From the NCBI GenBank assembly GCA_019057385.1, contig JAHQJS010000006.1, forward strand, positions 613,038 through 677,037: a DNA stretch of 64,000 nt, in the 5' to 3' direction. The translations under genes were made by a program, and so were the position numbers. Below the pieces are notes generated by a model. It did not search any database and had not been told where the DNA came from. It worked only from the letters and a program-made list of their open reading frames with translations. Source of the stretch: Candidatus Borrarchaeum weybense. GTDB lineage: Archaea > Asgardarchaeota > Sifarchaeia > Borrarchaeales > Borrarchaeaceae. Below, one piece after another: positions 1 to 64,000 of this stretch. Within the stretch, counting starts at the first letter, position 1. The number at the start of each line of letters is the position of its first letter.

Positions 1-525
1 GTCGAATTCGACTTCCTTTTGTTGCACATCTCTTGGGAGATCTATAAATACGGGTCCTGGACGTCCTGTTTGAGCAATTGCAAGGGCTTCTTTCATTACA
101 TAAGGGAGTTTATTGACATCTGTGACCTTATAGTTATGCTTTGTAACATTTAAGGTGAGTCCAAACATATCGGCTTCTTGAAACGCATCGGTTCCCATCA
201 TGGAAGTAGGAACTTGGCCTGAAACATAAAGACACGCTGAACTATCTAGAAATGCAGTGGCCATGCCCGTAAGAAGGTTCGTTCCTCCGGGACCACTCGT
301 CGAGAATCCGATTCCTACTTCTCCTAATGCTCGATAGTATCCGTCCGCTGCGTGGGCAACACCTTGCTCATGTCGGCATAAAACATGCCTCACGTTGCCA
401 GCATCAACCGCTGATAAAACTTCATCATAAAGTTCCATTACAGCTCCACCAGGAAACCCGAAAATAGCTTTTACACCATCGCTTTTTAAAGCTTCAAGAA
501 CTACTTTAGCACCTCTAATTTTCAT
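1..525 (-). CDS. ilvB: Acetolactate synthase large subunit, N-terminal part (runs off window)
   Basis: Reverse strand reads MKIRGAKVVLEALKSDGVKAIFGFPGG...RHEQG...TSGPGGTN; AAGGAGG RBS upstream; next to ilvC. Confidence 0.93.
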   Translation of the reverse strand, partial: MKIRGAKVVLEALKSDGVKAIFGFPGGAVMELYDEVLSAVDAGNVRHVLCRHEQGVAHAADGYYRALGEVGIGFSTSGPGGTNLLTGMATAFLDSSACLYVSGQVPTSMMGTDAFQEADMFGLTLNVTKHNYKVTDVNKLPYVMKEALAIAQTGRPGPVFIDLPRDVQQKEVEFD

Positions 526-995
526 TAAAATTCCTCCTTTTAGAATCTAGTTTGTATATTTCCCTACTATTGACTGAAAACAAAACATTGTTGTCATTAA
601 AAGCATTAAATTGTCTTAAAATGACTAAACTAATTTTATTAGAAAAATAGCTTTTATGCTTACCAAATGGAATATAATCTTGTTTCAAGAACAAGTCTAT
701 AGCTGGGAATAATTTTCTAGGTAGGTAACCCCCAAAATCCAAAAAGAATAATGTTTTGTTGCAAAGGCCTGTGTAACTAACAGATTTGATGATACCTCCA
801 GTTCATCTGCGGACCTCCGGTAACTTTTAGGGGGTTGAATTTGTACGCTTACTTTATACTAATCTTTTATAAGTCTTTGTTTTCAATCCGATCTTTTCAA
901 AAATAAGTATGATGGTTAACAAAGCTTGACCTTAACTTATAAAAGCGCATTCGTGTATTCGTCGAAAAAAAAGTAACAGCTTTGGAGGATTAAAT

Positions 996-1973
996 GTGGT
1001 AAAGATATATCATGAAAACGATGCGGATCTATCACTCCTAGATGGTAAAACGATTGCAATAATCGGTTATGGATTACAAGGGTCGGCGCAGGCAATGTGC
1101 ATGAAAGATACTGGCGTAAATGTCATAATTGGTGCACGTCCTAATGGTCCATCTTGGAATAAAGCAAGAGAATATGGTTTTGAAGTTTATGAAATCCCAG
1201 AGGCTTCAAAACGTGCCGAGATTATCTATCTTTTAGTACCCGATGAACATCACGAAAAAGTCTATAAAGAACAAATTGAACCTTACATGGAAAAATGTGA
1301 AGTATTTTGCGTTTCCCATGCATTCAGTATTGTCTTTGGGCAAGTAGTACCACCAGATAACGTAGATATAATCATGGTTGCCCCTAAAGCGCCAGGAAAG
1401 ATCGAACGTCGTCTTTATTGCGAAGGTTTCGGTGCACCTGCTCTTATCGCTGTTGAACAGGATGTAAGTAGAAAGGCAAAAGATATCGCACTTGCAATGT
1501 GCAAAGCAAATGGTTTTACACGTGCTGGAGTAATAGAGACAAAATTCTATGATGAAGTAACCAGTGATCTTTTCGGTGAGCAAGCGGTACTTTGTGGAGG
1601 TCTACACGAGCTTATTAAAACAGGTTTCGACTTGTTGGTTGAAAATGGATATGATCCAGTTCTCGCATATTTTGAATGTCTAAATGAATGTAAACTAATT
1701 ATGGATCTAATTTACGAGGGCGGTATTGAAGGAATGTGGAACAACGTTTCCAACACGGCAGAATACGGTGGCAGAACTAGAGGTGAAAGTGTAATAAATA
1801 AAGCAGCGATGGAAAAAATCCTAAAAGACGTTCAAAGCGGAAAATTTGCTCAAGAATGGATTTCAGAATACAAGGCGAATGCACCATCTCTTAAGGTTCA
1901 ACGAATTACTGGTGCTAAAGAAAACATAGAAGAAGTTGGAAAAGAAGTTAGAAAACTCTTTGAAAAGAAATAA
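996..1973 (+). CDS. ilvC: Ketol-acid reductoisomerase
   Basis: IAIIGYGLQG Rossmann motif, MVAPKAPG, DLFGEQAVLCGG, SNTAEYG; GGAGG RBS. Confidence 0.97.
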   Translation: MVKIYHENDADLSLLDGKTIAIIGYGLQGSAQAMCMKDTGVNVIIGARPNGPSWNKAREYGFEVYEIPEASKRAEIIYLLVPDEHHEKVYKEQIEPYMEKCEVFCVSHAFSIVFGQVVPPDNVDIIMVAPKAPGKIERRLYCEGFGAPALIAVEQDVSRKAKDIALAMCKANGFTRAGVIETKFYDEVTSDLFGEQAVLCGGLHELIKTGFDLLVENGYDPVLAYFECLNECKLIMDLIYEGGIEGMWNNVSNTAEYGGRTRGESVINKAAMEKILKDVQSGKFAQEWISEYKANAPSLKVQRITGAKENIEEVGKEVRKLFEKK

Positions 1974-1982
1974 ATAACCCCC

Positions 1983-1992
1983 TCTTTTTTTA
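1983..1992 (+). terminator. T-tract terminator after ilvC
   Basis: Poly-T run immediately after the stop codon. Confidence 0.55.
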
Positions 1993-2202
1993 TACTTCTT
2001 TGCACTTTCATGCCGTAATAGGTAAAAAACTTTCTTTTTATGTATGTATTTGAGAGATTCGCATTTTTATTACTTAAAAGTCTAAAAGACTTTTATAGAA
2101 GTTCTGTTACAATTTTTATGAAATGGGACTATTTGAGGGGGCTTCAGTTACTATACAAGGGGTATTTATTGGCATTTTTATTTATTCATAGGAGGGGTAT
2201 CA

Positions 2203-3144
2203 GTGATGGATGAAGACAAAGAAGACGACAATAAAGAAAATGAAAAAGAAGGGTTACTAAGAGAGTTGGGTGGACCAATAATCAATAGAATTGCAAATAA
2301 ACACAGTATCAAGCCAGGAAATACTGAAGAAAGATTACTTAGATTACTGGCGATGTTATCTCACACCAATGTGAAACAGGAGTATGAAAATTATATTGAC
2401 TGTAGATTGAAAGCACATTTTCTCTACTTATTAAGGCCTGATCACTTAGGCTTGGCTAAGAATGATTTTACTAAATTCTTAGAAAGTCACAACTTAACTG
2501 ATTATCTTTATTCTTCATCTAAAAACCCCCCTAAGACTAAAACGCCACAATTGGTGTTTATAAAACAAATGGAAGATTCTTGGTTCAAACTATATTATAC
2601 CTACCTAGATGAAAGTTCTGAATGGGACTATATAAAAAACAAACCAATAGTCTCTAAATACCCTTGTCTAGCAATAGCACTTATAGAACCTGAAACTGGA
2701 TTGTTAAGCATTAGAGTTCCTGGAATGGATCATAGAAACAGTGCTGATGTAATATTCAAAAAACTTAAACGTGGATTCTCAAAAGGTAATGGAATTGAAT
2801 TAAAATTTGATCAAAATCATCTGCTTAATTTATTTGGTTGGTCAGAGCAAAGACGAATTGCAACAGTTCTTCCAGTTTTTGACGATGCTGAAGAACAGGA
2901 AATAATAAATGACAAGAAATATAGGGCAAAAAGAGGAAAGGATTTCTACGAAAGTGAAAAACTTAAGAAAGAAATAGAGAGTTCCTTGAAAGGAGGTATT
3001 CATGTATTGAAAACCTTCGAAAAATCAAAGGTGGGTTTTAATACTAGCACTGGACCCGCGAGATTATCGTTTAGAACTAATATAGGAGAGAGGGCAATTA
3101 AATATGTCCTTAATTACATTAAAGAAATACTTGGAATATCCTAA
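2203..3144 (+). CDS. Hypothetical protein, first gene of a 3-gene accessory (possibly defence) operon
   Basis: 313-aa ORF, GGAGGGG RBS, overlaps next ORF. Confidence 0.75.
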   Translation: MMDEDKEDDNKENEKEGLLRELGGPIINRIANKHSIKPGNTEERLLRLLAMLSHTNVKQEYENYIDCRLKAHFLYLLRPDHLGLAKNDFTKFLESHNLTDYLYSSSKNPPKTKTPQLVFIKQMEDSWFKLYYTYLDESSEWDYIKNKPIVSKYPCLAIALIEPETGLLSIRVPGMDHRNSADVIFKKLKRGFSKGNGIELKFDQNHLLNLFGWSEQRRIATVLPVFDDAEEQEIINDKKYRAKRGKDFYESEKLKKEIESSLKGGIHVLKTFEKSKVGFNTSTGPARLSFRTNIGERAIKYVLNYIKEILGIS

Positions 3145-3517
3145 TAAAAAGGAAGAAAAGGATTTCTGTAGATTTATCGATTATTTAATGAACAATATTA
3201 CTACGATTACAGCTATTTCTCCAAGTTTCATTTCAGAAAAATTCAATATATCAAAAAGAGAAGCTCAAAAATTTCTTCAGCATGCTGTAAAAACTAACTT
3301 TTTTGAAGTTGAACAACAACTTATTTGTCCAAAATGTGCGTATACAATAGACGAGATCACAGATCCAAATAATCTACCAAAAGAAACAATAGTTTGTGAA
3401 GATTGCGGTCTTGAATTTACACCTAAAAAAGGAGATATATTTGTAATTTACAAGCTTTCAGAAGAAGCAAAGGAGGTGATCAATAAATTTTTTCGGAACA
3501 AAGGTAGACAAAATTGA
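3104..3517 (+). CDS. HTH-like plus zinc-ribbon protein
   Basis: CPKC...CEDC pairs preceded by an HTH-like segment (ISEKFNISKREAQKFL). Confidence 0.75.
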   Translation: MSLITLKKYLEYPNKKEEKDFCRFIDYLMNNITTITAISPSFISEKFNISKREAQKFLQHAVKTNFFEVEQQLICPKCAYTIDEITDPNNLPKETIVCEDCGLEFTPKKGDIFVIYKLSEEAKEVINKFFRNKGRQN

Positions 3518-3788
3518 TGAATTTAAACTACCGATTCAAGATTTTGAAGACCAAGGGATATCTTGGGACGCTTTTGCAGATTTTATACAAATTTATGGTA
3601 CACTAATTACCGGAATTATTTTTGCTGTATCTCTTCCTATTAATATTGTTCTAAACCATTTCAATATTTATGTTCCATACCTGGAGGAACTTTTCAATTT
3701 TCTCTCTGGCATGTCTCTATTGCTATTATTCGCACTCGGACTTTTCCTCATTGGAAGAGGTGCTAAGAGAAAAAAGAGTATTAAGTAG
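3483..3788 (+). CDS. 101-aa two-TM membrane protein, probable ATA start (not in ORF track)
   Basis: AAGGAGGTGATC RBS then open frame (I)NFFGTKVDKIDEFKLPIQ...LLLFALGLFLIGRGAKRKKSIK*; two hydrophobic segments. Confidence 0.6.
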   Translation: MNFFGTKVDKIDEFKLPIQDFEDQGISWDAFADFIQIYGTLITGIIFAVSLPINIVLNHFNIYVPYLEELFNFLSGMSLLLLFALGLFLIGRGAKRKKSIK

Positions 3789-4044
3789 TTCTCTTCTGCT
3801 AAATTGAAATCATTTAGTTTTTAATTCATGATATCAAAGGTACATAAGTTCCTAAAGATAAAAAATAATATCATTGCTAACTTCTCTAAAAGAAAAGTTT
3901 ACTTTGAATACAATTCATAACATTCTTATTTTGCATCTTTCATTGAGTTATTTGAAATATAAAACATAAAGTTCGTTCTTAGAATGAATTTAATCTCGAA
4001 AGTCTATGTCCCTTTTTTTAGATTAATTTACTTTCAATTACATA

Positions 4045-4056
4045 AAACTATATTTT
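4045..4056 (+). repeat. Candidate attL core AAACTATATTTT
   Basis: Same 12-mer at 63546-63557 just upstream of the integrase; AT-rich, so a chance match is possible. Confidence 0.45.
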
Positions 4057-4112
4057 AACCTTAATACTACTTCATGCTATCACATTCTTAGTCTCTGAAA
4101 ACTATTCCTTAA

Positions 4113-5241
4113 TACTTAGGTACTCAGGAACGGCTAATAAAACTTATATAGAAGTTCCTAAGCATACATTCTGCTCAAAAAACAAAATAGGAAAAAGAGG
4201 AAAAGGTTTCCATTTTGCGCTGGTGCCTTTCCCTCTTTGAAGGTAATCCCTATGGATTCTATTAGGAACTTTTCCGATAAAAAGTTTTCGCTCGCGGTTC
4301 ACGAAATTCTTTTGCAGTTGAAGTATAATTCGTATCCACACAATTATCTTGTTGCGAAAATTCAGGAAAGTCATGCTACTTTTTCAAGATCTCTTGTTGA
4401 AAAAGTGATACATTTTCTCTATTATAACGCGAAAAAATTAGGCAGAATTGTCATAGACTTTGAAGGGAAGGCTCTTCATTTCTATTACAATCTTGACATT
4501 TCTGAGGAAATTGCATTTCAGCGTGCAAAGAGTTTCATGGCAAATTACAGACTCTATCTTAAAAAGATGATTACGAATGACAAAAAGACAAATATTGTTG
4601 GCAGGATGGGTGAAGGAGCTGTAAGAGCTGTCTTACGGAAATTAGGTTTCACAGTCCTGCAACGAGTCAGAGCAGGGAAAGGTGATATTGACCTTATTGC
4701 AATGATTAAAAGTTTCAATTGGCGTATTTGCAAAGTAAAAGAATTCGTAATTGCTTTTGAAGTGAAGAATAGAGACAAAGAAGTAGAGTCATCTTGTCTT
4801 ACTAAATTTAATTATGCTTTAGATAAGTTTACTGCAAAAACAAACATCAAGATAGACCGAAAAATCTTAGTCGCCAAAAAATGTAGTTACAAGACGCAAA
4901 AGAGGAGTAATGGGGAGGGAATAGACATTGTTGAACTCATGCAAAAATATGTGCCGCATACTCCCTATGCAAAACCCTTTGGAAGCATATCAATCAAACA
5001 GTTTATGAGAAAAATTCTCAGGAAATTGATTAGTCTTTTTAGAGGTCTTACAGATCTCATCGAATATATTTATGCAAAAGGAATCATTTCAAACAGATTA
5101 GAACACTATAAGACTCTTCTTAATCAATTCGATTGGCTATTACTTGCTCAGTTTTTAAAAGATCATTCTCTATGTCCTGCAAAAATACGTGACTTCGTTT
5201 TAAAAATGAGGTTATCCGACTTGTTCCTGAGTACCTAAGTA
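4113..5241. repeat. 19-bp perfect inverted repeat (4113-4131 / 5223-5241) bracketing the endonuclease gene
   Basis: TACTTAGGTACTCAGGAAC versus GTTCCTGAGTACCTAAGTA. Confidence 0.9.
4237..5238 (+). CDS. PD-(D/E)XK restriction-endonuclease-like protein (Mrr-like catalytic domain)
   Basis: GEGAVRAVLRKLGF...GDIDLIA...FEVKN. Confidence 0.75.
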   Translation: MKVIPMDSIRNFSDKKFSLAVHEILLQLKYNSYPHNYLVAKIQESHATFSRSLVEKVIHFLYYNAKKLGRIVIDFEGKALHFYYNLDISEEIAFQRAKSFMANYRLYLKKMITNDKKTNIVGRMGEGAVRAVLRKLGFTVLQRVRAGKGDIDLIAMIKSFNWRICKVKEFVIAFEVKNRDKEVESSCLTKFNYALDKFTAKTNIKIDRKILVAKKCSYKTQKRSNGEGIDIVELMQKYVPHTPYAKPFGSISIKQFMRKILRKLISLFRGLTDLIEYIYAKGIISNRLEHYKTLLNQFDWLLLAQFLKDHSLCPAKIRDFVLKMRLSDLFLST

Positions 5242-5534
5242 CTTTCGTAGTGATCATAAGAAAAAACTATCACAAACTCATTACCTAAGTACTGAGGAAT
5301 ACATACCTTTATATAAGACTAAATCCCCATTTACCAATGTAAAAACTTGTGTGGTGGGATGACAAAGTGGGTGCCCTCAAATGTCCACGTTGCAATACGC
5401 AACTTTTCAAACAAAATGCTATTTATAGATGTCCTTGTTGTGGCTTTTGGGCTACGCATGAAGCACTTATAGCATCCCAAACCTCTTCTACTTTTATAAA
5501 AAATACCATAAAAGCAGTAGCATAAAAAAAAAGA

Positions 5535-5867
5535 TTATTTGAAAAGTTGAATAAGTGCAACGAATCTCTCTGTGACGTCTTTTCCTAATTTTGTAATAGT
5601 GTATTCCTCAAGGTTACGAGATTCATCGTAAACCTTTGCTTCTAAAACACCAAGTTCTACTAGAGAATCAATTCTACTACGAATTGTATTATAACTAAAT
5701 TTTCCAAATTCATTCTTAAACTCATGTAAAAGATCTGTGGTTCGCCAAGTCGTTTTCTTTTGAAACATCAAGAGCACTTCAACACTCTTTGATTTCTCGA
5801 AAGCATCTAACATTTGCATTGTTTTTTTGTTTTTGAGATCTGAAATGACTGACAATATCAACACCAA
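5535..5867 (-). CDS. Winged-helix transcription regulator (HxlR/ArsR-like), candidate repressor
   Basis: TIRSRIDSLVELGVLE...EYTITKLG; operator array upstream. Confidence 0.8.
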   Translation of the reverse strand: MVLILSVISDLKNKKTMQMLDAFEKSKSVEVLLMFQKKTTWRTTDLLHEFKNEFGKFSYNTIRSRIDSLVELGVLEAKVYDESRNLEEYTITKLGKDVTERFVALIQLFK

Positions 5868-5925
5868 CCAAAGTACCTAAGTAATAAGATATGATTTCCT
5901 CATACTAAAAACTACTTCATAAATC

Positions 5926-5981
5926 TTGTTATGACAGTTGTGATAACAAAATAAAGGTTTGGTCCTAAATTGTAATAACAA
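5926..5981. promoter_or_regulatory. Operator array, three TTGTNATNACAA-type boxes
   Basis: TTGTTATGACA, TTGTGATAACAA, TTGTAATAACAA; same layout at 26232-26319 (inverted) and 44941-45016. Confidence 0.8.
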
Positions 5982-5998
5982 CTTTATTCCTGGAATAC

Positions 5999-7312
5999 TT
6001 ACAGAAAATAAAGGTAGGCGAAGAATAATAGCCCTATTGTCGGTAAAATAAGAATAAATAGATTCATCGCTATTTTAATTATAGGCATTTTTTTGTAGAG
6101 TTGATAGATTGTAACAAAACATAGTAATACAATATTTAGAAGAGCACCAATTTTGAGGACCTGAACAAGCCGGGTGTGTGGAAGAAGTACTTTTGATTCA
6201 AATTTTTCTTTGAGGAACTGATAGGAGTTCCCTGATAACCTCTCAAAATTATAGATACTTACTCCATCGGCACTTAATCGAATGCTTTCAAGTTTTTGTT
6301 TCATTATGTTAATATCTTCAGGAATTATCGGCAAATATGTCGCCGAACGTAAGTCTATATTTCTTAGATAAGTGATAGTTTCTTGAAACGTCTTGAGATC
6401 GCCGTATTCCATCACCTTGTAAAAGTCCACAAAATTGTCCCATGAATCCCATTCCTGGAAGATTCCATATCCATCTGATCCATGGATACTTGGCCGCGTA
6501 AACACATTACATCCGATATATTTGAATTTGCTGTGGACTATTTTTGAAGCCTCTTTAACAAAGGTGGTGATGGTCTCAGTCATAAAGGTTTCCCATTTAG
6601 CCCACATTTGTGTATCTGCTTCATCAAAATCTAAAGGACTAACGCTGTAAGTTTCGGTGAATTTTTCTAAACTGTATGGATCATAGGACGGTTTATCTAA
6701 ATATCTGACGAAATCTAATATAATCCCGTCCACGCCTTTTGCAAGTATTTCTTCAATGATCGAAAAATAGAACTCACGGACTTCTGGAATCGCGGGTGAG
6801 AACCAATACTTGATCCACGAAGCTTGAGGAGTCACAGGATTGCCTTGTCTGTCCACTGCCCACCACTCACTATGGTTCTCACTACCCGTTCGTGAAGAAT
6901 AATCAATCCACAGGTCTACAATTGCATAGACTTTGAGTCCCTTTTCCTTTCCCTTTTGAATAAAATATTCCAGCACGTCAAAGTCATACGTAAAATCAGT
7001 GATAGAAATTTGACCTTGTGAAACTTCGCTGGGATAATACGTCAGAGATCCACCAACCGCTAAAGAAATTATGTTTGCGCCAAGTTGGTCAATTTGCCTA
7101 ATCTTGGCATCAATTTCTTCTTGAGTTTTATACTGACCGCTATCAAGTTTGATAGTAACGATTCTGCCTTCCTCATATTTGTTCTCTGCCGTTGTGATAT
7201 TGAAAGCAATTTGTATGAAAGCAGAACTGCAAATGATTACGAGCAATACTATGAATGCAATTCTCAAGTCGTCAGGTTTTGCCATTATTTTTTTCCTCTT
7301 CTTTTTTTTCAA
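5999..7312 (-). CDS. Membrane-anchored glycoside hydrolase-like protein (GHL10/DUF187-type TIM barrel)
   Basis: FDVLEYFI...GLKVYA, WFSPAIPEVREFY, GVDGIILDFVRY, QEWDSW; N- and C-terminal TM segments. Confidence 0.8.
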   Translation of the reverse strand: MKKKKRKKIMAKPDDLRIAFIVLLVIICSSAFIQIAFNITTAENKYEEGRIVTIKLDSGQYKTQEEIDAKIRQIDQLGANIISLAVGGSLTYYPSEVSQGQISITDFTYDFDVLEYFIQKGKEKGLKVYAIVDLWIDYSSRTGSENHSEWWAVDRQGNPVTPQASWIKYWFSPAIPEVREFYFSIIEEILAKGVDGIILDFVRYLDKPSYDPYSLEKFTETYSVSPLDFDEADTQMWAKWETFMTETITTFVKEASKIVHSKFKYIGCNVFTRPSIHGSDGYGIFQEWDSWDNFVDFYKVMEYGDLKTFQETITYLRNIDLRSATYLPIIPEDINIMKQKLESIRLSADGVSIYNFERLSGNSYQFLKEKFESKVLLPHTRLVQVLKIGALLNIVLLCFVTIYQLYKKMPIIKIAMNLFILILPTIGLLFFAYLYFL

Positions 7313-7394
7313 TTTCCTGTCTGATAACTTCTAAAACAGAACCACACAAGAAAAGTCCTCCTGATTATACTTAGGTAATGAAAAAAATAATTGA

Positions 7395-7640
7395 CTAGAG
7401 TTCAACAGGCAGTCGACTAACAATGTCCGCAATTGCTTTGGTATTCTTCTGTATGCTAGTTAACGTATGTTTCATCTTTGCTTCATGTTGTCCTATCTTA
7501 GAACACGCTTCTTTGTCGCCATGTACCTTGCATAAATGAACAACTTCCCTGAGTTCAGTTTGATTCTCAGCATACTCTTCTAAGTCTGCAACAAGAAACA
7601 AAATCCAACTATCGAGATTCAAAGGCATTGTTTCATGCAC
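7395..7640 (-). CDS. Small hypothetical protein
   Basis: 81-aa ORF with AAGGAG RBS, in the minus-strand gene run. Confidence 0.65.
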   Translation of the reverse strand: MHETMPLNLDSWILFLVADLEEYAENQTELREVVHLCKVHGDKEACSKIGQHEAKMKHTLTSIQKNTKAIADIVSRLPVEL

Positions 7641-7697
7641 ACTCCTTCTTCTTTTCTTTTTGATTATTTAAGTAGTCTAAAAGGCGACTTCTACTCA

Positions 7698-8378
7698 TTA
7701 TTTGGAGAACGATTTTTCATAATAGCTCTTCTTCCTTTTCTTGTGAATCAACGGGATCATAAGAATAAGTACAGTAATGATTACGCCGATCATAAGAATA
7801 AGTAGTTCATAACCACCGATGTAAAAGTATACATACCAAGACTCAGGATCCCAGAGTGAACTTCCCTCTTTTACTTGCGTCACAACTATTCTTTGGAAAT
7901 AACTCTCTTCTACTGTTGTCACGTAACTAATCGAATCGTGGATTCGTTGAAGCCTGAGATGGTTATTTGTATCTGAGAAATCCCATCGAATTATGTACAG
8001 ATTGATTTCAATGTAATTGAAAATGATTTCAACAGTCAGTACTACATGATGTCTCTGGTCGCCATTGAACTCATCTATGTCATATACAAGTTTTTGTGAA
8101 GTAGAAGTTACTTGAAACAAGTCAACTTTTTCTGAATTAAAGTCGAGCGTGTGTTGTTTTAAGCCGTTAGAATTGAACTCTTGAATGGCAACGTATTCGA
8201 GGTCATGTTTATTATTGATATTTTTGTACCAATAACGGAAGTGTACTTTATCGTTTCGGTAACTAAGACATATCTCCTCATTACTGATAGTATCAGTCGC
8301 GGCGACTGTTGGTTGAACAAGAACACCGACTAAGACAAGTGCTACAATTAGCGCACACATTGCTTGTTTATGATTCAT
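7698..8378 (-). CDS. Secreted, C-terminally anchored surface protein
   Basis: Probable start MNHKQAMCALIVALVLVGVLVQPTVAA (signal peptide); C-terminal TM and KKRKK tail. Confidence 0.75.
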   Translation of the reverse strand: MNHKQAMCALIVALVLVGVLVQPTVAATDTISNEEICLSYRNDKVHFRYWYKNINNKHDLEYVAIQEFNSNGLKQHTLDFNSEKVDLFQVTSTSQKLVYDIDEFNGDQRHHVVLTVEIIFNYIEINLYIIRWDFSDTNNHLRLQRIHDSISYVTTVEESYFQRIVVTQVKEGSSLWDPESWYVYFYIGGYELLILMIGVIITVLILMIPLIHKKRKKSYYEKSFSK

Positions 8379-8385
8379 TTTTTTC

Positions 8386-8700
8386 TTACTTCCCAATAAT
8401 TCTTTTAATGGTCGGAAAACCAAGTAGCGCAATACTTAGAAGTAAGCATAATGCCGCAACGACTAAGATTGCAATGTAAGGAAACCCTAGATACAATAGA
8501 TTTCCAACGATATTTTCTGAAGATGTAGTAAAGTATTGAAGAACATAGTCTTTAGCCTTAGTGACCCACAAATTAGCACCAACTGCATTAGCGATCCAAC
8601 CTCCAAGTGACCAGATCATACCTGATGCGATGAATAAAAACGCAACACCAACGAGATACCGCAATTTAGAAACTACCTTTTTGACCATTTTTCCTTTCAC
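8386..8700 (-). CDS. Small two-TM membrane protein
   Basis: Two hydrophobic helices and basic termini. Confidence 0.75.
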   Translation of the reverse strand: MKGKMVKKVVSKLRYLVGVAFLFIASGMIWSLGGWIANAVGANLWVTKAKDYVLQYFTTSSENIVGNLLYLGFPYIAILVVAALCLLLSIALLGFPTIKRIIGK

Positions 8701-8803
8701 CTTTTCTAATTACTTAGGTACTTTCGTAATATCTGTCACGCCAGGAATTGACGCAACACACGATTTATGAAAGCATTTGGGGATTTAGGCGGTGCAAATC
8801 TAT

Positions 8804-9550
8804 TCAGGGGGACATCAGCGCAAACATTTTCGAGAGTATATTATTTAATCTATGAACCCAGATTGACGCATAGAGTCCATACTTTGTTCTGATCGCAGCA
8901 AGTTCTATTCCTGCTACAACTGTAAACATGAGTAAAATTGCATTGAAGGCGTACGCTACACTATGCGCAATTCCAAAGAATAGTGTCGATGAAATCACGT
9001 ACGCAATCGCATACGCCGTTGTTTCATCAAACTTAAGAAATCGTTGCAGAACCCACTTGATAGGCTCAGGGTACGCATACCTGAAAAAAAGTTCTTCAGT
9101 CGGAGCGATCAAACAAACATGGAACATTATACTGACAAAAAACCCTTCAATTGGAGATAAGGTTTGCGTGCTTTCTAATAACAAGATTTCTGACGTTGGG
9201 GATACAGAAATCCCATAAAGCGGGCTTTCTGTGTCTACTATTGACAGACCAAGAGTGTTTTGAAAAGGTGCGAGCACATAACTAAAGATCACGTTCGTAA
9301 ATATCACAATAGTGACGCCTAAAGTAATACCCACGATAAAATTGGCTTTCTTTTCTCGCACACTTTTGTAAGAATAAAATGCATATACTGCGGCAACCGC
9401 TGAAAAGATAATCGCATAACTATAAAAAAGAAAAATTTGGAGATAGGTTAAGACGGCGAAACCAATTGTAAACATCAGTATCCCCATAGCGATAACGTAA
9501 TCTGCCGCACTGATTACAATATCTTCAGTAATAGCCTCTCTAGTTATCAA
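8804..9550 (-). CDS. CPBP/Abi (CAAX protease-like) intramembrane glutamic protease
   Basis: APTEELFFR (EExxxR), FFGIAH (FxxxH), WVHRLNN (HxxxN). Confidence 0.9.
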   Translation of the reverse strand: MITREAITEDIVISAADYVIAMGILMFTIGFAVLTYLQIFLFYSYAIIFSAVAAVYAFYSYKSVREKKANFIVGITLGVTIVIFTNVIFSYVLAPFQNTLGLSIVDTESPLYGISVSPTSEILLLESTQTLSPIEGFFVSIMFHVCLIAPTEELFFRYAYPEPIKWVLQRFLKFDETTAYAIAYVISSTLFFGIAHSVAYAFNAILLMFTVVAGIELAAIRTKYGLYASIWVHRLNNILSKMFALMSP

Positions 9551-12500
9551 CGAAATCTCCTCCTGTCACCTTTGAAGTACCTAAGCAGTATGATTCCAAA
9601 GATTACGATGAATGTAAAGAACCCATAGACACCGAATTGAGTGAGCATTTGTACTTCTACTGGTGCCTCTGCTACATTTAAAGCACCGATAGATCCTGCA
9701 ACAGCAATCAATAGCGAGAATAGACCCCCACCTGAAATAAGTCCGATGTGCCATTGGAAGTTGTGCTTCCTGTAAGACTCATAAACAGGACCCGCCTTAG
9801 CGACATGACTCCACAGGATCACAACAATTGCAACTGTGATTGGGACAAACGCAAATACAGGACTTGCTAAGTTAATTGCTGGTTTTCTAAATGTTACAGA
9901 CCATTCAGATATGTCGGTAAGTGACAAAACTCCTCCAAGTTGAGGTAAAAACAAGAATATAGCAAGTGTTACTCCAGCTGCACCGAAGATCGCTGTGTAA
10001 ACATAGAACGCATATTTCTGATAAAATTTCTTAACACGCGATACGTCTTTCGTACTTTGAACTACAACTATGCCTATTATTGAAATACTTAAAGCGTAGA
10101 TAAAAGGCTCTATTGTAAGCGTGTAAGTCTTTTCTTTGACATATCCCACAAGATACAGTGTTTGATCGGGTTCTATATTGATGCCATAAATGCTAATTGT
10201 TCCTTCGTAATCATTAGGCATAAATTCAACTGAATATCCGCTTTCTTCATTACTTAAGTAGTCTAAAAGAGTTGCACTTGCAGCAGAGGATATTTCGTTC
10301 TGTAATTTGCTGTCAGTGTATATTTTCCATGATTTTATGCTGTCTGTAGTGTAACCCGCCCAATATAGTTTTCGTATTGAAGGCAGGTCGATTCCAATAA
10401 TAGAGACATTCTCTCGTGCTATTTGAGTGTCTATATTCATCGTATAGACAGCTTTGTTATTATCAGCGTTTACCACAGCGGGACTAGAAACCTTTGGTTC
10501 AGTTTCATAGAAATAGATTTTGAAGGAAGCGTCTTCGGTAGGTGCTTCATCAAATTCAAGTGTGAGTTTCCACTTAGATCCTTCTGCTTTAAACTTTAAG
10601 TTAGTCACATTCTTTGTGCTTACAGCAACAGCAGTAACTAAGTCAAAGTCGTCACCTAGTTTTTCCTTGAATGAATTGCTTAACGTCTTGGTATAGACCA
10701 ATTGTGATTCGTGAATCGTTGCAGTGCACCAAAACATAAGATCTTCTGTGACGTTTCCACACTTTACTTCTTCAGGTTCGTGAAGTGAACCTAATTGAAG
10801 TCCATTCTCAGGGGTAGAATCTGCGAAGAATGTTATTGTTTCTTTTTCTGTGAGCCCATTAGTATTTTCTGCTCTGATCTGTAGTTTATAATCATCATCT
10901 TCATCAAAAAACGTGCTGTTTACCTCAAAAGAGCCCTCATAAACTCCTGTAGTAGTATTTCCTGATTCTAGGCTCATAGTTTGCCAGGCAGAATAAACCT
11001 CGTATTGCGTAATTTGTGATTCATAAGTGTATCTAAATTTCACTGAGGAGATAGTAGCAGCTTCTGATGATAATTGAGTAGCAGTACATTTTACTGTTAC
11101 AGTTTCAAAGTCTACTCTCTCGTTATGTGAGGGATCTACATTAGTAATAGAAACACCCTGATCGCATAGCCAATTACTAAAACTTAGAGTAGTGTTATGC
11201 CCTTCAAAATCCTCAGAAATAATAAAATCTAAGTCAGTATCACTACCTAAATTTACCTCAGAAATCTCCCAATGATCTGTATCCCATGTTGCCGTGAAAG
11301 AATCTCCATCTGTGGCAGATATATCTCCTGAATCAATGCCTGTAGTGTATGAAGGTGTGATAGTACCAGATTGTAAGTTTTCTGATGCTACCGCAAAAGT
11401 TCTTGAACTATCAAAGTAAATATTGTCAATGTATGCCTTTAAATTGATCTGTGAGGAATTATAATAGAATCCAATGTAATCAATATCATTCCAATTAGGA
11501 GAGCCCTGCTCACTCCATCCTGAACTACCAGAGCCTAACTCTATAGTTTCTACCTGCCATGTATTAGGAGTAGTTATGTCTACTGTTCGATAAAAATAAT
11601 TAGAATCACTATCATAAAGTCTTAACTCCAGAAATGAATGAGATTTAAGTTTAACAATATGTGCATCAGCATAATCAACATTATTTATCGGAAAATATAT
11701 ATAATCATCCGTTGGCTGAATAAACGAACTTGTTGGGCAACCTTCACCTGATCCGTATGTTACAAGATCTGTAAAGGTATCCTCTTTTATGTCATAATAT
11801 CCCACTCCACCAACGTACCAACCGTAGTATATAATATTGTTATCGTCATCGTAATATACACTTTCAAGTGTATAGGGATCTGAATAACCAATATAACCAA
11901 GATCATTAGTTGAATCCGTTGTTACGTTTAACTGATAAAGGTGCCCTGTAATTGATCTTCCAAAAAGAATTAAATCAGTACCATTCATTGTAGGACTAAG
12001 AGCTGTATCGCCAAGCGAACTAACTACTGTCTGTTCGTGTGACGTGAGATTCATTTTTTGAATCCCAACAGAGGCACCGCCAATATAAAGAAAATCTCCA
12101 ACATTAACTAAAGTTTGTGGGTCCTCATCGTTAGTGCCAACGGTAGAATACCACTCTTCTGCCCATTCATCAGTTTGAGCGTCAAAAGTTTTCCAACCCA
12201 TTTTAGCAGCTTCTCTCCAAAACGAGTAAAAAATATGTGATCCATTATACCAACAAGAAGATACTGCCCAAGTTGATGAAGTAAAAATGTCACCAACCAA
12301 TTCTATTGTACCATCAGAGATATCTAATTTACAAACTTGATGAGAAAAAGTTGGAGTGGTATTATAAGCTATAAAATAAATGAATTCATTATCAACATTT
12401 ATTAAACTTTGAATCGAGTCATAATGTGTTTCAAGTTCAGAGGGCAAAGTAACCTCAGTAACGGTATCTGTAGAGATGTTTAATTTGAATAGATTACAAA

Positions 12501-13194
12501 CATCTGTTAGTTCTCTATCTCCAAAATAAACAGAACCATCTCCATCATAAGCCATTCCTGTAAAGGAAGCATCTGATACTGATTTTGTGCCCGTCATAAT
12601 ACCAATATCTTCTATCTCAAAATAATAGCCTCCACTTTGATAGACTGCAAAGTTGAGATATTCATAGTAATTCTCACAATCTAATGAAAGGTTTTTAGAA
12701 GCATTATAATAAGCCACTCGATTATCTTCACCTGCTGTAGCAGTTGCATTAATCGAATAACTGCCTGTGTATTTTATATCTCCTTCATCAGATAACGTGA
12801 AATTATCACTTCCCCATGAACTTGCAGTATTTTCAGTCCACGAATCACCGCCTTCAGGAATTGCATAATAGTTGAGATCAGAAGGAGGATCACCGCCACC
12901 GCCATCGCCATTAGACAGAGTACCGATAGTAGGACCACTTGTTTTTTTTTCGTCTGGGATTTCAGGAGATTCTATATGTATATCTGGTTCTTTGGTATTA
13001 TGAAGTGTGGCCTGTGATGAGTCTGATATTTTCATAGCCACTTGTATGGCGAAAAGACACAGGCAAAAGATGATAAGCACTGATGTAATGTGACGGGCTT
13101 TAGGTCTGGGAACTAACCCTTTTATGATTTCTTTGGCTACTAATGGAACTAATTGTGTTTTCTTACGTTTAATCGGTTTACGTTTTATCCTCAT
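9547..13194 (-). CDS. 1215-aa membrane-anchored surface glycoprotein, candidate spike/adhesin
   Basis: N-terminal TM, acidic S/T/Y-rich beta-propeller-like repeats, many N-x-S/T sequons, several C-terminal TM helices. Confidence 0.8.
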   Translation of the reverse strand: MRIKRKPIKRKKTQLVPLVAKEIIKGLVPRPKARHITSVLIIFCLCLFAIQVAMKISDSSQATLHNTKEPDIHIESPEIPDEKKTSGPTIGTLSNGDGGGGDPPSDLNYYAIPEGGDSWTENTASSWGSDNFTLSDEGDIKYTGSYSINATATAGEDNRVAYYNASKNLSLDCENYYEYLNFAVYQSGGYYFEIEDIGIMTGTKSVSDASFTGMAYDGDGSVYFGDRELTDVCNLFKLNISTDTVTEVTLPSELETHYDSIQSLINVDNEFIYFIAYNTTPTFSHQVCKLDISDGTIELVGDIFTSSTWAVSSCWYNGSHIFYSFWREAAKMGWKTFDAQTDEWAEEWYSTVGTNDEDPQTLVNVGDFLYIGGASVGIQKMNLTSHEQTVVSSLGDTALSPTMNGTDLILFGRSITGHLYQLNVTTDSTNDLGYIGYSDPYTLESVYYDDDNNIIYYGWYVGGVGYYDIKEDTFTDLVTYGSGEGCPTSSFIQPTDDYIYFPINNVDYADAHIVKLKSHSFLELRLYDSDSNYFYRTVDITTPNTWQVETIELGSGSSGWSEQGSPNWNDIDYIGFYYNSSQINLKAYIDNIYFDSSRTFAVASENLQSGTITPSYTTGIDSGDISATDGDSFTATWDTDHWEISEVNLGSDTDLDFIISEDFEGHNTTLSFSNWLCDQGVSITNVDPSHNERVDFETVTVKCTATQLSSEAATISSVKFRYTYESQITQYEVYSAWQTMSLESGNTTTGVYEGSFEVNSTFFDEDDDYKLQIRAENTNGLTEKETITFFADSTPENGLQLGSLHEPEEVKCGNVTEDLMFWCTATIHESQLVYTKTLSNSFKEKLGDDFDLVTAVAVSTKNVTNLKFKAEGSKWKLTLEFDEAPTEDASFKIYFYETEPKVSSPAVVNADNNKAVYTMNIDTQIARENVSIIGIDLPSIRKLYWAGYTTDSIKSWKIYTDSKLQNEISSAASATLLDYLSNEESGYSVEFMPNDYEGTISIYGINIEPDQTLYLVGYVKEKTYTLTIEPFIYALSISIIGIVVVQSTKDVSRVKKFYQKYAFYVYTAIFGAAGVTLAIFLFLPQLGGVLSLTDISEWSVTFRKPAINLASPVFAFVPITVAIVVILWSHVAKAGPVYESYRKHNFQWHIGLISGGGLFSLLIAVAGSIGALNVAEAPVEVQMLTQFGVYGFFTFIVIFGIILLRYFKGDRRRFR

Positions 13195-13227
13195 CTACCT
13201 ACCTCACGATAACTGTCAATAGTTAAA

Positions 13228-13887
13228 TCACTCCATTTCCTTTCGGAGAAATACCAGATACATCCCTACTAGATTTAGTGCGACGAGTTTCAAAATAGCA
13301 ACAATTTCCGCTACAACGGCGTTAGCACCATACGCAACGGTAAATATTTGTTCAGGAGGAACTAAGTCTCCAAGTAGGAGCCAGAATGTCACACCAACGG
13401 TCAGAAAGATTATACCCACCGCAACAAGTTTTCTTCCGAAGAATACCAGAACCATACTTGCCCCAAAGACGAGTAAGAGCAGTGGAAAAAGCGTAGAATT
13501 CAATAATGATGAGGGGACGTCCACAAACGCCAATGAACGTGCGACTTGTTGTTCCTGATAGCCGAACAAACTTGCTATCTGTAAATCCAAGTCTAAGACA
13601 ACAAGTACGCCTAACATCATACCAATGAGATTGAGTAACATTCCGAGTGGACTTTGTTTTGAAAAATTGTAAAAAGTCCGTACCACCGTTCCCGTGATAA
13701 AGAGACCGATCATACCGTAGAACGAGATGTAAAACGGTATAAAGCGCACTACATAGAGTAATATGTCTATTACTGCTATAAGAATCAAGATTTCAAAGAA
13801 CGCTTTTTTGTAATCTCTTGTGAATATGCCGATGCGTGTGACTTCTAAGGCATTACTTATTTTGCGTTGTATTCTTGCCATTTCCAA
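13228..13887 (-). CDS. Polytopic membrane protein, putative virion membrane protein
   Basis: About six TM helices; C-terminal part resembles 15217-15948. Confidence 0.75.
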   Translation of the reverse strand: MEMARIQRKISNALEVTRIGIFTRDYKKAFFEILILIAVIDILLYVVRFIPFYISFYGMIGLFITGTVVRTFYNFSKQSPLGMLLNLIGMMLGVLVVLDLDLQIASLFGYQEQQVARSLAFVDVPSSLLNSTLFPLLLLVFGASMVLVFFGRKLVAVGIIFLTVGVTFWLLLGDLVPPEQIFTVAYGANAVVAEIVAILKLVALNLVGMYLVFLRKEME

Positions 13888-13945
13888 TTTTCTCCATTTT
13901 TTCTGTTTCTAATTACTTAGGTAGTTTGGATCAATGAGGCACAAT

Positions 13946-15187
13946 TTATCGAAATTTGAGGATTTTCCCTATTCTCTTTGCGCCTCTTGAGATACGCTCT
14001 CTCATAGTTCTTGAAGAACTACCAGAAGAGCCACTTCTTACCATAAAAGCAAGTGAACTGCCACTTGCCTTGCGCTCGGGGGGATTTTGTGCCTTTTTTG
14101 TCACTACATTCTTTATCCCTGCACCGAGTTTCCCAGCGGCATCATTTATTCTTTCAGACACAACAGAACGCAAACCATACTTGTCCGTGTAACTTATCGC
14201 CATGATGAGCCCCATACAGATCAGAGTGGGTATTCCAAACGCTGTAAACCATTCAAGGAGTGCGAAAATTAATGCTACGTATTGCGATACAGGAGGAAAC
14301 CAATCCGCCCACTCGATCCCAGCAGTAAAAGTTGCAGGTGCAGCAAGCATTATGACAATGCCAGCAATAAAGAATGAACCACTAATTTTTGCGAGTGTTT
14401 CAAGCAGATCAGTGCCTATGACAAAACTCAATGCAAAGAATATAAACGCAAGAAGGACAGTTACAAATGCGATGAACTCATGTACTTGGTCTGGGTGTAC
14501 GATCCACTCGAAAAAGTTTGGATAACCTTTCCATTCGTAGCCCGCACCAGGACTTTGATCTTCGTCTTCTACGTCTTCTGGTAAGCCTCTCCCTCCTTCG
14601 CCTTCCTCAGCGTTCCATTGAAAATTCTCATACGTTTCAGAACTACCGTACCAAAGATAGATTTTCCCGTAAAAGTCAGCGTTCTTCAAATCTTTATCTT
14701 GAAAATAGAGAACTGCCGTGAAGCTACCGTCATCAATTTTAATTTTATCACTTGTGTAGAGACTATTGTCGTCTATATCGAATATTTGTATTTGATACTC
14801 CGCGCCTCCATCGTTATCTTTTGGTAACTCATTGTCGTCAATTGAATCAACCAATTCTGGAGTCACGTCAGATACGGTAACCGTGTAAATAGTTCCCACT
14901 TGACTTATATCAAAATCAAGTTCTACTTCTGTGTTTGTACTTGAGATAGAGAGGTCCATCATGGACATTTTATTTGTGCCAATAAAAACACCAAATAGAA
15001 TCGCGTAGCCAACACAAAGGATCGCTAAATACTTATAGCCCTTTTGTGTTGCTAAAAGAACTGCTAAATAAAAAAAACCGAGAAATCCAATAAGAAAAAT
15101 GTATTGCCTAAAGATCCCAAGAACGATAGAAGGCACTATAATCGTAGAAACAACTGCTGTTGAGGTCCAGTTTGCTGTACGTTTCAT
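13946..15187 (-). CDS. Membrane protein with acidic extracellular domain and basic tail
   Basis: TM segments flanking an acidic beta-rich domain; R/K-rich C-terminus. Confidence 0.8.
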   Translation of the reverse strand: MKRTANWTSTAVVSTIIVPSIVLGIFRQYIFLIGFLGFFYLAVLLATQKGYKYLAILCVGYAILFGVFIGTNKMSMMDLSISSTNTEVELDFDISQVGTIYTVTVSDVTPELVDSIDDNELPKDNDGGAEYQIQIFDIDDNSLYTSDKIKIDDGSFTAVLYFQDKDLKNADFYGKIYLWYGSSETYENFQWNAEEGEGGRGLPEDVEDEDQSPGAGYEWKGYPNFFEWIVHPDQVHEFIAFVTVLLAFIFFALSFVIGTDLLETLAKISGSFFIAGIVIMLAAPATFTAGIEWADWFPPVSQYVALIFALLEWFTAFGIPTLICMGLIMAISYTDKYGLRSVVSERINDAAGKLGAGIKNVVTKKAQNPPERKASGSSLAFMVRSGSSGSSSRTMRERISRGAKRIGKILKFR

Positions 15188-15216
15188 AGATTATAAGCCC
15201 CCACTATCACTATTGG

Positions 15217-15948
15217 TTATCTTGTGGCGTTAATAATGGCTTTTCCGAGTCCTATCGGAACTACTGCAAAGAGTCCAACTGTAAACGCTTCGATCCAACC
15301 TGCCATTTCGCCAAGATTCAATGGTGCCCCAACAAACGTGTCGTCTGGCGGCATCCAGCCGAAAAACAGACTAACCACGATGATGATGAAGGGGATCATG
15401 GCCATTCCTGCGGCTTTTCGTCTACCTGTTGCGTATGCAAAAAGTGCCGTCATGCCACATATCGCACCGATCATCATTTTAGGCGCGGTCAAAATCGTTT
15501 GTATAATGTCAGTTTCGGTGTAAGTGGCGGAAGATAACGGTGTGAGGCTCAGATATGCCATAGCATTAGAGTCGGTCATGGACATTGTTGCGAGTGCCCC
15601 AAGTCCATTGGCTACTATGAACGTCAGAAGAAGAATGATTGCAAGATTAGCAACGATATGATAGCCCCGCAAATACTGAAAGTTCAGAATCATCTCAAAT
15701 ATAATCGCAACTATTCCGAACGCATAAAACGTCTTGAGGAATGTTCCAAGCGAAATACCAGACAAGAAACTGATGTCAGCAAATATTGTCACCAAGAATA
15801 AAGTGATCACAACAATTACAGCTAGTGCGTAGAAATAAAACACATTATTAACCATGTTTTGGATTTCTGCTGTTCTTCTGCTAGAAAAGACCTTTCTAGT
15901 AAATTTCTTAAAAGATATACCAAATGCCATTTTCCAAATTTCCTCCAT
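15217..15948 (-). CDS. Polytopic membrane protein, putative virion membrane protein
   Basis: About six TM helices; likely start at ATG 15930 after GGAGG. Confidence 0.75.
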   Translation of the reverse strand: MEEIWKMAFGISFKKFTRKVFSSRRTAEIQNMVNNVFYFYALAVIVVITLFLVTIFADISFLSGISLGTFLKTFYAFGIVAIIFEMILNFQYLRGYHIVANLAIILLLTFIVANGLGALATMSMTDSNAMAYLSLTPLSSATYTETDIIQTILTAPKMMIGAICGMTALFAYATGRRKAAGMAMIPFIIIVVSLFFGWMPPDDTFVGAPLNLGEMAGWIEAFTVGLFAVVPIGLGKAIINATR

Positions 15949-16012
15949 TTTTTTTCAAATTACTTAAGTAGTCGGGTACGGTTCAGATAAGGCACAAAAA
16001 AGCGTGCTAAAC

Positions 16013-16420
16013 TCATTTTCTACGGGATTCTAGTAGATCTGCGATGATAGCAGAAAACACAGTCGAAAACGCGGCGGCAACACTTGTAATGACATCGAAT
16101 CCAAAGAAACTGCCTGTGGTTGCGCTACCTCCACTGATTAATACAATTAATGCACCGATGAAAAAGCCGATAGCCGCACCTATTGCTAAAACTAAGATCT
16201 GGTGAAAATACGCTAAAAATAATGATTTTACAAGGAGTCGTTGTAATCCTGCGCCGAGTCCTGCCACATTGTCCATCTTAAATGCCAGCAAGAGTGTGAC
16301 AAAACCAATTGCCATAATAAGTATACTAGCAAAAAGATAAGGCGTAATAAATATGGCTAAAATACCGCAAGTTATCAGTACTGTCGCAATTATGTAGGTA
16401 ACGCCGCGTAGTGCAGTCAT
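16013..16420 (-). CDS. Small four-TM hydrophobic protein
   Basis: 135 aa, almost entirely hydrophobic; GGAGG RBS. Confidence 0.75.
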   Translation of the reverse strand: MTALRGVTYIIATVLITCGILAIFITPYLFASILIMAIGFVTLLLAFKMDNVAGLGAGLQRLLVKSLFLAYFHQILVLAIGAAIGFFIGALIVLISGGSATTGSFFGFDVITSVAAAFSTVFSAIIADLLESRRK

Positions 16421-16435
16421 AACATATTGAACCTC

Positions 16436-16654
16436 CTATACGTCTTTTGGGAGGTTCTTCTGTTCTTTGATACGTGCGATCTCTACGTCAAGTGGGCTAT
16501 CAAAAGTACCCATTTCCTCGAGCACTTTTGCGAATTCGTCTTTGGGATAACATTTTTCCCTACCGTCCTCTGTTATGAAACAAATCTGATCACCGCGTTC
16601 AACGATGTCTCTGCCGTGACCGTTATGAGTTTTGTCTCCTCGCCATTGAACCAA
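16436..16654 (-). CDS. Small hypothetical protein
   Basis: 72 aa, AGGAGG RBS before TTG. Confidence 0.65.
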   Translation of the reverse strand: MVQWRGDKTHNGHGRDIVERGDQICFITEDGREKCYPKDEFAKVLEEMGTFDSPLDVEIARIKEQKNLPKDV

Positions 16655-16725
16655 CTTTTAGACCTCCTAATTTAAAGTAAAAAAAGGGTGCGGGGTGCTC
16701 TGTATCTAGTGAAGTCAAATTCGGC

Positions 16726-16971
16726 TTATTTGCAACCAAATTCGTCAGAAACTTCTTTTGGAAGACCTTCTATACTGCAAATACCATTTTTCCAAGCGTC
16801 AGGTCCAGCAGTTTTCAGACCTTTAGCGTAGTTTCTGTCCATCTTTGCGGTGTCGGTGGCATTGATGTCGTTAAGGAAGTCCTCTTCGGTAACATTGGCG
16901 ACATTATCTTTCCACTTTGCAATCGTGGATTTTTTTGTCATTTTTGCCTTCCAAGGGCCAGAAATTACCAT
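16726..16971 (-). CDS. Small protein with basic N-terminus, paralog 2; candidate nucleocapsid protein
   Basis: Aligns with 17026-17298: IS.PWK.KMTK.STI.KWK.NV..V.EEDF...I.ATD...MD.N.A.GL...W...IC.I.GLP..V.D.FGC. Confidence 0.8.
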   Translation of the reverse strand: MVISGPWKAKMTKKSTIAKWKDNVANVTEEDFLNDINATDTAKMDRNYAKGLKTAGPDAWKNGICSIEGLPKEVSDEFGCK

Positions 16972-17025
16972 AGTTTTTCCTCCACATTTTTCGTTTTTTT
17001 TAAAACCAAACCAAAAGAAGTAACG

Positions 17026-17298
17026 CTACCAGGTCCTTTTGACATCGATGCAACCAAATGCGTCTCTGACGTCCTGTGGTAATCCGTCTATTCGACAGAT
17101 CGCAGCTGCCCATGGGGCACCATATTCTGATTTATGTACTTTGATAAGTCCGTCTGCCCAATTCTTGTCCATTTCGACAGAATCAGTGGCAGCTATACTG
17201 ACGTTAAAGTCCTCTTCAGAAACCGCATTGACATTTTCCTTCCACTTTTTGATAGTAGAAGACTTAGTCATTTTGTTCTTCCAAGGTTCTGAAATCAT
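17026..17298 (-). CDS. Small protein with basic N-terminus, paralog 1; candidate nucleocapsid protein
   Basis: First gene of the leftward module, TATA-like TTTATATA upstream; paralog of 16726-16971. Confidence 0.8.
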   Translation of the reverse strand: MISEPWKNKMTKSSTIKKWKENVNAVSEEDFNVSIAATDSVEMDKNWADGLIKVHKSEYGAPWAAAICRIDGLPQDVRDAFGCIDVKRTW

Positions 17299-17401
17299 AG
17301 AATCAAATCTTTGGTATTGGTTATTGGTTTTTGATACTCATGTTTTTATATATAAATTGTGAGGATTACTTATACAGGAAACATACATTTTCCGCTATGG
17401 G

Positions 17402-17614
17402 GTGTTTATGAGGTTGCAATTGTATGGAATACCAACTTTAACGATAGTGAACGAAGACCTACTTTATTTACCCGCTGAACTTAGAAAACGATATAAGCTT
17501 ACAAAAAATGAAAAAATCCTCGCTGTCACACAGATGGATGATGACGGCTTTTTTGTTCGAGTCATTGATAAACAACAAAGAGAGACTATAGCGAATTTAC
17601 CTACTTTGGGGTGA
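17402..17614 (+). CDS. AbrB/SpoVT-like DNA-binding protein
   Basis: LYLPAELRKRYKLTKNEKI. Confidence 0.65.
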   Translation: MFMRLQLYGIPTLTIVNEDLLYLPAELRKRYKLTKNEKILAVTQMDDDGFFVRVIDKQQRETIANLPTLG

Positions 17615-17618
17615 GACT

Positions 17619-18401
17619 ATGGCTTCGGAAACTAAGAGTGAGGCTCCAAAAACAGAAGCCATCGCGTCTGATGATGTTAAACAGCCGACACAACCTAAAA
17701 TGATCGATGACTCGCTTCCACTCTGGGAAAGAATGCGTAAAGCCGCTTTCAACTATATTAATATGATGGTAAGTCTGATTAAACCTTCGGCTATTGATCC
17801 CGATTTTGCCGATGCGTGTCAGAAATTGACGTATATTGACGCAATGACTGTTTTTTCGACGTATATGTATGCTACCGCACAAATTTGCGCTGAAGCACTT
17901 GGTATTCTTGAAACATCGGCACGTGCAAGAGAAATTATCAAACGAGAGCCACAGCAAATTCATCCTATCATGCGAGCATTGGGTAGACTTGCCCAAATAT
18001 CGAAACAAATTGATTACGCCAGCAGTGCGGTAATGGGTGTATATCCCCATCAAATGAAACAACTATTAAATGAAGTTCATTACGGTCTTTTCGCAGGTTC
18101 AGGAACGATCCGATGTATTGAAATGAATGGCAAAGGACGTGAAGTAACAGAAGAGAAAAAAAAGATCCCTGACTCCGCGTTCCAACTGCTTAAAATGTTA
18201 GTTGAACGTGATGAAAACGAACAAGGATTATTACAAAGCGATTTGAAAGATTTAATGACGTACAACGAAAGAACTATCCGACAACAAGTTTCGTTCCTCT
18301 TGGAAGAGGGATGCATAGATAGAGATAGAGAGAGTCGTACCTTTCGGCTTTCCCTCACTGATAAGGGAAAATTGGTATATGACAACGGAGGGCATCTATA
18401 G
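17619..18401 (+). CDS. Protein with C-terminal MarR-like winged helix
   Basis: QSDLKDLMTYNERTIRQQVSFLLEEGCIDR...LSLTDKG. Confidence 0.8.
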   Translation: MASETKSEAPKTEAIASDDVKQPTQPKMIDDSLPLWERMRKAAFNYINMMVSLIKPSAIDPDFADACQKLTYIDAMTVFSTYMYATAQICAEALGILETSARAREIIKREPQQIHPIMRALGRLAQISKQIDYASSAVMGVYPHQMKQLLNEVHYGLFAGSGTIRCIEMNGKGREVTEEKKKIPDSAFQLLKMLVERDENEQGLLQSDLKDLMTYNERTIRQQVSFLLEEGCIDRDRESRTFRLSLTDKGKLVYDNGGHL

Positions 18402-18506
18402 GTGTCGTATATCGCAATTTTGCTTTTGACAGGGGTAGGTTGTGCACCTTCATTCGTGACTACCTAAGTATTCATGTAGGAATTGGTAGATTGGTGAGCG
18501 AAAAGT

Positions 18507-18905
18507 ATGACACGAAAATCATTATTTTTTAGAGGCACACTCAAGTACTATTTTCATCACAGCTGCGAACACTGCATGCAGTTTATCGAGTCTGCCGCTT
18601 TCACTGATGTAAAAACATACTGCCGCAATAACAAAATCAGGTTCATTATGTTGGACATAGGGAAAGAATCACATCTTATGGAGTTCCTGGCCGCAGGATT
18701 CGAGGGAACTCCAACACTAATTCTTGGCGATGAGACAGGTCTCCCAATTGTAGTCGAAGGGTTCAAACCTCAGAGTTCAGAAGAGATATTATCGATCTTG
18801 AAGGGAAGTGGTATCTCAGAAACAGTTCACGAAATTCAAAAATCCCGTATTTTAGAGGGATTAAAAAAAGATTTTTGGACACAATTCGCTAATAAAAAAC
18901 TTTAG
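18507..18905 (+). CDS. Thioredoxin-fold protein
   Basis: CEHC motif and GTPTLIL cis-Pro loop. Confidence 0.8.
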   Translation: MTRKSLFFRGTLKYYFHHSCEHCMQFIESAAFTDVKTYCRNNKIRFIMLDIGKESHLMEFLAAGFEGTPTLILGDETGLPIVVEGFKPQSSEEILSILKGSGISETVHEIQKSRILEGLKKDFWTQFANKKL

Positions 18906-18918
18906 GAGGAATGTAAAC

Positions 18919-19731
18919 GTGCAATTTATTACAATGACCCCACAACAGTTCTATACATTATGCGGGGTCTTGGTAGGAATACCAACGGTTATTGCGGTAT
19001 TAATTTACCTAAGAATGAAATTTAGGGGAGATCCTCTCCTAATACAGTACAGAAATGAACATGGCTTATGTGAAACCGATTGGACTACCTTAATCGAGTA
19101 CAGTCCAAACGGGAAAAAATTAAAACTCAGACGTGGATGGCGTGTAGTGGAATATTTACTAAGTAGAGGAACTTTAGGTAAATTTCTTGAAGAAGATAAA
19201 TACGGAAATAAGTTCTTGGAAGTTGCTGACATCTACGAAAAAGACGACACAAATATAATTGAGCCGTGGGTGGAAATCAAAAATAAATCATTATTGGCAA
19301 AGAATGAACTCGCGGTGCATAAACTTGAGTCTATTTATTCGAGGGAGATCGCTAATGCCAATCAGGAAATCATGAATGAACGTAAAAAGAGATTAGAGGC
19401 GGGACGGAAATTGACAAAAGAACTAAATGAACAACAAACAATGATCGACAAAGTGAACATTGACTCGATAACAATGCCGAGAAAACTTGTTGCCACATAC
19501 TTAGCTGGAAAAGTAGGGACTGTAGACTTGGAACACATCAAATCGACAGTCGTAGATAAACTCTTGCAGGATACGAAGGGAAGTTTTATAGAAGTCATTG
19601 AGTCATTAGATAAACGCATAGAACTCGTTGGCGTCAGTTTAAAACAGTTCTCAAAACAATTCGTACCTGTCATAAATGCAATGGCGAATAAACTCAATAT
19701 CAAACCTGTAAAAGTAATAGAACAGTCATAA
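18919..19731 (+). CDS. N-terminally anchored coiled-coil membrane protein
   Basis: Single TM then heptad-rich region; AGGAGG RBS. Confidence 0.75.
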   Translation: MQFITMTPQQFYTLCGVLVGIPTVIAVLIYLRMKFRGDPLLIQYRNEHGLCETDWTTLIEYSPNGKKLKLRRGWRVVEYLLSRGTLGKFLEEDKYGNKFLEVADIYEKDDTNIIEPWVEIKNKSLLAKNELAVHKLESIYSREIANANQEIMNERKKRLEAGRKLTKELNEQQTMIDKVNIDSITMPRKLVATYLAGKVGTVDLEHIKSTVVDKLLQDTKGSFIEVIESLDKRIELVGVSLKQFSKQFVPVINAMANKLNIKPVKVIEQS

Positions 19732-20220
19732 TTAATACTGTAGCTCGAGATTTACTTTTAAATCCCTTATTATTTTTAGATTTTCAAGTGTGTTGTCGTT
19801 AAATTCGTGGATTACCGCTATCTGTTTCGCTCGATTTTTTTCATTCTCTTCTGTAGCAAGTACTTTGAGAATTGCCTCTATTTCTTTCATATTTTTTGCA
19901 ATAACACGGAAATACGGCTTAAGTTCCTTAGAAGCAACACCTTTTACTTGTTCCTCACTACTTACGTAATATTCTAATCGTTTTTTACCTCTTTCAGTTA
20001 TAATGTACTCGTATATCGGTTTCTTGCTTTCTTCAATGTGTTTTTTATCACGATCGACAAGCCCTTGTCTATAGCACCGAAGTAGTATCACACAAACCAA
20101 CTCCCGGTCCTTCCCTAAGGCATCACTTATCACCTTTGATGTGTTGTTTCCTTTACTTACTTCCTTCAATATTCTTTGTTTGACTTCAGAGAAGCCTGTA
20201 AGCGTTTTTGACATATTCAT
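19732..20220 (-). CDS. Winged-helix transcription regulator
   Basis: ISDALGKDRELVCVILLRCYRQGLVDR...YIITERG; divergent from operon 1. Confidence 0.8.
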   Translation of the reverse strand: MNMSKTLTGFSEVKQRILKEVSKGNNTSKVISDALGKDRELVCVILLRCYRQGLVDRDKKHIEESKKPIYEYIITERGKKRLEYYVSSEEQVKGVASKELKPYFRVIAKNMKEIEAILKVLATEENEKNRAKQIAVIHEFNDNTLENLKIIRDLKVNLELQY

Positions 20221-20320
20221 CTCCAGAGAGGGGATTTTAGTTTTTAGATAAGAATATGAGAGTACTGCTATTTAAATTTAACGCTAGCGTTTAAATAAGT
20301 CAATTTGCGGAGAAATTTAC

Positions 20321-20336
20321 CACAAAATATATATAA
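20321..20336 (+). promoter_or_regulatory. Probable promoter of operon 1 (CACAAAATATATA)
   Basis: BRE/TATA-like; same 13-mer at 26341. Confidence 0.65.
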
Positions 20337-20426
20337 AAGTAGTGACATTGTTTCTATTAACAAGCTTTGAAGGATGGTGATGTATGGATACGTTAGTAGC
20401 TAAGTCGCTGTGTTCAATCGGGCGCG

Positions 20427-20450
20427 TAGTCGCATAGTCGCATAGTCGCG
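20427..20450 (+). repeat. (TAGTCGCA)x3 octamer array
   Basis: Tandem octamers; also at 21062-21085 and degenerate at 26646-26669. Confidence 0.9.
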
Positions 20451-20527
20451 CAGTTTTTGGACGCACCCACCCCACCAAATAGGACGGGCAAGAGCTATTC
20501 TACTTGTTAAAGACAACGTCAATTGAT

Positions 20528-20600
20528 GGAGCTTATACCATCAACTCAACTCCTGGAGAGCCAACTTATACTTGGGGGGTCACACCCCCCGAGCTCCACC
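20528..20600 (+). ncRNA. tRNA-like element 1 (acceptor stem plus T-arm mimic, no clear D or anticodon arm)
   Basis: GGAGCTT (20528) pairs with GAGCTCC (20591-97), followed by ACC; GGGGG-7 nt-CCCCC arm directly before; tRNA-sized. Confidence 0.6.
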
Positions 20601-20645
20601 CTTAAAAAATTCACTTTTGTATATGGAGCTCATGCTCAGGAGTTT

Positions 20646-20966
20646 ATGAAATTGTATTTGTGTTCTAAATGTGGAACAACTCGCCACACACCCAATTTAT
20701 TTGAAGGTAAACCATACTGTCGTAAGTGTTACAAAAAAGTGATTCAGAAGCCAAAAGGTTGTTCTATCCCTTTAGGGATACCCCCTAAAAATAGAGGTAA
20801 CTATCGAAAAAGTCAGGGTTTACGTAAAAGAAGAATCTGGCGAGTAGTCAGAAATCAATCTGGTGAGATTATAGAAGAAGAGAGAATACCAAACCGCAAA
20901 GGACGTTTTAACCGTCATATCTCTCTAAATATGAAGGATAAACTCACCCCTCAACCCAATCATTAA
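20646..20966 (+). CDS. Zinc-finger protein with basic tail (start revised from 20523)
   Basis: CSKC...PYCRKC; leader motif and AGGAG precede ATG 20646. Confidence 0.7.
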   Translation: MKLYLCSKCGTTRHTPNLFEGKPYCRKCYKKVIQKPKGCSIPLGIPPKNRGNYRKSQGLRKRRIWRVVRNQSGEIIEEERIPNRKGRFNRHISLNMKDKLTPQPNH

Positions 20967-21002
20967 TCTTTTTTTTGTGGAGCTTGGCTCTAAGGTGGCT
21001 AA

Positions 21003-21080
21003 ATGAACCAAAGAGTAATTCTTGAGACCTTACTGAATTTCATTACTCTTGTTGTGGCTATTAGTCGCATAGTCGCATAG
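21003..21080 (+). CDS. 25-aa hydrophobic peptide MNQRVILETLLNFITLVVAISRIVA
   Basis: Preceded by a leader and RBS identical to those of the 23392 gene. Confidence 0.5.
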   Translation: MNQRVILETLLNFITLVVAISRIVA

Positions 21081-21085
21081 TCGCA
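21062..21085 (+). repeat. (TAGTCGCA)x3 octamer array
   Basis: Three exact tandem copies upstream of MCM. Confidence 0.9.
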
Positions 21086-21302
21086 CAAAAAGGAGAGATA
21101 CACCTTGCAAGACAAATTTAATAAGAAAAACGTAACTCTCCGCCTTGTCTTGTGGTATTTTGCAATACACCAAGACGCGAGACTACTAAACTTTGTGGTC
21201 GCGGCGTAATTTGTTCAAGACTACTTAAGTACTTAGGTACATAGGTATCGTCATACCTAAGTAGTCCTCTTTTTTGGAGCTCTAAGGCTCTGGAGTGAAA
21301 TT

Positions 21303-23045
21303 ATGACTGAAGCAATAGAAGAAGCCACAAATCCTGAAAAGGAATGGCTAAAAACTTTAGTTCGAGCGGATTTTGAAAAAACTAAAGAGGATGAAGAACT
21401 TAAACTAAAACCCATAACCTCAGGGATACAATCACTAATCCTTGAATTCTACCAGCGGTTATCCTCGACAGATACACCAGACGAATTCGATCAGTTTTAC
21501 AGTGAAAGACTGAAACAGTATAAAGCAATGCATTTGTTCATCAGTTTCCTTAATGAATATGCGGTTAAATTGGGGTTATCTCCCCGACCAACGGCACCAG
21601 AGTTTTACAGGAATTCACAAGAAGTAGAAAAGTATCTCTTTGAGATTACTGAAGCTACTCTCGGAGAACCACAGACACTTAAAACCTTGCAAGATCAGAT
21701 CAGTGCAAAATATCCCGATCTACTCAGTCAAATCATTAAAAATGAAATTGACAAAACGAACGGGAAATATGAAGATTTTGTCAACAACGAAATGACAGAG
21801 ATTGAGGAGAAAATTGATTTAGGGGTCGAAATAGAACTTGATCCCGTCATCAGTAAACAATTGCAATTAATCGAGGAATCTAAGGGAAAAATTCAGCAAA
21901 TTTCAGCAGAATTAAACAAGATGATTATTCTCGGTGAAACGGTATGGGAATATCTCATCTATGCAATGGTGAGCCCGCACTGCCCACCCTTTTACATCAA
22001 TGGTCTTAAAAAACGTGCTAATTTGCACGTACTTCTGGTGGGCGATATTTCTACAGCAAAGTCAGAAATCATCGACGTTACTGATGAAATAGCCTTTAAG
22101 AGTTTTAAAATAGACGATAGCACACGCGCCGCTATGGAAGGAAAATATACTACTGAAGGAATCGAAGCTGGGGTTATCGACCATGCTAACAATGGCTTGC
22201 TCTGTATTCACGAATTCGATAAAGCCTTGAAGGAGTTTAAATTACTCCGAAGGTGTCTCGATTGCAGAGATTTTACAATTGCGAAAGGCGAGCACATGAA
22301 AATCACTAACATCAACATGACACTTTTCTGTGGAGCCAACCCAACCGATGATTTTTTCCATAAAGAATGTTATCGGGATCAGATCCCCTTTTCAGAGGGG
22401 CTTCTGAGCAGGTTTGATATAACATTGCCCCTCCAATCTACCCCACTACGTAATAACCTCATGCTTGATCGTTTAGACCTCTTTTCCGAAGATAAAATCG
22501 TTGATATTACAAAAACCAAAGAAATCTTAGCAACTTTAATTCATGGCATACAGAAACTCAAAGGCGTTAAAATCGAACAAGAACACCAAAAAATGATAAA
22601 AGAAGTCTTTCGTCTGTATAACATTCGTTTACCACGCCGCCCCTTTGTAATCCTTCGAGACCTCGAAACCATTGCCCGATTTGTCAATGTAATAGCGTCT
22701 GCCAACTTTTATAATAGACAGGTAAAAGACGGCTACGTGTATGCTATAAAAGAGGACATTGAGAAAGCAATTTCCCTATGGGAGGACTTAATGCACCGCC
22801 GCCGACAACTGTACGAAGAAACAGGCGCAAAGAAAGAATTGACAAGCATTGATGACATAATCAAGAAAGAAATCATCATGCACGGTAAAGACCACATTAA
22901 AAGTACGGATCTTTATGAGATAATCGTGGAAAAACTCCATATATGTCACAAAGCGACCTTCTATAGAGCACTAAATCGCATGGAAGCGCAGGGAAAAATA
23001 CAACGTAAAGGCAGGAAAAACGCAACAATCATCCTCAACTCCTAA
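21303..23045 (+). CDS. mcm: MCM-family helicase, divergent
   Basis: HVLLVGDISTAKS (Walker A), LCIHEFDK (Walker B variant), GANP, LLSRFD, RDLE, C-terminal wHTH. Confidence 0.85.
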   Translation: MTEAIEEATNPEKEWLKTLVRADFEKTKEDEELKLKPITSGIQSLILEFYQRLSSTDTPDEFDQFYSERLKQYKAMHLFISFLNEYAVKLGLSPRPTAPEFYRNSQEVEKYLFEITEATLGEPQTLKTLQDQISAKYPDLLSQIIKNEIDKTNGKYEDFVNNEMTEIEEKIDLGVEIELDPVISKQLQLIEESKGKIQQISAELNKMIILGETVWEYLIYAMVSPHCPPFYINGLKKRANLHVLLVGDISTAKSEIIDVTDEIAFKSFKIDDSTRAAMEGKYTTEGIEAGVIDHANNGLLCIHEFDKALKEFKLLRRCLDCRDFTIAKGEHMKITNINMTLFCGANPTDDFFHKECYRDQIPFSEGLLSRFDITLPLQSTPLRNNLMLDRLDLFSEDKIVDITKTKEILATLIHGIQKLKGVKIEQEHQKMIKEVFRLYNIRLPRRPFVILRDLETIARFVNVIASANFYNRQVKDGYVYAIKEDIEKAISLWEDLMHRRRQLYEETGAKKELTSIDDIIKKEIIMHGKDHIKSTDLYEIIVEKLHICHKATFYRALNRMEAQGKIQRKGRKNATIILNS

Positions 23046-23140
23046 TTTTTTTCTCATTACTTAAGTACTTGTAAATGGAGCTTACTTCCAGGAGTAATAT
23101 TTTTAACATAGTCACTACAAAAGTATATACGGTGTTTATA

Positions 23141-23356
23141 TTGATCGAAAAAAAGAAAGTTTATAGATCAGGCAACTCAAAAGCCGTCCTCATACCCGCC
23201 TCTACATTTAAAGCGATGGAGAAACCCGATAAGGTATCAGTTGCTTTTAACGAGGTTATGATAGTTTTTAATGAGGATATGGACATTGAGATGATTAAAT
23301 CTGACATCTTAAACCTTCTCAAGTCAATAGAACTGCGTTATGGGAAGGTTACATAA
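23141..23356 (+). CDS. AbrB/MazE-like protein (start revised from 23075)
   Basis: KKVYRSGNSKAVLIPA. Confidence 0.75.
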   Translation: MIEKKKVYRSGNSKAVLIPASTFKAMEKPDKVSVAFNEVMIVFNEDMDIEMIKSDILNLLKSIELRYGKVT

Positions 23357-23391
23357 TTCTTTTTTGTGGAGCTTGGCTCTAAGGTGGATTT

Positions 23392-23646
23392 ATGGTAATT
23401 AAAGGCGAAGCGCAAACCATGCACCAAGCATGGCAAAAAGCCTTTGTGAATCTCGAAGAAACTATTAAAGAACGAGAAGTCGAACTTAAAAGACTACAAA
23501 CGGCTAAAAAAGAATGTCAGAAAAAACTCACAAAGGCGAATAAACAAACGGTTCTTGAACTAATTGAGACACGAATTGATTACTTACAGAAAAAACTCGA
23601 AAGCGAGAGAAGTATGCTCAATAGTTTAGAACCTTACAACTCTTAA
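23392..23646 (+). CDS. Coiled-coil hypothetical protein
   Basis: Leader motif and RBS; heptad pattern. Confidence 0.75.
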   Translation: MVIKGEAQTMHQAWQKAFVNLEETIKEREVELKRLQTAKKECQKKLTKANKQTVLELIETRIDYLQKKLESERSMLNSLEPYNS

Positions 23647-23692
23647 CCTTTTTTTCCCTTCTTGTGGAGCTATAAGGCTCTGGAGTGAAAAC

Positions 23693-24184
23693 ATGACCTT
23701 AGAATACAAAGGGTTTTTTAAAAACGTAAACTACGAACCCGAAAAGGGAGATTGGATCGAGGTTTTTGCAAGCGATTGGAACAAAGACTATTGGGCATTC
23801 TACGCATACATTCCATTCGAGAACTATGAACAAGGAATTCAAGTGATCAATGACTTGATCGGCGAATTGAATTGGCGAGACGGGGACGTATATATTGAGT
23901 TAATTAATATGAGTCCTGGTCTTGAAAAATTGTATAACAAACTCTACGATGACGGCTATTTTGCTCATTGGTCGGCTCTTAATCCCGACAAATGGCGCGA
24001 ATATTTAGAGGAAATCGAAGAGGAAGAAGCCGAAGAATTTTCCGACTTCAAAGATCAATATTTTAGGAAAAACTGTCAAACAAAATCAATTGAAGAGTGC
24101 GATGAAACGTCTTGCAATGAATCTTGTATAGATGAATGGGCGTATCCTCAACGACCAGATCCATCCCTGTATTACGACCAATAA
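23693..24184 (+). CDS. Acidic hypothetical protein with Cys-rich tail
   Basis: Leader motif and RBS. Confidence 0.75.
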   Translation: MTLEYKGFFKNVNYEPEKGDWIEVFASDWNKDYWAFYAYIPFENYEQGIQVINDLIGELNWRDGDVYIELINMSPGLEKLYNKLYDDGYFAHWSALNPDKWREYLEEIEEEEAEEFSDFKDQYFRKNCQTKSIEECDETSCNESCIDEWAYPQRPDPSLYYDQ

Positions 24185-24229
24185 ATCTCCACCTTTTTTT
24201 TCTTTCATGGAGCTAACAAAGGCTCAGGA

Positions 24230-24619
24230 GTGTTTACTATGAATGTCGAAATCAATTCTTTCGCGGATCTTATATACGTCCTATCTGAATTCGCAAAAGT
24301 TGATAAAAACTACGAATGGCACGTCAGTGAAGACGATGAACGTGTGTATTTAACACATTTCAGATGTGAAACTTCAGAAGCACCAGAATATTTTGTAAAT
24401 GACAGGAAACAAGACTTCAAAAAGTTGTGGGACACCGCATATCAGTACACCTTACGGTGTGCGACTTCTAAGGAAGAACCGAGTTTTGAGGCTCTTTGTA
24501 ATGCGATAAAGAAACAGAACATCGAAATCAGAACGTCGACGGATGAGGAACGGCTTTCCTATGTAGATCGAATCACTGAAATGGACGCTAATATGGAAGA
24601 AGAACTTGCTATGGAGTGA
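24230..24619 (+). CDS. Acidic hypothetical protein
   Basis: Leader motif and RBS; likely start at ATG 24239. Confidence 0.75.
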   Translation: MFTMNVEINSFADLIYVLSEFAKVDKNYEWHVSEDDERVYLTHFRCETSEAPEYFVNDRKQDFKKLWDTAYQYTLRCATSKEEPSFEALCNAIKKQNIEIRTSTDEERLSYVDRITEMDANMEEELAME

Positions 24620-24641
24620 AGATCAGAATTAGGGTGTTTAC

Positions 24642-24776
24642 ATGACAGAAGAACGCGAATTTAGTGTATTTGTCATCTTAAGAAAGATGGCGACAGACCG
24701 CCAAGACGCTTTAGATAAAGTAGATCAGGACATACTCGATAAAGATTTCGAAATTTACGATGTCATTGAATCTTAA
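24642..24776 (+). CDS. 44-aa acidic protein MTEEREFSVFVILRK...
   Basis: GGGTG RBS, open frame, fills the gap between neighbours. Confidence 0.55.
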   Translation: MTEEREFSVFVILRKMATDRQDALDKVDQDILDKDFEIYDVIES

Positions 24777-24869
24777 ACGAGACTACTTAGGTAATTAGGT
24801 ACTTAGGTAATTCCAAACATCTCCTATTTTTTTATGTGTGGAGCTTCAAAAGGCTCTGGAGTGAACAAT

Positions 24870-25814
24870 ATGGTACAAATCAAATTTGATAGTGCAAAAC
24901 TTTGGTCTTCTCTTGTGAAGGGTGTAAATGCTCTCATAAAAGAAGCCGAATTTGAGACCACTAAAGAAGGACTACATCTTCGAGCAATTGATGACGCGCA
25001 CATTGCCATGATCGACTTGGACATACCAAGCGATTCTATGAAAGAATACTCTTTTACTCTTCATGACAAAGAGGCAGACTTCGCGAAATTCGGCATAAAT
25101 ATTACTGAAATGGCTACAATAATGCGACGTATCCCCATTGGAGAAAAATTGACGCTGACATTGGATTCACAAAAAAGCAAATTTCATGTCGTAGCAGACT
25201 CTTTATACACAAAACGACGATTTTCAATTCCTCTCCTAGGTTCAACTTCCGCTGAAGACATTCCTGTACCGAAGATAGACTTTACAACAAAAATCAAACT
25301 TAAAGCAAAGTACCTCAAAGAGGCAATTAAAGACGCCGCTGTGATGGGTGACTATTTAAAACTCAAGACGACTGCCGATAAATTTTCTTTATGGGCAGAA
25401 GGCGATACAGGAAACGTCAGCATAGACTATGAATATGGAGAATCAATCTCTCTTGAGAAACGCGGTGACGCTGTTGGAATTTATGCTTTAAAGTACTTAG
25501 ACGATATGACCGATCCTATCCCTGGCGAATCTGAGGTAAGTATTGAGTTCTCAAATGATATGCCTCTGAAACTTACGTGGATGTTAAACGGCTCAAAACT
25601 AGATTACTACTTAGCTCCACGTATTCCACCCTCGGATGAAGAACCACCAAAAAAAGAGGAAAAGGAACAAGAAAAAACTAAGGATGACACAGAAGAGGAA
25701 AAAGAAACGCACGAAGAAACTAAGGAATTCCCTTGTGACGAGTGCGGAAAGACCTTTACTAGCCAAAGAGGACTTAACACACACATGCGCGTACATAAAG
25801 ACTCTGATGAATAG
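24870..25814 (+). CDS. pcn: PCNA sliding clamp fused to an acidic linker and C2H2 zinc finger
   Basis: GLHLRAIDDAHIAMIDL, YALKYL, DMPLKL, YYLAPRI, then CDECGKTFTSQRGLNTHMRVH; start revised from 24834. Confidence 0.92.
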   Translation: MVQIKFDSAKLWSSLVKGVNALIKEAEFETTKEGLHLRAIDDAHIAMIDLDIPSDSMKEYSFTLHDKEADFAKFGINITEMATIMRRIPIGEKLTLTLDSQKSKFHVVADSLYTKRRFSIPLLGSTSAEDIPVPKIDFTTKIKLKAKYLKEAIKDAAVMGDYLKLKTTADKFSLWAEGDTGNVSIDYEYGESISLEKRGDAVGIYALKYLDDMTDPIPGESEVSIEFSNDMPLKLTWMLNGSKLDYYLAPRIPPSDEEPPKKEEKEQEKTKDDTEEEKETHEETKEFPCDECGKTFTSQRGLNTHMRVHKDSDE

Positions 25815-25883
25815 TCCTTCCTCTATTTTTTCTCGTTACTTAAGTAATTTTTTAAGGAGCTTCTGACTCCAGGGTGTATTTAC

Positions 25884-26168
25884 ATGAACGGATGGAAAAA
25901 AATATGGGATACCGAAGAAAAAGGACTCTACAAAGACAATTCTTTCTCGTTCGTTGATTTTGAGAAAGAGGACTTATATCTATTGATACAAAAGTCTGGT
26001 CCGAGTGGTTGGTATCTTTATTTATTTGAACACGGTAGCCCAAGAACTGTTGGATGGGCTACTACAAAAGAAAAAGCCTTAGAGATAGCTAAGTTTATGA
26101 TGGAAACAGATAATTTCCCACCAGCACATAAGTACTTCAATGCGGATCTTGAACTTTGTAAGTCCTAA
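25884..26168 (+). CDS. Hypothetical protein
   Basis: Leader motif and RBS. Confidence 0.75.
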   Translation: MNGWKKIWDTEEKGLYKDNSFSFVDFEKEDLYLLIQKSGPSGWYLYLFEHGSPRTVGWATTKEKALEIAKFMMETDNFPPAHKYFNADLELCKS

Positions 26169-26231
26169 CATCCTTTTTTTCTAATTCTGTCTGCAAAGTG
26201 CTGCAGGGGCTCAAACCTCCAGGATCAGAAT

Positions 26232-26319
26232 TTGTTATTACAATTCAGGCCCTTACTTTCATTTTGTTATCACATTTGTAATAACATTCTACACCCGGCA
26301 ACTTATTTTGTGATGACAA
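26232..26319. promoter_or_regulatory. Operator array, four TTGTNATNACAA-type boxes upstream of the operon 2 promoter
   Basis: Boxes at 26232, 26264, 26276, 26308; reverse complement matches the 5926-5981 layout. Confidence 0.8.
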
Positions 26320-26340
26320 ATTATAACCTAATAACTGAGA

Positions 26341-26353
26341 CACAAAATATATA
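26341..26353 (+). promoter_or_regulatory. Probable promoter of operon 2 (CACAAAATATATA)
   Basis: Identical to the 13-mer at 20321. Confidence 0.65.
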
Positions 26354-26376
26354 ATTGAGTTCTTATAATGTAGTTC

Positions 26377-26625
26377 ATGAGACACACACGAAATACATCT
26401 ACAAGGTCGCACCCTTGCTGACCTATTATGTCTCAGAAAAGGAAGGGTCTCCTGCCGCGGGAGTTTGAAACGTCACTCACTTCCCTCCGTGAGTAAGCGG
26501 GCGTGGTCACGACTCGAAATGTGGGTAAAAGTCGTGTAGTGAAGTCAGTGAAACAGAAAACTCATAAAAAGAAAAAACCCTCCTGAGGTAGAAGAACGGG
26601 GGTTCGATTCCCCCAAGCTCCTCCC
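26377..26625 (+). ncRNA. Structured leader RNA ending in a canonical T-arm and acceptor 3' strand (tRNA-like element 2)
   Basis: GGGGG-TTCGATT-CCCCC (26598-614) then AAGCTCC (26615-21); hairpins TGAGACA/TGTCTCA, ACTCAC/GTGAGT, CACGACT/AGTCGTG; possible cis 5' strand GGAGTTT at 26460. Confidence 0.65.
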
Positions 26626-26748
26626 TCAAAAATTAAAGACTAGCGTAGCCGCATAGTCATATAGTCGCAAATATTATTTATACGTGGAGCTTAATAAATT
26701 TAATGGAACGGGAGTTTTTACTTCAGAACTACTTAGGTAGTGCGAAAT

Positions 26749-27690
26749 ATGTCCTTAGTGCACTTTTTGCAGAAAAACCCTGACTACCTCTCAGGTGTCA
26801 GAAGAATCCTCGAATATGAAGAGGACCATAAAGACGATCAGTATTTCAAGGACTTAGGGTGGTCTTGGGATGATATTAGACTTTCAGGACCACACTTGAA
26901 TCAGTTAGTTTTGGCGGGAATAATTCAAATTGTGTATAAATCCCGCAAGAATCGCGGCTATTTGTTAGTAGATCGAGAAAAAACAAAGAAAGAGATCGAA
27001 CTATACGAAGCACAATTAAATTATAGTCCAGAGACAGACGAAGAGATTGAATTCTCAGAATCTATCTTTGATGACATTATAGGCTATAACGATGTGAAAA
27101 AACTCTTTAAACGGGCGTTGCGGAGTGAAGAACCGATACATATCCTCATGATTGGACCACCCGCCAGCGCAAAGAGTATGTTTCTTTTTTGTCTTGCACG
27201 TTTAGATGGGGCTCATTATTCTCTTGGCTCATCGAGTACCAAAAGCGGATTATCTGATTTTCTTATTGAGTATTCTCCGCGCATATTATTGATCGACGAG
27301 TTGGACAAAATGAACACACCTGACTACTCCGTACTGCTCTCCTTATGTGAGAGTGGACTTGTGGGAGAAACAAAATACAAGAGAGTACGAAGTGTTCAGT
27401 TGAAATGTTCTGTATTCGCGGCTGCCAATGATGACAAAAAAATTCCGCGAGAAGTTAAAAGTCGATTTATTGCACTTCGATTTAAGGAGTATTCAAAAGC
27501 AGATTTTATAGAAACTGCCGTAAAACTTCTTATGCGGGAAGGAAAAGACCATGACTTAGCCACCTATATCGCTGAAAAAGTATGGCACTTTAAAAACCGC
27601 GATATAAGAGACTGCATACAGATAAGCCGCTTAGGAGATACACAAGAAGAGATCGACTCAACCCTGAAAACACTTCAGAAGTATTCGTGA
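26749..27690 (+). CDS. AAA+ ATPase (MCM/RuvB-like) with N-terminal wHTH
   Basis: HILMIGPPASAKS, LLIDELDKM, AAAN, SRF. Confidence 0.85.
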   Translation: MSLVHFLQKNPDYLSGVRRILEYEEDHKDDQYFKDLGWSWDDIRLSGPHLNQLVLAGIIQIVYKSRKNRGYLLVDREKTKKEIELYEAQLNYSPETDEEIEFSESIFDDIIGYNDVKKLFKRALRSEEPIHILMIGPPASAKSMFLFCLARLDGAHYSLGSSSTKSGLSDFLIEYSPRILLIDELDKMNTPDYSVLLSLCESGLVGETKYKRVRSVQLKCSVFAAANDDKKIPREVKSRFIALRFKEYSKADFIETAVKLLMREGKDHDLATYIAEKVWHFKNRDIRDCIQISRLGDTQEEIDSTLKTLQKYS

Positions 27691-27742
27691 GTACCTAAGT
27701 ACTCATGTTTGTTTTATTTTTTCTTTTCATGGAGCTTCAATC

Positions 27743-29461
27743 ATGAAGGCTCTACCACAAACAGGAGGAATTCAAATTTCGTGGATACATGAATTTTTTG
27801 AGAAATATCGTGCCCAAATAACACCCCTCAGTATCACACATTTCAATATCGAGGATTTCCCGCAACTTTTTACTGCAAAAGTAAATGGGAAAACTCTTCC
27901 TGGATATTTTGAATTCGTAATTGAGTATGATATTGGATCGGGGTTATGTCCTTTTGAACCACAAAAAACAGACTCTGAACAACTTACAACAGATGAAGAC
28001 AGCTCTGAACAAATTACAATGACCGACAAACTACGTCAAGAATATGCGAAGTTTATACAGTCAGACGAAGTTTATGAACTACCTGTTGATCCCGTAGAAA
28101 CGCTGAACTTTATCCGCTATTTATTCCGCGAATATAAGGGGCTTTTTGTTCTTTATGATTGCGAAACAATAGCACCTGACAGTTCGGCGGCACACATGAC
28201 GCTACAGGATCGTCAATGTTCGCAACTACTTAAAAATTTAGCATTAGACCACAAAATTCGCAAAAAAGGAAGCGCAATCATAGTGACTGCCGAGAGGCTT
28301 GAGGATATTGCCCAAAAAGTCCGAAAGGTAGCTAATATCATTGAAATTCCGCTTCCTGACGATACATCACGAAAGAAAGTGTTTGAACAAGCAACTGAAA
28401 AAGTCGCTTATAATCCTAAGGACTTGGATCAATGGGTAGTCGGATCGAAAGGTTTGACAATCAAAGAACTTAAGTCGATCATAGTTGAACTTTATCAGAA
28501 AGACACCACAATTATGTTAGGTGACTTCTATGATCAAAAAGCGAAAAAGTTAGAGAAGTACGACATGGTCTCTTTAGAGAATCCAAAGTTCGGATTCGAG
28601 GGCTTAGTTCTACCAGACTACTTAAGTACTTTCCTTAAGACCTTCATAATAAAGCCATATCAACAAGCTATGCAAATTCGTCCAAAAGGGATCTTGTTCA
28701 CAGGACCACCAGGCACAGGGAAATCAGTGTTGGCGGAAGTAATAGCCTACGAACTTAACAGACCGTTGATTACCGTTGACGCAAGTAATTTACTCTCTCA
28801 ATATGTCGGGGAGAGTGAGAAACGGACTGCTCAATTTTTCCGAGTAATCAGACAATTTGGTGAGGCAGTTGTCCTTATTGATGAAGCCGAAGAATTACTC
28901 AGCGAGCGATCTACAGCAGTCAACACTGATAGCGGTGTGACATCCAATTTGAAGGCAACCTTTCTTCATGAAATGGCGAGAGATCATGGAGTATTGTTTA
29001 TACTCAATACTAATTATCCAATGAAACTCGATGCTGCCATGGTTCGTGTGGGCAGAATTAATTACAAAATACCACTTTTGCCACCATTTACCGCTGAAGA
29101 ACGGGCTAAAATACTTCGTGTGGTGTTAGATGTTCAATTAAAAGTCCCATACGATAAGAACATAGATTTTGAAGCAATTGCCGCAACACTTCAGGGATAC
29201 ACAGGCGCAGAATTACGAGAATTAGCAAGTGTAGCATGGGCTATTGCTTGTGTTGAAAATGACAAAGAAAAAACCGAGCAGGAAGATTTTGATGTCGCAA
29301 AAACGGTGTTTCTACCCGATACGCGAAAGATCAAAGAAATGACCGCCGACGCACTTTCAGTAGTGAATGACAAAAGGCTTTTGCCGCCACAACTCCACAA
29401 AGAAAAAGAAAAGAAGGTTCAAGAGTTTCAAGAAGGCACTTGGGATTCACTCTTTCAATAA
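27743..29461 (+). CDS. AAA ATPase, Ycf46/Cdc48-like (degenerate N-terminal plus active C-terminal AAA)
   Basis: GILFTGPPGTGKS, YVGESEK, VLIDEAE, LDAAMVRVGR; true start may be ATT 27776. Confidence 0.88.
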   Translation: MKALPQTGGIQISWIHEFFEKYRAQITPLSITHFNIEDFPQLFTAKVNGKTLPGYFEFVIEYDIGSGLCPFEPQKTDSEQLTTDEDSSEQITMTDKLRQEYAKFIQSDEVYELPVDPVETLNFIRYLFREYKGLFVLYDCETIAPDSSAAHMTLQDRQCSQLLKNLALDHKIRKKGSAIIVTAERLEDIAQKVRKVANIIEIPLPDDTSRKKVFEQATEKVAYNPKDLDQWVVGSKGLTIKELKSIIVELYQKDTTIMLGDFYDQKAKKLEKYDMVSLENPKFGFEGLVLPDYLSTFLKTFIIKPYQQAMQIRPKGILFTGPPGTGKSVLAEVIAYELNRPLITVDASNLLSQYVGESEKRTAQFFRVIRQFGEAVVLIDEAEELLSERSTAVNTDSGVTSNLKATFLHEMARDHGVLFILNTNYPMKLDAAMVRVGRINYKIPLLPPFTAEERAKILRVVLDVQLKVPYDKNIDFEAIAATLQGYTGAELRELASVAWAIACVENDKEKTEQEDFDVAKTVFLPDTRKIKEMTADALSVVNDKRLLPPQLHKEKEKKVQEFQEGTWDSLFQ

Positions 29462-29558
29462 TTTCCTCTTTTTTTTCTTTATCACTACTTAGGTAATTGT
29501 GTTCATTTTTAGAGGGGCTTCTTCTCCAGGAAGCTACTAACTTTAATGAGGAAAAAAG

Positions 29559-30059
29559 TTGAGTAAATATCTCGAAGTAAAAACTCAATTCAAAAGTATG
29601 GCACATCTTATCGAGGCATTAACATCAATCTATGGCTACGGTACAGTCAAAGCGGGTAAAAATTTACCTCTCAAGGATTATCTTGGCAATATACGACCAG
29701 AAAAGGCAGATATCGTAGTACCAAGACGCTTCATTCATCCAGCGTCAAACGATCTTGGATTCAAGAAAAATGAAAACGGTGTTTATACCATGATTATCTC
29801 AGAATTTGACGAAGTAGTAGCATCAATGACTCCCCAAAGACTCGCTAATGAACTTAATTTGTATGGTCCGCCATATTCGACTCAATGCAAAGGAATTCCG
29901 AATACTGAGATAAAGAAACAATACAATCTCAGTTTTATCAGAGACTTTGCCAAGAAAAACCGTTGGAATCTGTCATTGACAGACAAAGAAACTCATTTTG
30001 AAGTTCGTTTGAAACGAAGAGTGACTGTTTCCGCAAAAGCAAGGAGGTCTGCCAGATGA
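29559..30059 (+). CDS. DUF1257 (Ycf35)-like protein
   Basis: MSKYLEVKTQFK...LIEAL...ADIVV...NDLGFKKNENGVY; follows a Ycf46-like ATPase. Confidence 0.75.
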   Translation: MSKYLEVKTQFKSMAHLIEALTSIYGYGTVKAGKNLPLKDYLGNIRPEKADIVVPRRFIHPASNDLGFKKNENGVYTMIISEFDEVVASMTPQRLANELNLYGPPYSTQCKGIPNTEIKKQYNLSFIRDFAKKNRWNLSLTDKETHFEVRLKRRVTVSAKARRSAR

Positions 30060-30262
30060 CACAAGAAGAGCAGATCTTCTTCAAAATCGACAAAAAGACA
30101 GGTAACTTGACAATCGAAGGCAAAGGATTCGAAGGACCGATCTGTGAAGACGTTTTAAAGTCATTTGAAGAGTTAGGAGAGATAACACATGACAAAAGAA
30201 CACCAGAGTACTATAAAAAACCTCGACAAGTCCAAACAACCCGCCAACGACTTAGACATTAA
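30056..30262 (+). CDS. DUF2997-like protein
   Basis: GKGFEGPIC...EELG...TPEYY. Confidence 0.75.
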   Translation: MTQEEQIFFKIDKKTGNLTIEGKGFEGPICEDVLKSFEELGEITHDKRTPEYYKKPRQVQTTRQRLRH

Positions 30263-30448
30263 AATAAAAACAATAATTCGCATTGAGGACGATGGAACAG
30301 TCATTTTTTGCGATATTCCAACTGAGTTAATCCCTTTAGCCTTAGCATTGCGGGGCGATTAATTTCTCTTTTTTTTCTTATTATTTAGGTAATTCGTTAG
30401 GATGGAGCTTCTTCGTTGAGAGGCTACCAACTTCAGGAGAAAACCAAG

Positions 30449-31591
30449 ATGTCAGATACGAAAAACATTTCCATTTCTGTTAATGAAATGGATGTTCTTC
30501 TGAATGGTCAACGAATAGATCTTCATATCTCGTCAGGAGATATGTTTAGTCAATCTAAGTTGAATAAATTGCTCTACAAAGGATATAAAAGGCTTTCATC
30601 AACAATGGTGAAAACTTATACAAACGGCGATACTCTCACGCTTGATTCAATCAAGACAAAAGCACATGAACTAAGGCAGAAATACTGTTTCAGGTTATTT
30701 GAAAACAGCGTTGAAGACAACAGAGGGGCTGTATATTTTTGTCCCGAGTCTCTGACCGAAAAGTTGCGCAAAGACCTACGGGAACTCAAAAAGGAATATA
30801 AAAAGACACTTGAGTTTATTGGCAAAATCAGAGATACTTTGAATGAAGAAATCTTTAGTTTTTACAGTGAGCATTGTATTTATTGCGGGCGACCTGTGAA
30901 AGAAGAAAAGGCGGGAAAGATCATAAAATTGCGATGCACAGGCGATGATTCGCATATATTCACTAAAAAACTCATGGATCATTGGTTAGAACAAAATAAG
31001 TCGGTGATAGAAGTACCCTCGTTAGAGGAGATTAAAGCGCGAAAGAGATTTTATTATCGCTTCAGCAAATATTTTTTCCCCACTGAAGAACTCACTGACA
31101 ACTTAGTTGATACACAACTTAAACAGCAAAAGCAAAAAATGTATCAGGCAGAATTATCTACATGCAAGTCTGCAATAAAAAAACAGTTATGGCAAAAGAT
31201 GAAGTTAATCCTTGAATACATAGATGATCGGCTTTCAAAAAGAGAAAAACTTCGTGCAGACCAACTTGATAAAATCAAGAATGATTTAGATGCATTAGAA
31301 GAACTAAATAAAAGCACCTTCAAAATTCCTCAGATTTCTAATTCTATAGACAATCTCAATGCACAGATTGCAGACAAAGAAGCTGCACTGAAAGTTTTGA
31401 CAAACATCTCGAAGAACATCGAAAAGAAAATCAAAGAAGCTGAAGAAAATGAAAATATTGCGATGGATCTAATAGACAAATTAGAGGACATCGACATAGA
31501 AATTGGTACAGAAACGCTTGAACTAGAACAAAAAGAAGCAGTTGAAATTGAACTTGGTGACCAGAAAGAAGAGATTTTTTCTACAAATTAG
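30449..31591 (+). CDS. Coiled-coil protein with zinc-ribbon insert (possibly DUF3150-like)
   Basis: GAVYFCPE, CIYC...C..H; start revised to the ATG after AGGAG. Confidence 0.7.
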   Translation: MSDTKNISISVNEMDVLLNGQRIDLHISSGDMFSQSKLNKLLYKGYKRLSSTMVKTYTNGDTLTLDSIKTKAHELRQKYCFRLFENSVEDNRGAVYFCPESLTEKLRKDLRELKKEYKKTLEFIGKIRDTLNEEIFSFYSEHCIYCGRPVKEEKAGKIIKLRCTGDDSHIFTKKLMDHWLEQNKSVIEVPSLEEIKARKRFYYRFSKYFFPTEELTDNLVDTQLKQQKQKMYQAELSTCKSAIKKQLWQKMKLILEYIDDRLSKREKLRADQLDKIKNDLDALEELNKSTFKIPQISNSIDNLNAQIADKEAALKVLTNISKNIEKKIKEAEENENIAMDLIDKLEDIDIEIGTETLELEQKEAVEIELGDQKEEIFSTN

Positions 31592-31682
31592 TTTAAATCA
31601 AATCTTAGTACCTAGGTACTAAGAAATATTTTTCAATTTTTTATTTTTATGTGGGGCTTCATGGCTCAGGGGTGAACAAACT

Positions 31683-31880
31683 ATGCCTATAGATTCATGG
31701 CAAGAGTTCATTGAAACGATCAAAGGGCTTCTAATTGGTTGCGGTATAGATATTATTATTGTGTCTTTCTATATTCCAGAAGTCCGCAATGATCTCAATT
31801 ATTGGGTTCTCACACCAATACTCATCATCTTAGACTTTCTTGTGCGCTTTGTGAGAACCTTTTTTATTTTTTTATTATGA
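31683..31880 (+). CDS. Small two-TM protein
   Basis: Leader motif and GGGGTG RBS; hydrophobic. Confidence 0.7.
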   Translation: MPIDSWQEFIETIKGLLIGCGIDIIIVSFYIPEVRNDLNYWVLTPILIILDFLVRFVRTFFIFLL

Positions 31881-31930
31881 GGGGCTTCTTCTCCAGGAAG
31901 AACGCTACCAACTTTTTGTGAGGGATTAAT

Positions 31931-32221
31931 ATAAGACAACGAAAAAAGATTCAACTTCTGAGGGTCTCTCCAGTCACACGAATGAGACTTGTCAAAAAGT
32001 TCTTGAGAGAAAACGCGCCTACCGCGTTCACAGCACAAGAGTTAGCAATGGAGTTCAATGTTTCCGTGTCGCTAATGAGGAATATTTTAGTTCCACTTTT
32101 CATGGATAACGATGAAATCGAACGCTTAAGTGAGAAACGCTTTTACAAGTATAAATGCGTTGAAAAAACGACAGAAGGACAAGAACCCGAAACACAAGAA
32201 GAAGTAATCACGACTACTTAA
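31931..32221 (+). CDS. Small winged-helix protein (probable ATA start; ATG at 31982)
   Basis: FTAQELAMEFNVSVSLMRNIL; stop codon lies inside TACTTAAGTA. Confidence 0.7.
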   Translation: MRQRKKIQLLRVSPVTRMRLVKKFLRENAPTAFTAQELAMEFNVSVSLMRNILVPLFMDNDEIERLSEKRFYKYKCVEKTTEGQEPETQEEVITTT

Positions 32222-32547
32222 GTACTGACGTAAGTTCCACCCGAAAGATAAGTTCGTGTGGAAATAGACGTATATCTTTTAGCACGTTCGCAGAAATAAT
32301 ATTCTCCTTAGTTTTTATGGGCGAGTGGACTCATACCTAACTCCCTATTATTTCGACTGGAGACCTATTTTTTAGGTTTTGTGTATTACTTTTTAAGTAT
32401 CAAGAACTAATCCCTTATTTTTTCTTTTTCTCATCGGTTGTTAATTGCATTTTGGGAGATCGTAGAGGAGAGAGGAGATAAGAGAGTAAAATAAGTGAGG
32501 GGCTTTTCCCATTGTGGGATTGGCTACTAAAATCAGGAGGAAACGCT

Positions 32548-32838
32548 ATGGCAACACAAATTGAAGTTCCAAAATCCATGAATATATGGATGCGTATAGA
32601 CGTTGCGTGTTGTGCAGACTTAACGAAAGAAGAAAACAAGTGTGCAATGTGCGGAGAATCTGATAAACGTCTCGCGGTGTTCGAGTTTAGGACAACGAGG
32701 CATCATGGACACATTGACGACAAAGGATCTTCCTGGAATATTCCTTCGAGGGGCTTAATCTGTGAAGGATGTTCTAACGAGATCGAAATAGAGATCGTAC
32801 AAGTGCTCAAGAAGTATCTGTGGCAAAAGGAGGACTAA
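32548..32838 (+). CDS. Zinc-finger protein
   Basis: CAMC...ICEGC; AGGAGG RBS. Confidence 0.7.
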   Translation: MATQIEVPKSMNIWMRIDVACCADLTKEENKCAMCGESDKRLAVFEFRTTRHHGHIDDKGSSWNIPSRGLICEGCSNEIEIEIVQVLKKYLWQKED

Positions 32839-33389
32839 CATTGCCGATGATGAGTTTTACTGAATACAAGTTGCTACCAAATCTACTGCTGAGAACGAAA
32901 TGTCAAACCATTCGACCAGAACGACTGAAATGGGACTTACATGTGGGTGACTTGGTCCATAATTACTGGGAGGTACGTCGCTCACTTGAAACAAAAATAA
33001 TTGCCGGGATTCCACACTTCTTAGGATTCTCACAGATTACATCGTTGTCCAAAAAACGAATTAAAGACATGGATGATGAAATAGCGAAGAAAGATGGCTT
33101 CAGTTCTTACAATGAGATGATAGAGTGGTTTACAAACAAGTACAAAAGAAGGTTTGGCGAACTCTACTTATTAGACATCCCTTTTCAGATTATTGAGTTC
33201 GACTGGTTACACGTCTTCATACCTGAATGGCAACACTATACGAGAGAAAAAATCTGGGAACTAAGACGCAAACACGTCAAGAAGAATAAGAAAGGCGGAG
33301 GCTACGTCTTTGTAGAAGAACCTACGCTGGAGGTCAAGATCAACAAAAGACCCACGCCATATAGCGGCGGCTACCCCATTCCGTTTTAA
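32820..33389 (+). CDS. ASCH (PUA-like) domain protein
   Basis: KCQTIR...VGD...IAKKDGFSSYNEMIEWF. Confidence 0.8.
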   Translation: MAKGGLTLPMMSFTEYKLLPNLLLRTKCQTIRPERLKWDLHVGDLVHNYWEVRRSLETKIIAGIPHFLGFSQITSLSKKRIKDMDDEIAKKDGFSSYNEMIEWFTNKYKRRFGELYLLDIPFQIIEFDWLHVFIPEWQHYTREKIWELRRKHVKKNKKGGGYVFVEEPTLEVKINKRPTPYSGGYPIPF

Positions 33390-33402
33390 AGTGGTGAACA
33401 CA

Positions 33403-33564
33403 ATGCGACAAAGACGAATAACCGAACTATATGCCACCCCTATCCAAGTAAAAGAACCATGCCCCATTTGTGGGGGTCGATTCATACCTGGATTTGCAAT
33501 GTGGTGGCCTCATACCCCACAAATACTGATTTGTACCTCGTGTTGTTTCATAAAGAACCTATAA
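33403..33564 (+). CDS. 53-aa zinc-ribbon protein
   Basis: GGTGA RBS; CPICGG...CTSC. Confidence 0.6.
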   Translation: MRQRRITELYATPIQVKEPCPICGGRFIPGFAMWWPHTPQILICTSCCFIKNL

Positions 33565-33676
33565 TCCCTTTTTTTATTTTTTAATGAATATTCGTGACTA
33601 CTTAGGTAATTTCGTTCATTTTTAGAGGGGCTTCTTCTCCAGGAAGCTACTAATTTTCCCAGGAGGAAAATACACG

Positions 33677-35488
33677 GTGACTAAGATAAACGAGTCATTT
33701 AGACAAACGATTCGTAGGGCTATAAAAATAAAAATAGAGACAGAGAAAATCGACAAAGAAGAAGGCTTACCACAGACATTTGACAAAGTGCCTTACAAGT
33801 TCTTAAATGCGCTTTTAGACCTAAAACTGCCACCAGACCGACCTTTCATCTGGAAAGAAAACGAATCGAATTTACATTTGTACCCTTTCTTATTTGAGAA
33901 AGGACAGTTATCCATTGCTGGCCTTCGATGTCTGACGCTTATTGATGAATACATGAACTGTAAGACCGTACAGAAACCTAAAAAACTCAGAACTATTAAA
34001 ACAAGTCTTTTTTATAATATGTTCAAACCACTACTAAGTAGATTTGGACTGCTAACACCAAAACGGCTGACTACGAAGTGGACAGAAAATCAGTACAGTG
34101 CTGTGACGGGTACACTGAGCCAATTAGTTATGCTTGGTGCTTTAGGGATCAACTATGATGACATGATGATTAATAAGGACACCGACGTTAAATACCGCCT
34201 AGACTATCCTATATTTCGAGAGAAATACAAGGATAACGTAGTAAAGTACACTAAATTAACGGGGAGAAATTTTTGTGTGCTTACACCAGAGCACCTACAG
34301 AAGCCTTCGACACGGCAACCATTCAAAATACCAATAGTCTTCCTAGAAAAACGCGGTCAGTATGAAAACGCAATCAGCATAAGCAATCTATTCTCAGTCA
34401 GCATGTTTGCTACCAAAGGCATGTCACCGACCACTTTCCTGTGTCATCTTAATGAATACTTAGATGACCAGTATGACCATGTGCTGTTAGTAATTAGTGA
34501 CTACGACCCCAGTGGTGAAAAAGACATACCAAATTCATTGAAAAAACGCGCTGAAATTCTTGAAATGCCTATCAGTGAAGTTAAAAGGATAGGTATTTTC
34601 AGAGATCAAATAAGCGATAAAGAATATCTGGAAAAGAGAGTTCTTATACCTCTCTCAAAGAAAAAATGGATAGAAGAAAAAGCCATTGAGACTGAAGAAA
34701 TTGTTGAAAATAAGAAAACACATCTCTATGGGTACGGACTTCAAATGGATGCACTAGGCGAAGAACGGTTGCGGAAAATAGCAGCCGAAGGAGTACAAGA
34801 ATATTTATCACAGGAACTATATGTAGACTTCATTAAACAACAACAAAGAGATGAATTTAATGCATGGGAAGTTGTAAGTGGCATCGCAACATATATTTAC
34901 AACGTCGATCCTGTCATAGTTAATTTTGAAAGACAAATCACAGGAATCAAACACAGAATCTACAATCTGACAGACGAAAAAGATGAGAAGACATTAGATA
35001 TTAGATTAGCAGTGGAGAGCATAGAAGACGAACTACAACGACTTAAAGATGATTATTACTCAAAAATAGAACGTCTTAATGAACTTGCAGATGAAAGAAC
35101 TGCTGATTTAACTGTAGACATAGAAGTGCTGCGTGAAAAGAAACAAGAAAGAGTAGTGATGTCTGAAGAACATAAATACGACCTACAGGAACGTCTAAAA
35201 ATGATTGTAAAAACGCTTGCAAATATAGACGGGTATGATGACCGTATATGTGTAAAATCTATGGTAGAACAGGCTGTCAAAGACAATGAAACATTTAATC
35301 ATGGTCTTAAAATCGTAGACTTATATCCAAAACTAAAAAGTGACATTTCCAGAGACTTCAATCATCCTAACATCTGTCCATTTTGTAATACCGTATCTAA
35401 CTGTTATCTTGTGATAGACGGAAAACAAATACGGTATTGTGAAGACTGTGATACTGAAATCATAAAACTTAGTGATCTGTTAGCCTAA
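33677..35488 (+). CDS. Topo VI-A/JetD-like TOPRIM protein with coiled coil and C-terminal zinc ribbon
   Basis: VFLEK, TKG, SDYDPSG, KRIGI, QMDAL; CPFC...CEDC. Confidence 0.78.
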   Translation: MTKINESFRQTIRRAIKIKIETEKIDKEEGLPQTFDKVPYKFLNALLDLKLPPDRPFIWKENESNLHLYPFLFEKGQLSIAGLRCLTLIDEYMNCKTVQKPKKLRTIKTSLFYNMFKPLLSRFGLLTPKRLTTKWTENQYSAVTGTLSQLVMLGALGINYDDMMINKDTDVKYRLDYPIFREKYKDNVVKYTKLTGRNFCVLTPEHLQKPSTRQPFKIPIVFLEKRGQYENAISISNLFSVSMFATKGMSPTTFLCHLNEYLDDQYDHVLLVISDYDPSGEKDIPNSLKKRAEILEMPISEVKRIGIFRDQISDKEYLEKRVLIPLSKKKWIEEKAIETEEIVENKKTHLYGYGLQMDALGEERLRKIAAEGVQEYLSQELYVDFIKQQQRDEFNAWEVVSGIATYIYNVDPVIVNFERQITGIKHRIYNLTDEKDEKTLDIRLAVESIEDELQRLKDDYYSKIERLNELADERTADLTVDIEVLREKKQERVVMSEEHKYDLQERLKMIVKTLANIDGYDDRICVKSMVEQAVKDNETFNHGLKIVDLYPKLKSDISRDFNHPNICPFCNTVSNCYLVIDGKQIRYCEDCDTEIIKLSDLLA

Positions 35489-35624
35489 GTACACAGATCA
35501 CATTTTGTATTTCCTTCTTTTTTTCCATATCTAACTACCTAAGTATTTTTGATTATTTTTGGAGGGGCTTATCTCCTGCTCTACAATTACAGGAGAAGGT
35601 CACTAATCTCCCAGGAGGAATACT

Positions 35625-35987
35625 ATGATCGTATGTGATGGCTGTGATGGCGAAATAGACATCACAGTTGAAAGATTCGTAGAAGAACTACAACCTACAG
35701 GCGAAGGAGAAAAAATGTGGCATGACCATTGTTATATCAAAGTTAAACCGAAAGCAAAACGAGGTAATATCATGCTTGTCAGAGATTATAGATTAAAATG
35801 GAGACAAATAGAACTTTGTACCAAAGAAAAGGAAGGATACTTCCCTTTATGGGCATCTCCTACACTTATGGGTATTGCAAAGCGATTACATAAATTAGCA
35901 GGATATACATGGCTAACAACTGAAAAATTTATAGAAACTGCGCTAATAGAAGGCTTGACATATTTCAAAAATAAATATGCTCAATAA
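35625..35987 (+). CDS. Zinc-binding protein
   Basis: CDGC...HDHC; leader motif and RBS. Confidence 0.7.
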   Translation: MIVCDGCDGEIDITVERFVEELQPTGEGEKMWHDHCYIKVKPKAKRGNIMLVRDYRLKWRQIELCTKEKEGYFPLWASPTLMGIAKRLHKLAGYTWLTTEKFIETALIEGLTYFKNKYAQ

Positions 35988-36134
35988 AACTTTCTTCTTT
36001 CATCAATAGAAGTCAAATTGACTTCTACTATGAAATCCTCAATTTTTTTTAGTGGATGTTCGTAAGTACCTAAGTAGTCGGAAAGCAATTGAGTTTTTAA
36101 AGTAAAAGAAAATATTAGTATACGGTGAGTCTCT

Positions 36135-36404
36135 ATGGAATTTGGATTTATTGTAGGTCTGTCTTATGCCGCTAAATACGTGCTAAAATATGCAATAACC
36201 AATCTTTTAAATACAGGCTTCAAAAGAAGAAATATTAAGCGCATATCTAGATTGAGTGACAAGAAAGTCTCAAAAGCTCTACAGAAATTAAAAGAGTATG
36301 GTCTAATCACATATGATCGCGGAACAAAAGAATGGTATCTTAGTGACACTGTAAGAATTGGTTCCGATATAATTCTCTCTAAACTTGTGGATATCACTCT
36401 TTAA
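36135..36404 (+). CDS. Winged-helix protein
   Basis: RLSDKKVSKALQKLKEYGLI; flanked by two TACCTAAGTA sites. Confidence 0.75.
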   Translation: MEFGFIVGLSYAAKYVLKYAITNLLNTGFKRRNIKRISRLSDKKVSKALQKLKEYGLITYDRGTKEWYLSDTVRIGSDIILSKLVDITL

Positions 36405-36489
36405 AACGAGAGCAGTGTTCCACGCTTTCCACTATCATTCAAAAGTACCTAAGTAGTCAGGAATAAAGTTTTAAAAAAATGAAGTGGAG

Positions 36490-37326
36490 TTAGGTATAAT
36501 CTCCTAAATTAACGAGTGTTTTTGATTTTCCCTGAAGGATTGAAAGTACTGTTTCTATGATTTCTGTGTCTTTGTAGGATTTCTTGACATATCTGTTAAA
36601 AACCGACGCCACTACTCTTGGATCTAACTCAAAGAAATACTCCACAAATGCCGTAAAGTATTTCCTTTCGGCATTACGATATCCTGAAATTCCAAATTCC
36701 TCAGCAAATTCTAACCATACTTGGCGGCCACTAAGCTTGTATTTGACGGCATACGTCCTAATGAGATTCTGAATTATGTAAGTATGCTGCGAGGTGAATT
36801 TTTGCTCGCCTTTGAGGTATTCAATCTGCTGATCGAGTTTCTTTTGAGTCTCTTGAATCTGAACAAACATGGTGCTAAACTTCTGTAAAAGAGGATTGCC
36901 TTTTAAAACCGCAGCGATATTCTCCGTAACTTGTGTGAGAACCTGGTTCTGTAGTTTGGTTACATCGTCTTGTGTTATTATCCTATGTTCACCAGTTCTA
37001 ACTTTGCTGATGTGTTCCATAATCCTGTTCATTTCAGTATTGTTCTTCAAAGCACGTACATAGAGCCTTAGTTGGTCAAGTGCTTCTGGAACTTTCAAAA
37101 ATAAACGTCTACGCCCTACTGAATTTTTCTTACTTTTCAAGAATTTTTTTATAAAAGGTGCGAAGATTTTCTTCTTTTTGTATAAATGGTTGGTGATTGT
37201 TTTATAGGGTACATTGGTATGGTACGCTATGGTTTCTAAACACCAAAACTCACCTTCAGGAGTCTGTATGCGTTTGTATTTCTTCCCATCAAGATCAAGG
37301 ATTTCTACTTTCTTTACTTCGTCCAT
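36490..37326 (-). CDS. Antirepressor-like protein (ORF6C-like C-terminus)
   Basis: N-terminal DNA-binding-like region, coiled coil, VWLEFAEEFGISGYRNAERKYF. Confidence 0.6.
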   Translation of the reverse strand: MDEVKKVEILDLDGKKYKRIQTPEGEFWCLETIAYHTNVPYKTITNHLYKKKKIFAPFIKKFLKSKKNSVGRRRLFLKVPEALDQLRLYVRALKNNTEMNRIMEHISKVRTGEHRIITQDDVTKLQNQVLTQVTENIAAVLKGNPLLQKFSTMFVQIQETQKKLDQQIEYLKGEQKFTSQHTYIIQNLIRTYAVKYKLSGRQVWLEFAEEFGISGYRNAERKYFTAFVEYFFELDPRVVASVFNRYVKKSYKDTEIIETVLSILQGKSKTLVNLGDYT

Positions 37327-37332
37327 ATATGG

Positions 37333-37731
37333 TCACTTCCATTTCTCTAAATCTCCGCTGAATTCCAAACTCGTCCAATCTAACCAATCCCTGAGTTTTT
37401 GATGTCTCTTAGCGATATGCGTTTCACATTTAATGAACTTGCTTCCGTACCGATCCTCAGCGCATGGTTCATTACAGCCTGGTTCTCTGCAAATATCGGG
37501 CATGTTTAACAAGGCGAATCCTATTGTAATATTGACCAAGCAGTCTTGATTGTCACACTCATATTGACATACGTTGTAAAATGTGTCAATAAGTTCTTCT
37601 ACAGACATACCGAGTAATATTGCGTCCAGTAGCCTCTCGGGGTGTATATCCCAGTCTTCGAGATTTTTTACTACAGAGTCAATTACGTCAATCATTGACT
37701 CACCTTCAACTTCATTAAACCTAAAACTCAA
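37333..37731 (-). CDS. Cys-rich hypothetical protein
   Basis: ORF with several Cys/His pairs; GGTGA RBS before an internal ATG. Confidence 0.65.
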   Translation of the reverse strand: MSFRFNEVEGESMIDVIDSVVKNLEDWDIHPERLLDAILLGMSVEELIDTFYNVCQYECDNQDCLVNITIGFALLNMPDICREPGCNEPCAEDRYGSKFIKCETHIAKRHQKLRDWLDWTSLEFSGDLEKWK

Positions 37732-37846
37732 GTCCTAAAACTTGGTTACTAATTTATACAAGAAAACTATATAAACTTGGTGTCATTAGTGAGAAATATG
37801 GGAACAGTGCCACTATTTACACGGATAATAGAGTAGGTGAGTTCAG

Positions 37847-38005
37847 ATGGCAAAAGCATACACAAACAAAATTGGTGCTAAAAAGCGTGTTAGTTTACCA
37901 GATGAAGTCATGGACGCATTAGAGGCTAAAATAGGCGATACACTTGTGTTTGAAGTCTATGAAAATAATGAAGTAAAAATCAGGGTTCTAAAAGTCGAAG
38001 GATAA
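37847..38005 (+). CDS. 52-aa AbrB/SpoVT-family regulator (below ORF-track cutoff)
   Basis: MAKAYTNKIGAKKRVSLPDEVMDALEAKIGDTLVF; AGGTGA RBS. Confidence 0.8.
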   Translation: MAKAYTNKIGAKKRVSLPDEVMDALEAKIGDTLVFEVYENNEVKIRVLKVEG

Positions 38006-38049
38006 GTGGTGCTTTCCCACTATGAACCAATACCCATGGAAGTGAGTGA

Positions 38050-38232
38050 ATGGCTCAAAAAAGTGAGAAAGTTTCACCTACAGACAACTGTAGGGTATGT
38101 GGAAATAAAAACGTTTCTCCCTTAGGTCTGTGTGAGGAATGTCACGACATCTTTACTGTAGTTGTCGTTGACTGCATACAGAACTATCAGGACGCCAAAC
38201 AAAATGCGAAGAGGGTTATGGCTTCACTGTAA
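38050..38232 (+). CDS. Small zinc-finger protein
   Basis: CRVC...CEEC. Confidence 0.65.
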   Translation: MAQKSEKVSPTDNCRVCGNKNVSPLGLCEECHDIFTVVVVDCIQNYQDAKQNAKRVMASL

Positions 38233-38259
38233 CTTTCTTCCGTTCTTTTTTTGATTGAT

Positions 38260-38313
38260 TGTTCGTGACTACTTAGGTAGTTAGGATGTTCGTGACTACT
38301 TAGGTAGTTAGGA
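38260..38313 (+). repeat. Exact 27-bp tandem duplication containing TACTTAGGTA
   Basis: TGTTCGTGACTACTTAGGTAGTTAGGA x2. Confidence 0.92.
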
Positions 38314-38410
38314 TTAGTGATTTCAAGAATTTGAAAATTTTGAAACTACTATCTAAGTAGAGGGATAAACTTATTTTGGAAATCCTGTGATATTTATAGG
38401 GGATGATTAG

Positions 38411-39595
38411 ATGCACCCCAGAACTAATGCTTCTGTTTTGACATTAATTGTTTTTGTGATCATTTCAGTGGTTATTCTCGTCTTAACTTTGAGTGTTGGG
38501 TTGTCTCTACCTCAGATTTTCGATATATTTCCTAAACTCATCTCTATATTTGCGTTTGTACTTGCATTTCTCGCCTTATATTATGCGCACTTAAAGGGGC
38601 CCGATATTGATCTGATTAACCAAAAAGAAATAAAATTCGAGTTAGTTGATATAAGTGATGACCCTAAAGAAATTCGGAACAAAAGCAATATTACAAGATC
38701 ATTACGGTTACAGCCTTTTACCTTAATTTTTGTTAATGAAGGAAGTAGAACAGGAGTTATTAAAAGATTAAAACTAACTTTCACACAAAGCAATGAGTTT
38801 AGTTCGTTCTATGTTAAGTTAGACCCTTCGTTTAAGAACCCTGATGTATCAGAAACTAAAACACCATTCCCTATTAAAAATGGCGAAGTTCGTCTTGTAA
38901 ACCTGGCGACTCGTATAGAAATTAAGAACTTTGATTCAGTTAAAGAAATAAATCTACCGAACAATATTGAAGATGCGGATGTTATCGCATTTATCAAGGA
39001 AGTAAATACGGCTAATAAAAGAAACCTTGAAGCTTTTATTAGTTTTCTCAGACGTCGTATGACTTTAGGGAGATGTTCTCTTCAGTGGAGTACTACGAAT
39101 CGTGAAGAAGAGACTGAATTAGATGTGACAGGCACCTATAATCAGATAATTGAGTGGTATAATAGTGCACTTCAAAAATATGACGAATTGCCCCCATCAG
39201 TTATTAAAAGAATAGACGATGTGAAAGAATTTCTAAAATCTCGTATCAGTACGTTAGAAAATAATTTGGACTATATTCGGGATTTTGAGAAGAGTCCACC
39301 TCTTGATCTACTTTTCAATAAACATAGATCCGAGGGATATTATCTCGTTTTAAAGTGGAAAAACAAATTAATAGGCGATCTTGAGAGCCTTAATACGTAT
39401 TTTATAAAATTTAATGATAAGCGAAGCGAATATTTTAGACGAGGACGTGACGAAATAATGAAACGACACCTTTTCAAAGATCTAGAAGAACAAAAAAACG
39501 AATTAGAGCCACAAATAAATGAGATACTGAAAGAATTAAAAGAAACTCACGATGCAATCCTTCACTCATTAAAACAATTGGAAATTAAAAAATAA
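38411..39595 (+). CDS. Cargo membrane protein (two N-terminal TM, C-terminal coiled coil)
   Basis: 394-aa ORF. Confidence 0.75.
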   Translation: MHPRTNASVLTLIVFVIISVVILVLTLSVGLSLPQIFDIFPKLISIFAFVLAFLALYYAHLKGPDIDLINQKEIKFELVDISDDPKEIRNKSNITRSLRLQPFTLIFVNEGSRTGVIKRLKLTFTQSNEFSSFYVKLDPSFKNPDVSETKTPFPIKNGEVRLVNLATRIEIKNFDSVKEINLPNNIEDADVIAFIKEVNTANKRNLEAFISFLRRRMTLGRCSLQWSTTNREEETELDVTGTYNQIIEWYNSALQKYDELPPSVIKRIDDVKEFLKSRISTLENNLDYIRDFEKSPPLDLLFNKHRSEGYYLVLKWKNKLIGDLESLNTYFIKFNDKRSEYFRRGRDEIMKRHLFKDLEEQKNELEPQINEILKELKETHDAILHSLKQLEIKK

Positions 39596-39791
39596 AACGT
39601 CTAAAGCGGAGATATTACACATAACATTGTAGAACAATTAATTCTAGAGGCACATAAAACCAATTTGAAAATTTTGAATTTGGTCGTTTTCTTACACAAA
39701 AAAGAGGTGTAAGGGGATTGTAAGAGAAAAGAGGTGTATGGCAAACAAAATCCTTCCTATGTACAAAACCCTTATTTTTAAGGGGATGTTC

Positions 39792-40076
39792 TCACCCATG
39801 CCTTTGTGTACGATCCTCATTTACTCCATGCTGGGAATGGTTCACTTCTGAGGAATAATGCAAAAAAGTTTTCTGCAGGTCTTCTTTTGAATACCACCCG
39901 GATTCGTAGGCCTCCACAGCTATATGGAGTAACTCAACTTTGGCGATGTTGTTTTCGTGATTGCCTTGTTCGTCAACATTATTCCAATAGAGAGAGAAAC
40001 AATCCTTAATGGTAGAAAGAGGGACTCCTCCTTGTAGGAATTTATTCAATTCGTTACATAATTCCGAATAGTGCAT
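39792..40076 (-). CDS. Hypothetical protein
   Basis: 94 aa, GGAGG-rich RBS. Confidence 0.6.
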   Translation of the reverse strand: MHYSELCNELNKFLQGGVPLSTIKDCFSLYWNNVDEQGNHENNIAKVELLHIAVEAYESGWYSKEDLQKTFLHYSSEVNHSQHGVNEDRTQRHG

Positions 40077-40352
40077 GTCGTTCTCCCTTCCTCCTATGTT
40101 TCCAGTCTACGAATGTGTAGACCACGATCTAGTGCCCCAGCTTCGAGTGCGAATAGCAACTCTCTACCTGTCGACCATTACAACTGCTACCACTAAAAAG
40201 TCTTGAAAGTATGATAGTTCTTCTTTGAAAGAGTGTCTTAACTTCAGAGATTCTGTTTCGTCGTATGAACGATGTATTTACTTATTTATGTAATAGAACA
40301 CGCTTGTCGGTGTCTTAAATAGTTTGTAGAAAAATTCTACGCATATTCTAAG

Positions 40353-40462
40353 ATGGTACAAAAAGAGAAGTGTACCATTCGCGAAGTGAAGCAATTCGAG
40401 TGGCTGTTAGAGACCTGTTGAAGCGCGAAGTTTGGGAGAAGGGTGCGCCTCCAAGTTCCTGA
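40353..40462 (+). pseudogene. CopG/RHH regulator remnant
   Basis: Frame reads VYHSRSEAIRVAVRDLLKREVW, with an upstream in-frame stop and no N-terminal strand. Confidence 0.6.
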
Positions 40463-40781
40463 CTTTTTCTAACAATTTATTTTTCTTAATTAATAATGGA
40501 TTCTCTGTAGAGGAGTTTATACATGATGACAGCCAAATTATTTCATTTAAATGTGGAACTGGAAAAGTTACGCCAATAATACTACCATATTCAACACCAG
40601 GATAACAATTTTACAAAAAAAGCAAAGTTTTTTTATAAATTGATATTTGCCTATAAATATTAGTTACGGTCTATTATTCCTTAAGACCGAGATATGACAT
40701 TGGTTATATTGCCAATGAGTTTAACAAGTTTGCTTAGCTTAAAATCCAAATAAATGAATAATTTGGCTTGTCAGTTGTTAT

Positions 40782-42647
40782 GTGAGTTATCCTGCAATTA
40801 AAGGATGTGAAAAAGTGTCGGAAAGAAAGACAACAGATGATGATGATGAGGAATTAGAAGTAATTCCTGCAGGTAAAATAAAGTGTTTCATTACAGGTAA
40901 ATTAAGAAAAGACACACCAGAAGAGAGAATACGACAAGATGTAGCTAGAAGTCTTGTAGAAGAGTATGGTTATGAAAAAAGTGATATTGAAGTCGAATTC
41001 TCTGTTAAAATGGGACGTGCAAGGAAGCGAGCAGATATTGTAATCTTTTATGAAAAGAAGGCTCACACCCAAGAAAACGCTTATATAATTATCGAAGTAA
41101 AAACGGAAAAAGTGAAGCCATCAGATAGAAAAGAGGGAATAAACCAACTTAAGACTTATGTGGCAGCTTGTCTTAATTGTTCATTTGCACTTTGGGTAGG
41201 TAACGAGAGATTAGCGTTTAAAATTATAAAAGTGAAAGGAAAAAGAGATATTGAGGAAATCTCTGATATACCTAAAAGAGGAGAAACAACTGCTCCCAGA
41301 TACACAAAAGGAACACTCGTCCCTGCAGTGGAATTAAAGCAGGTGTTTAAGCGAACTCACAATTATATTTATGCCAATCAAGGTCTCCAAAAGGATAAGG
41401 CCTTTGAAGAGTTACAAAAACTCATTTTCATAAAAGTTTATGACGAACAATATAGTCCGCGATTGCAGTTTTACATCTCAGATGATGAAGAAACCTCTGA
41501 TCTGAGGGAGCGATTAACTGAAGTTTTCAAGAAGGTGCAAAGCCGTTATAAATATATCTTTAAGGGCGACGAAAAAATAGAATTGAATGATACTATACTT
41601 AGATATATTGCGAAAGAACTACAAAGATTTAGTCTTGTAGAGACGGAGACGGATATAAAAGGCGAAGCGTACGAAGAAATAGTAGGTCCTAATTTAAGGG
41701 GGGACAGAGGAGAATTTTTTACAGCAAGAAATGTTTGCAAAATGACCATAGGAATGCTCTTTTCGCTGTTTCCTGAAGAAAAAGTAACAAGCCCTGGTGC
41801 ATTAAAACTCCTTGATCCTGCTGTAGGAACAGGAGGTTTTTTAATAGCGAGTGTACAAAAGATAAAACAGTTAACGGAAAAACGTGGATTCAAATATGAT
41901 CGATTGAGGGACTTAGTTAGAGAAGTATCAAATACTAACCTTTTTGGTATAGATTTTAATCCATTCTTAGTAAAGGTTGCCCAGATGAACATGGTTATGC
42001 ATGGAGATGGTTCCGCAAACATATTTCAAACTAATTCTCTTGAAAATCCATCCAACTGGAGAGATGATGTGAAGAATGCAATTAAATTTGAAGAATTTGA
42101 TATAGTCGTAACTAATCCTCCATTTGGTACTCAAGCATTAATAGACAACACTGATATACTGGATCAATATGAATTAACCAAAATTGACGCGAAATCTCCA
42201 AGAACATCACTTCCACCAGAACAATTGTTTATCGAACGATGCTTGGATTTCCTGAAACCAGGTGGTTTTTTGGGAATAGTTCTTCCCGATAGTATTTTGA
42301 GCAATCCTGGGCTAACATGGATCAGAAAATGGATACTTAAAAAAACTTACATGATTGCAAGCGTAGATTTGCCAGGAGAAACTTTTGAGCCCCATACTGG
42401 AACGCAAACAAGCATTCTTATACTGAAAAAGAAAAAAACAGAGCAAGAAAAAATAACAGAGGATTATGAGGCTTTTATGGCGCTACCTGAAAAAGTAGGC
42501 CACGACCGAAGAGGCAATCCATTGATAAAAACTACACCAGATGGAAAGAGAATATTAGATACTAATAATAACCCTGTACTTGATGATCATCTTCCCATAG
42601 TAACTCAAAAATTTGAAGAGTGGGTTAGAAGGAAGGGAATGGCATAA
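40782..42647 (+). CDS. N6-adenine methyltransferase with N-terminal HsdR_N-like nuclease domain (fused R-M subunit)
   Basis: RADIV...IIEVK; GEFFT; LDPAVGTGGFL; NPPF. Confidence 0.9.
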   Translation: MSYPAIKGCEKVSERKTTDDDDEELEVIPAGKIKCFITGKLRKDTPEERIRQDVARSLVEEYGYEKSDIEVEFSVKMGRARKRADIVIFYEKKAHTQENAYIIIEVKTEKVKPSDRKEGINQLKTYVAACLNCSFALWVGNERLAFKIIKVKGKRDIEEISDIPKRGETTAPRYTKGTLVPAVELKQVFKRTHNYIYANQGLQKDKAFEELQKLIFIKVYDEQYSPRLQFYISDDEETSDLRERLTEVFKKVQSRYKYIFKGDEKIELNDTILRYIAKELQRFSLVETETDIKGEAYEEIVGPNLRGDRGEFFTARNVCKMTIGMLFSLFPEEKVTSPGALKLLDPAVGTGGFLIASVQKIKQLTEKRGFKYDRLRDLVREVSNTNLFGIDFNPFLVKVAQMNMVMHGDGSANIFQTNSLENPSNWRDDVKNAIKFEEFDIVVTNPPFGTQALIDNTDILDQYELTKIDAKSPRTSLPPEQLFIERCLDFLKPGGFLGIVLPDSILSNPGLTWIRKWILKKTYMIASVDLPGETFEPHTGTQTSILILKKKKTEQEKITEDYEAFMALPEKVGHDRRGNPLIKTTPDGKRILDTNNNPVLDDHLPIVTQKFEEWVRRKGMA

Positions 42648-44058
42648 AATGGAAAATGGTAACCCAATTATCTTTGAAGTAGAATCCCAATGGTTAATGG
42701 AAGATGAGATGAGGCTTAACGCCTCTTCATTTTCTCCAGATGCTGCCAAAGCCTTGGTGTTGATTGATGAATTAAAGAGTAAAGGTGTAAACATCGCTGT
42801 AGTCGATAATATTGTAAAGGATGTCTTCTATCCCACAAGGTTTAAAAGAATATACGCAAAAGAAGGAACAAGTTTTTTATCATCTAAGGATATTTTTGAT
42901 CTAGTACAAGTAGGTAAAAGGATAAAAAACGCAACAGAAGAATACCTAATAAAGCCCAACTGGATTTTAGTAACACGATCTGGAAGCGTTGGAAGAGTTT
43001 TAATTTCAAATAAATATATCAGCAAGGCAGCTATCTCAGAACACGTAATAAGGGTTGTCCCCGATAAAAATACGCCTATAGGTTATCTTTATGGCTATTT
43101 ACTCTCAACAATAGGACAATCACTATTAATCAAGAATATTTTTGGTGGTGTTGTTGATGAAATTGAACCCCATCATATAAAATCAATTCCTATCCCTAGA
43201 ATCCAAGAATTAGAAGAAAAAATAAATCAGAAAATCCTTGATGTTTGTAAATTAAGGGAAGAAGCACAAAAGCACCTTTTAAAGGTAGAAAAAATGTTAT
43301 ACGCAGAGTTAGGGTTGCCAGAACTGAAGAGGGAGGAGGTTGAATATTTTGGTGGAGAGGACGGCAGAATTATTAGAAGTTTTGAGATCAAAGCAAGCGA
43401 ACTAGACTTACGTTTAGATGCTTCCTATCACTTGCCATTATTTCATTTAGCGATGCAAAAATTAAGAAACGTAAAATCAGGAATTTTCAGAAGGTTAAAA
43501 GATGTTGCTAATTCATTTGTTCCACCAAGGTTTAAAAGAGCGTACGTTAAAGATATGTCCAAAGGTATTCCTTTACTTCAAGGAACACACATCCCCCAAA
43601 TAAAACCCCTGGATATTAAGTATCTGTGGAAAAAGATGAAAAATTTAGAAAAATATATTGTCAAAAAAAATTGGATTCTTTTAACTAGTTCAGGAACTAT
43701 TGGAAGACTTTCACTAGTTAGAAATCAATGGGATGGATGGACTTCAACAAATCACCTTTTAAGGATTATACCCAATGAAAGAGAAATACATCCTGGTTAT
43801 CTAACTGCTTTTTTACATAGTACTTACGGACAAATTCAATTTCAACGATTGATCTATGGTGGTGTTGTTGATGAAATTGGAGAGGCAGGAGAACTATTCA
43901 ATGATGTCCTAATATTAAAGCCCAATGATGAAAATATTGAGAAGAAGATTGGCAAACTTGTTTTTGAGGCTTATGACAAAAGAGATAAAGCAAATCGAAT
44001 TGAACACAAAGCAATAAAACTACTTGAAAAAAGACTAGAAGAGCTTGCTAAGGGATAA
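42613..44058 (+). CDS. Type I-like specificity (S) subunit with two TRD repeats
   Basis: Duplicated RL(N/D)AS...RFKR...NWIL.T.SG..GR...GGVVDEI. Confidence 0.88.
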   Translation: MKSGLEGREWHKMENGNPIIFEVESQWLMEDEMRLNASSFSPDAAKALVLIDELKSKGVNIAVVDNIVKDVFYPTRFKRIYAKEGTSFLSSKDIFDLVQVGKRIKNATEEYLIKPNWILVTRSGSVGRVLISNKYISKAAISEHVIRVVPDKNTPIGYLYGYLLSTIGQSLLIKNIFGGVVDEIEPHHIKSIPIPRIQELEEKINQKILDVCKLREEAQKHLLKVEKMLYAELGLPELKREEVEYFGGEDGRIIRSFEIKASELDLRLDASYHLPLFHLAMQKLRNVKSGIFRRLKDVANSFVPPRFKRAYVKDMSKGIPLLQGTHIPQIKPLDIKYLWKKMKNLEKYIVKKNWILLTSSGTIGRLSLVRNQWDGWTSTNHLLRIIPNEREIHPGYLTAFLHSTYGQIQFQRLIYGGVVDEIGEAGELFNDVLILKPNDENIEKKIGKLVFEAYDKRDKANRIEHKAIKLLEKRLEELAKG

Positions 44059-44622
44059 AGGCAATAGTCTATCTGAAAAGACTAAAAGACTAAAAGATTT
44101 AAAATCCTCCCTGACACCCCCAGGTAAACATAGGGGTAGAATTTTGCATTTTTTTGCCTGAAAGGCGATTTCCCCCTCACTAAGGTTTTTTAACCCCTTC
44201 TGTTCCAATTTTTGGTCTCAATTTCACTCATCTCTCATATAGTATTTTTATCGGAGATGTTTTATTGGAAATTGTTGGAGAGATACTGATATGAAATGAG
44301 TCGGAAGCAGTACAGGTCACACGCGATGTCGAGTATATTCAGGACATACTTATTGTGCTGGGAATATCGTGTGTGCTGGTGCTCATCTACGTTATGTATC
44401 ATTTTAAAAGTACTTAGGTACTGATGAACATTCTCAAACAAAACTTCTTAAGAAATAACTTTGTTAGTAGTACGTGGTGAACTAAATGGGAAACCGTGAA
44501 GAATTGACCAAAAGTTTGAGAGAGGCAGTTGCAAGAGTTAAAGCATTATCACCAGAAGAGATGGCAGAACGAGGCAAGAAAGCGACATTAGCATTTATGA
44601 AACTACGCAAGGAGGGTGTTAT

Positions 44623-44838
44623 TTGAACGAAAATGAGCGTAGAGAAGCATGCGCACTTTTAAATCGGATTGAAGCAACCCAATTTCGTAATCTCGCTAAT
44701 GCTTGGGAGGACGGCCAATTAGAACAATTCTGGAGTACAGTCTCGGGTTTGCAGCGGATTTCAGAAGTAGAAGAACGGGTCTGCAAGAACGTAGAGGGGT
44801 ATATATGCCTCGTAAATAATCTCCCCAGTCAAGAGTGA
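44623..44838 (+). CDS. Hypothetical protein
   Basis: GGAGGGTG RBS. Confidence 0.6.
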   Translation: MNENERREACALLNRIEATQFRNLANAWEDGQLEQFWSTVSGLQRISEVEERVCKNVEGYICLVNNLPSQE

Positions 44839-44940
44839 ACTGAGTTTAATTTCTTTTTGTCTAATTTCTCTTTTTTCTTATTACCTAAGTAGTCATATAC
44901 TAAAAACCAAAAACTAAGACATAAAACTTAAATATTAAGT

Positions 44941-45016
44941 TTGTTATTACAAGTGTAATAACAAAGTAGTAAGTTGTGATAACGAAATAGTTCCTGGTCC
45001 AGAATTGTTATCACAA
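44941..45016. promoter_or_regulatory. Operator array, four TTGTNATNACAA-type boxes
   Basis: Boxes at 44941, 44953, 44974, 45005; shares the TGGTCC-AATTGT spacer with 5926-5981. Confidence 0.8.
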
Positions 45017-45031
45017 ATTGGGGTGTATATT

Positions 45032-45328
45032 TTGAGACGTAAATGGGGCGAAAAGGACAGTTATATCAATTTTCGGATAGAACAAGAAAAGAAAAAAGCT
45101 TGGAAAGATGAGGTAGAGGACGATCCTAAAACAAAATCACTAACAGAGTTCATAACCCGCCGTGTAGATTCATACGACAAGTTACGGAGAGGATTCAAAA
45201 TTCTTAACGAGTCGTTAGCAAAATTGCCCCAATCTGCACTGAAAGTCTTAGCAAAAGAACTCTCCGATGAAGAGAGGCAGTTTATAGAACTTATTGAGGA
45301 GGAGTTTTTACATAATGGCACTAAGTAG
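45032..45328 (+). CDS. Ribbon-helix-helix-like protein
   Basis: SYINFRIEQEKKKAWK...SLTEFIT; start revised to the TTG after GGGGTG. Confidence 0.65.
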   Translation: MRRKWGEKDSYINFRIEQEKKKAWKDEVEDDPKTKSLTEFITRRVDSYDKLRRGFKILNESLAKLPQSALKVLAKELSDEERQFIELIEEEFLHNGTK

Positions 45329-45821
45329 GGCATTAAAAGAGGCGGAAGAATCCGAAGAAGAACCTATTCTGCCACCTGAACTTAAAACTGAACTAAAGGA
45401 TACCATAGAAATAAAAAAGAATGACTTAAAACGATACGAGACTCAAAAAAAAGAACTTAAGAAACTTAAGAAGGATTTAGAACACTACAAAAAACAAGAA
45501 GCCGAACTTGAAACCCTCAAAAAGCAGTTATCGAAATTGGAAACAAAGGCGCAACAAGAGGTAACTTCAGAATTAGAGGATCGAATTAACCACTTGGAGA
45601 CCAAAATAGCAAGTTTATCAAAAATACAGAGGACATCAAAACTAGAGATCCCTCCTTTGGAGGAATTCATATCTTGGCTCAAAGAGAATCGAGGTATTCG
45701 TTCCGCACCCTATATGATTAAGAGATTGACGGGTGAGGGAACGAAACACGGAGAAGCAAAATCAGCGGCAGAAATACGTACTGCATTTGATCTTTTGAGA
45801 GTTATGCTTTCTCAATCCTAA
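45315..45821 (+). CDS. Coiled-coil protein
   Basis: Heptads; GAGGAGGAG RBS before ATG. Confidence 0.75.
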   Translation: MALSRALKEAEESEEEPILPPELKTELKDTIEIKKNDLKRYETQKKELKKLKKDLEHYKKQEAELETLKKQLSKLETKAQQEVTSELEDRINHLETKIASLSKIQRTSKLEIPPLEEFISWLKENRGIRSAPYMIKRLTGEGTKHGEAKSAAEIRTAFDLLRVMLSQS

Positions 45822-46065
45822 TCTCTTTTTCTAATCACATTAATATGATAAATTTTTTATTTTTTCCAAATATTTGTATTAATCTCCTAATTTTGTCGGA
45901 TAGCATCCCACTCCAATTGAGTTTATTATTAAGTATTAGTTCTCAAAATATAACTTTTATGACTCAGTTTTTGTGTATGAGATAAGTTATAATACCTAAA
46001 AACTAAATAATACTAACGTTTATAAATTTTGAACCTTTTAAATGGAACACAGATAGGTATAACGA

Positions 46066-47307
46066 ATGTCATTAGAAAAGATCTTACGAGGAATACTTTC
46101 AAATCAAAAGATACAAAACCTCGGTTTACCTTTGATAAGTTGGATAAAAGACTCAAATAGAAGACGCTCTATTTTCCTAGTACCTATAGGATTAATTAAC
46201 ATTCTAGTTTCAATTCTGACATATCAAAAGTATGTCTTATCACTTGTTTTTTTTCTATGCATTATAATAAGCGTTATTATAATAAGTATTATCTTAACTT
46301 CAGGGGGTCTAAAATATTCAAACACATTAACGAAAAAGGGTTCTTCAGAAAATGTGCTAATGTTTTTGAATATAGGGAAGTATACTTTTCTTGATAGAAT
46401 TACAGAAATAGCACTTAAGCCGTATAGCCTTCTTCTAGGACTACTAATACTCGTTACTTTGTTAAGACAGATAGTAAATCCCTATTATGTGAATATATTT
46501 ATTCCTTACGAATTTTTAGATATATCATTTCATGTTTTGGTAAACATTTTAGTCTTCTCAATGATTCTAATTATGTATTCCACAATTAAAGACCCTTTTA
46601 GACCTAATCCTCAAGAGGGATCCCTCTATTGCCTTTTAGGAATAGATTCTTATTTAGACGATCTAATAAAAGAAACTCCAACACTTCAAAAAACTAAAGT
46701 TGAATGGGATAAGCTCATTGAAGAAAGAGAGAAAAAAGAAAACTCAAATAAAGAAATTAAGCGATTAAAAAAATTCGGAGAGGTTCTTTTCGAGGGAAGA
46801 GAACTCAAATCTGAAGAAGATAAATTGGACTTCGCCACAATTTTTCGCCCCATACTTCTTAGTCAAGCTCTGAAACACCCCTTAAGAGTAAGAAAAAGTC
46901 GAGAAACTGAAAAACATTTCATCCTATTAGAAGAGTTTTATAGATATATGAAGGGATATTTTTCTTTTTTTGACTCATTACTTGACGAAGGAGAGGAATT
47001 CACTAATTGCATTGGAACTATGTATTTAATTATAAGATACGGCAATTTAGAAGAAAGAAAAGAACTATCGTCTCTCCTTTATAAGATTATAGTATATCTA
47101 TTTATGGATATGATCCCTGAAACTTTAGAATGTTTTAGTAAAATAATGGATGCTGCACCAAGACTGAGCAACTTAAAAGGGATTGTTAATACTCACTTTG
47201 AGAAAATCAAGAAAAGACCATGGAAAGAACCGTATACTTCAAGTTCAAATATTTTAACGATCCTTACCTTTATTGGTATGACTATTCTCTCAATTCTACT
47301 GGCATAA
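46066..47307 (+). CDS. Cargo polytopic membrane protein
   Basis: 413 aa, several TM segments, AT-rich. Confidence 0.75.
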   Translation: MSLEKILRGILSNQKIQNLGLPLISWIKDSNRRRSIFLVPIGLINILVSILTYQKYVLSLVFFLCIIISVIIISIILTSGGLKYSNTLTKKGSSENVLMFLNIGKYTFLDRITEIALKPYSLLLGLLILVTLLRQIVNPYYVNIFIPYEFLDISFHVLVNILVFSMILIMYSTIKDPFRPNPQEGSLYCLLGIDSYLDDLIKETPTLQKTKVEWDKLIEEREKKENSNKEIKRLKKFGEVLFEGRELKSEEDKLDFATIFRPILLSQALKHPLRVRKSRETEKHFILLEEFYRYMKGYFSFFDSLLDEGEEFTNCIGTMYLIIRYGNLEERKELSSLLYKIIVYLFMDMIPETLECFSKIMDAAPRLSNLKGIVNTHFEKIKKRPWKEPYTSSSNILTILTFIGMTILSILLA

Positions 47308-47614
47308 AGATAAATACCTGTTAAAGAGGGAGTCCCAATAGGATGAGCATAGGTTGTAATAAATGTAACAAAGTATATTTTTAAATTATTTGAGGTAAAT
47401 TTCTCCTCACATTTTTTGGGAAAATAAAAAAAAGGAGAAAAGTCGGCTTCTTTTACCGTAATCCTTTTGTAGTAAGACGTACAACTGTTGTCTTAGCGCG
47501 AAGCTTATCTATCGAGGGAGTCCCGATGACATTCCTTTTTGGGACGTATCGGGGTGAGGTAGGTAGGCGTGAAACATTTTTTTTAACTACCTTCCTCGGT
47601 GATAGATAAACGCT

Positions 47615-47788
47615 TCAACTCTCTTTCTCTACTGCATCTATAGCGTTGTCTACTATTTTATCTTCGATTTCCTTTTCGAGTGTATCTAATTTTTCTTCTG
47701 TCTTCATTGATTCATCTTTAGTGATTTTTCGTACTAACTTAAGCATATCTGCAAAAGCGAACTGTTTCCCTGTAGTAAATGCGTTTAT
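47615..47788 (-). CDS. 57-aa protein, probable ATA start
   Basis: AAGGAGGTG RBS; (I)NAFTTGKQFAFADMLKLVRK... Confidence 0.5.
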   Translation of the reverse strand: MNAFTTGKQFAFADMLKLVRKITKDESMKTEEKLDTLEKEIEDKIVDNAIDAVEKES

Positions 47789-47954
47789 CTACTCCACCTC
47801 CTTTTAATATATTCGGTTTGCTCTCACAATGAGCTGTACTTGTATTTAAAAAGAGGGAGGCGTCTTTACAACTAAAAAAGTGAAACTATACGTTCAAACG
47901 TATTATACACCCTTACTTGATCAAAACTAAAAAAAGAGAAAGAAACTGAGAGCA

Positions 47955-48086
47955 CCACAGGGGGGGAGTTTTTCAGTCAGCAGGAAAATAGTTCTCTGGA
48001 TTCCCCTAGCAAAGCAGGACTTCGCTAGGGGATCTACTATAACTCCTGTAGAGGATTTCCTGACCGACTTATGAAATCCCCTGTGG
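47955..48086 (-). ncRNA. Structured non-coding RNA candidate (nested helices)
   Basis: CCACAGGGG/CCCCTGTGG, CAGGAAA/TTTCCTG, ATAGT/ACTAT, TCCCCTAGC/GCTAGGGGA; mismatches become G-U pairs on the minus strand; TATA upstream and T-tract downstream on minus. Confidence 0.55.
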
Positions 48087-48319
48087 CTACCATTACAGTA
48101 GCTGTCTGGTAGACCTCTTTCTTATATCTTATATTTATATTTTTAGGTCTCATTCCTTAGTACTTAGGTACTTAGGAAGAAGTCTATCGAAAAAGTTGTC
48201 ATTGTTACCTGGTAAAACAAACATCGCTCTTAGACTAAAAAATATTTGAGTTTCGATATAATAAGATCAAAAATAATTGAATGAAAATAAAACTATAGTC
48301 TTATTTTCATTAGTGAGAT

Positions 48320-48808
48320 CTAATATGATTGAGTCGCAATCACAAGCCAAGGCTCCATGAAAGTAAAAATGGTAATTTGTAAATCAGAAGAGCCTCTCCT
48401 TAGTAAACCTTGTAAAAGTTCCAGACGACCCTGTTCGAGAAAAATTAGGTCGATATTTACCGTGTTATTCTTCATAGTTCGAAAATCAATGAAAACTAGC
48501 CCGTCGAGTTTTTTAGACTTAAATGGTTCGTAAAGCCTCCTTTCTACATCCTTCGGAATACCATGCGTTATGATAGTATGCATTCCTTTGAAATCAGAGA
48601 GTTTCTGAAATTTAATCCATTCTTGAAGTCTAGAAAGACGAAATAAACCGCTCGTATGATAGGAACTATGCAAGTCGGTTTCTGGAAAAGAAATAGCAGG
48701 TCCTAAATAAATACTTCCATCTCTCGCTTGTTTGATCCAAACGACTCTCCATAATTCATCTCCATCATCAGTAACCACTACTTCAACATGCCTTTTCTCG
48801 GTTTCCAT
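48320..48808 (-). CDS. Hypothetical protein
   Basis: 162-aa ORF directly downstream of the HIT gene. Confidence 0.7.
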   Translation of the reverse strand: METEKRHVEVVVTDDGDELWRVVWIKQARDGSIYLGPAISFPETDLHSSYHTSGLFRLSRLQEWIKFQKLSDFKGMHTIITHGIPKDVERRLYEPFKSKKLDGLVFIDFRTMKNNTVNIDLIFLEQGRLELLQGLLRRGSSDLQITIFTFMEPWLVIATQSY

Positions 48809-48817
48809 TTTTAATCA

Positions 48818-49468
48818 TCATTGAGAGATCTTTTCAATTGTCGCTTTAATCTCTTCGATGAATTTTTCCCGTTCTTCATTGGGTCTTGCCCATTTATTCG
48901 ACGAAAGTAGTTTCTTATGGTCATTCAAAATACCTTCCGCAGTTTTGATTTTATGATTTCCCTTGCGGATCTTATCTTCTTTCTGATCTTCCTCTGTCAT
49001 CCCTTCTTTTCGATCTTTCTCTACAATCCAGCGTGCTTCTTCAAACTCCTTTTCAAAAAGGAACATGTGCCCAGTCTCGTCTCCTTCAAATCTTGGGATT
49101 AAATGAAAATGAAAAGGAAAATTTTTTGTTTCGCATTCACTTACTACGTAGACTCTCACACACTTGTTTCCTTCTGAATCAGTCAGAAAATCTTGCATTT
49201 TCCGAGTTACGTCACGTATCACTTCCATTATTTCTTGCATATGGTTTTCGTCTTCAAACAATCCTTCATCGGTTATGTCTCCATAACCTTTCCATGAGAT
49301 TACGAGCAAGTGCCCAGAGTTGGCAGGTTTGTCAGGAACTATAACCCAATAACTCTCATTCTTGCAATCTCTTTTGATCTTTCTCGGACGAAGTTTATTC
49401 TGCCAATCGAGCACCCAATCAGATGTGGTCTCACTCATAAGTCCATTCCCCCCTCTATCCAAATGCAT
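48818..49468 (-). CDS. HIT-family nucleotide hydrolase
   Basis: PANSGHLLVI and HFHLIPR. Confidence 0.8.
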   Translation of the reverse strand: MHLDRGGNGLMSETTSDWVLDWQNKLRPRKIKRDCKNESYWVIVPDKPANSGHLLVISWKGYGDITDEGLFEDENHMQEIMEVIRDVTRKMQDFLTDSEGNKCVRVYVVSECETKNFPFHFHLIPRFEGDETGHMFLFEKEFEEARWIVEKDRKEGMTEEDQKEDKIRKGNHKIKTAEGILNDHKKLLSSNKWARPNEEREKFIEEIKATIEKISQ

Positions 49469-49594
49469 CGTATGCTATAAGGAGCTATCACCCTAAAAAA
49501 TCTAATTACTCATTTTGAACTACCTAAGTACTAAGATTTGAGTTTACAGTAATGAGAATAGTAAACTAAAAAAAAAGAGAGAGGTGTGGTGTCG

Positions 49595-50248
49595 TTAGTC
49601 TCTATCCAACTCTACATATGTCTCTTTGTATTCTGGATAATCTCGATGCACCCTCTTACGGATTGTCTCAGGGTCTAATGGGAAAATTACTTCCTTGACT
49701 TTTAAGGTTACCTCTTTGAATGGTTCGGGGAGTACAGTCCATAGTTTTTCAGCAATAGACAAACCAAATGGTGTCAGTTCCGTAAGCAGTGAGGCTTGTT
49801 TAGGGTGTTTTCCCCACGGTTTATACTTAAGCGTGACCATTCCTTTTTTCTCTAGTCGTTTAAGGTCATCAGACAAGTTTTTGGGAACAGGTCCTCGCGG
49901 TGCAGGTTCAAATTCGTCATGAGGGAAAGTCTCCCCTATGTCTAGGTGTACCATTTTCTGCCATTGATAGAAAAGCATCTTGTTCAAATGATATTTGTAA
50001 TGTACTTGTCCTTCTTTGAAAACACCAGGTTTAACGAAGAGCATCATTAACCACGCGATATCTCTGGGTTCCAGATCGTATTGCGCTGCCAACATCCTAA
50101 ACTCTGCTGTCGCAACGTCTGATGGATAAACTCGAATTCTACCAGTTTTCACATTTTTGATTGCAGGGACATCTTTCAAGTGGATAGTATTCCCTCGCCA
50201 ATCGACTGAATCCATATCGATGGCTATTGGTATCCAGTTACCTTCCAA
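49595..50248 (-). CDS. SocA/Panacea (DUF4065)-like antitoxin
   Basis: LNKMLFY...FEPAPRGP...LTPFG. Confidence 0.65.
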   Translation of the reverse strand: MEGNWIPIAIDMDSVDWRGNTIHLKDVPAIKNVKTGRIRVYPSDVATAEFRMLAAQYDLEPRDIAWLMMLFVKPGVFKEGQVHYKYHLNKMLFYQWQKMVHLDIGETFPHDEFEPAPRGPVPKNLSDDLKRLEKKGMVTLKYKPWGKHPKQASLLTELTPFGLSIAEKLWTVLPEPFKEVTLKVKEVIFPLDPETIRKRVHRDYPEYKETYVELDRD

Positions 50249-50285
50249 TTTTATCTCACCTTAATTCTTCAATTGAAATATTTAT

Positions 50286-50549
50286 TCATTTCCTCTTCGG
50301 AGGACCTACGGGTTTACCTCTTTTCAGTTGTTGTACGCCTATTATTACGATTTTATCATCTTCCTCTTTCTGACAATCTACCGCGTAGCGCGGTCCCGCA
50401 CTCAGGTACACGATTTCTCGCCATTTCCTTTTTGCTTTTGGTCTTGTAGGGGCGGAATCTCTCAACATTTTTTTACGTATTTGCTCAATAATTGTTGGAT
50501 GGACCTTTGACTTAAAAGGGACTTTAGGATCAATGATGATATCTAACAT
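50286..50549 (-). CDS. Small basic protein, possible RelE-like toxin
   Basis: 87 aa, basic, C-terminal KIVIIGV strand, upstream of the antitoxin-like gene. Confidence 0.45.
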   Translation of the reverse strand: MLDIIIDPKVPFKSKVHPTIIEQIRKKMLRDSAPTRPKAKRKWREIVYLSAGPRYAVDCQKEEDDKIVIIGVQQLKRGKPVGPPKRK

Positions 50550-50909
50550 TGACGATCAACCCTGTCAAAAGTGTTAAACTTTTGTCAAGCAAAAATGTAA
50601 TCTGAACTTCAGATTCGCCAAAAAGTGTAATATGTACTGCTGTTTCTTATATTTTGCTGGCAATCCATCCAAAAAAAGTGTCTATAATGGCGTTATTTTA
50701 TTTCATTTCAGATTACCTAATTATCATATACATACATATATCTTAAAAGTTTTCTGTAGCAACAGTAATATTGCTAGATAGTATATATACCTCTCTCAAA
50801 AAATGCTCATATAGAGACTCTCTATAAACTAATTGCTCGTTTTTAGTTACCTAAGTACTAAGATTTGAGTTTACAGTAATGGGAATAGTAATAATTAACC
50901 CTTCGCGTT

Positions 50910-51203
50910 TTACGGAGTTATTCTAAACTTCTTCTTCTGCATTGATTTTTTGTAATAGTCACTCGGATTTGCCATACACTCCCATTCACCATTAAAAGAT
51001 ATAACAACAGACAATCCTAACTGACTAAATGCTCTTATCATCTTATGCTGATTTTTAGTTAAATAGGTCCCGTCTTTTTTTACTTCAACAAAGAAGGGGT
51101 CACCTTCTGGTGGGATTACTAAGAAATCGGGATAACCTCCTCTAAGAACTTCGCAACCACGTCTTTTTGCTTCTTCTTTAAATTTTTTTTCTAATTCATT
51201 CAT
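50910..51203 (-). CDS. VRR-NUC domain nuclease
   Basis: GYPDFLV...FFVEVK...LTKNQ. Confidence 0.85.
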   Translation of the reverse strand: MNELEKKFKEEAKRRGCEVLRGGYPDFLVIPPEGDPFFVEVKKDGTYLTKNQHKMIRAFSQLGLSVVISFNGEWECMANPSDYYKKSMQKKKFRITP

Positions 51204-51972
51204 CTTTATTCACCTTTTCCCAAACTTCTTCTGGAATAATTTTCGGAATACACTCTGGATGTGCTGCGTGCCACTTTCCTAACCAATAGAAATATCCGCA
51301 ATAAGTTTTGTTTTTGAGAATGCGAGAAACCTTTACAAGCCCTAGATTCATATCCTTTGCAATGTGGTATTTTGATTCATTTTTGGCTCTTCTCTTAAAG
51401 ATTTTCTCTACAAGTTCTTTTTCCTGTTCAACGATTTCAAAAATAGCAACTTCTCTACCAATCGAGGGAATAACTCGTTTTTTGTTTCGATAACCAAAAG
51501 GAGCTCTACTTTGAGGGATTCCCATTGTGATGTTAAATTTTTTTGATGTTTTGCTTTTGCTAATTTCTTCCTTTTTCTTTTCTGAGTCAGCGTAAGCGTC
51601 AATTGATTCGAGTAAATACGTTTTAGGATCGTTAAGATCGACTTTTGTTGTACCCTTCCAGACTTCTACACCAATCTCATCCAAAAGCCAAAGATTTTTC
51701 ATGCGGATCTTATGATCTCGCCCAAATCGACTTAAATCAGTGACAAAAATCGCAGTAAATTTACCTTGCCGGGCATCTTCGATCATTAGATTGAAGTTTG
51801 TCCGTTTAGAGGTATAACCACTTGCTGCTTTTTTGGCATCATCATAAAATCGCAGAAAATTATATCCCATGGCATCTATATTTTCCTTAATAATGTCTTT
51901 TTGGACCTCTGGACTTGTTTTGTCTTCTTGTCCAGAGGTACTTACTCTTATGTACCCTACGGCTTTTTTCAT
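51196..51972 (-). CDS. Serine recombinase (resolvase plus recombinase domain)
   Basis: YIRVSTSGQ, SG...R, DLSRFGR, PFGY, ILKNKTYCG. Confidence 0.92.
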   Translation of the reverse strand: MKKAVGYIRVSTSGQEDKTSPEVQKDIIKENIDAMGYNFLRFYDDAKKAASGYTSKRTNFNLMIEDARQGKFTAIFVTDLSRFGRDHKIRMKNLWLLDEIGVEVWKGTTKVDLNDPKTYLLESIDAYADSEKKKEEISKSKTSKKFNITMGIPQSRAPFGYRNKKRVIPSIGREVAIFEIVEQEKELVEKIFKRRAKNESKYHIAKDMNLGLVKVSRILKNKTYCGYFYWLGKWHAAHPECIPKIIPEEVWEKVNKDE

Positions 51973-52084
51973 GGAATCCTCTCTGATTACAGTTATACCT
52001 ACAAGTGTAACTAATAACTTATATATAATTTTTACTACCTAAAACTTTATACTAAATTTATAGGTATGAAAAACCAATACTTAG

Positions 52085-52300
52085 GTGATAAAAATTTCTG
52101 ATACAGGAACTAAAACCTATAAGGTTAGAGTCAAAAAAGTTCCTTACCCGACTAAAGAAGGCATAAAATACTCCACGCAACATGAAATTACTATTTCCAG
52201 CGATTTAGCAAAAGCCTTCGGTTTAAAAAAAGGAACTGACTGCTTTTGGGAGTTCACAGCGACGGGAGGCGGAGGATTAGTTCTTAGAAAATTAAAATGA
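52085..52300 (+). CDS. AbrB-like protein
   Basis: EITISSDLAKAFGLKKGTDCFW. Confidence 0.7.
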   Translation: MIKISDTGTKTYKVRVKKVPYPTKEGIKYSTQHEITISSDLAKAFGLKKGTDCFWEFTATGGGGLVLRKLK

Positions 52301-52321
52301 ATTAAAGGAGGTCTTAAAAGA

Positions 52322-52705
52322 ATGTCGGTATCTTTGCCTTTGGTAAAAATCGAATGTCTTGAATGCGGGAGTCCCTTGCCCCGTATTCCAACAATAGAGA
52401 AGCCTGTTGAATGTATTTGTGGCTCAATTTGGGTTGGATACATTCTTGATGGAAAACTAATTTTAGCAAAACCAGAAGAAATAGTGAAAGAAAAAGTTGT
52501 GGTCAAAGAGGTTATTAAGGTCGTTGAAAAGCCCGTAGTTATACCAAACCCGAATCCAAGAACCGTGCCTGTACCACGATACCCTGACGTAACATCTCCA
52601 TGGAAAGACTGTACATATCCCTTTCGCAAATGGAAGGATCATGTGACCGTTGCAAGTGTACTATGGAAGAATGGGCTTAGTAAGGGTGTATCGTGGACTA
52701 AATAA
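52322..52705 (+). CDS. Zinc-ribbon protein with (V/I)VKE repeats
   Basis: CLEC...CIC; EIVKEKVVVKEVIKVVEK. Confidence 0.7.
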   Translation: MSVSLPLVKIECLECGSPLPRIPTIEKPVECICGSIWVGYILDGKLILAKPEEIVKEKVVVKEVIKVVEKPVVIPNPNPRTVPVPRYPDVTSPWKDCTYPFRKWKDHVTVASVLWKNGLSKGVSWTK

Positions 52706-52720
52706 AGGAGGCGTGATCGC

Positions 52721-53173
52721 ATACCGTATTATTGTGAAAACTGTGGATTCTACCTGGATAAGGATAGCGGGGCACCATACGAATGTACCGAATGTAAGGC
52801 ACTAGGGTCTTACAAAAGATGTGAACCTTTAAGCCCTGAATTAGTTGATATAGCTACTTGGAAAAAACCATATTTATTCGTAAACAGGTCAGAAATAGAC
52901 GATCTGAAAATGGAGAGGATTTTAGCAAAAGTACCTGTGTACGGACATCATACGAATCACATGATTCAAGACCTTTGGGATCATGCAATACGAAAGATCC
53001 AAGAAATTACAGAAGTCTCTCAGGAAAAGCCTGGAAAAGAAACACTTCGTAAGTTTTTAATGAAAACTATTGACGCGATAAACTGTCTCGAAATGCAAGT
53101 AGACAACATTCTGTCTGTAATCTATGGCGATCAGGAAGGTAAAGAGGACTTTGAAACGCAAGTACCTAAGTAA
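52721..53173 (+). CDS. Zinc-ribbon protein, extended to an ATA start
   Basis: GGAGGCGTGA RBS; (I)PYYCENCG...YECTEC in frame with 52910-53173. Confidence 0.65.
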   Translation: MPYYCENCGFYLDKDSGAPYECTECKALGSYKRCEPLSPELVDIATWKKPYLFVNRSEIDDLKMERILAKVPVYGHHTNHMIQDLWDHAIRKIQEITEVSQEKPGKETLRKFLMKTIDAINCLEMQVDNILSVIYGDQEGKEDFETQVPK

Positions 53174-53194
53174 TGAGGAAGGAGGTGACTTAAT

Positions 53195-53536
53195 TTGGGA
53201 GATGTTGAATTAAGTGTTGGCTCAATAAGTTTTATTGTGATGTTATGGCTTACAATGAATTTTATTATTGGCTGGGCAGTTGGAGGAACTCTGATACACG
53301 GTGCTAAGTACTGCGGATTCGCGTTTATCTCAGGGTTCATACTGATTCCCTTTATAGGAATTGGCGCAGTGTTATATCTCTTCTTCGCACATCATCTTTT
53401 TACCTATACGGCTTTATTGAACTTCGTTGGATTAAAACCGAATCTCTGGCTGGCAATCGTGTTCTGGTTAGATGTAATCGGCGGCGTGGTTTTCACAAGT
53501 GCAATAATATTATTTTTGAGATGGCTACTTAGGTAA
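53195..53536 (+). CDS. Three-TM membrane protein
   Basis: GGAGGTGA RBS; bounded by two palindrome copies. Confidence 0.75.
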   Translation: MGDVELSVGSISFIVMLWLTMNFIIGWAVGGTLIHGAKYCGFAFISGFILIPFIGIGAVLYLFFAHHLFTYTALLNFVGLKPNLWLAIVFWLDVIGGVVFTSAIILFLRWLLR

Positions 53537-53865
53537 TGAGGTATGATCGAATGATCTCACAAGTAAAAAGTGTTTTTCTATTTTTTTACGAAAATGATCT
53601 ACTTGTGTTGCATATTGCGGTAGTTCTAACCGTCGCCTTCTTCTTGATTATCGGATTTTTGGTAGGGGCTATACTTGTCCTTCTTATTTTAGTCCTTTCA
53701 GATCTTAATATTTACAGGCTTAAGAAAAAAATCAAAGAACTCAATGATATACGTGAAAAGATTGAGCGATATAGACTTGAATTAAAGAAGAGACTTGCAG
53801 AACAACAACTGCCTGAACTACTCTTGAAAGAGATAGAACAATTGAAAGTTGAGGATGGGTTATAA
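53536..53865 (+). CDS. TM plus coiled-coil protein
   Basis: TAATG overlap with the previous gene. Confidence 0.7.
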   Translation: MRYDRMISQVKSVFLFFYENDLLVLHIAVVLTVAFFLIIGFLVGAILVLLILVLSDLNIYRLKKKIKELNDIREKIERYRLELKKRLAEQQLPELLLKEIEQLKVEDGL

Positions 53866-53970
53866 GTAATGATATCGGTAAAGAACTTAGAAAAATTAAT
53901 TAACAATCAAAAAGAAGAAAAGAAGGAATTTAAAGGAGTGTTTGCACCATTATAAGCCTTAATTTTCCCA

Positions 53971-54846
53971 TCAAAAGTAAATAAATAAATCTCCCGTTTT
54001 TTCGAAAAGTACGAGGTTAAAAAACATCAACCAGATATTAATGATTGCTAAAAATCTGATATAAATATTTATCACTGAAAAATATAACATTATTAGTATG
54101 AGACCTGTTAAGATGAGGCAAGTCAATATTAAAACTACATTTAGGATCGTTATCGTTCTGGCTAATTTTGGCTTCTTAATTGGTTCCTTATAGATATCAA
54201 GTCGATTCATATAATATTTGCTCCTTTTTTCAAAATAAAACCAGCACACCAAAAATGGTGATATAAGATCAAATAAAAAAATTAATAATACATTGAATTC
54301 TAATGGGGAAAAAGTCACAAGTGCATAGTAGTACGGAAATGTAATAAAGAAGGCGATGATAAAGCCAGAAAATGACATAACTGCTATAAATGTGCAAGAC
54401 ATTGCCATAGATTCTACGTTTGATAGTTTGTAGTTACAAATTTTAGAAATCTTTCTAACTATAGTGTCTTTCCATATCCTAACTAAGAAGATAATGGGAA
54501 TCATAAAAATGACCATTATTATCACGGAGAAGAATCTAACGATTAAAGCCATAGATAAAGTGGTAATAGACATAATAATGCCCAGAATCAAATATAACCA
54601 CCCTCTACATCTCTCAACAACGGAATCTCCTAATCCTCCTTTAATATATCCTACATAGAATGGAATAATCCAACCCAAGAAAAATAAAGGTAAGAAATAT
54701 ATCAGGGCACCAACTCCGCCAATAAACACTTGTATGAGTGCAAAAATGATAGTTATGGACGAGGAAAGAAATAACAACGCTGAATCGAGTTTTCCAATCC
54801 TTAACTTAACATCAAGATAATGTTTCAGGTCACTTTTGTCATTCAT
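53971..54846 (-). CDS. Cargo polytopic membrane protein
   Basis: About eight TM segments. Confidence 0.75.
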   Translation of the reverse strand: MNDKSDLKHYLDVKLRIGKLDSALLFLSSSITIIFALIQVFIGGVGALIYFLPLFFLGWIIPFYVGYIKGGLGDSVVERCRGWLYLILGIIMSITTLSMALIVRFFSVIIMVIFMIPIIFLVRIWKDTIVRKISKICNYKLSNVESMAMSCTFIAVMSFSGFIIAFFITFPYYYALVTFSPLEFNVLLIFLFDLISPFLVCWFYFEKRSKYYMNRLDIYKEPIKKPKLARTITILNVVLILTCLILTGLILIMLYFSVINIYIRFLAIINIWLMFFNLVLFEKTGDLFIYF

Positions 54847-55339
54847 TTCTTTTCACATTCTCTAAATCTTTATCCAAATAATTATTCAATTTCATCTATT
54901 AAACATACTACATTGTGAAAGGCGCAAAAATAAAAGTAATGCAGTCTCCTTGTGGCGTTGGTAGTTGTGGGGATTCACATTTTTATGATGAGGGCGATGA
55001 TTTCTTCGAGGATCCCTCTGACTTTTAGTAACATTCTCTTTTATTTTTTTAGATATCAAAGGACGTTAGTTTTTTATCTCTCGCATCATATACCAGATTG
55101 CAGTATCCAGAGTTGATCAACGAAGAAACAGGAATATTTCTAGCAATCAGAACGGGAGTATTTAGTTCATTTTTAGTAGAAAATATTGGTGGTAATTACG
55201 TATTTTCTCATTCTGGAAGATTAAAGACAAAATTTACAGGAGATATAAGCTTATCATCGGAAAAGATTCACATAGTTTATTGCTTCGAAAGAGTATCAGA
55301 TTTATTTTGGTAGGCAAAATAAAATAAAGTAATTGAGTG

Positions 55340-55445
55340 CAATCAAAAAGTTTTAGAGATCAATCCTGAGGATAAAAAAGCAAAGATTATTTTAAAGCGA
55401 TTGAGAGTTATGTAAGAGTGGTTGAACTCGATCCTAAGTTTGAAC
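55340..55445 (+). pseudogene. Possible TPR-protein remnant
   Basis: Broken frames QKVLEINPEDKKA and KAIESYVRVVELDPKF. Confidence 0.35.
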
Positions 55446-55452
55446 GAGGGGA

Positions 55453-56403
55453 TTGAACATAAAGAATGAAACAATAACAATCATTTTAAAGAAATTAGCA
55501 GACTTGTATCCTAATTCTATGTTCAAGGAACAATTGAAACAATATATTTCTCTTTCAGACAGTGATTTGTCAAGATATATCCATTACATTGCGGAAAAGG
55601 GCTATATTAGAAAATCAAATGGTCCTCTTTTCAAAATAACCGCTGCTGGAATTCGGTATATTGGCGAAGAAATAGTTGATAATGAAACTCTTATGATCAT
55701 ACTTGAACAACTAAACAAGAATTATCCTAATTACGTAGAGAATATATTTTTTCAAGAATTCTTAGATATGGATGATTTTTCCTCAAGACGAATATTTTCA
55801 TATCTAGAAGAAACTGGCCTTGTTGAAATAAACTGGTTTGCAGGAAAAAGATTCGACATTAAGATCACTAGTTATGGTATTGATCAACTAGTTCCTGAAA
55901 AAAATAAACTTGCGAAAGAAGATACAATTTCCATGCCAAATGAGATAGAGATGGCGCTTGAGACCCCTTTTACGAATATAACTAAAGTTTCTGAATTAAT
56001 GCAAAAACTCAAAGGAGATATCCTTTTAATTGAGAAACACTTTGATCAAAAAGGCTTTAAGTTTGTAAAAAAACTCAATCCCTTGTTTGTAAGTAATGTG
56101 AAAATCTTAATGAGTACAGATCATTTAAGTAGAGATTTTAAGGATATATTTAAAGCCTTTAAAACCGAGATGGACAATAAAGGAATAACTGTAGAACTTA
56201 GAATTCTTGATGAAAAGGATGTTGAAAGAATACATGATAGATATATTTTAAGTGAAGAAAATTGTTATAATATTCCGCCGATGAATATTATTCATAAAAA
56301 GCTAGGAGACATCAAAAGAATCCAAGATGTTGAAAGTAAAAAAGCCTATTTTAAGAAATGTTGGGCTAGAGCAACTAATATTATAAAAATTAGCACAAAA
56401 TGA
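55453..56403 (+). CDS. Tandem wHTH plus PLD-like (HDR) C-terminal domain protein
   Basis: KITAAG and KITSYG wings; IHDRYIL. Confidence 0.7.
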   Translation: MNIKNETITIILKKLADLYPNSMFKEQLKQYISLSDSDLSRYIHYIAEKGYIRKSNGPLFKITAAGIRYIGEEIVDNETLMIILEQLNKNYPNYVENIFFQEFLDMDDFSSRRIFSYLEETGLVEINWFAGKRFDIKITSYGIDQLVPEKNKLAKEDTISMPNEIEMALETPFTNITKVSELMQKLKGDILLIEKHFDQKGFKFVKKLNPLFVSNVKILMSTDHLSRDFKDIFKAFKTEMDNKGITVELRILDEKDVERIHDRYILSEENCYNIPPMNIIHKKLGDIKRIQDVESKKAYFKKCWARATNIIKISTK

Positions 56404-56421
56404 AGCCACTGTTGAATAGAA

Positions 56422-56979
56422 TCACTTGCCATACTCCTCGTTCCAACCCTTTTCTTTTGCTTCCTGAATTGAAAGTTCATTATCTACTTCAAGAAGAGTT
56501 GTTGCTAATTTTAGAAAAGTATCCATAAATTTCTTGTCATGTGCAGTCTCATAAGTTAGACCATCCGAAGAAGTGTACCGATCCTTGCTTACGATATGTG
56601 TGTATTCATGGGCAAAAAGGATCTGTGCACCAAGATCAATCAATGCTTTTATGGTATTTTTCCATTTGGGAAATCTTAATACAAAGAATATTTGTTTTTT
56701 CTTAGTAGTTTTATAGCGTTGAATTGTCATGTCTGCTCTGATATTCTCATCCTTGACGTTTTCTTGCTGATTAAGAACCAAGAAAAAAGGAGTTTTAATA
56801 TTAAACACCTTTCTTAGTCGATTTAGAGCAGTAAGAACATAATGAAACATTTGATCTTGGCAAATATCACATACGGTAAGATCAGAGCCGTTATTGGGCT
56901 TGTAATATATGTGGACCTTGTAACTGTCACATTTGAAAATATAATCATCTTCCCATTCTTTAGGCTCAGGTACTTTCAT
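56422..56979 (-). CDS. Zincin (HEXXH) metallopeptidase-like protein
   Basis: FAHEYTH...AHDKKF. Confidence 0.75.
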   Translation of the reverse strand: MKVPEPKEWEDDYIFKCDSYKVHIYYKPNNGSDLTVCDICQDQMFHYVLTALNRLRKVFNIKTPFFLVLNQQENVKDENIRADMTIQRYKTTKKKQIFFVLRFPKWKNTIKALIDLGAQILFAHEYTHIVSKDRYTSSDGLTYETAHDKKFMDTFLKLATTLLEVDNELSIQEAKEKGWNEEYGK

Positions 56980-57404
56980 CCTTTAGCCTCCTGCAACAGG
57001 GAAATTTTACGAGATTGACCTGATTCTTTTTTATAACAGTTTGCTAACGCCTCTAAGGATCGTGCAATTCTCTTTCGTGCGGGCCAATCAATTTCTCCTC
57101 TGAGTGTTTCTTCGGCGAGTCTTAAACCGTATCCGCCAAAGATTAAACGTATCAGAGGGATGATTTCTCTCTGATGAACGCCATGTTTTTTTAGATCATC
57201 AAAGATTTTCCCTGCTTTAGGTGTCAAATCTTCTGTTTCTACATGATCGAACTCTTCAATGGCACAAACGGTCATACAACAATGCACACACCGCCCCCAC
57301 TCACATATATTCTCTTTTTCGAAATATCCATCACAAACATTGCATTGTTTCCATTCGTCGGGGTCTAATTGAATATATTTTGTTTTTTCCGTCATTTTAA
57401 ACAC
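56976..57404 (-). CDS. Cys-rich protein
   Basis: CNVC...C...CVHC. Confidence 0.7.
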   Translation of the reverse strand: MFKMTEKTKYIQLDPDEWKQCNVCDGYFEKENICEWGRCVHCCMTVCAIEEFDHVETEDLTPKAGKIFDDLKKHGVHQREIIPLIRLIFGGYGLRLAEETLRGEIDWPARKRIARSLEALANCYKKESGQSRKISLLQEAKG

Positions 57405-57435
57405 CCTTAATCATATCAAACATCATTTCAAGTAA

Positions 57436-57642
57436 TTACATTGTCAATTTTTTTTGCTGATGCTTTCCTTTTGATGTTTCTTTAAGTTCAGAATATAATC
57501 TCGCATATAGATCTGGGTTAATACAATCATATTCAGCCATGCTATCAGCTACCTCTAATAACAGGCGTTCAAGTCGTTTAACACGATCTTCTATTTTCAT
57601 AATATCAACTCCGTCAAAGTCTCTCACTTCATAGGAAACCAT
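57436..57642 (-). CDS. Small hypothetical protein
   Basis: ORF within the minus-strand gene run. Confidence 0.6.
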   Translation of the reverse strand: MVSYEVRDFDGVDIMKIEDRVKRLERLLLEVADSMAEYDCINPDLYARLYSELKETSKGKHQQKKLTM

Positions 57643-57853
57643 TCTAAACTCTCATCAAGTTTTTTATCTTCAGCAATCTCTTTAGAGATTATAAACATCT
57701 GATAAATAAATCTCTTTTTTCCCTTAATCGGTTGGTTGTTATTTGCGCTCAATAGTAAAAGAATCCATTTTTCAATGGGTTTAATCATTTTACATCAAAA
57801 CATCCAATTACGTCAATGGTTAATTTCATACACAATAACTTGTAATTAGTGTT

Positions 57854-58273
57854 TTAGCACGCCTCTCCAACAAGATGTTTAGCCAATTTTTTGTTTAAAC
57901 CAATTTTTGTTAACTTTCGATACGTTCTACTTCCAATATTGCCTTTTCTTTCTTTTTTACAAAGTTTCATGGCTTCGAGTAATTCCCTTCTTTCCCTCTC
58001 CCATACTTTGAGATCTGCTTTTGCTTTGGTTAGTATCTCATCCGCTTGCTTTTTTGCATCCCTGATAATTTTTCTCGCTCGTTTTTGAGCTTCTTCTAAT
58101 TGTGCACGTGCCTTTTGAAGTGCTTTCATATTTTCTTTTAATAATTGATTGTATTCTTCGATGAGTTCATCCGCTCCGTCCTTTTCGTACTGTTCACGAT
58201 CTAAGATTTCTTTAACTTGCTTTTTAGCCTCAGTAATTAATGTTGCATGATGTTTTTGGTTTTTCATTCTCAT
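57854..58273 (-). CDS. Coiled-coil protein
   Basis: A/K/E-rich helices; start abuts a palindrome copy. Confidence 0.7.
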   Translation of the reverse strand: MRMKNQKHHATLITEAKKQVKEILDREQYEKDGADELIEEYNQLLKENMKALQKARAQLEEAQKRARKIIRDAKKQADEILTKAKADLKVWERERRELLEAMKLCKKERKGNIGSRTYRKLTKIGLNKKLAKHLVGEAC

Positions 58274-58423
58274 TACCTAAGTAGTTTTAATTTTGGTGGG
58301 ATAGGAGACGCCTAATCCATTCAGGACTTTTATAAAAATGACCAGTCTGTTACAAGATGCAGTTTTTTGATCGCGGCATTCATCTCTGTATTCTCGTGTC
58401 TCCTATCCTTTCACCACAATTAA

Positions 58424-58603
58424 TTAGTGGTCCGTTAACCCCATTGCAATTCCTTCTTCTACTACTGCGTTGTCAACGTACAATTTTATTGCTTCGATAC
58501 CCGCTTTTTTCAAATGACCACGCTTTTTTCCGAACTTGTGTATAGCAACGTCTCGAAACTCATTTTCTAAATCGTCTGGAATTTCAACAGTGATTTTTCC
58601 CAT
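58424..58603 (-). CDS. 59-aa ribbon-helix-helix regulator (below ORF-track cutoff)
   Basis: MGKITVEIPDDLENEFR...GHLKKAGIEAI; AGGTG RBS. Confidence 0.75.
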   Translation of the reverse strand: MGKITVEIPDDLENEFRDVAIHKFGKKRGHLKKAGIEAIKLYVDNAVVEEGIAMGLTDH

Positions 58604-58721
58604 TGGTTACACCTTATAAGATAATCGAATATCTTATATACCATCTACCAATATATAATTTATGGTACTCAATTTTTAGGTATTATAACATGAGTACTTA
58701 AGTAATTAGGAAGGTGAAAGA

Positions 58722-59609
58722 TTGGCAAAACTCATTGAGTTTTTTGACAAAACACCAGAAGGGATTGTTTGTCCGCACTTCTGGATGTTGAAATTTGCCC
58801 GAGGGTGCAGATATGGTTGTTCGTACTGTTATCTCGCCCTTACTTATCGAATACAGGGCGTCAAGCCACATCTGTATTCTTGGAATCAACTAAAAGACGA
58901 CTTTTGTAATTTTTGTGAAAAAGTAGAATATCCTACTCTTCTCAATGCAGGGGAATTGACTGACTCTTTCTTGATGGAAAACACGGATAATCCGTTTTCA
59001 ACATTTATTGTGCCACTTTTTGAGTCACAGAACGTACATAAAATACTTTTCTTGACGAAATCAAATAACCTTCGCAATTTTCGGTTTTTATTTGAGCAAG
59101 GCAACGTGACACAAACAATTCTTTCCTGGAGTGTCAATATTCCGAAGGTGGCCCATCAATGGGAAAAAGGCGCACCAAGTCCTATAAGACGAATACATGC
59201 ATTTGGCAACGCCACTTATTGTATTCCAGGATCGACACGAATACGAATAGATCCCATGCTTCCTGTAGAAAATTGGAAAACGAAATATGAGGATTTACTA
59301 AAGAATATTTTTGACTTTGGCTTTCCTGAGAGAATAACTCTTGGAACTCTTCGCTATTTTCCTTCGCTTCCCTCAAGGTTGAAGAAGTTAGAACGAGACA
59401 CTTCCTTATTTGACCTCTTTCCAGCAGAACGCTGTGCTGAGGATGGGAGGTATCGCTTAACGGATCGAGAAGAAATCTATCGTCACATGATCCGCTTATT
59501 AGAAGAAAAATTTGGCTATTCTCGATATGCACTTTGTAAGGAGACTCAGGACGTATGGGATAATCTGGGTCTTGATTCTAAGAGATGTCTGTGTAACTGT
59601 CAACTATAA
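58722..59609 (+). CDS. Spore-photoproduct-lyase-like radical SAM protein
   Basis: GCRYGCSYCYL, GELTDS, LTKS, RIDPM, TLGTLR, LCKE. Confidence 0.82.
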   Translation: MAKLIEFFDKTPEGIVCPHFWMLKFARGCRYGCSYCYLALTYRIQGVKPHLYSWNQLKDDFCNFCEKVEYPTLLNAGELTDSFLMENTDNPFSTFIVPLFESQNVHKILFLTKSNNLRNFRFLFEQGNVTQTILSWSVNIPKVAHQWEKGAPSPIRRIHAFGNATYCIPGSTRIRIDPMLPVENWKTKYEDLLKNIFDFGFPERITLGTLRYFPSLPSRLKKLERDTSLFDLFPAERCAEDGRYRLTDREEIYRHMIRLLEEKFGYSRYALCKETQDVWDNLGLDSKRCLCNCQL

Positions 59610-59627
59610 TTTGAGGAGGGTTAAGAA

Positions 59628-60026
59628 ATAACAAGCCGTGAAATTGAAAAGAAAATCTATCCGCTAACCATAGACCGCGATTTGATTCCTTTAAACCAAC
59701 TAGAGGTAATTTTAGGGGCTAAAATTCGTGAATTAGACTACATACGGATCTGCCCCAACTGTGAGAATGTCTATTTTACGTGTAAAAACTGCTCTTATGA
59801 TTCTCCGATAGTGTGTCGAGGTTATTATTTATCGCGTAGATCGGTGGAAGAAATACCGAAAAAATATGATGTTACTCGATGTCGAGACTGCCGCACAATT
59901 CATCTTCTAAGACATACAGAGGTCATAAATTTTGAAGACGCACTCTTTAAAGAGATACCATTTGAGCAATTTTGTGGGCTATGCAGTGAACACTTTGCTT
60001 ACGAGGACGATGAGGAGGAGGGATAA
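59628..60026 (+). CDS. Multi-zinc-finger protein (probable ATA start)
   Basis: CPNC, CKNC, CRDC, CGLC; GAGGAGGG RBS before ATA 59628. Confidence 0.7.
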   Translation: MTSREIEKKIYPLTIDRDLIPLNQLEVILGAKIRELDYIRICPNCENVYFTCKNCSYDSPIVCRGYYLSRRSVEEIPKKYDVTRCRDCRTIHLLRHTEVINFEDALFKEIPFEQFCGLCSEHFAYEDDEEEG

Positions 60027-60028
60027 AC

Positions 60029-60514
60029 ATTCCAAGAACTTCTGTACTTATTGGTGAAGAAGGCATCGAAATTGCCAAAGAAAAACTAGCAGAACTAAAG
60101 ATCTTTGCAACCAATGGTACGGGGACGTGGGGTCAGGCAGACATAGTTGCATCCTTTAACGAACGTCCTCTCTATATCGAAGTTAAATATAGTCGTTTGT
60201 GGAACTACTACGTTCATAACGGGAAAAAATGGAAGCGTTTAGCAAATATCCACATCACTAAAGTACAATTAGAGGGGCTACAAGAGGCAGAACGGAATGG
60301 AATTTTTTCGATATTCCTCTTTCTTTTAAAAACACAGCGCAAAGTTATTACAAAGTTTTTGTTCCCTTCAGAAGTCCTCTTGAGTTCCAATGATAAGAAA
60401 GAATATGGCAAAGTAGCCATAACAGAAATTCTTGATATAGGACGCCCGTTAAGAGATTTACCTCTTCTTTTGTCAATGAAGGAAACAGACATAATACAGA
60501 AGGCGATCAGGTAA
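60029..60514 (+). CDS. PD-(D/E)XK nuclease (Hjc-like), extended to an ATT start
   Basis: The in-frame upstream extension holds the catalytic motifs IGEEG...QADIVA...YIEVK; GGAGGAGG RBS. Confidence 0.7.
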   Translation: MPRTSVLIGEEGIEIAKEKLAELKIFATNGTGTWGQADIVASFNERPLYIEVKYSRLWNYYVHNGKKWKRLANIHITKVQLEGLQEAERNGIFSIFLFLLKTQRKVITKFLFPSEVLLSSNDKKEYGKVAITEILDIGRPLRDLPLLLSMKETDIIQKAIR

Positions 60515-60515
60515 A

Positions 60516-61526
60516 ATGAACCAATTTTGGCGGTTTTACGAATATGCAGCATTAGCAGCAGTTGCACAATCGGTAGGACCTATTTTTACTAATGTGAGAT
60601 TCGGCGATTCTACAAGTCCTGAATATGACGGACTTTCCCTTGATGGTCAAACTGTTGTAGAAGTGAAATCGTATCCTCTTTCCAGAGATGATTGTAAAAA
60701 ACTTGTAGAAAAGACAAACAAGCACTTTGAAAAACTGATTATAATTGCGCCAGGATTCAAAAACAAATATCTTGAGAAGGGACAGGATATTTGGATTGAA
60801 TATATGACCTTTACGACTGAAAATTTTCCTTCCCGGCTACAACAATTTTACCAGGAATGGGAACCACAACTACCTAAGTATTTTGAAACACGTTTAGGGT
60901 GGCATCATTTTTCATACGTCATGTCCAGCGGTAGATTCAGAAACCAAATTGACAAGAGAATTTCAAACACAGAAAAATTGAAGCGTGAAGTCACCAAAAG
61001 AGTCGTTTTTCCTCTTAGAATTTTTGTTTCGATCTCAAAGTGGCGAGATCCAAAGCAGTTATTTTTTAGAAAAAATTCAAACACTCTCTTAGATTCGATA
61101 TTAGCTTTTGATATTGATTGTAGCGATCTGCATGTGCCATGTCTCCTGACTCAAAGTGGTATATGCGAAATTGGACTAGACCATGTAAAACACGAAACGA
61201 TGAAGTTATTTGATTTTTGCGAGGATAAATTAAGTTTAACTGACTTTATGATTTATTTTAGTGGAAGAAAAGGCTTTCATGTTTATTTTTGCGATTATAA
61301 TTCTTCAAAATCATTCAAAAAAGAACTTGAGTTCCGAAAAGACCTCGTTGAGAAATTAAAAGAAAACAACATTCGAGCAGATAGTTCAATCACAGAACAC
61401 CCCAAAGCGATGGTTGGGCTCCCAAGTTCTTTACATGGCTACACGATGAGGGAAATCTGCCTTGTCGGTAGAAGCCGAAAGAGGATAACCTCTTTTCGTC
61501 CACCTAAGCCTTTCAATAGGCGATGA
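60516..61526 (+). CDS. PD-(D/E)XK-like domain fused to an archaeo-eukaryotic primase (PriS-like) domain
   Basis: EYDG...VEVKS; LAFDID, FSGRKGFHVY, LPSSLH. Confidence 0.82.
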   Translation: MNQFWRFYEYAALAAVAQSVGPIFTNVRFGDSTSPEYDGLSLDGQTVVEVKSYPLSRDDCKKLVEKTNKHFEKLIIIAPGFKNKYLEKGQDIWIEYMTFTTENFPSRLQQFYQEWEPQLPKYFETRLGWHHFSYVMSSGRFRNQIDKRISNTEKLKREVTKRVVFPLRIFVSISKWRDPKQLFFRKNSNTLLDSILAFDIDCSDLHVPCLLTQSGICEIGLDHVKHETMKLFDFCEDKLSLTDFMIYFSGRKGFHVYFCDYNSSKSFKKELEFRKDLVEKLKENNIRADSSITEHPKAMVGLPSSLHGYTMREICLVGRSRKRITSFRPPKPFNRR

Positions 61527-61706
61527 GGACCTAATATCGTGCGTTACGGGAATTCTATAGTGTGATGATCGTGGTGGAGTGAGCAGAATCCCGTAATACG
61601 ACGACTGAAAGGTGATGAGGAATTGTATTTTACAAATGGTATCTCAGTCGTGATGATTGCGGTGGAATGAGCGGAGTGCCATAATAAGAGAAAAAGGGGT
61701 GATAAG

Positions 61707-62054
61707 TTGGGAAGGAAGAAAATAAAGATCACAGATGAGGAATTAGAACTAGAATCACAAGAATACACGTTAGAAGATTACAAAGAAACATTACATAGAG
61801 GGCAACTGTGTTTTGCAGTATTTAATGTCTGTCTTACAATCGTTACCATTGGAGTTTTATTACTAACATTAAACCTTGAGTACATAGCTCTACTAAGTTG
61901 TATTAATTTCTTCTTTGCATTCGTGTTATTTTTATCTCTCTTTGAATATCGCAAGAACGAAAGTATCGAAAGCAGTTACACCAAATTCTTAAAACGTAGA
62001 GCATATCGACGTAGACAAAATAAAAATGTTCCTCGCGGATGGATCCGCCTGTAA
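61707..62054 (+). CDS. Two-TM protein
   Basis: GGGGTGA RBS; hydrophobic core and basic tail. Confidence 0.7.
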   Translation: MGRKKIKITDEELELESQEYTLEDYKETLHRGQLCFAVFNVCLTIVTIGVLLLTLNLEYIALLSCINFFFAFVLFLSLFEYRKNESIESSYTKFLKRRAYRRRQNKNVPRGWIRL

Positions 62055-62308
62055 CATACCTTTTTCTTTCTTTTTTTGAAAACTTAATATTAGTACTTAG
62101 GTAATGAGGATCAATTAGTAAAAGATATAAAGTAGTTCTTGGTTCTATAGAAGACTGTACAATGGTGATTGTTGTGACATCAGTTTTATCGACAAAAGAA
62201 GTCTCTGTCGAAAAAGGAAGAGAAGAGGAAAAGACGGTCTCTCAACTCGCTCTTGATGGTCTAAAATTAATTAAAGAATGTAAAGAAATCATCAAGTCGT
62301 AAATTCAC

Positions 62309-63484
62309 TTATTTTTTAGTTTCTTTTTCAAGTATTTTAACGAAAAGTCCCTCTAATATTTCAAAACGATTAGTGAGAGCCTCTAATTTTTCTTGTTGCA
62401 CATCTCGTTCCTGTGTTGTCGATTTCAATCTTTCTTCTAACTGTTTAACAAGTTCACTTTCTTCGCGTACCTGTTCTTCAAGTTCTCTGGTATCTATAGA
62501 GATCGAGAGATATGGTTCTGCATTTTTGAAGTTTTTAATCATTTCTTTTTCAGTGTATTCATCATACGCGCCATCATAAGGTAGTGTCTGTCCCATACTC
62601 ATTTTTACTTGTTCAAAAGGCATCCATTGTTTTGCAACGCTTGAGAAGGCTTTTCTTATCGCGTGGAAGCCATACGGGTTAAATTTCCCATATTCTTTCA
62701 GTTCTTGAAACGTGACTATTTTTCCTTCGTATTTGGTCGACGGTATTCCTGCTTTAACGATCGTTTTTCGCATCTCTAATTGAGCGGTTCTTTTGGAAAT
62801 TCGTGCTCTTACTTTAAGATTACGAACAGAACCAAACAGAGGACTTTCAAAGAAAAGTTCTTCTCCTCTTTCTCTCTGCCATCGAACATATTGACGGAGT
62901 GTATCAATAGAATCTTTGCCTATCACTGCTTTTGCTTTTGTTTTTGTCTTAGAGCGCGTATATTCTATTACATGATACTGTTTGTCATTCTCTATTGCGG
63001 CACTCACATCTCCGTAATTAAGCCTGAGCATCGAACTTATATCCATCCCGGTCTGAAACGCGAGGATAATGAGGGTTTTTCCCCGCCAATCAGGGGAGGC
63101 CTCATAAAGTTTTCTGATCTCTTCTTTTCTATATACTGCCCTCTTATATTTTCGTGCGTTAGAACGTCGTTGTGATTTAATTCGAATTTCGTGGTAAGTT
63201 AAAAACGATTTGACTGCGTCTTCGTGGTTTGAAGCGGTTTTATCTGAGAGCCCTTGATCGAGTAAGTGTTTATAGAATATATTGAGTTTTGTTTTCGTTT
63301 TAACTTTGTTCTTTTTTGCTTCTTCGAGGAATTCATAAGGAGAAATCCCAAAAAAATGAAAGAATTTCTTGAGTTTGGTCCGATATTGTTTCTTAGTTGA
63401 TTCTTTCCTCCCCGCGAGAAACTCCTCTACATTTTCATACTTTTTAACCCATTCTTTAGAACTTACTTCTGTAATGGCAGTCAT
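62309..63484 (-). CDS. Tyrosine recombinase / integrase
   Basis: SAM-like N-terminal domain, R.KT, HAIRK, MGQ, GAY; C-terminal coiled coil. Confidence 0.9.
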   Translation of the reverse strand: MTAITEVSSKEWVKKYENVEEFLAGRKESTKKQYRTKLKKFFHFFGISPYEFLEEAKKNKVKTKTKLNIFYKHLLDQGLSDKTASNHEDAVKSFLTYHEIRIKSQRRSNARKYKRAVYRKEEIRKLYEASPDWRGKTLIILAFQTGMDISSMLRLNYGDVSAAIENDKQYHVIEYTRSKTKTKAKAVIGKDSIDTLRQYVRWQRERGEELFFESPLFGSVRNLKVRARISKRTAQLEMRKTIVKAGIPSTKYEGKIVTFQELKEYGKFNPYGFHAIRKAFSSVAKQWMPFEQVKMSMGQTLPYDGAYDEYTEKEMIKNFKNAEPYLSISIDTRELEEQVREESELVKQLEERLKSTTQERDVQQEKLEALTNRFEILEGLFVKILEKETKK

Positions 63485-63545
63485 AAATACTTCTTCATGA
63501 GAAACTTGGTATTTAAATTTTATTCACGCATATACTATAGTAGTT

Positions 63546-63557
63546 AAACTATATTTT
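63546..63557 (+). repeat. Candidate attR core AAACTATATTTT
   Basis: Matches 4045-4056; lies between the integrase and the host gene. Confidence 0.45.
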
Positions 63558-63599
63558 CACGCAGCTCATTTTGAAAGAGTAATAAAAACCACCAAAATC

Positions 63600-64000
63600 T
63601 CAAGCGATCTCAATAACATCTGCTCTACACTGTTTGCAGTGTCGGAATTGAGGAATTATTTTTTCGCAAGCATTTCTTGCATTGATTATTTCGCTACATG
63701 AAGGTTTTCTAACATTCTCAAATAAAGCTAGTGGGATTAATGGAGTTATATTCTGGAGATGTGCACCTCTTTTCTTCACTTCAGCCGCAATTTCCGCTAT
63801 ATGCATGTCGTTTATTCCTGGGATCAGAATGGTATTTATTTTCGTAACTATCCCTTGTTTAACAACTTCGCTTAGCCCTTTCAGTTGTTTTTTTATCAGG
63901 AGTCGGACTCCCTCGTTCCCATCATATCTAATACCTTTGTACATTACATAGGAGTATATCTTAGCTCCAATTTTTGCATCTAAGCAGTTAATGGTTATTG
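63600..64000 (-). CDS. nifB: NifB-like radical SAM protein, C-terminal part (host)
   Basis: KINTILIPGIND, NITPLIP, FRHCKQCRAD. Confidence 0.8.
   Translation of the reverse strand, partial: ITINCLDAKIGAKIYSYVMYKGIRYDGNEGVRLLIKKQLKGLSEVVKQGIVTKINTILIPGINDMHIAEIAAEVKKRGAHLQNITPLIPLALFENVRKPSCSEIINARNACEKIIPQFRHCKQCRADVIEIA

Follow-up and report, generated by a model that had tools for sequence, protein, structure and literature searches.

The RNase III sites of the phage T7 early region are intercistronic processing hairpins of early operons, and the hairpin remains on the mRNA end after processing. The ompA-type hairpin of bacteria is an example of 5'-terminal stabiliser stem-loops and standardised 5' UTRs. 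Integron attC sites (55-141 nt, with RYYYAAC/GTTRRRY cores) are repeated, imperfect and strand-biased hairpin units between genes. External guides of RNase P (EGS) and permuted or two-piece tmRNAs (RF04321) combine a T-arm and a 7-nt acceptor 3' strand with a spacer and a complementary 5' strand, and in three-quarter EGS designs a second helix forms with the target. We know of no natural EGS system. Transcription in archaea normally ends at oligo-T. Concerning gene expression by mobile elements of Asgard archaea, almost nothing is known to our knowledge.

The window analysed here, 64,000 nt from Candidatus Borrarchaeum weybense, contains an integrated mobile element of about 60 kb in the archaeal chromosome, with the host ilvC gene at 996-1973; the host genome used for genome-wide searches comprises 4.18 Mb. 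About 75% of the element is coding. Its genes include MCM-like, PCNA and AAA+ genes, and a plus-strand replication block lies at 20.6-35.6 kb. The only integrase found (62309-63484, minus strand) matches Phage_integrase weakly. In this study, we show that 19 intergenic units on the plus strand of the replication block share a T-run, a GGRGCU(U) box opening a stem-loop, and a Shine-Dalgarno sequence (SD) before the start codon (Table 1). The unit is non-random and, within this genome, confined to the element, and the leader is a real, sense-strand-specific RNA signal. Our preferred reading, held tentatively and with a little less than even confidence, is that the unit gives early mRNAs a standard RNA module as their 5' leader, which would define or protect the 5' end and present the SD.

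Table 1. Leader units, anti-leaders and palindromes of the element, in window positions; box, first nucleotide of the GGRGCU(U) box.
Feature	Position (strand)	Box	Elements and remarks
Anti-leader 1	20546..20601 (+)		head of operon 1; UCAACUCC (SD mimic partner), AGAGCC, hairpin GGGGGG-UCACA-CCCCCC (20573-90), GAGCUCC (20591-97), ACCC
Unit 1	20613..20647 (+)	20625	GGAGCUC, 4-bp local stem, SD AGGAG, ATG at 20645; cis-paired to anti-leader 1 in the predicted fold
Unit 2	20967..21005 (+)	20979	short class; T8, GGAGCUUGGCUCU, AAGGUGG, ATG; downstream ORF only ~24 codons
Unit 3	21215..21305 (+)	21276	upstream of MCM-like helicase gene; palindromes at 21222, 21230, 21254; T6, GGAGCU-CUAA-GGCUCU, GGAGUG, ATG at 21303
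Unit 4	23046..23143 (+)	23077	T7 right after stop codon, palindrome 23058, GGAGCUU, CCAGGAGU; probable start TTG 23141; downstream gene presumably AbrB/SpoVT-like, judged by eye
Unit 5	23358..23394 (+)	23368	duplicates unit 2
Unit 6	23647..23695 (+)	23666	short class; 6-bp stem, z = -2.4
Unit 7	24192..24241 (+)	24209	short class
Unit 8	24780..24873 (+)	24840	upstream of PCNA-zinc-finger gene; 2 palindromes, T7, GGAGCUU-CAAAA-GGCUCU, GGAGUG
Unit 9	25824..25886 (+)	25856	T6, palindrome 25837, second T6, GGAGCUU...CUCC, AGGGUG
Unit 10 (leader-like)	26174..26240 (+)	26206	GGGGCUC...CUCCAGGAUC; heads ~480-nt stretch 26206-26685
Anti-leader 2	26570..26625 (+)		head of operon 2; CCUCCUGA-GGUAG, AAGAAC, canonical T-arm GGGGG-UUCGAUU-CCCCC (26597-26614), AAGCUCC, UCCC
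Unit 11	26672..26751 (+)	26686	GGAGCUU, palindrome 26730, ATG 26749
Unit 12	27709..27778 (+)	27731	hybrid; GGAGCUU-loop-GGCUCU, CUACC, CAGGAGG; start ATG 27743 (within loop) or in-frame AUU 27776
Unit 13	29466..29561 (+)	29514	long class; T8, palindrome 29486, T5, GGGGCUU stem-loop, CUACUAA, GAGG, TTG 29559; 61-nt module recurs at unit 18
Unit 14	30360..30451 (+)	30404	long class; own helix sequence UUCUU/GAGAG, CUACCAA, CAGGAG
Unit 15	31626..31678 (+)	31653	short class within operon 2; GGGGCUU-CAU-GGCUC, GGGGUGA
Unit 16	31861..31930 (+)	31881	long class; CUACCAA; candidate start ATG 31982
Unit 17	32499..32551 (+)	32499	long class; inner helix UCCCA/UGGGA; without T-run
Unit 18	33568..33679 (+)	33627	long class; duplicates unit 13; upstream of 603-aa gene
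Unit 19	35511..35627 (+)	35564	long class; inner helix UCUCCUG/CAGGAGA, then UCACUAA, CAGGAGG
Palindrome TACYTARGTA	4113..62103		40 copies element-wide; extended consensus ACTACYTARGTAGT

An earlier note on this DNA had described one ordered unit before most genes at 20.6-36 kb, and the count agrees: by our own tally of genes, made without a tool, a unit precedes about 17 of the roughly 24 plus-strand genes of the block. GGRGCTT occurs 21 times in the window as compared to 9.7 +/- 3.3 in shuffled sequences, and 17 of these copies are on the plus strand within 20.5-35.6 kb. Upstream of the box, a T-rich block occupies positions -16 to -3. Runs of at least five T within 25 nt upstream of the box are found in 13 of the 19 units, which are paralogues of one element and not independent observations, versus 110 of 1555 GGRGCT sites elsewhere in the genome (7%). 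Long spacers carry a pair of T-runs: the first comes after the stop codon, the second abuts the box. Runs of at least six T occur 20 times in the 2.7 kb between genes and 9 times in the 12.7 kb that are coding; in coding sequence they are not depleted (5.0 +/- 2.1 after codon shuffling), so their role as terminators is putative. A covariance model of the short class, the kind of search the earlier note had suggested, finds 11 sites in the genome at E <= 0.013, all of them inside the element, the next best match having E = 0.35. Among 150 genomes of the same phylum it yields only single weak matches (23-27 bits) and never arrays, and those inspected are coding sequence or a terminator-like hairpin.

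The minimum-energy structure is a stem-loop starting from box nucleotides 1-3 in 15 of the 18 leaders folded, and 30 of the 157 pairs in the sense-strand folds are G-U. The local hairpin with variable loops and G-U pairs that had been read from the sequence is thereby recovered; its supposed end just before the SD holds for the short class (0-1 nt), not for the long class (5-15 nt). All 19 leaders fold better in the plus than in the minus sense (summed, -155 versus -105.6 kcal/mol). Sets of 19 length-matched coding windows reach -70 +/- 12 kcal/mol with a strand difference of 1.4 +/- 11.4, and the leaders jointly fold about twice as well. Individual hairpins are weak (-3 to -9 kcal/mol, z mostly -0.3 to -1.7), with stems of 4-12 bp in the 17 simple leaders and arms spaced by 1-11 nt. 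This preference for the sense strand means that the stem-loop acts in RNA. A lack of structural covariation had been named among the grounds for abandoning the earlier idea, and on this point the two classes differ. The short-class stem has no compensatory changes, both arms being simply conserved. The long-class helix is kept with at least four inner sequences (CUUC/GAAG, UUCUU/GAGAG, UCCCA/UGGGA and UCUCCUG/CAGGAGA), and the CUACYAA box comes after a helix of any length, 21-37 nt from the box start. Conservation of this helix with changing sequence and length shows that what is read here is an RNA structure, not a promoter of fixed spacing.

According to the leader-module reading, the replication block is built of standardised expression units of four parts. 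A pyrimidine-rich stretch and a T-run follow the preceding stop codon; then come, in some units, the probable DNA operator TACYTARGTA and a second T-run; the RNA leader opens with the invariant GGRGCU(U) box as the 5' arm of the stem-loop, to which the long class adds CUACYAA; and a YCAGGRG-type SD lies 5-10 nt before the start codon. We infer that each cistron's mRNA begins with the stem-loop or very close to it, its 5' end being formed by initiation or by cleavage in the U-run. The stem-loop would shield this end and hold the SD in a constant context, so that each early gene would have the same translation start signal. Unit 10 heads a stretch (26206-26685) with no listed plus-strand ORF of at least 50 codons, a hint, and only that, of a transcript role beyond translation. 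Several observations count against the leader module: the oligo-T between cistrons, which would normally terminate transcription before the downstream ones; the T-runs in coding sequence, which are not depleted; the missing compensatory change in the short class; the weakness of single hairpins; the lack of a TATA box at a fixed distance upstream of the box; and the paralogy of the 19 leaders.

The units resemble the T7 sites in being repeated stem-loops between early genes of a mobile element, just upstream of the ribosome binding site. Unlike those sites, they lie 3' of a U-run, their 5' arm is an invariant 7-mer, and their stems of 4-12 bp are too short for classical RNase III. Near-continuous double-stranded RNA of about 20 bp or more is absent from the leaders; the two cis folds of leader and anti-leader described below approach it, with interruptions. 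The host has three ORFs with an RNase III domain, so these two long duplexes could be substrates. With the ompA-type hairpin the units share a stem-loop at the leader start and an exposed SD behind it, the 5' end being placed only putatively here; unlike it, about 19 repeats with a fixed box occur in a single archaeal element.

Could the unit instead be a DNA promoter? The T-run would then be a TATA-like element, GGRGCU...GGCUC would be a promoter-proximal or repressor site between TATA and start, and we regard this as improbable. Equally doubtful is its corollary that transcripts start near the SD (short class) or CUACYAA (long class), with the anti-leaders as divergent minus-strand promoter copies. 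The T-rich block is locked in position relative to the box, and the T-run found after every gene suits separate transcription units. In units 1 and 11 the block resembles a real TATA box (TTTGTATAT, TTATTTATA); these A/T-rich boxes lie 5-20 nt upstream of the GGRGCU box and point to a canonical start site downstream of it, which counts against the leader module. Moreover, each of the two control regions has a pair of units pointing outward from an A/T-rich, iteron-bearing spacer. The stems, however, are markedly better in the plus sense and contain G-U pairs, and the long-class helix persists through changes of sequence and length. The T-run is 20-37 nt from the conserved downstream boxes (21-37 nt to CUACYAA), which would fit poorly with the fixed spacing of about 24-27 nt from TATA centre to start in archaeal BRE/TATA promoters. 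In three short units, a start placed some 26 nt downstream of the T-run would fall beyond the SD. Finally, no ORF follows the putative minus-strand units. Arm spacing of 1-11 nt and the G-U pairs also speak against a palindromic DNA site for a dimeric protein.

The palindrome TACYTARGTA is a separate module. It has 40 copies in the window, where 0.36 are expected by chance, out of 48 sites in the genome. Despite the high coding share of the element, 36 of the 40 copies are intergenic, and they precede start codons of both strands by 0-80 nt. An RNA hairpin of this sequence was ruled out, as no loop is left and the position relative to box and start codon is variable. Being unable to fold as RNA, the palindrome is probably a DNA operator. 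It had been described as part of the ordered unit, and in about 11 of the 19 units it does precede the start codon by no more than about 80 nt, but at variable distance and with copies throughout the element.

At the head of each operon lies an anti-leader, antisense to the 5' box, second box (GGCUCU or CUAC) and SD of its own operon's leader class. The reverse complement of anti-leader 1 reads as a short-class leader, that of anti-leader 2 as a long-class leader (GGAGCUU-hairpin-CUACC-UCAGGAGG). The region 20520-20650 folds at -47.8 kcal/mol (z = -5.8), whereby 20551-56 pairs with the SD at 20638-43 and 20591-97 with 20625-31. In operon 2, GGAGCUU at 26686 pairs perfectly with 26615-21, and UUUUUACUUCAG (26716-27) pairs with 26581-92. 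By the leader-module reading, the first leader of each operon would be locked by the upstream anti-leader in a long cis hairpin covering the 5' box; in operon 1 this hairpin would also cover the SD, and in operon 2 a second cis helix would form upstream of the SD.

Pairing beyond the first leader would make the anti-leaders a regulon-wide riboregulator, acting through two or three boxes on the first leader in cis and on the rest in trans, which the complementarity suggests but which we consider unlikely. AAGCUCC, directly after the T-arm, is an exact complement of GGAGCUU (GGGGCUU gives a G3-U pair), GAGCUCC perfectly complements GGAGCUC, and the seventh pair is compensating between the two sites; second and third complementary boxes were also found. 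In co-folding, most leaders adopt a two-site tRNA-like topology with a mean of -12.8 kcal/mol versus -7.1 +/- 3.8 for 300 host SD leaders, and the second site alone gives -14.2 versus -10.6 +/- 3.6 for 547 host leaders, though these pairing statistics overstate the case because the leaders are paralogous. Each anti-leader is the better partner of its own operon: with anti-leaders 1 and 2, respectively, operon 1 leaders give -13.8 and -10.2, and operon 2 leaders -12.2 and -15.8. In the proposed complex, which has a low probability, an acceptor-like helix, the leader hairpin in D-arm position and an SD-covering helix would make a tRNA shape; the variable loop and T-arm would come from the anti-leader, and the complex would hide the SD or direct the host's RNase P, a function we hold to be no more probable. 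The RNase P cut would be placed between U-run and G1, likewise a doubtful prediction.

The canonical T-arm of anti-leader 2 and the host RNase P RNA (208 bits) are in keeping with such a guide. The T-arm was detected at E = 1.8e-5 in a local Rfam search. It is the only part of the window to match the Rfam tRNA model, and across the whole window Rfam 15 returns only this fragment at E <= 1; local searches reach at most 22.4 bits, below every cut-off. In silico, the arrangement resembles an EGS or a permuted or two-piece tmRNA, with a 7-bp acceptor-like helix whose guide strand follows right after the T-arm, and with a second helix formed with the target. It differs from RF04321 in score (18.6 bits for anti-leader 2 and 21.1 bits for anti-leader 1, cut-off 47) and in the 3' tails, UCCC and ACCC instead of RCCA. 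ARAGORN finds no tRNA in the whole window. An origin of the T-arm half as an attachment-site copy of a host tRNA was ruled out for this assembly: BLAST finds no second copy of 26181-26740 in the genome, and no host tRNA ends in NAGCYCC after the T-arm.

Several further points weigh against the riboregulator. An inverted local leader copy could alone explain the complementarity; cis pairing with an upstream GGAG(C/U)UU or the next leader can take up the whole of both anti-leaders; anti-leader 1 has a 5-nt loop and no T-loop; and the acceptor-like helix alone has just 7 bp. The long-class stem is as stable as the trans duplex. Its base, GCUU:AAGC, uses the same nucleotides as the anti-leader pairing, so the two would be mutually exclusive. 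The earlier idea that the local hairpin competes with pairing to the tRNA-like half is partly supported, the box being exactly complementary and exclusivity being predicted for the long class; a switch and cleavage at the U-tracts are hypothetical. The complete scheme, in which one tRNA-arm-bearing anti-leader per early operon pairs with the first leader in cis and with about 17 others in trans, masking the ribosome binding site or recruiting RNase P at the U-run/G1 junction as a natural external-guide-like riboregulator of a whole viral or plasmid regulon, appears quite unlikely to us. If true, with the anti-leader acting in trans as part of a tRNA-like complex, we would know of no earlier case in nature that parallels the targeting of RNase P by external guides.

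Two duplicated units had also been noticed, and both are real: the first 28 nt are identical between 20971-21005 (unit 2) and 23360-23394 (unit 5), and 29484-29544 (unit 13) and 33597-33657 (unit 18) share 95% identity over 61 nt. The proposal that shared units permit cassette-like gene swaps, by site-specific or homologous recombination, is very improbable in our judgement. It draws on these near-identical pairs, which precede unrelated genes and are identical also at otherwise unconserved spacer positions, a pattern suggesting that the module was recently copied or gene-converted. But identity ends at the module edges and excludes the genes, and one indel examined between two relatives (L052 and L063) has no clear boundary at a leader motif. 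No integron integrase with attI adjoining the array was found, the only integrase lying 27 kb away. The units share with attC sites the repeated, imperfect, strand-biased hairpins between genes; attC-like cores are absent, however, and the units are 13-45 nt long, lie upstream of the gene, include the SD, have arms of GGRGCU and GGCUC(U) or AAGC, and show RNA-like strand specificity.

About 19 replication genes of one element thus share one standard RNA leader, which is combined with a matching antisense segment per operon and a probable DNA operator found throughout the element. A literature search found no description of such leaders. The leader pattern has 15 matches in viral contigs, all due to chance (differing GC content, no arrays). 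A search with the MCM protein returned nothing in viral contigs or species-representative genomes and only cellular MCMs (26-29% identity) in 60 related genomes. Distant relatives, metagenome elements whose MCM is 29-41% identical, carry a different, strongly covarying leader (model R1) before many genes. Its first hairpin covaries at 5 of 5 pairs and is 85% paired, versus 35-49% with the partner slid. That the MCM relatives also have a structured leader before many genes makes structured leaders a family trait. The relatives' leader loci have no match in Rfam 15. Both leaders are absent from Rfam 15 and represent concrete, testable cis-regulatory RNAs, from which one could learn how this group punctuates and translates its polycistronic transcripts. 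The R1 model has no significant match in the window (best E = 0.84) or host genome; 20569-20611 scores 8.8 bits (E = 3.8). The R1 leader is like the one described here in being structured, in preceding many early genes and in placing its first hairpin right before the translation signals. It is unlike it in that the hairpin is followed by an anti-SD strand pairing with the SD in cis, and in having a T-run in only 6-7 of 62 cases. A 12-mer of anti-leader 1, GGGGTCACACCC, recurs in the R1 hairpin of one relative.

The leader is a real, element-specific RNA module of the sense strand that occurs together with T-runs and a probable DNA operator. It comprises a T-run, a GGRGCU(U) box opening a stem-loop and a Shine-Dalgarno sequence (SD). 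GGRGCTT occurs 21 times in the window, compared to 9.7 +/- 3.3 times in shuffles; 17 copies lie on the + strand within 15 kb, and 19 intergenic units are anchored on this motif. The T-rich stretch occupies positions -16 to -3, and a run of at least 5 T within 25 nt upstream is found in 13 of 19 units, but at only 7% of the 1555 GGRGCT sites that the rest of the genome contains. The stereotyped units described in an earlier note are borne out by this enrichment, by the 19 intergenic units and by the T-run association. A loose pattern for the whole grammar has 44 matches genome-wide, 16 of them inside the 15-kb block. In units with long spacers, a first T-run follows the stop codon and a second adjoins the box; the palindrome TACYTARGTA lies between the two. 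Two classes are distinguished. In the short class, which occupies 20.6-26 kb, GGRGCU and GGCUC(U) flank a loop of 1-11 nt; GGAGUG or AGGUGG directly adjoins GGCUC(U) and precedes the start codon. Long-class leaders, which occupy 27.7-35.6 kb together with one short unit at 31653, open with GGRGCUU and a more extended stem-loop; a CUACYAA box comes next and is separated by 4-10 nt from CAGGAGG, which precedes the start codon.

The 10-bp palindrome is a module separate from the leader. It is present in 40 copies between ilvC and a tyrosine-recombinase-like gene, versus 0.36 expected by chance, and the window (C6:613038-677037) holds 40 of the 48 copies of the host genome (4.18 Mb, 8 contigs). 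Because the palindromes are concentrated between these two genes, the intervening sequence of about 60 kb is an integrated element. Coding sequence makes up about 75% of the element, yet 36 of the 40 copies are intergenic; copies are found throughout the element and on both sides of divergent genes. They lie 0-80 nt from start codons, the distances to box and start codon both being variable. Having no loop, the palindrome is unable to fold as RNA; it is most naturally read as an operator at which a dimeric DNA-binding protein encoded by the element would act. Candidates for this protein are the small product of the gene at 23141-23356, which by eye looks AbrB-like, and the winged-helix tail of the MCM-like protein. 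A second palindrome family, found in three intergenic places, may serve a different regulator as its operator.

The + strand from 20.6 to 36 kb is the replication, or "early", block. It encodes an MCM-like helicase, a PCNA homologue fused to a zinc finger, two AAA+ proteins, DUF1257 and ASCH products and unknown proteins. Two starts are uncertain. The gene at 27743 may begin at an ATG in the leader loop with GGAGCUU as SD, or at the in-frame AUU 27776 after CAGGAGG; that at 23075-23143 at ATG 23075, overlapping the box, or at TTG 23141. With three ORFs that carry an RNase III domain, the host has the means to cleave double-stranded RNA.

Coordinates of features in the window and, where a contig (C) or metagenome locus (L) is named, outside it
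Feature	Position	Composition or remark
ilvC	996-1973	host gene
Tyrosine-recombinase-like gene	62309-63484	
Second palindrome family	5939-5981; 26232-26290; 44942-44965	TTGTTATnACAnnTGTnATAACAA
8-bp iteron clusters	20419-20460; 21054-21095; 26646-26671	TAGTCGCA; each adjoins an anti-leader or promoter-like region
Anti-leader 1	20546-20601	UCAACUCC, UGG, AGAGCC, 11 nt, hairpin GGGGGG-UCACA-CCCCCC, GAGCUCC, ACCC
Anti-leader 2	26570-26625	CCUCCUGA-GGUAG, AAGAAC, canonical T-arm, AAGCUCC, UCCC
PCNA homologue	24834-25814	C-terminal C2H2 zinc finger, residues 299-323
Stretch of ~420 nt	26206-26625	opened by leader-like unit; T-arm segment at its end
163-nt tRNA-like fold	26460-26622	can close via GGAGUUU:AAGCUCC
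Host RNase III-domain ORFs	C6:818487-818837; C7:633265-633537; C4:397487-397756	Pfam PF14622, 49-100 bits
Relatives' leader, examples	L047:4792-4851; L044:6340-6398; L029:1332-1383	present before many genes
Apparent tRNA gene with long insert	L027:9368-9478	GCCGGAG...D-arm...insert...T-arm-CUCCGGC-U-CCA; within early gene block

The stem-loop of the leader is an RNA feature. The local hairpin proposed earlier was recovered: of 18 leaders folded, 15 have as their minimum-energy structure a stem beginning at box nucleotides 1-3, and the + sense folds better than the - sense in all 19 leaders (-155 vs. -105.6 kcal/mol; 30 G-U pairs). As a control, length-matched coding windows of this block, taken in sets of 19, gave -70 +/- 12 kcal/mol without strand bias (1.4 +/- 11.4), the + sense being better in at most 14 of 19. 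The z-scores of single leaders were modest. Structural covariation, which the earlier note proposed to check, was not seen in the short stem, where compensatory changes are absent; its two arms are conserved, and the share of cells that pair, 88%, does not exceed that in shuffles. Taken alone, this stem could be two conserved boxes. Long-class leaders keep the helix while its inner sequence and length change between at least four unrelated versions, and CUACYAA follows the helix at 21-37 nt from the box start. The variable arm spacing, the G-U pairs and a box order independent of length argue against a dimer-bound DNA palindrome as well as against a fixed TATA-to-start geometry.

The units have no conserved TATA box at a constant distance ahead of the GGRGCU(U) box. 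If the abutting T-run itself were the TATA box, start sites would fall at or past the SD in several short units and the stems would be left untranscribed, at odds with their RNA-like properties. In a polycistronic block the T-runs should terminate transcription; contrary to this expectation, runs of at least 6 T are not depleted inside coding sequences. Because a fixed TATA box is lacking and the readings of the T-runs conflict, we infer only that the leader belongs to the transcript and lies at, or close to, the 5' end of the mRNA of each cistron. There it would likely protect the 5' end and give the SD a constant context; one possibility is that this 5' end arises by processing in the U-run. 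In kind the module belongs with repeated stem-loops of intercistronic regions or 5' UTRs, among which it is a new variant.

Both duplications pointed out in the earlier note are real. Identical modules of 28 nt and 61 nt sit before unrelated genes, and the identity spans otherwise variable spacer positions, which indicates that the leader module was recently copied or underwent gene conversion, rather than the cassette-like exchange of genes suggested there. There is otherwise no resemblance to an integron.

Homologues of the MCM-like protein (31-41% identity by protein search, 29-41% by contig search) were absent from species-representative genomes and viral contigs. The 52 metagenome loci with relatives carry a different stereotyped leader, of which 62 distinct instances were collected. 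It consists of two helices, a hairpin stacked on an anti-SD:SD helix. The hairpin has 5-6 bp and a T-loop-like loop (UUCAnnA or GUCACA); directly thereafter come the anti-SD strand (CCUCUG, CACCUG or CUCCUG), a loop often starting RCCY-AAA, the SD (CAGAGG, CAGGUG or CAGGAG) and AUG. The hairpin, which played no part in selecting the 62 instances, covaries at all 5 pairs (85.5% paired vs. 35-49% with the partner slid), and 0 of 500 shuffles reached the observed score. The motif matches no family in Rfam 15 and looks like an undescribed cis-regulatory RNA family. A search with its covariance model, R1, gave no significant hit in either the window or the host genome. Structured leaders are thus characteristic of the family, while the GGRGCUU design is so far known only from this element.

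The most interesting lead is a matched anti-leader at the head of each of the two operons. The reverse complement of each head segment resembles the leader of its own operon's class, and both anti-leaders are predicted to fold in cis with the adjoining first leader. The fold of 20520-20650 (z = -5.8) contains anti-SD:SD and GAGCUCC:GGAGCUC pairings; that of 26565-26755 (z = -1.8) keeps a 12-bp helix and the T-arm, and its minimum-energy structure lacks the AAGCUCC:GGAGCUU helix. As the seventh pair of the acceptor-like helix, one site has G-C and the other A-U, a compensating difference. The Rfam permuted-tmRNA model touches both sites far under its cut-off, owing to the element order T-arm, 3' strand, spacer, 5' strand.

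When leaders were co-folded with either anti-leader, two or three helices formed a tRNA-like topology in which the inner hairpin of the leader takes the place of the D-arm. Mean binding was -12.8 kcal/mol compared to -7.1 +/- 3.8 for host leaders with SD, and at the second site alone it also exceeded that of host leaders (-14.2 vs. -10.6 +/- 3.6), statistics which are generous as the leaders are paralogues. This binding, the preference of each anti-leader for its own operon and the presence of RNase P RNA in the host would fit action in trans on the leaders, as the earlier note envisaged for a tRNA-like half. A local inverted leader copy working only in cis explains the data equally. We hold action in trans to be rather improbable.

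The iteron clusters resemble CATAGTCTCATAGTC repeats that relatives L033, L044 and L054 carry next to the MCM gene, and may be a replication origin or operator. The stretch of about 420 nt ending in the T-arm segment contains no listed + strand ORF of at least 50 codons, and the 163-nt tRNA-like fold (z = -0.2) is no better than shuffles. The putative tRNA gene of relative L027, which ARAGORN did not detect, lies in a position analogous to the 26.4-26.6 kb RNA region of the window.

Follow-up and report, generated by a model that had tools for sequence, protein, structure and literature searches.

The window, a 64,000-nt stretch of the Candidatus Borrarchaeum weybense genome, holds an integrated element of ~60 kb whose genes encode MCM-like, PCNA, RuvB-like, AAA and primase proteins, a restriction-modification module and a tyrosine integrase (62309-63484). 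As neither att sites nor a recognisable capsid (no PHROGs match) were found, the element is referred to as provirus-like. Its PCNA homologue (24870-25814) ends in a C2H2 zinc finger and possesses an acidic linker. A membrane-protein-rich module is headed by a pair of small paralogous genes (81 and 90 aa; 16726-17298, minus strand); by eye, their products recall the helical capsid proteins of filamentous archaeal viruses, for which PHROGs and the Atlas gave no support, and Atlas look-ups of the 90-aa protein at 17026 and of a 94-aa protein at 25884 returned no usable family. A 10-nt palindrome-like motif, TACYTARGTA, occurs in ~30 intergenic copies between 4114 and 62103 and hardly elsewhere in the genome, and is probably the binding site of an element protein.

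The host is archaeal, with an archaeal 16S rRNA, RNase P RNA and CCA-adding enzyme, and also encodes RNase Z. It possesses a tRNA-Pyl gene (CUA; contig C7, 143743-143811; ARAGORN). Its tRNA gene set is otherwise intron-rich, and the intron-less tRNA gene clusters on contig C1 (107-253, 19435-19896, 74513-74748, 161784-161929) possibly represent another mobile element.

The features considered here lie in the middle of the element (Table 1). Each of two replication-type operons is predicted to begin with an RNA of ~250 nt, the last ~50 nt of which would form the 3' half of a tRNA, arranged as pairing arm, short linker, T-arm and acceptor strand (guide 1 and guide 2), while the leaders of the genes behind would provide the matching 5' half.

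Table 1. Positions in the window of the guides, leaders and control sequences of the two operons.
Feature	Position	Strand	Details
Operon-1 promoter 13-mer	20321..20333	+	Same motif as 26341-26353
Self-leader	20528	+	Upstream of guide 1
Guide 1	20546..20601	+	Second arm CUCCUG 20550-20555 and AGAGCC 20557-20562; hairpin 20574-20590; acceptor strand GAGCUCC 20591-20597; discriminator A; CCC
Ten operon-1 leaders	20625..26230	+	Starts 20625, 20979, 21276, 23077, 23368, 23666, 24209, 24840, 25856, 26206
Operator array before operon 2	26233..26318	+	Four TGTNATNACA palindromes, at 26233, 26265, 26277, 26309
Promoter 13-mer with TATA box	26341..26353	+	Identical to 20321-20333
5' structured domain of RNA2	26377..26574	+	Hairpins 26378-26435, 26473-26551, 26508-26536
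Guide 2 second arm	26577..26594	+	CUCCUG 26580-26585 (anti-Shine-Dalgarno-like) and GGUAG 26587-26591
Guide 2 T-arm	26598..26614	+	5-bp stem, canonical loop (sequence, Rfam comparison, folding)
Guide 2 acceptor 3' strand	26615..26625	+	AAGCUCC 26615-26621, discriminator U 26622, CCC (sequence)
First operon-2 leader	26686..26726	+	GGAGCUU (acceptor 5' strand) and 12-nt strand 26715-26726 pairing with the second arm; topology of a permuted tmRNA precursor
Eight further operon-2 leaders	27731..35610	+	Starts 27731, 29514, 30404, 31653, 31881, 32499, 33627, 35564

A tRNA-like 3' half at the head of operon 2

The sequence-only reading had described exact tRNA 3'-half geometry at 26598-26625, and the T-stem, the canonical loop and the 7-nt acceptor-type strand are all present there. 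On inspection, a 5-bp G/C stem (26598-26602 with 26610-26614) encloses the loop UUCGAUU, with a T-arm pairing probability of 0.95-0.97 in folding, and the acceptor-type strand AAGCTCC is followed, behind the discriminator, by CCC and no CCA. The operator array and the TATA-containing 13-mer (26341) were likewise found directly upstream of the RNA as described, and transcription of this RNA (RNA2) probably starts near 26377. Within its 5' domain, which diverges by 2.0% in strain L035, positions 26452-26463 are able to pair with the second arm of guide 2 itself (self-target).

Arrays of TGTNATNACA were also detected at 5927-5980 and 44942-45015, before a winged-helix-like gene (5535-5867, minus strand) and a small gene at 45005, and the genes behind the three arrays, including operon 2, likely form one regulon. 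Tandem TAGTCGCA repeats (20427-20445, 21062-21085, 26646-26669) lie near both guides and in the 20966-21303 spacer. The second arm of guide 2 resembles a degenerate TACYTARGTA copy.

The RNA had been proposed to be a tRNA mimic rather than a tmRNA, and both the Rfam comparison and the lack of a detectable SmpB agree with this. No full Rfam match had been expected, and the scores for tmRNA (RF00023, 18.5 bits) and tmRNA_permuted (RF04321, 18.6 bits) were indeed below the gathering cut-off of 47, while ARAGORN found 0 genes within the window. SmpB (PF01668) had 0 matches in a genome rated 100% complete, with positive controls in 10 bacteria, and no tag-like reading frame was found, the candidate frames being shifted by a 1-nt deletion in strain L035. 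A tRNA gene, whether plain, intron-containing, split or permuted, was rejected, as neither a D-arm consensus nor an anticodon arm nor a bulge-helix-bulge was present. An att scar, which would have been an exact copy of a host tRNA 3' end, was rejected as well: the longest match elsewhere in the host genome was 14 nt, no host tRNA 3' end or T-arm carries this acceptor strand (in a host tRNA list that is possibly incomplete), and the site lies in mid-element.

The two closures suggested for the acceptor strand fared differently. In normal order, with GGAGTTT at 26460, closure had a probability of ~0 and cost 10 kcal/mol over the free fold. In permuted order, the pairing with GGAGCTT at 26686 is perfect as described, and it adds a 12-bp helix (26583-26594 with 26715-26726) located 3 nt from the T-arm, but closure costs 2 kcal/mol and has a probability of only 0.13-0.16. 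Rather than two alternative partners, the acceptor strand has ~19, of which 26686 is one leader copy, and the picture of a self-contained RNA was incomplete, since leaders precede the element's genes and a second guide lies at 20546-20601.

Leaders of the element's genes and the second guide

The complement of the guides' acceptor strand (RAGCUCC) is GGRGCU(Y). Between 20.5 and 36 kb, 20 copies of GGRGCU were counted in 2,744 non-coding plus-strand bases (0.52 expected, P = 6e-25; the non-coding mask rests on the gene list made in this analysis), and the region contains 25 copies on the plus strand against 3 on the minus strand. Most of the 20 non-coding copies stand just before ribosome-binding sites, in leaders with a common layout: a U-tract, GGRGCU, a short hairpin, a Shine-Dalgarno sequence and usually a start codon. 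The eight further operon-2 leaders show this order with GGRGCUU and mostly a CUACY before the Shine-Dalgarno. The variable leader positions are mainly those that tolerate wobble pairing, namely position 3 (A or G, facing U70) and position 7 (C only in operon 1, facing G66); leaders 23666 and 24209 carry an A at position 7, a mismatch with the guide. Leader 26206 has no gene behind it, and a strain has a 1-nt deletion there.

In folding, the leaders form a weak local hairpin without the guide, and none contains AGCUCC as a perfect local partner. They are partly duplicated cassettes, whole leaders having been copied, and are therefore not independent of each other. Two other explanations of the motif were rejected. 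Separate TATA promoters do not account for the leaders, which have no TATA at a fixed distance and of which two begin 12 nt behind a stop codon, and an rRNA-pairing motif does not either, as RAGCYCC is absent from the host 16S region.

The tRNA-like half of guide 1 (20574-20601) possesses a T-arm-like hairpin with the non-canonical loop GUCACAC, and in folding guide 1 can adopt a longer hairpin that takes up part of its acceptor strand. Both halves are located downstream of the same 13-nt promoter motif, at distances of 253 and 257 nt, and both guides have CUCCUG upstream of the T-arm and a similar trailer. Among all perfect GC-rich hairpins of 5 bp and 7 nt on both strands of the 4.18-Mb genome (n = 424), ranked by the local excess of sequences complementary to the heptamer behind the hairpin, the arms at 26598 and 20574 ranked second and third (13 seen against 1.9 expected, p = 1.5e-7 each), behind a real tRNA. 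Three AGCYCC occur on the plus strand of the region, two of them immediately behind a perfect 5-bp/7-nt hairpin. In 400 genomes of the phylum, the pattern of an anti-Shine-Dalgarno arm (CUCCU), a T-arm and an acceptor strand matched only these two sites.

A 24-mer of guide 2 is identical to the 3' half of tRNA genes at six unrelated metagenome loci, five of which are tRNA-Ala, and some Asgard tRNA-Ala 3' ends are two bases away from it. This identity, as well as the local folding of the leaders without a guide, would be expected of a relic or coincidence, that is, of a captured 3' fragment of a tRNA-Ala or tmRNA in front of ordinary repeated expression cassettes (terminator, hairpin, ribosome-binding site). 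Such an origin is improbable, as two independent halves stand almost equally far from the same promoter motif and the second is not tRNA-identical, yet complementary to the leaders; moreover, no host tRNA matches, the integrase gene is 36 kb away from the tRNA-like half, and the guide cores are invariant in the strain (see next Section).

Predicted guide-leader pairing and conservation of the guides

Cofolding gave an acceptor stem, a T-hairpin and a second helix in all 19 cognate guide-leader pairs (computed), and a four-way cloverleaf for leaders 30404, 31881 and 32499. The second helix covers the Shine-Dalgarno in most hybrids, both arms running on over it. Bulges of 3 to 8 nt occur on one strand, and in many hybrids -1:73 and -2:74 also pair, so that the helix extends across the predicted cut site. 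Concerning the second arm, the AGAGCC of guide 1 matches GGCUC(U) in six of the ten operon-1 leaders and its CUCCUGGAG matches three more, while GGUAG in guide 2 is the complement of CUACY, which was found in eight of the nine operon-2 leaders and in none of the ten of operon 1 (p = 1e-4; 0.005 without duplicates).

The calculated binding of leaders to their own guide was stronger by ~6 kcal/mol than that of host sites sharing the heptamer (-13.1 and -14.9 against -7.2 and -9.1 kcal/mol; p = 1.5e-6 and 1.7e-5), and when the arms were shuffled with CUCCUG kept, the observed energy was matched 4 and 3 times in 1000. The guide of the own operon was modestly preferred (p = 0.002-0.006; 0.03-0.08 without near-duplicates). 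For the second arm alone, whose boundaries were picked after inspection of the data and part of which is simply anti-Shine-Dalgarno, operon specificity was not significant (p = 0.13). For host sites with the motif, the average calculated binding was weak, and no such site was conspicuous as a leader. A function for guide-leader pairing of some kind is quite probable.

Pairing could also be confined to the first leader behind each half (20625 and 26686), on the model of a permuted tmRNA precursor, with RNase Z and RNase P separating the 5' RNA from its operon and the other leaders being copied hairpin cassettes bound by a protein. Both first leaders do pair perfectly, with a compensatory difference between the operons (GAGCUCC/GGAGCUC and AAGCUCC/GGAGCUU); the helix 20591 x 20624 has a probability of 0.99, 26686 brings the 12-bp helix together with a tmRNA-like linker of 3 nt, and whole leaders have been duplicated. 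Punctuation in cis only is nevertheless given a low probability, as the distal leaders, too, match the second arm, using different segments, with binding that is equally good or better, and as CUACY tracks operon 2.

DNA contigs from four sequencing runs confirmed the sequence and a strain of it. In a ~95% identical strain, which is present in other sediment runs, the guide cores showed 0 changes in 107 positions, against 5.1% in the flanks (p = 0.004) and 3.3% in the non-coding flanks (p = 0.03); one of the strain's differences, 20987 G>A, disrupts a pair of the second helix. On a 63.7-kb contig from another assembly lies a copy of 24.3-33.6 kb with 98.6% identity. In that copy, the 603-aa gene at 33677-35488 (weak topoisomerase match) is replaced by genes for an HNH protein and an M48 peptidase (L088:9305-10714), and the breakpoint adjoins a TACYTARGTA site at ~33611; modules may be exchanged by means of these repeats.

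Beyond the copies of 95-99% identity (L035, L088, L090, L091), no relatives were found. A DNA search in 60 related genomes, like pattern searches across collections of viral, metagenome and genome sequences, turned up nothing except ordinary tRNA genes or chance matches, and MCM profile scans revealed no other element. The examined stretches around RuvB-like and MCM-like homologues (31-49% identity) contained no guide-leader arrangement; behind the RuvB-like homologue in genome G011 lies, at ~2.4 kb, a CRISPR array (L029:3313-4640). As no distant relative was found, true covariation across lineages is missing.

Possible roles of the hybrids and known systems

The split tRNA mimic arrangement is real and conserved, and apparently undescribed. 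With a probability of about 0.5, the guides would be natural external guide sequences (EGS) directing host RNase P to the polycistronic mRNAs of the element, so that a tRNA mimic split between two guide RNAs and ~19 mRNA leaders would enlist host RNase P (and RNase Z) in cutting and gating the element's transcripts. The RNAs would be transcribed, and tRNase Z would free each guide behind its discriminator. As no leader has a perfect local partner, the guide is proposed to open the leader hairpin by strand exchange, taking both of its strands. The hybrid would be tRNA-shaped, with the acceptor stem stacked on the T-arm and the second helix over the Shine-Dalgarno, and host RNase P would cut before G1 of each bound leader, as with engineered EGS. 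The long transcript would thereby become single-gene mRNAs with a U-tract at the end and, at the start, a hairpin beginning exactly at the cut; translation would be blocked while the guide is bound and would occur after it leaves. Maturation is somewhat favoured over destruction as the outcome, because G1 is where the hairpin of the leader begins and because no gene follows site 26206.

Several features are those of an EGS. The guides contribute a T-arm and an acceptor 3' strand and pair in two segments in all 19 computed cognate cofolds, and the RNase P that an EGS depends on is present in the host (RNase P RNA, RF00373, 207.9 bits; Pop5/Rpp14). All leaders have G+1 and 12 of the 19 have U-1, which is a favoured RNase P context (PMC3378863). 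The canonical T-loop of an EGS is present in guide 2, whereas the loop of guide 1 counts against guided cleavage, as changes in the T-loop inactivate engineered EGS (PMC4693268). So do the longer hairpin that guide 1 can adopt, the position-7 mismatch of two leaders, the second-helix pair disrupted in the strain, the partial duplication of the leaders and the low probability of the cis helix with 26686. The pairs -1:73 and -2:74 also count against it, because a helix running over the cut site can shift or slow RNase P cleavage.

These extra pairs would favour binding over cutting, as expected in the main rival to guided cleavage, which is itself rather unlikely: antisense repression, in which the guide blocks the Shine-Dalgarno or promotes termination and the tRNA-like end serves only the guide's own maturation and stability. 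The guide would then be an immunity RNA or an early-to-late timer like P4 CI RNA or P1/P7 C4 RNA. CI and C4 RNAs act as antisense RNAs. They are also phage RNAs processed by RNase P (PMC5499578), and in the present element the second helix covers the Shine-Dalgarno in most hybrids, and guide 2 is located behind an operator array, within the leader of its matching operon. However, repression alone leaves unexplained the exact acceptor-on-T-arm geometry from G1 onwards, site 26206 has no conserved gene behind it, and one guide per transcript for 9-10 targets suggests turnover. Even without a cut, this archaeal mobile element would have a multi-target antisense switch of an unusual kind.

Alternatively, the hybrid could be trimmed by RNase P and RNase Z, receive CCA, be aminoacylated and enter the ribosome like a two-piece tmRNA, switching ribosomes onto the element's genes. 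The topology equals that of permuted tmRNA (PMC3985003), and six of the nine operon-2 leaders, all distal, would give G3.U70. In terms of the tmRNA identity set (G3.U70, A73, CCA), the site instead has A3-U70 with both 26686 and 26460, U73 and CCC. Since G3.U70 leaders go with the U73 guide and A3 leaders with the A73 guide, full alanine identity is mostly avoided. The genome lacks SmpB, the genes have their own Shine-Dalgarno and start codon, and no tag frame is conserved (frameshift in strain L035), all of which makes a charged hybrid highly improbable.

Two-piece tmRNA (RF04321; PMC3985003) shares with this system an upstream acceptor piece, a downstream coding piece, an acceptor stem with a long second helix, a 3-nt linker and a similar 3' sequence. 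It differs in the features already described (18.6 bits against a cut-off of 47, no SmpB or tag frame, A3-U70 with the first leader, U73, no CCA) and in that many coding pieces with normal start signals are present here.

In the split or permuted tRNA genes of archaea such as Nanoarchaeum, 5' and 3' halves pair with a flanking helix into a cloverleaf; here there is no anticodon loop, bulge-helix-bulge or D-loop consensus, and the 5' halves are mRNA leaders.

As predicted for the guides, P4 CI and P1/P7 C4 RNAs pair with their targets in separate segments. They are small phage RNAs cut from the leader of the operon they control and processed by RNase P, but have no T-loop equivalent (PMC5499578) and only one or two targets, whereas here the guide-target hybrid itself is the tRNA mimic; the C4 and CI Rfam families had no match at E <= 10 or E <= 5. 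With mascRNA/menRNA (PMC3001073) and mitochondrial tRNAs, a long transcript bears a tRNA-like fold as the mark of an RNase P cut, as proposed here, but that fold is complete and local, while here it would be assembled from two distant pieces, one half being shared.

As an engineering method, external guide sequences go back decades. Literature searches, of limited coverage, retrieved neither a natural EGS with multiple targets nor an RNA of this kind from archaeal viruses. If confirmed, guided cleavage would represent a form of RNA-guided mRNA control that works without a dedicated effector protein and would show how archaeal polycistronic transcripts can become single-gene messages, and the 19 natural guide-target pairs offer material for probing what archaeal RNase P accepts in trans. 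In engineered EGS (PMC4693268), as here, the guide consists of a T-arm and an acceptor 3' strand, the target of a 5' leader and an acceptor 5' strand; with the second helix, the whole amounts to about three quarters of a tRNA. Unlike these, the present system is natural and encoded with its targets, has one guide per 9-10 sites and places the Shine-Dalgarno under the second helix, and its cleavage is predicted.
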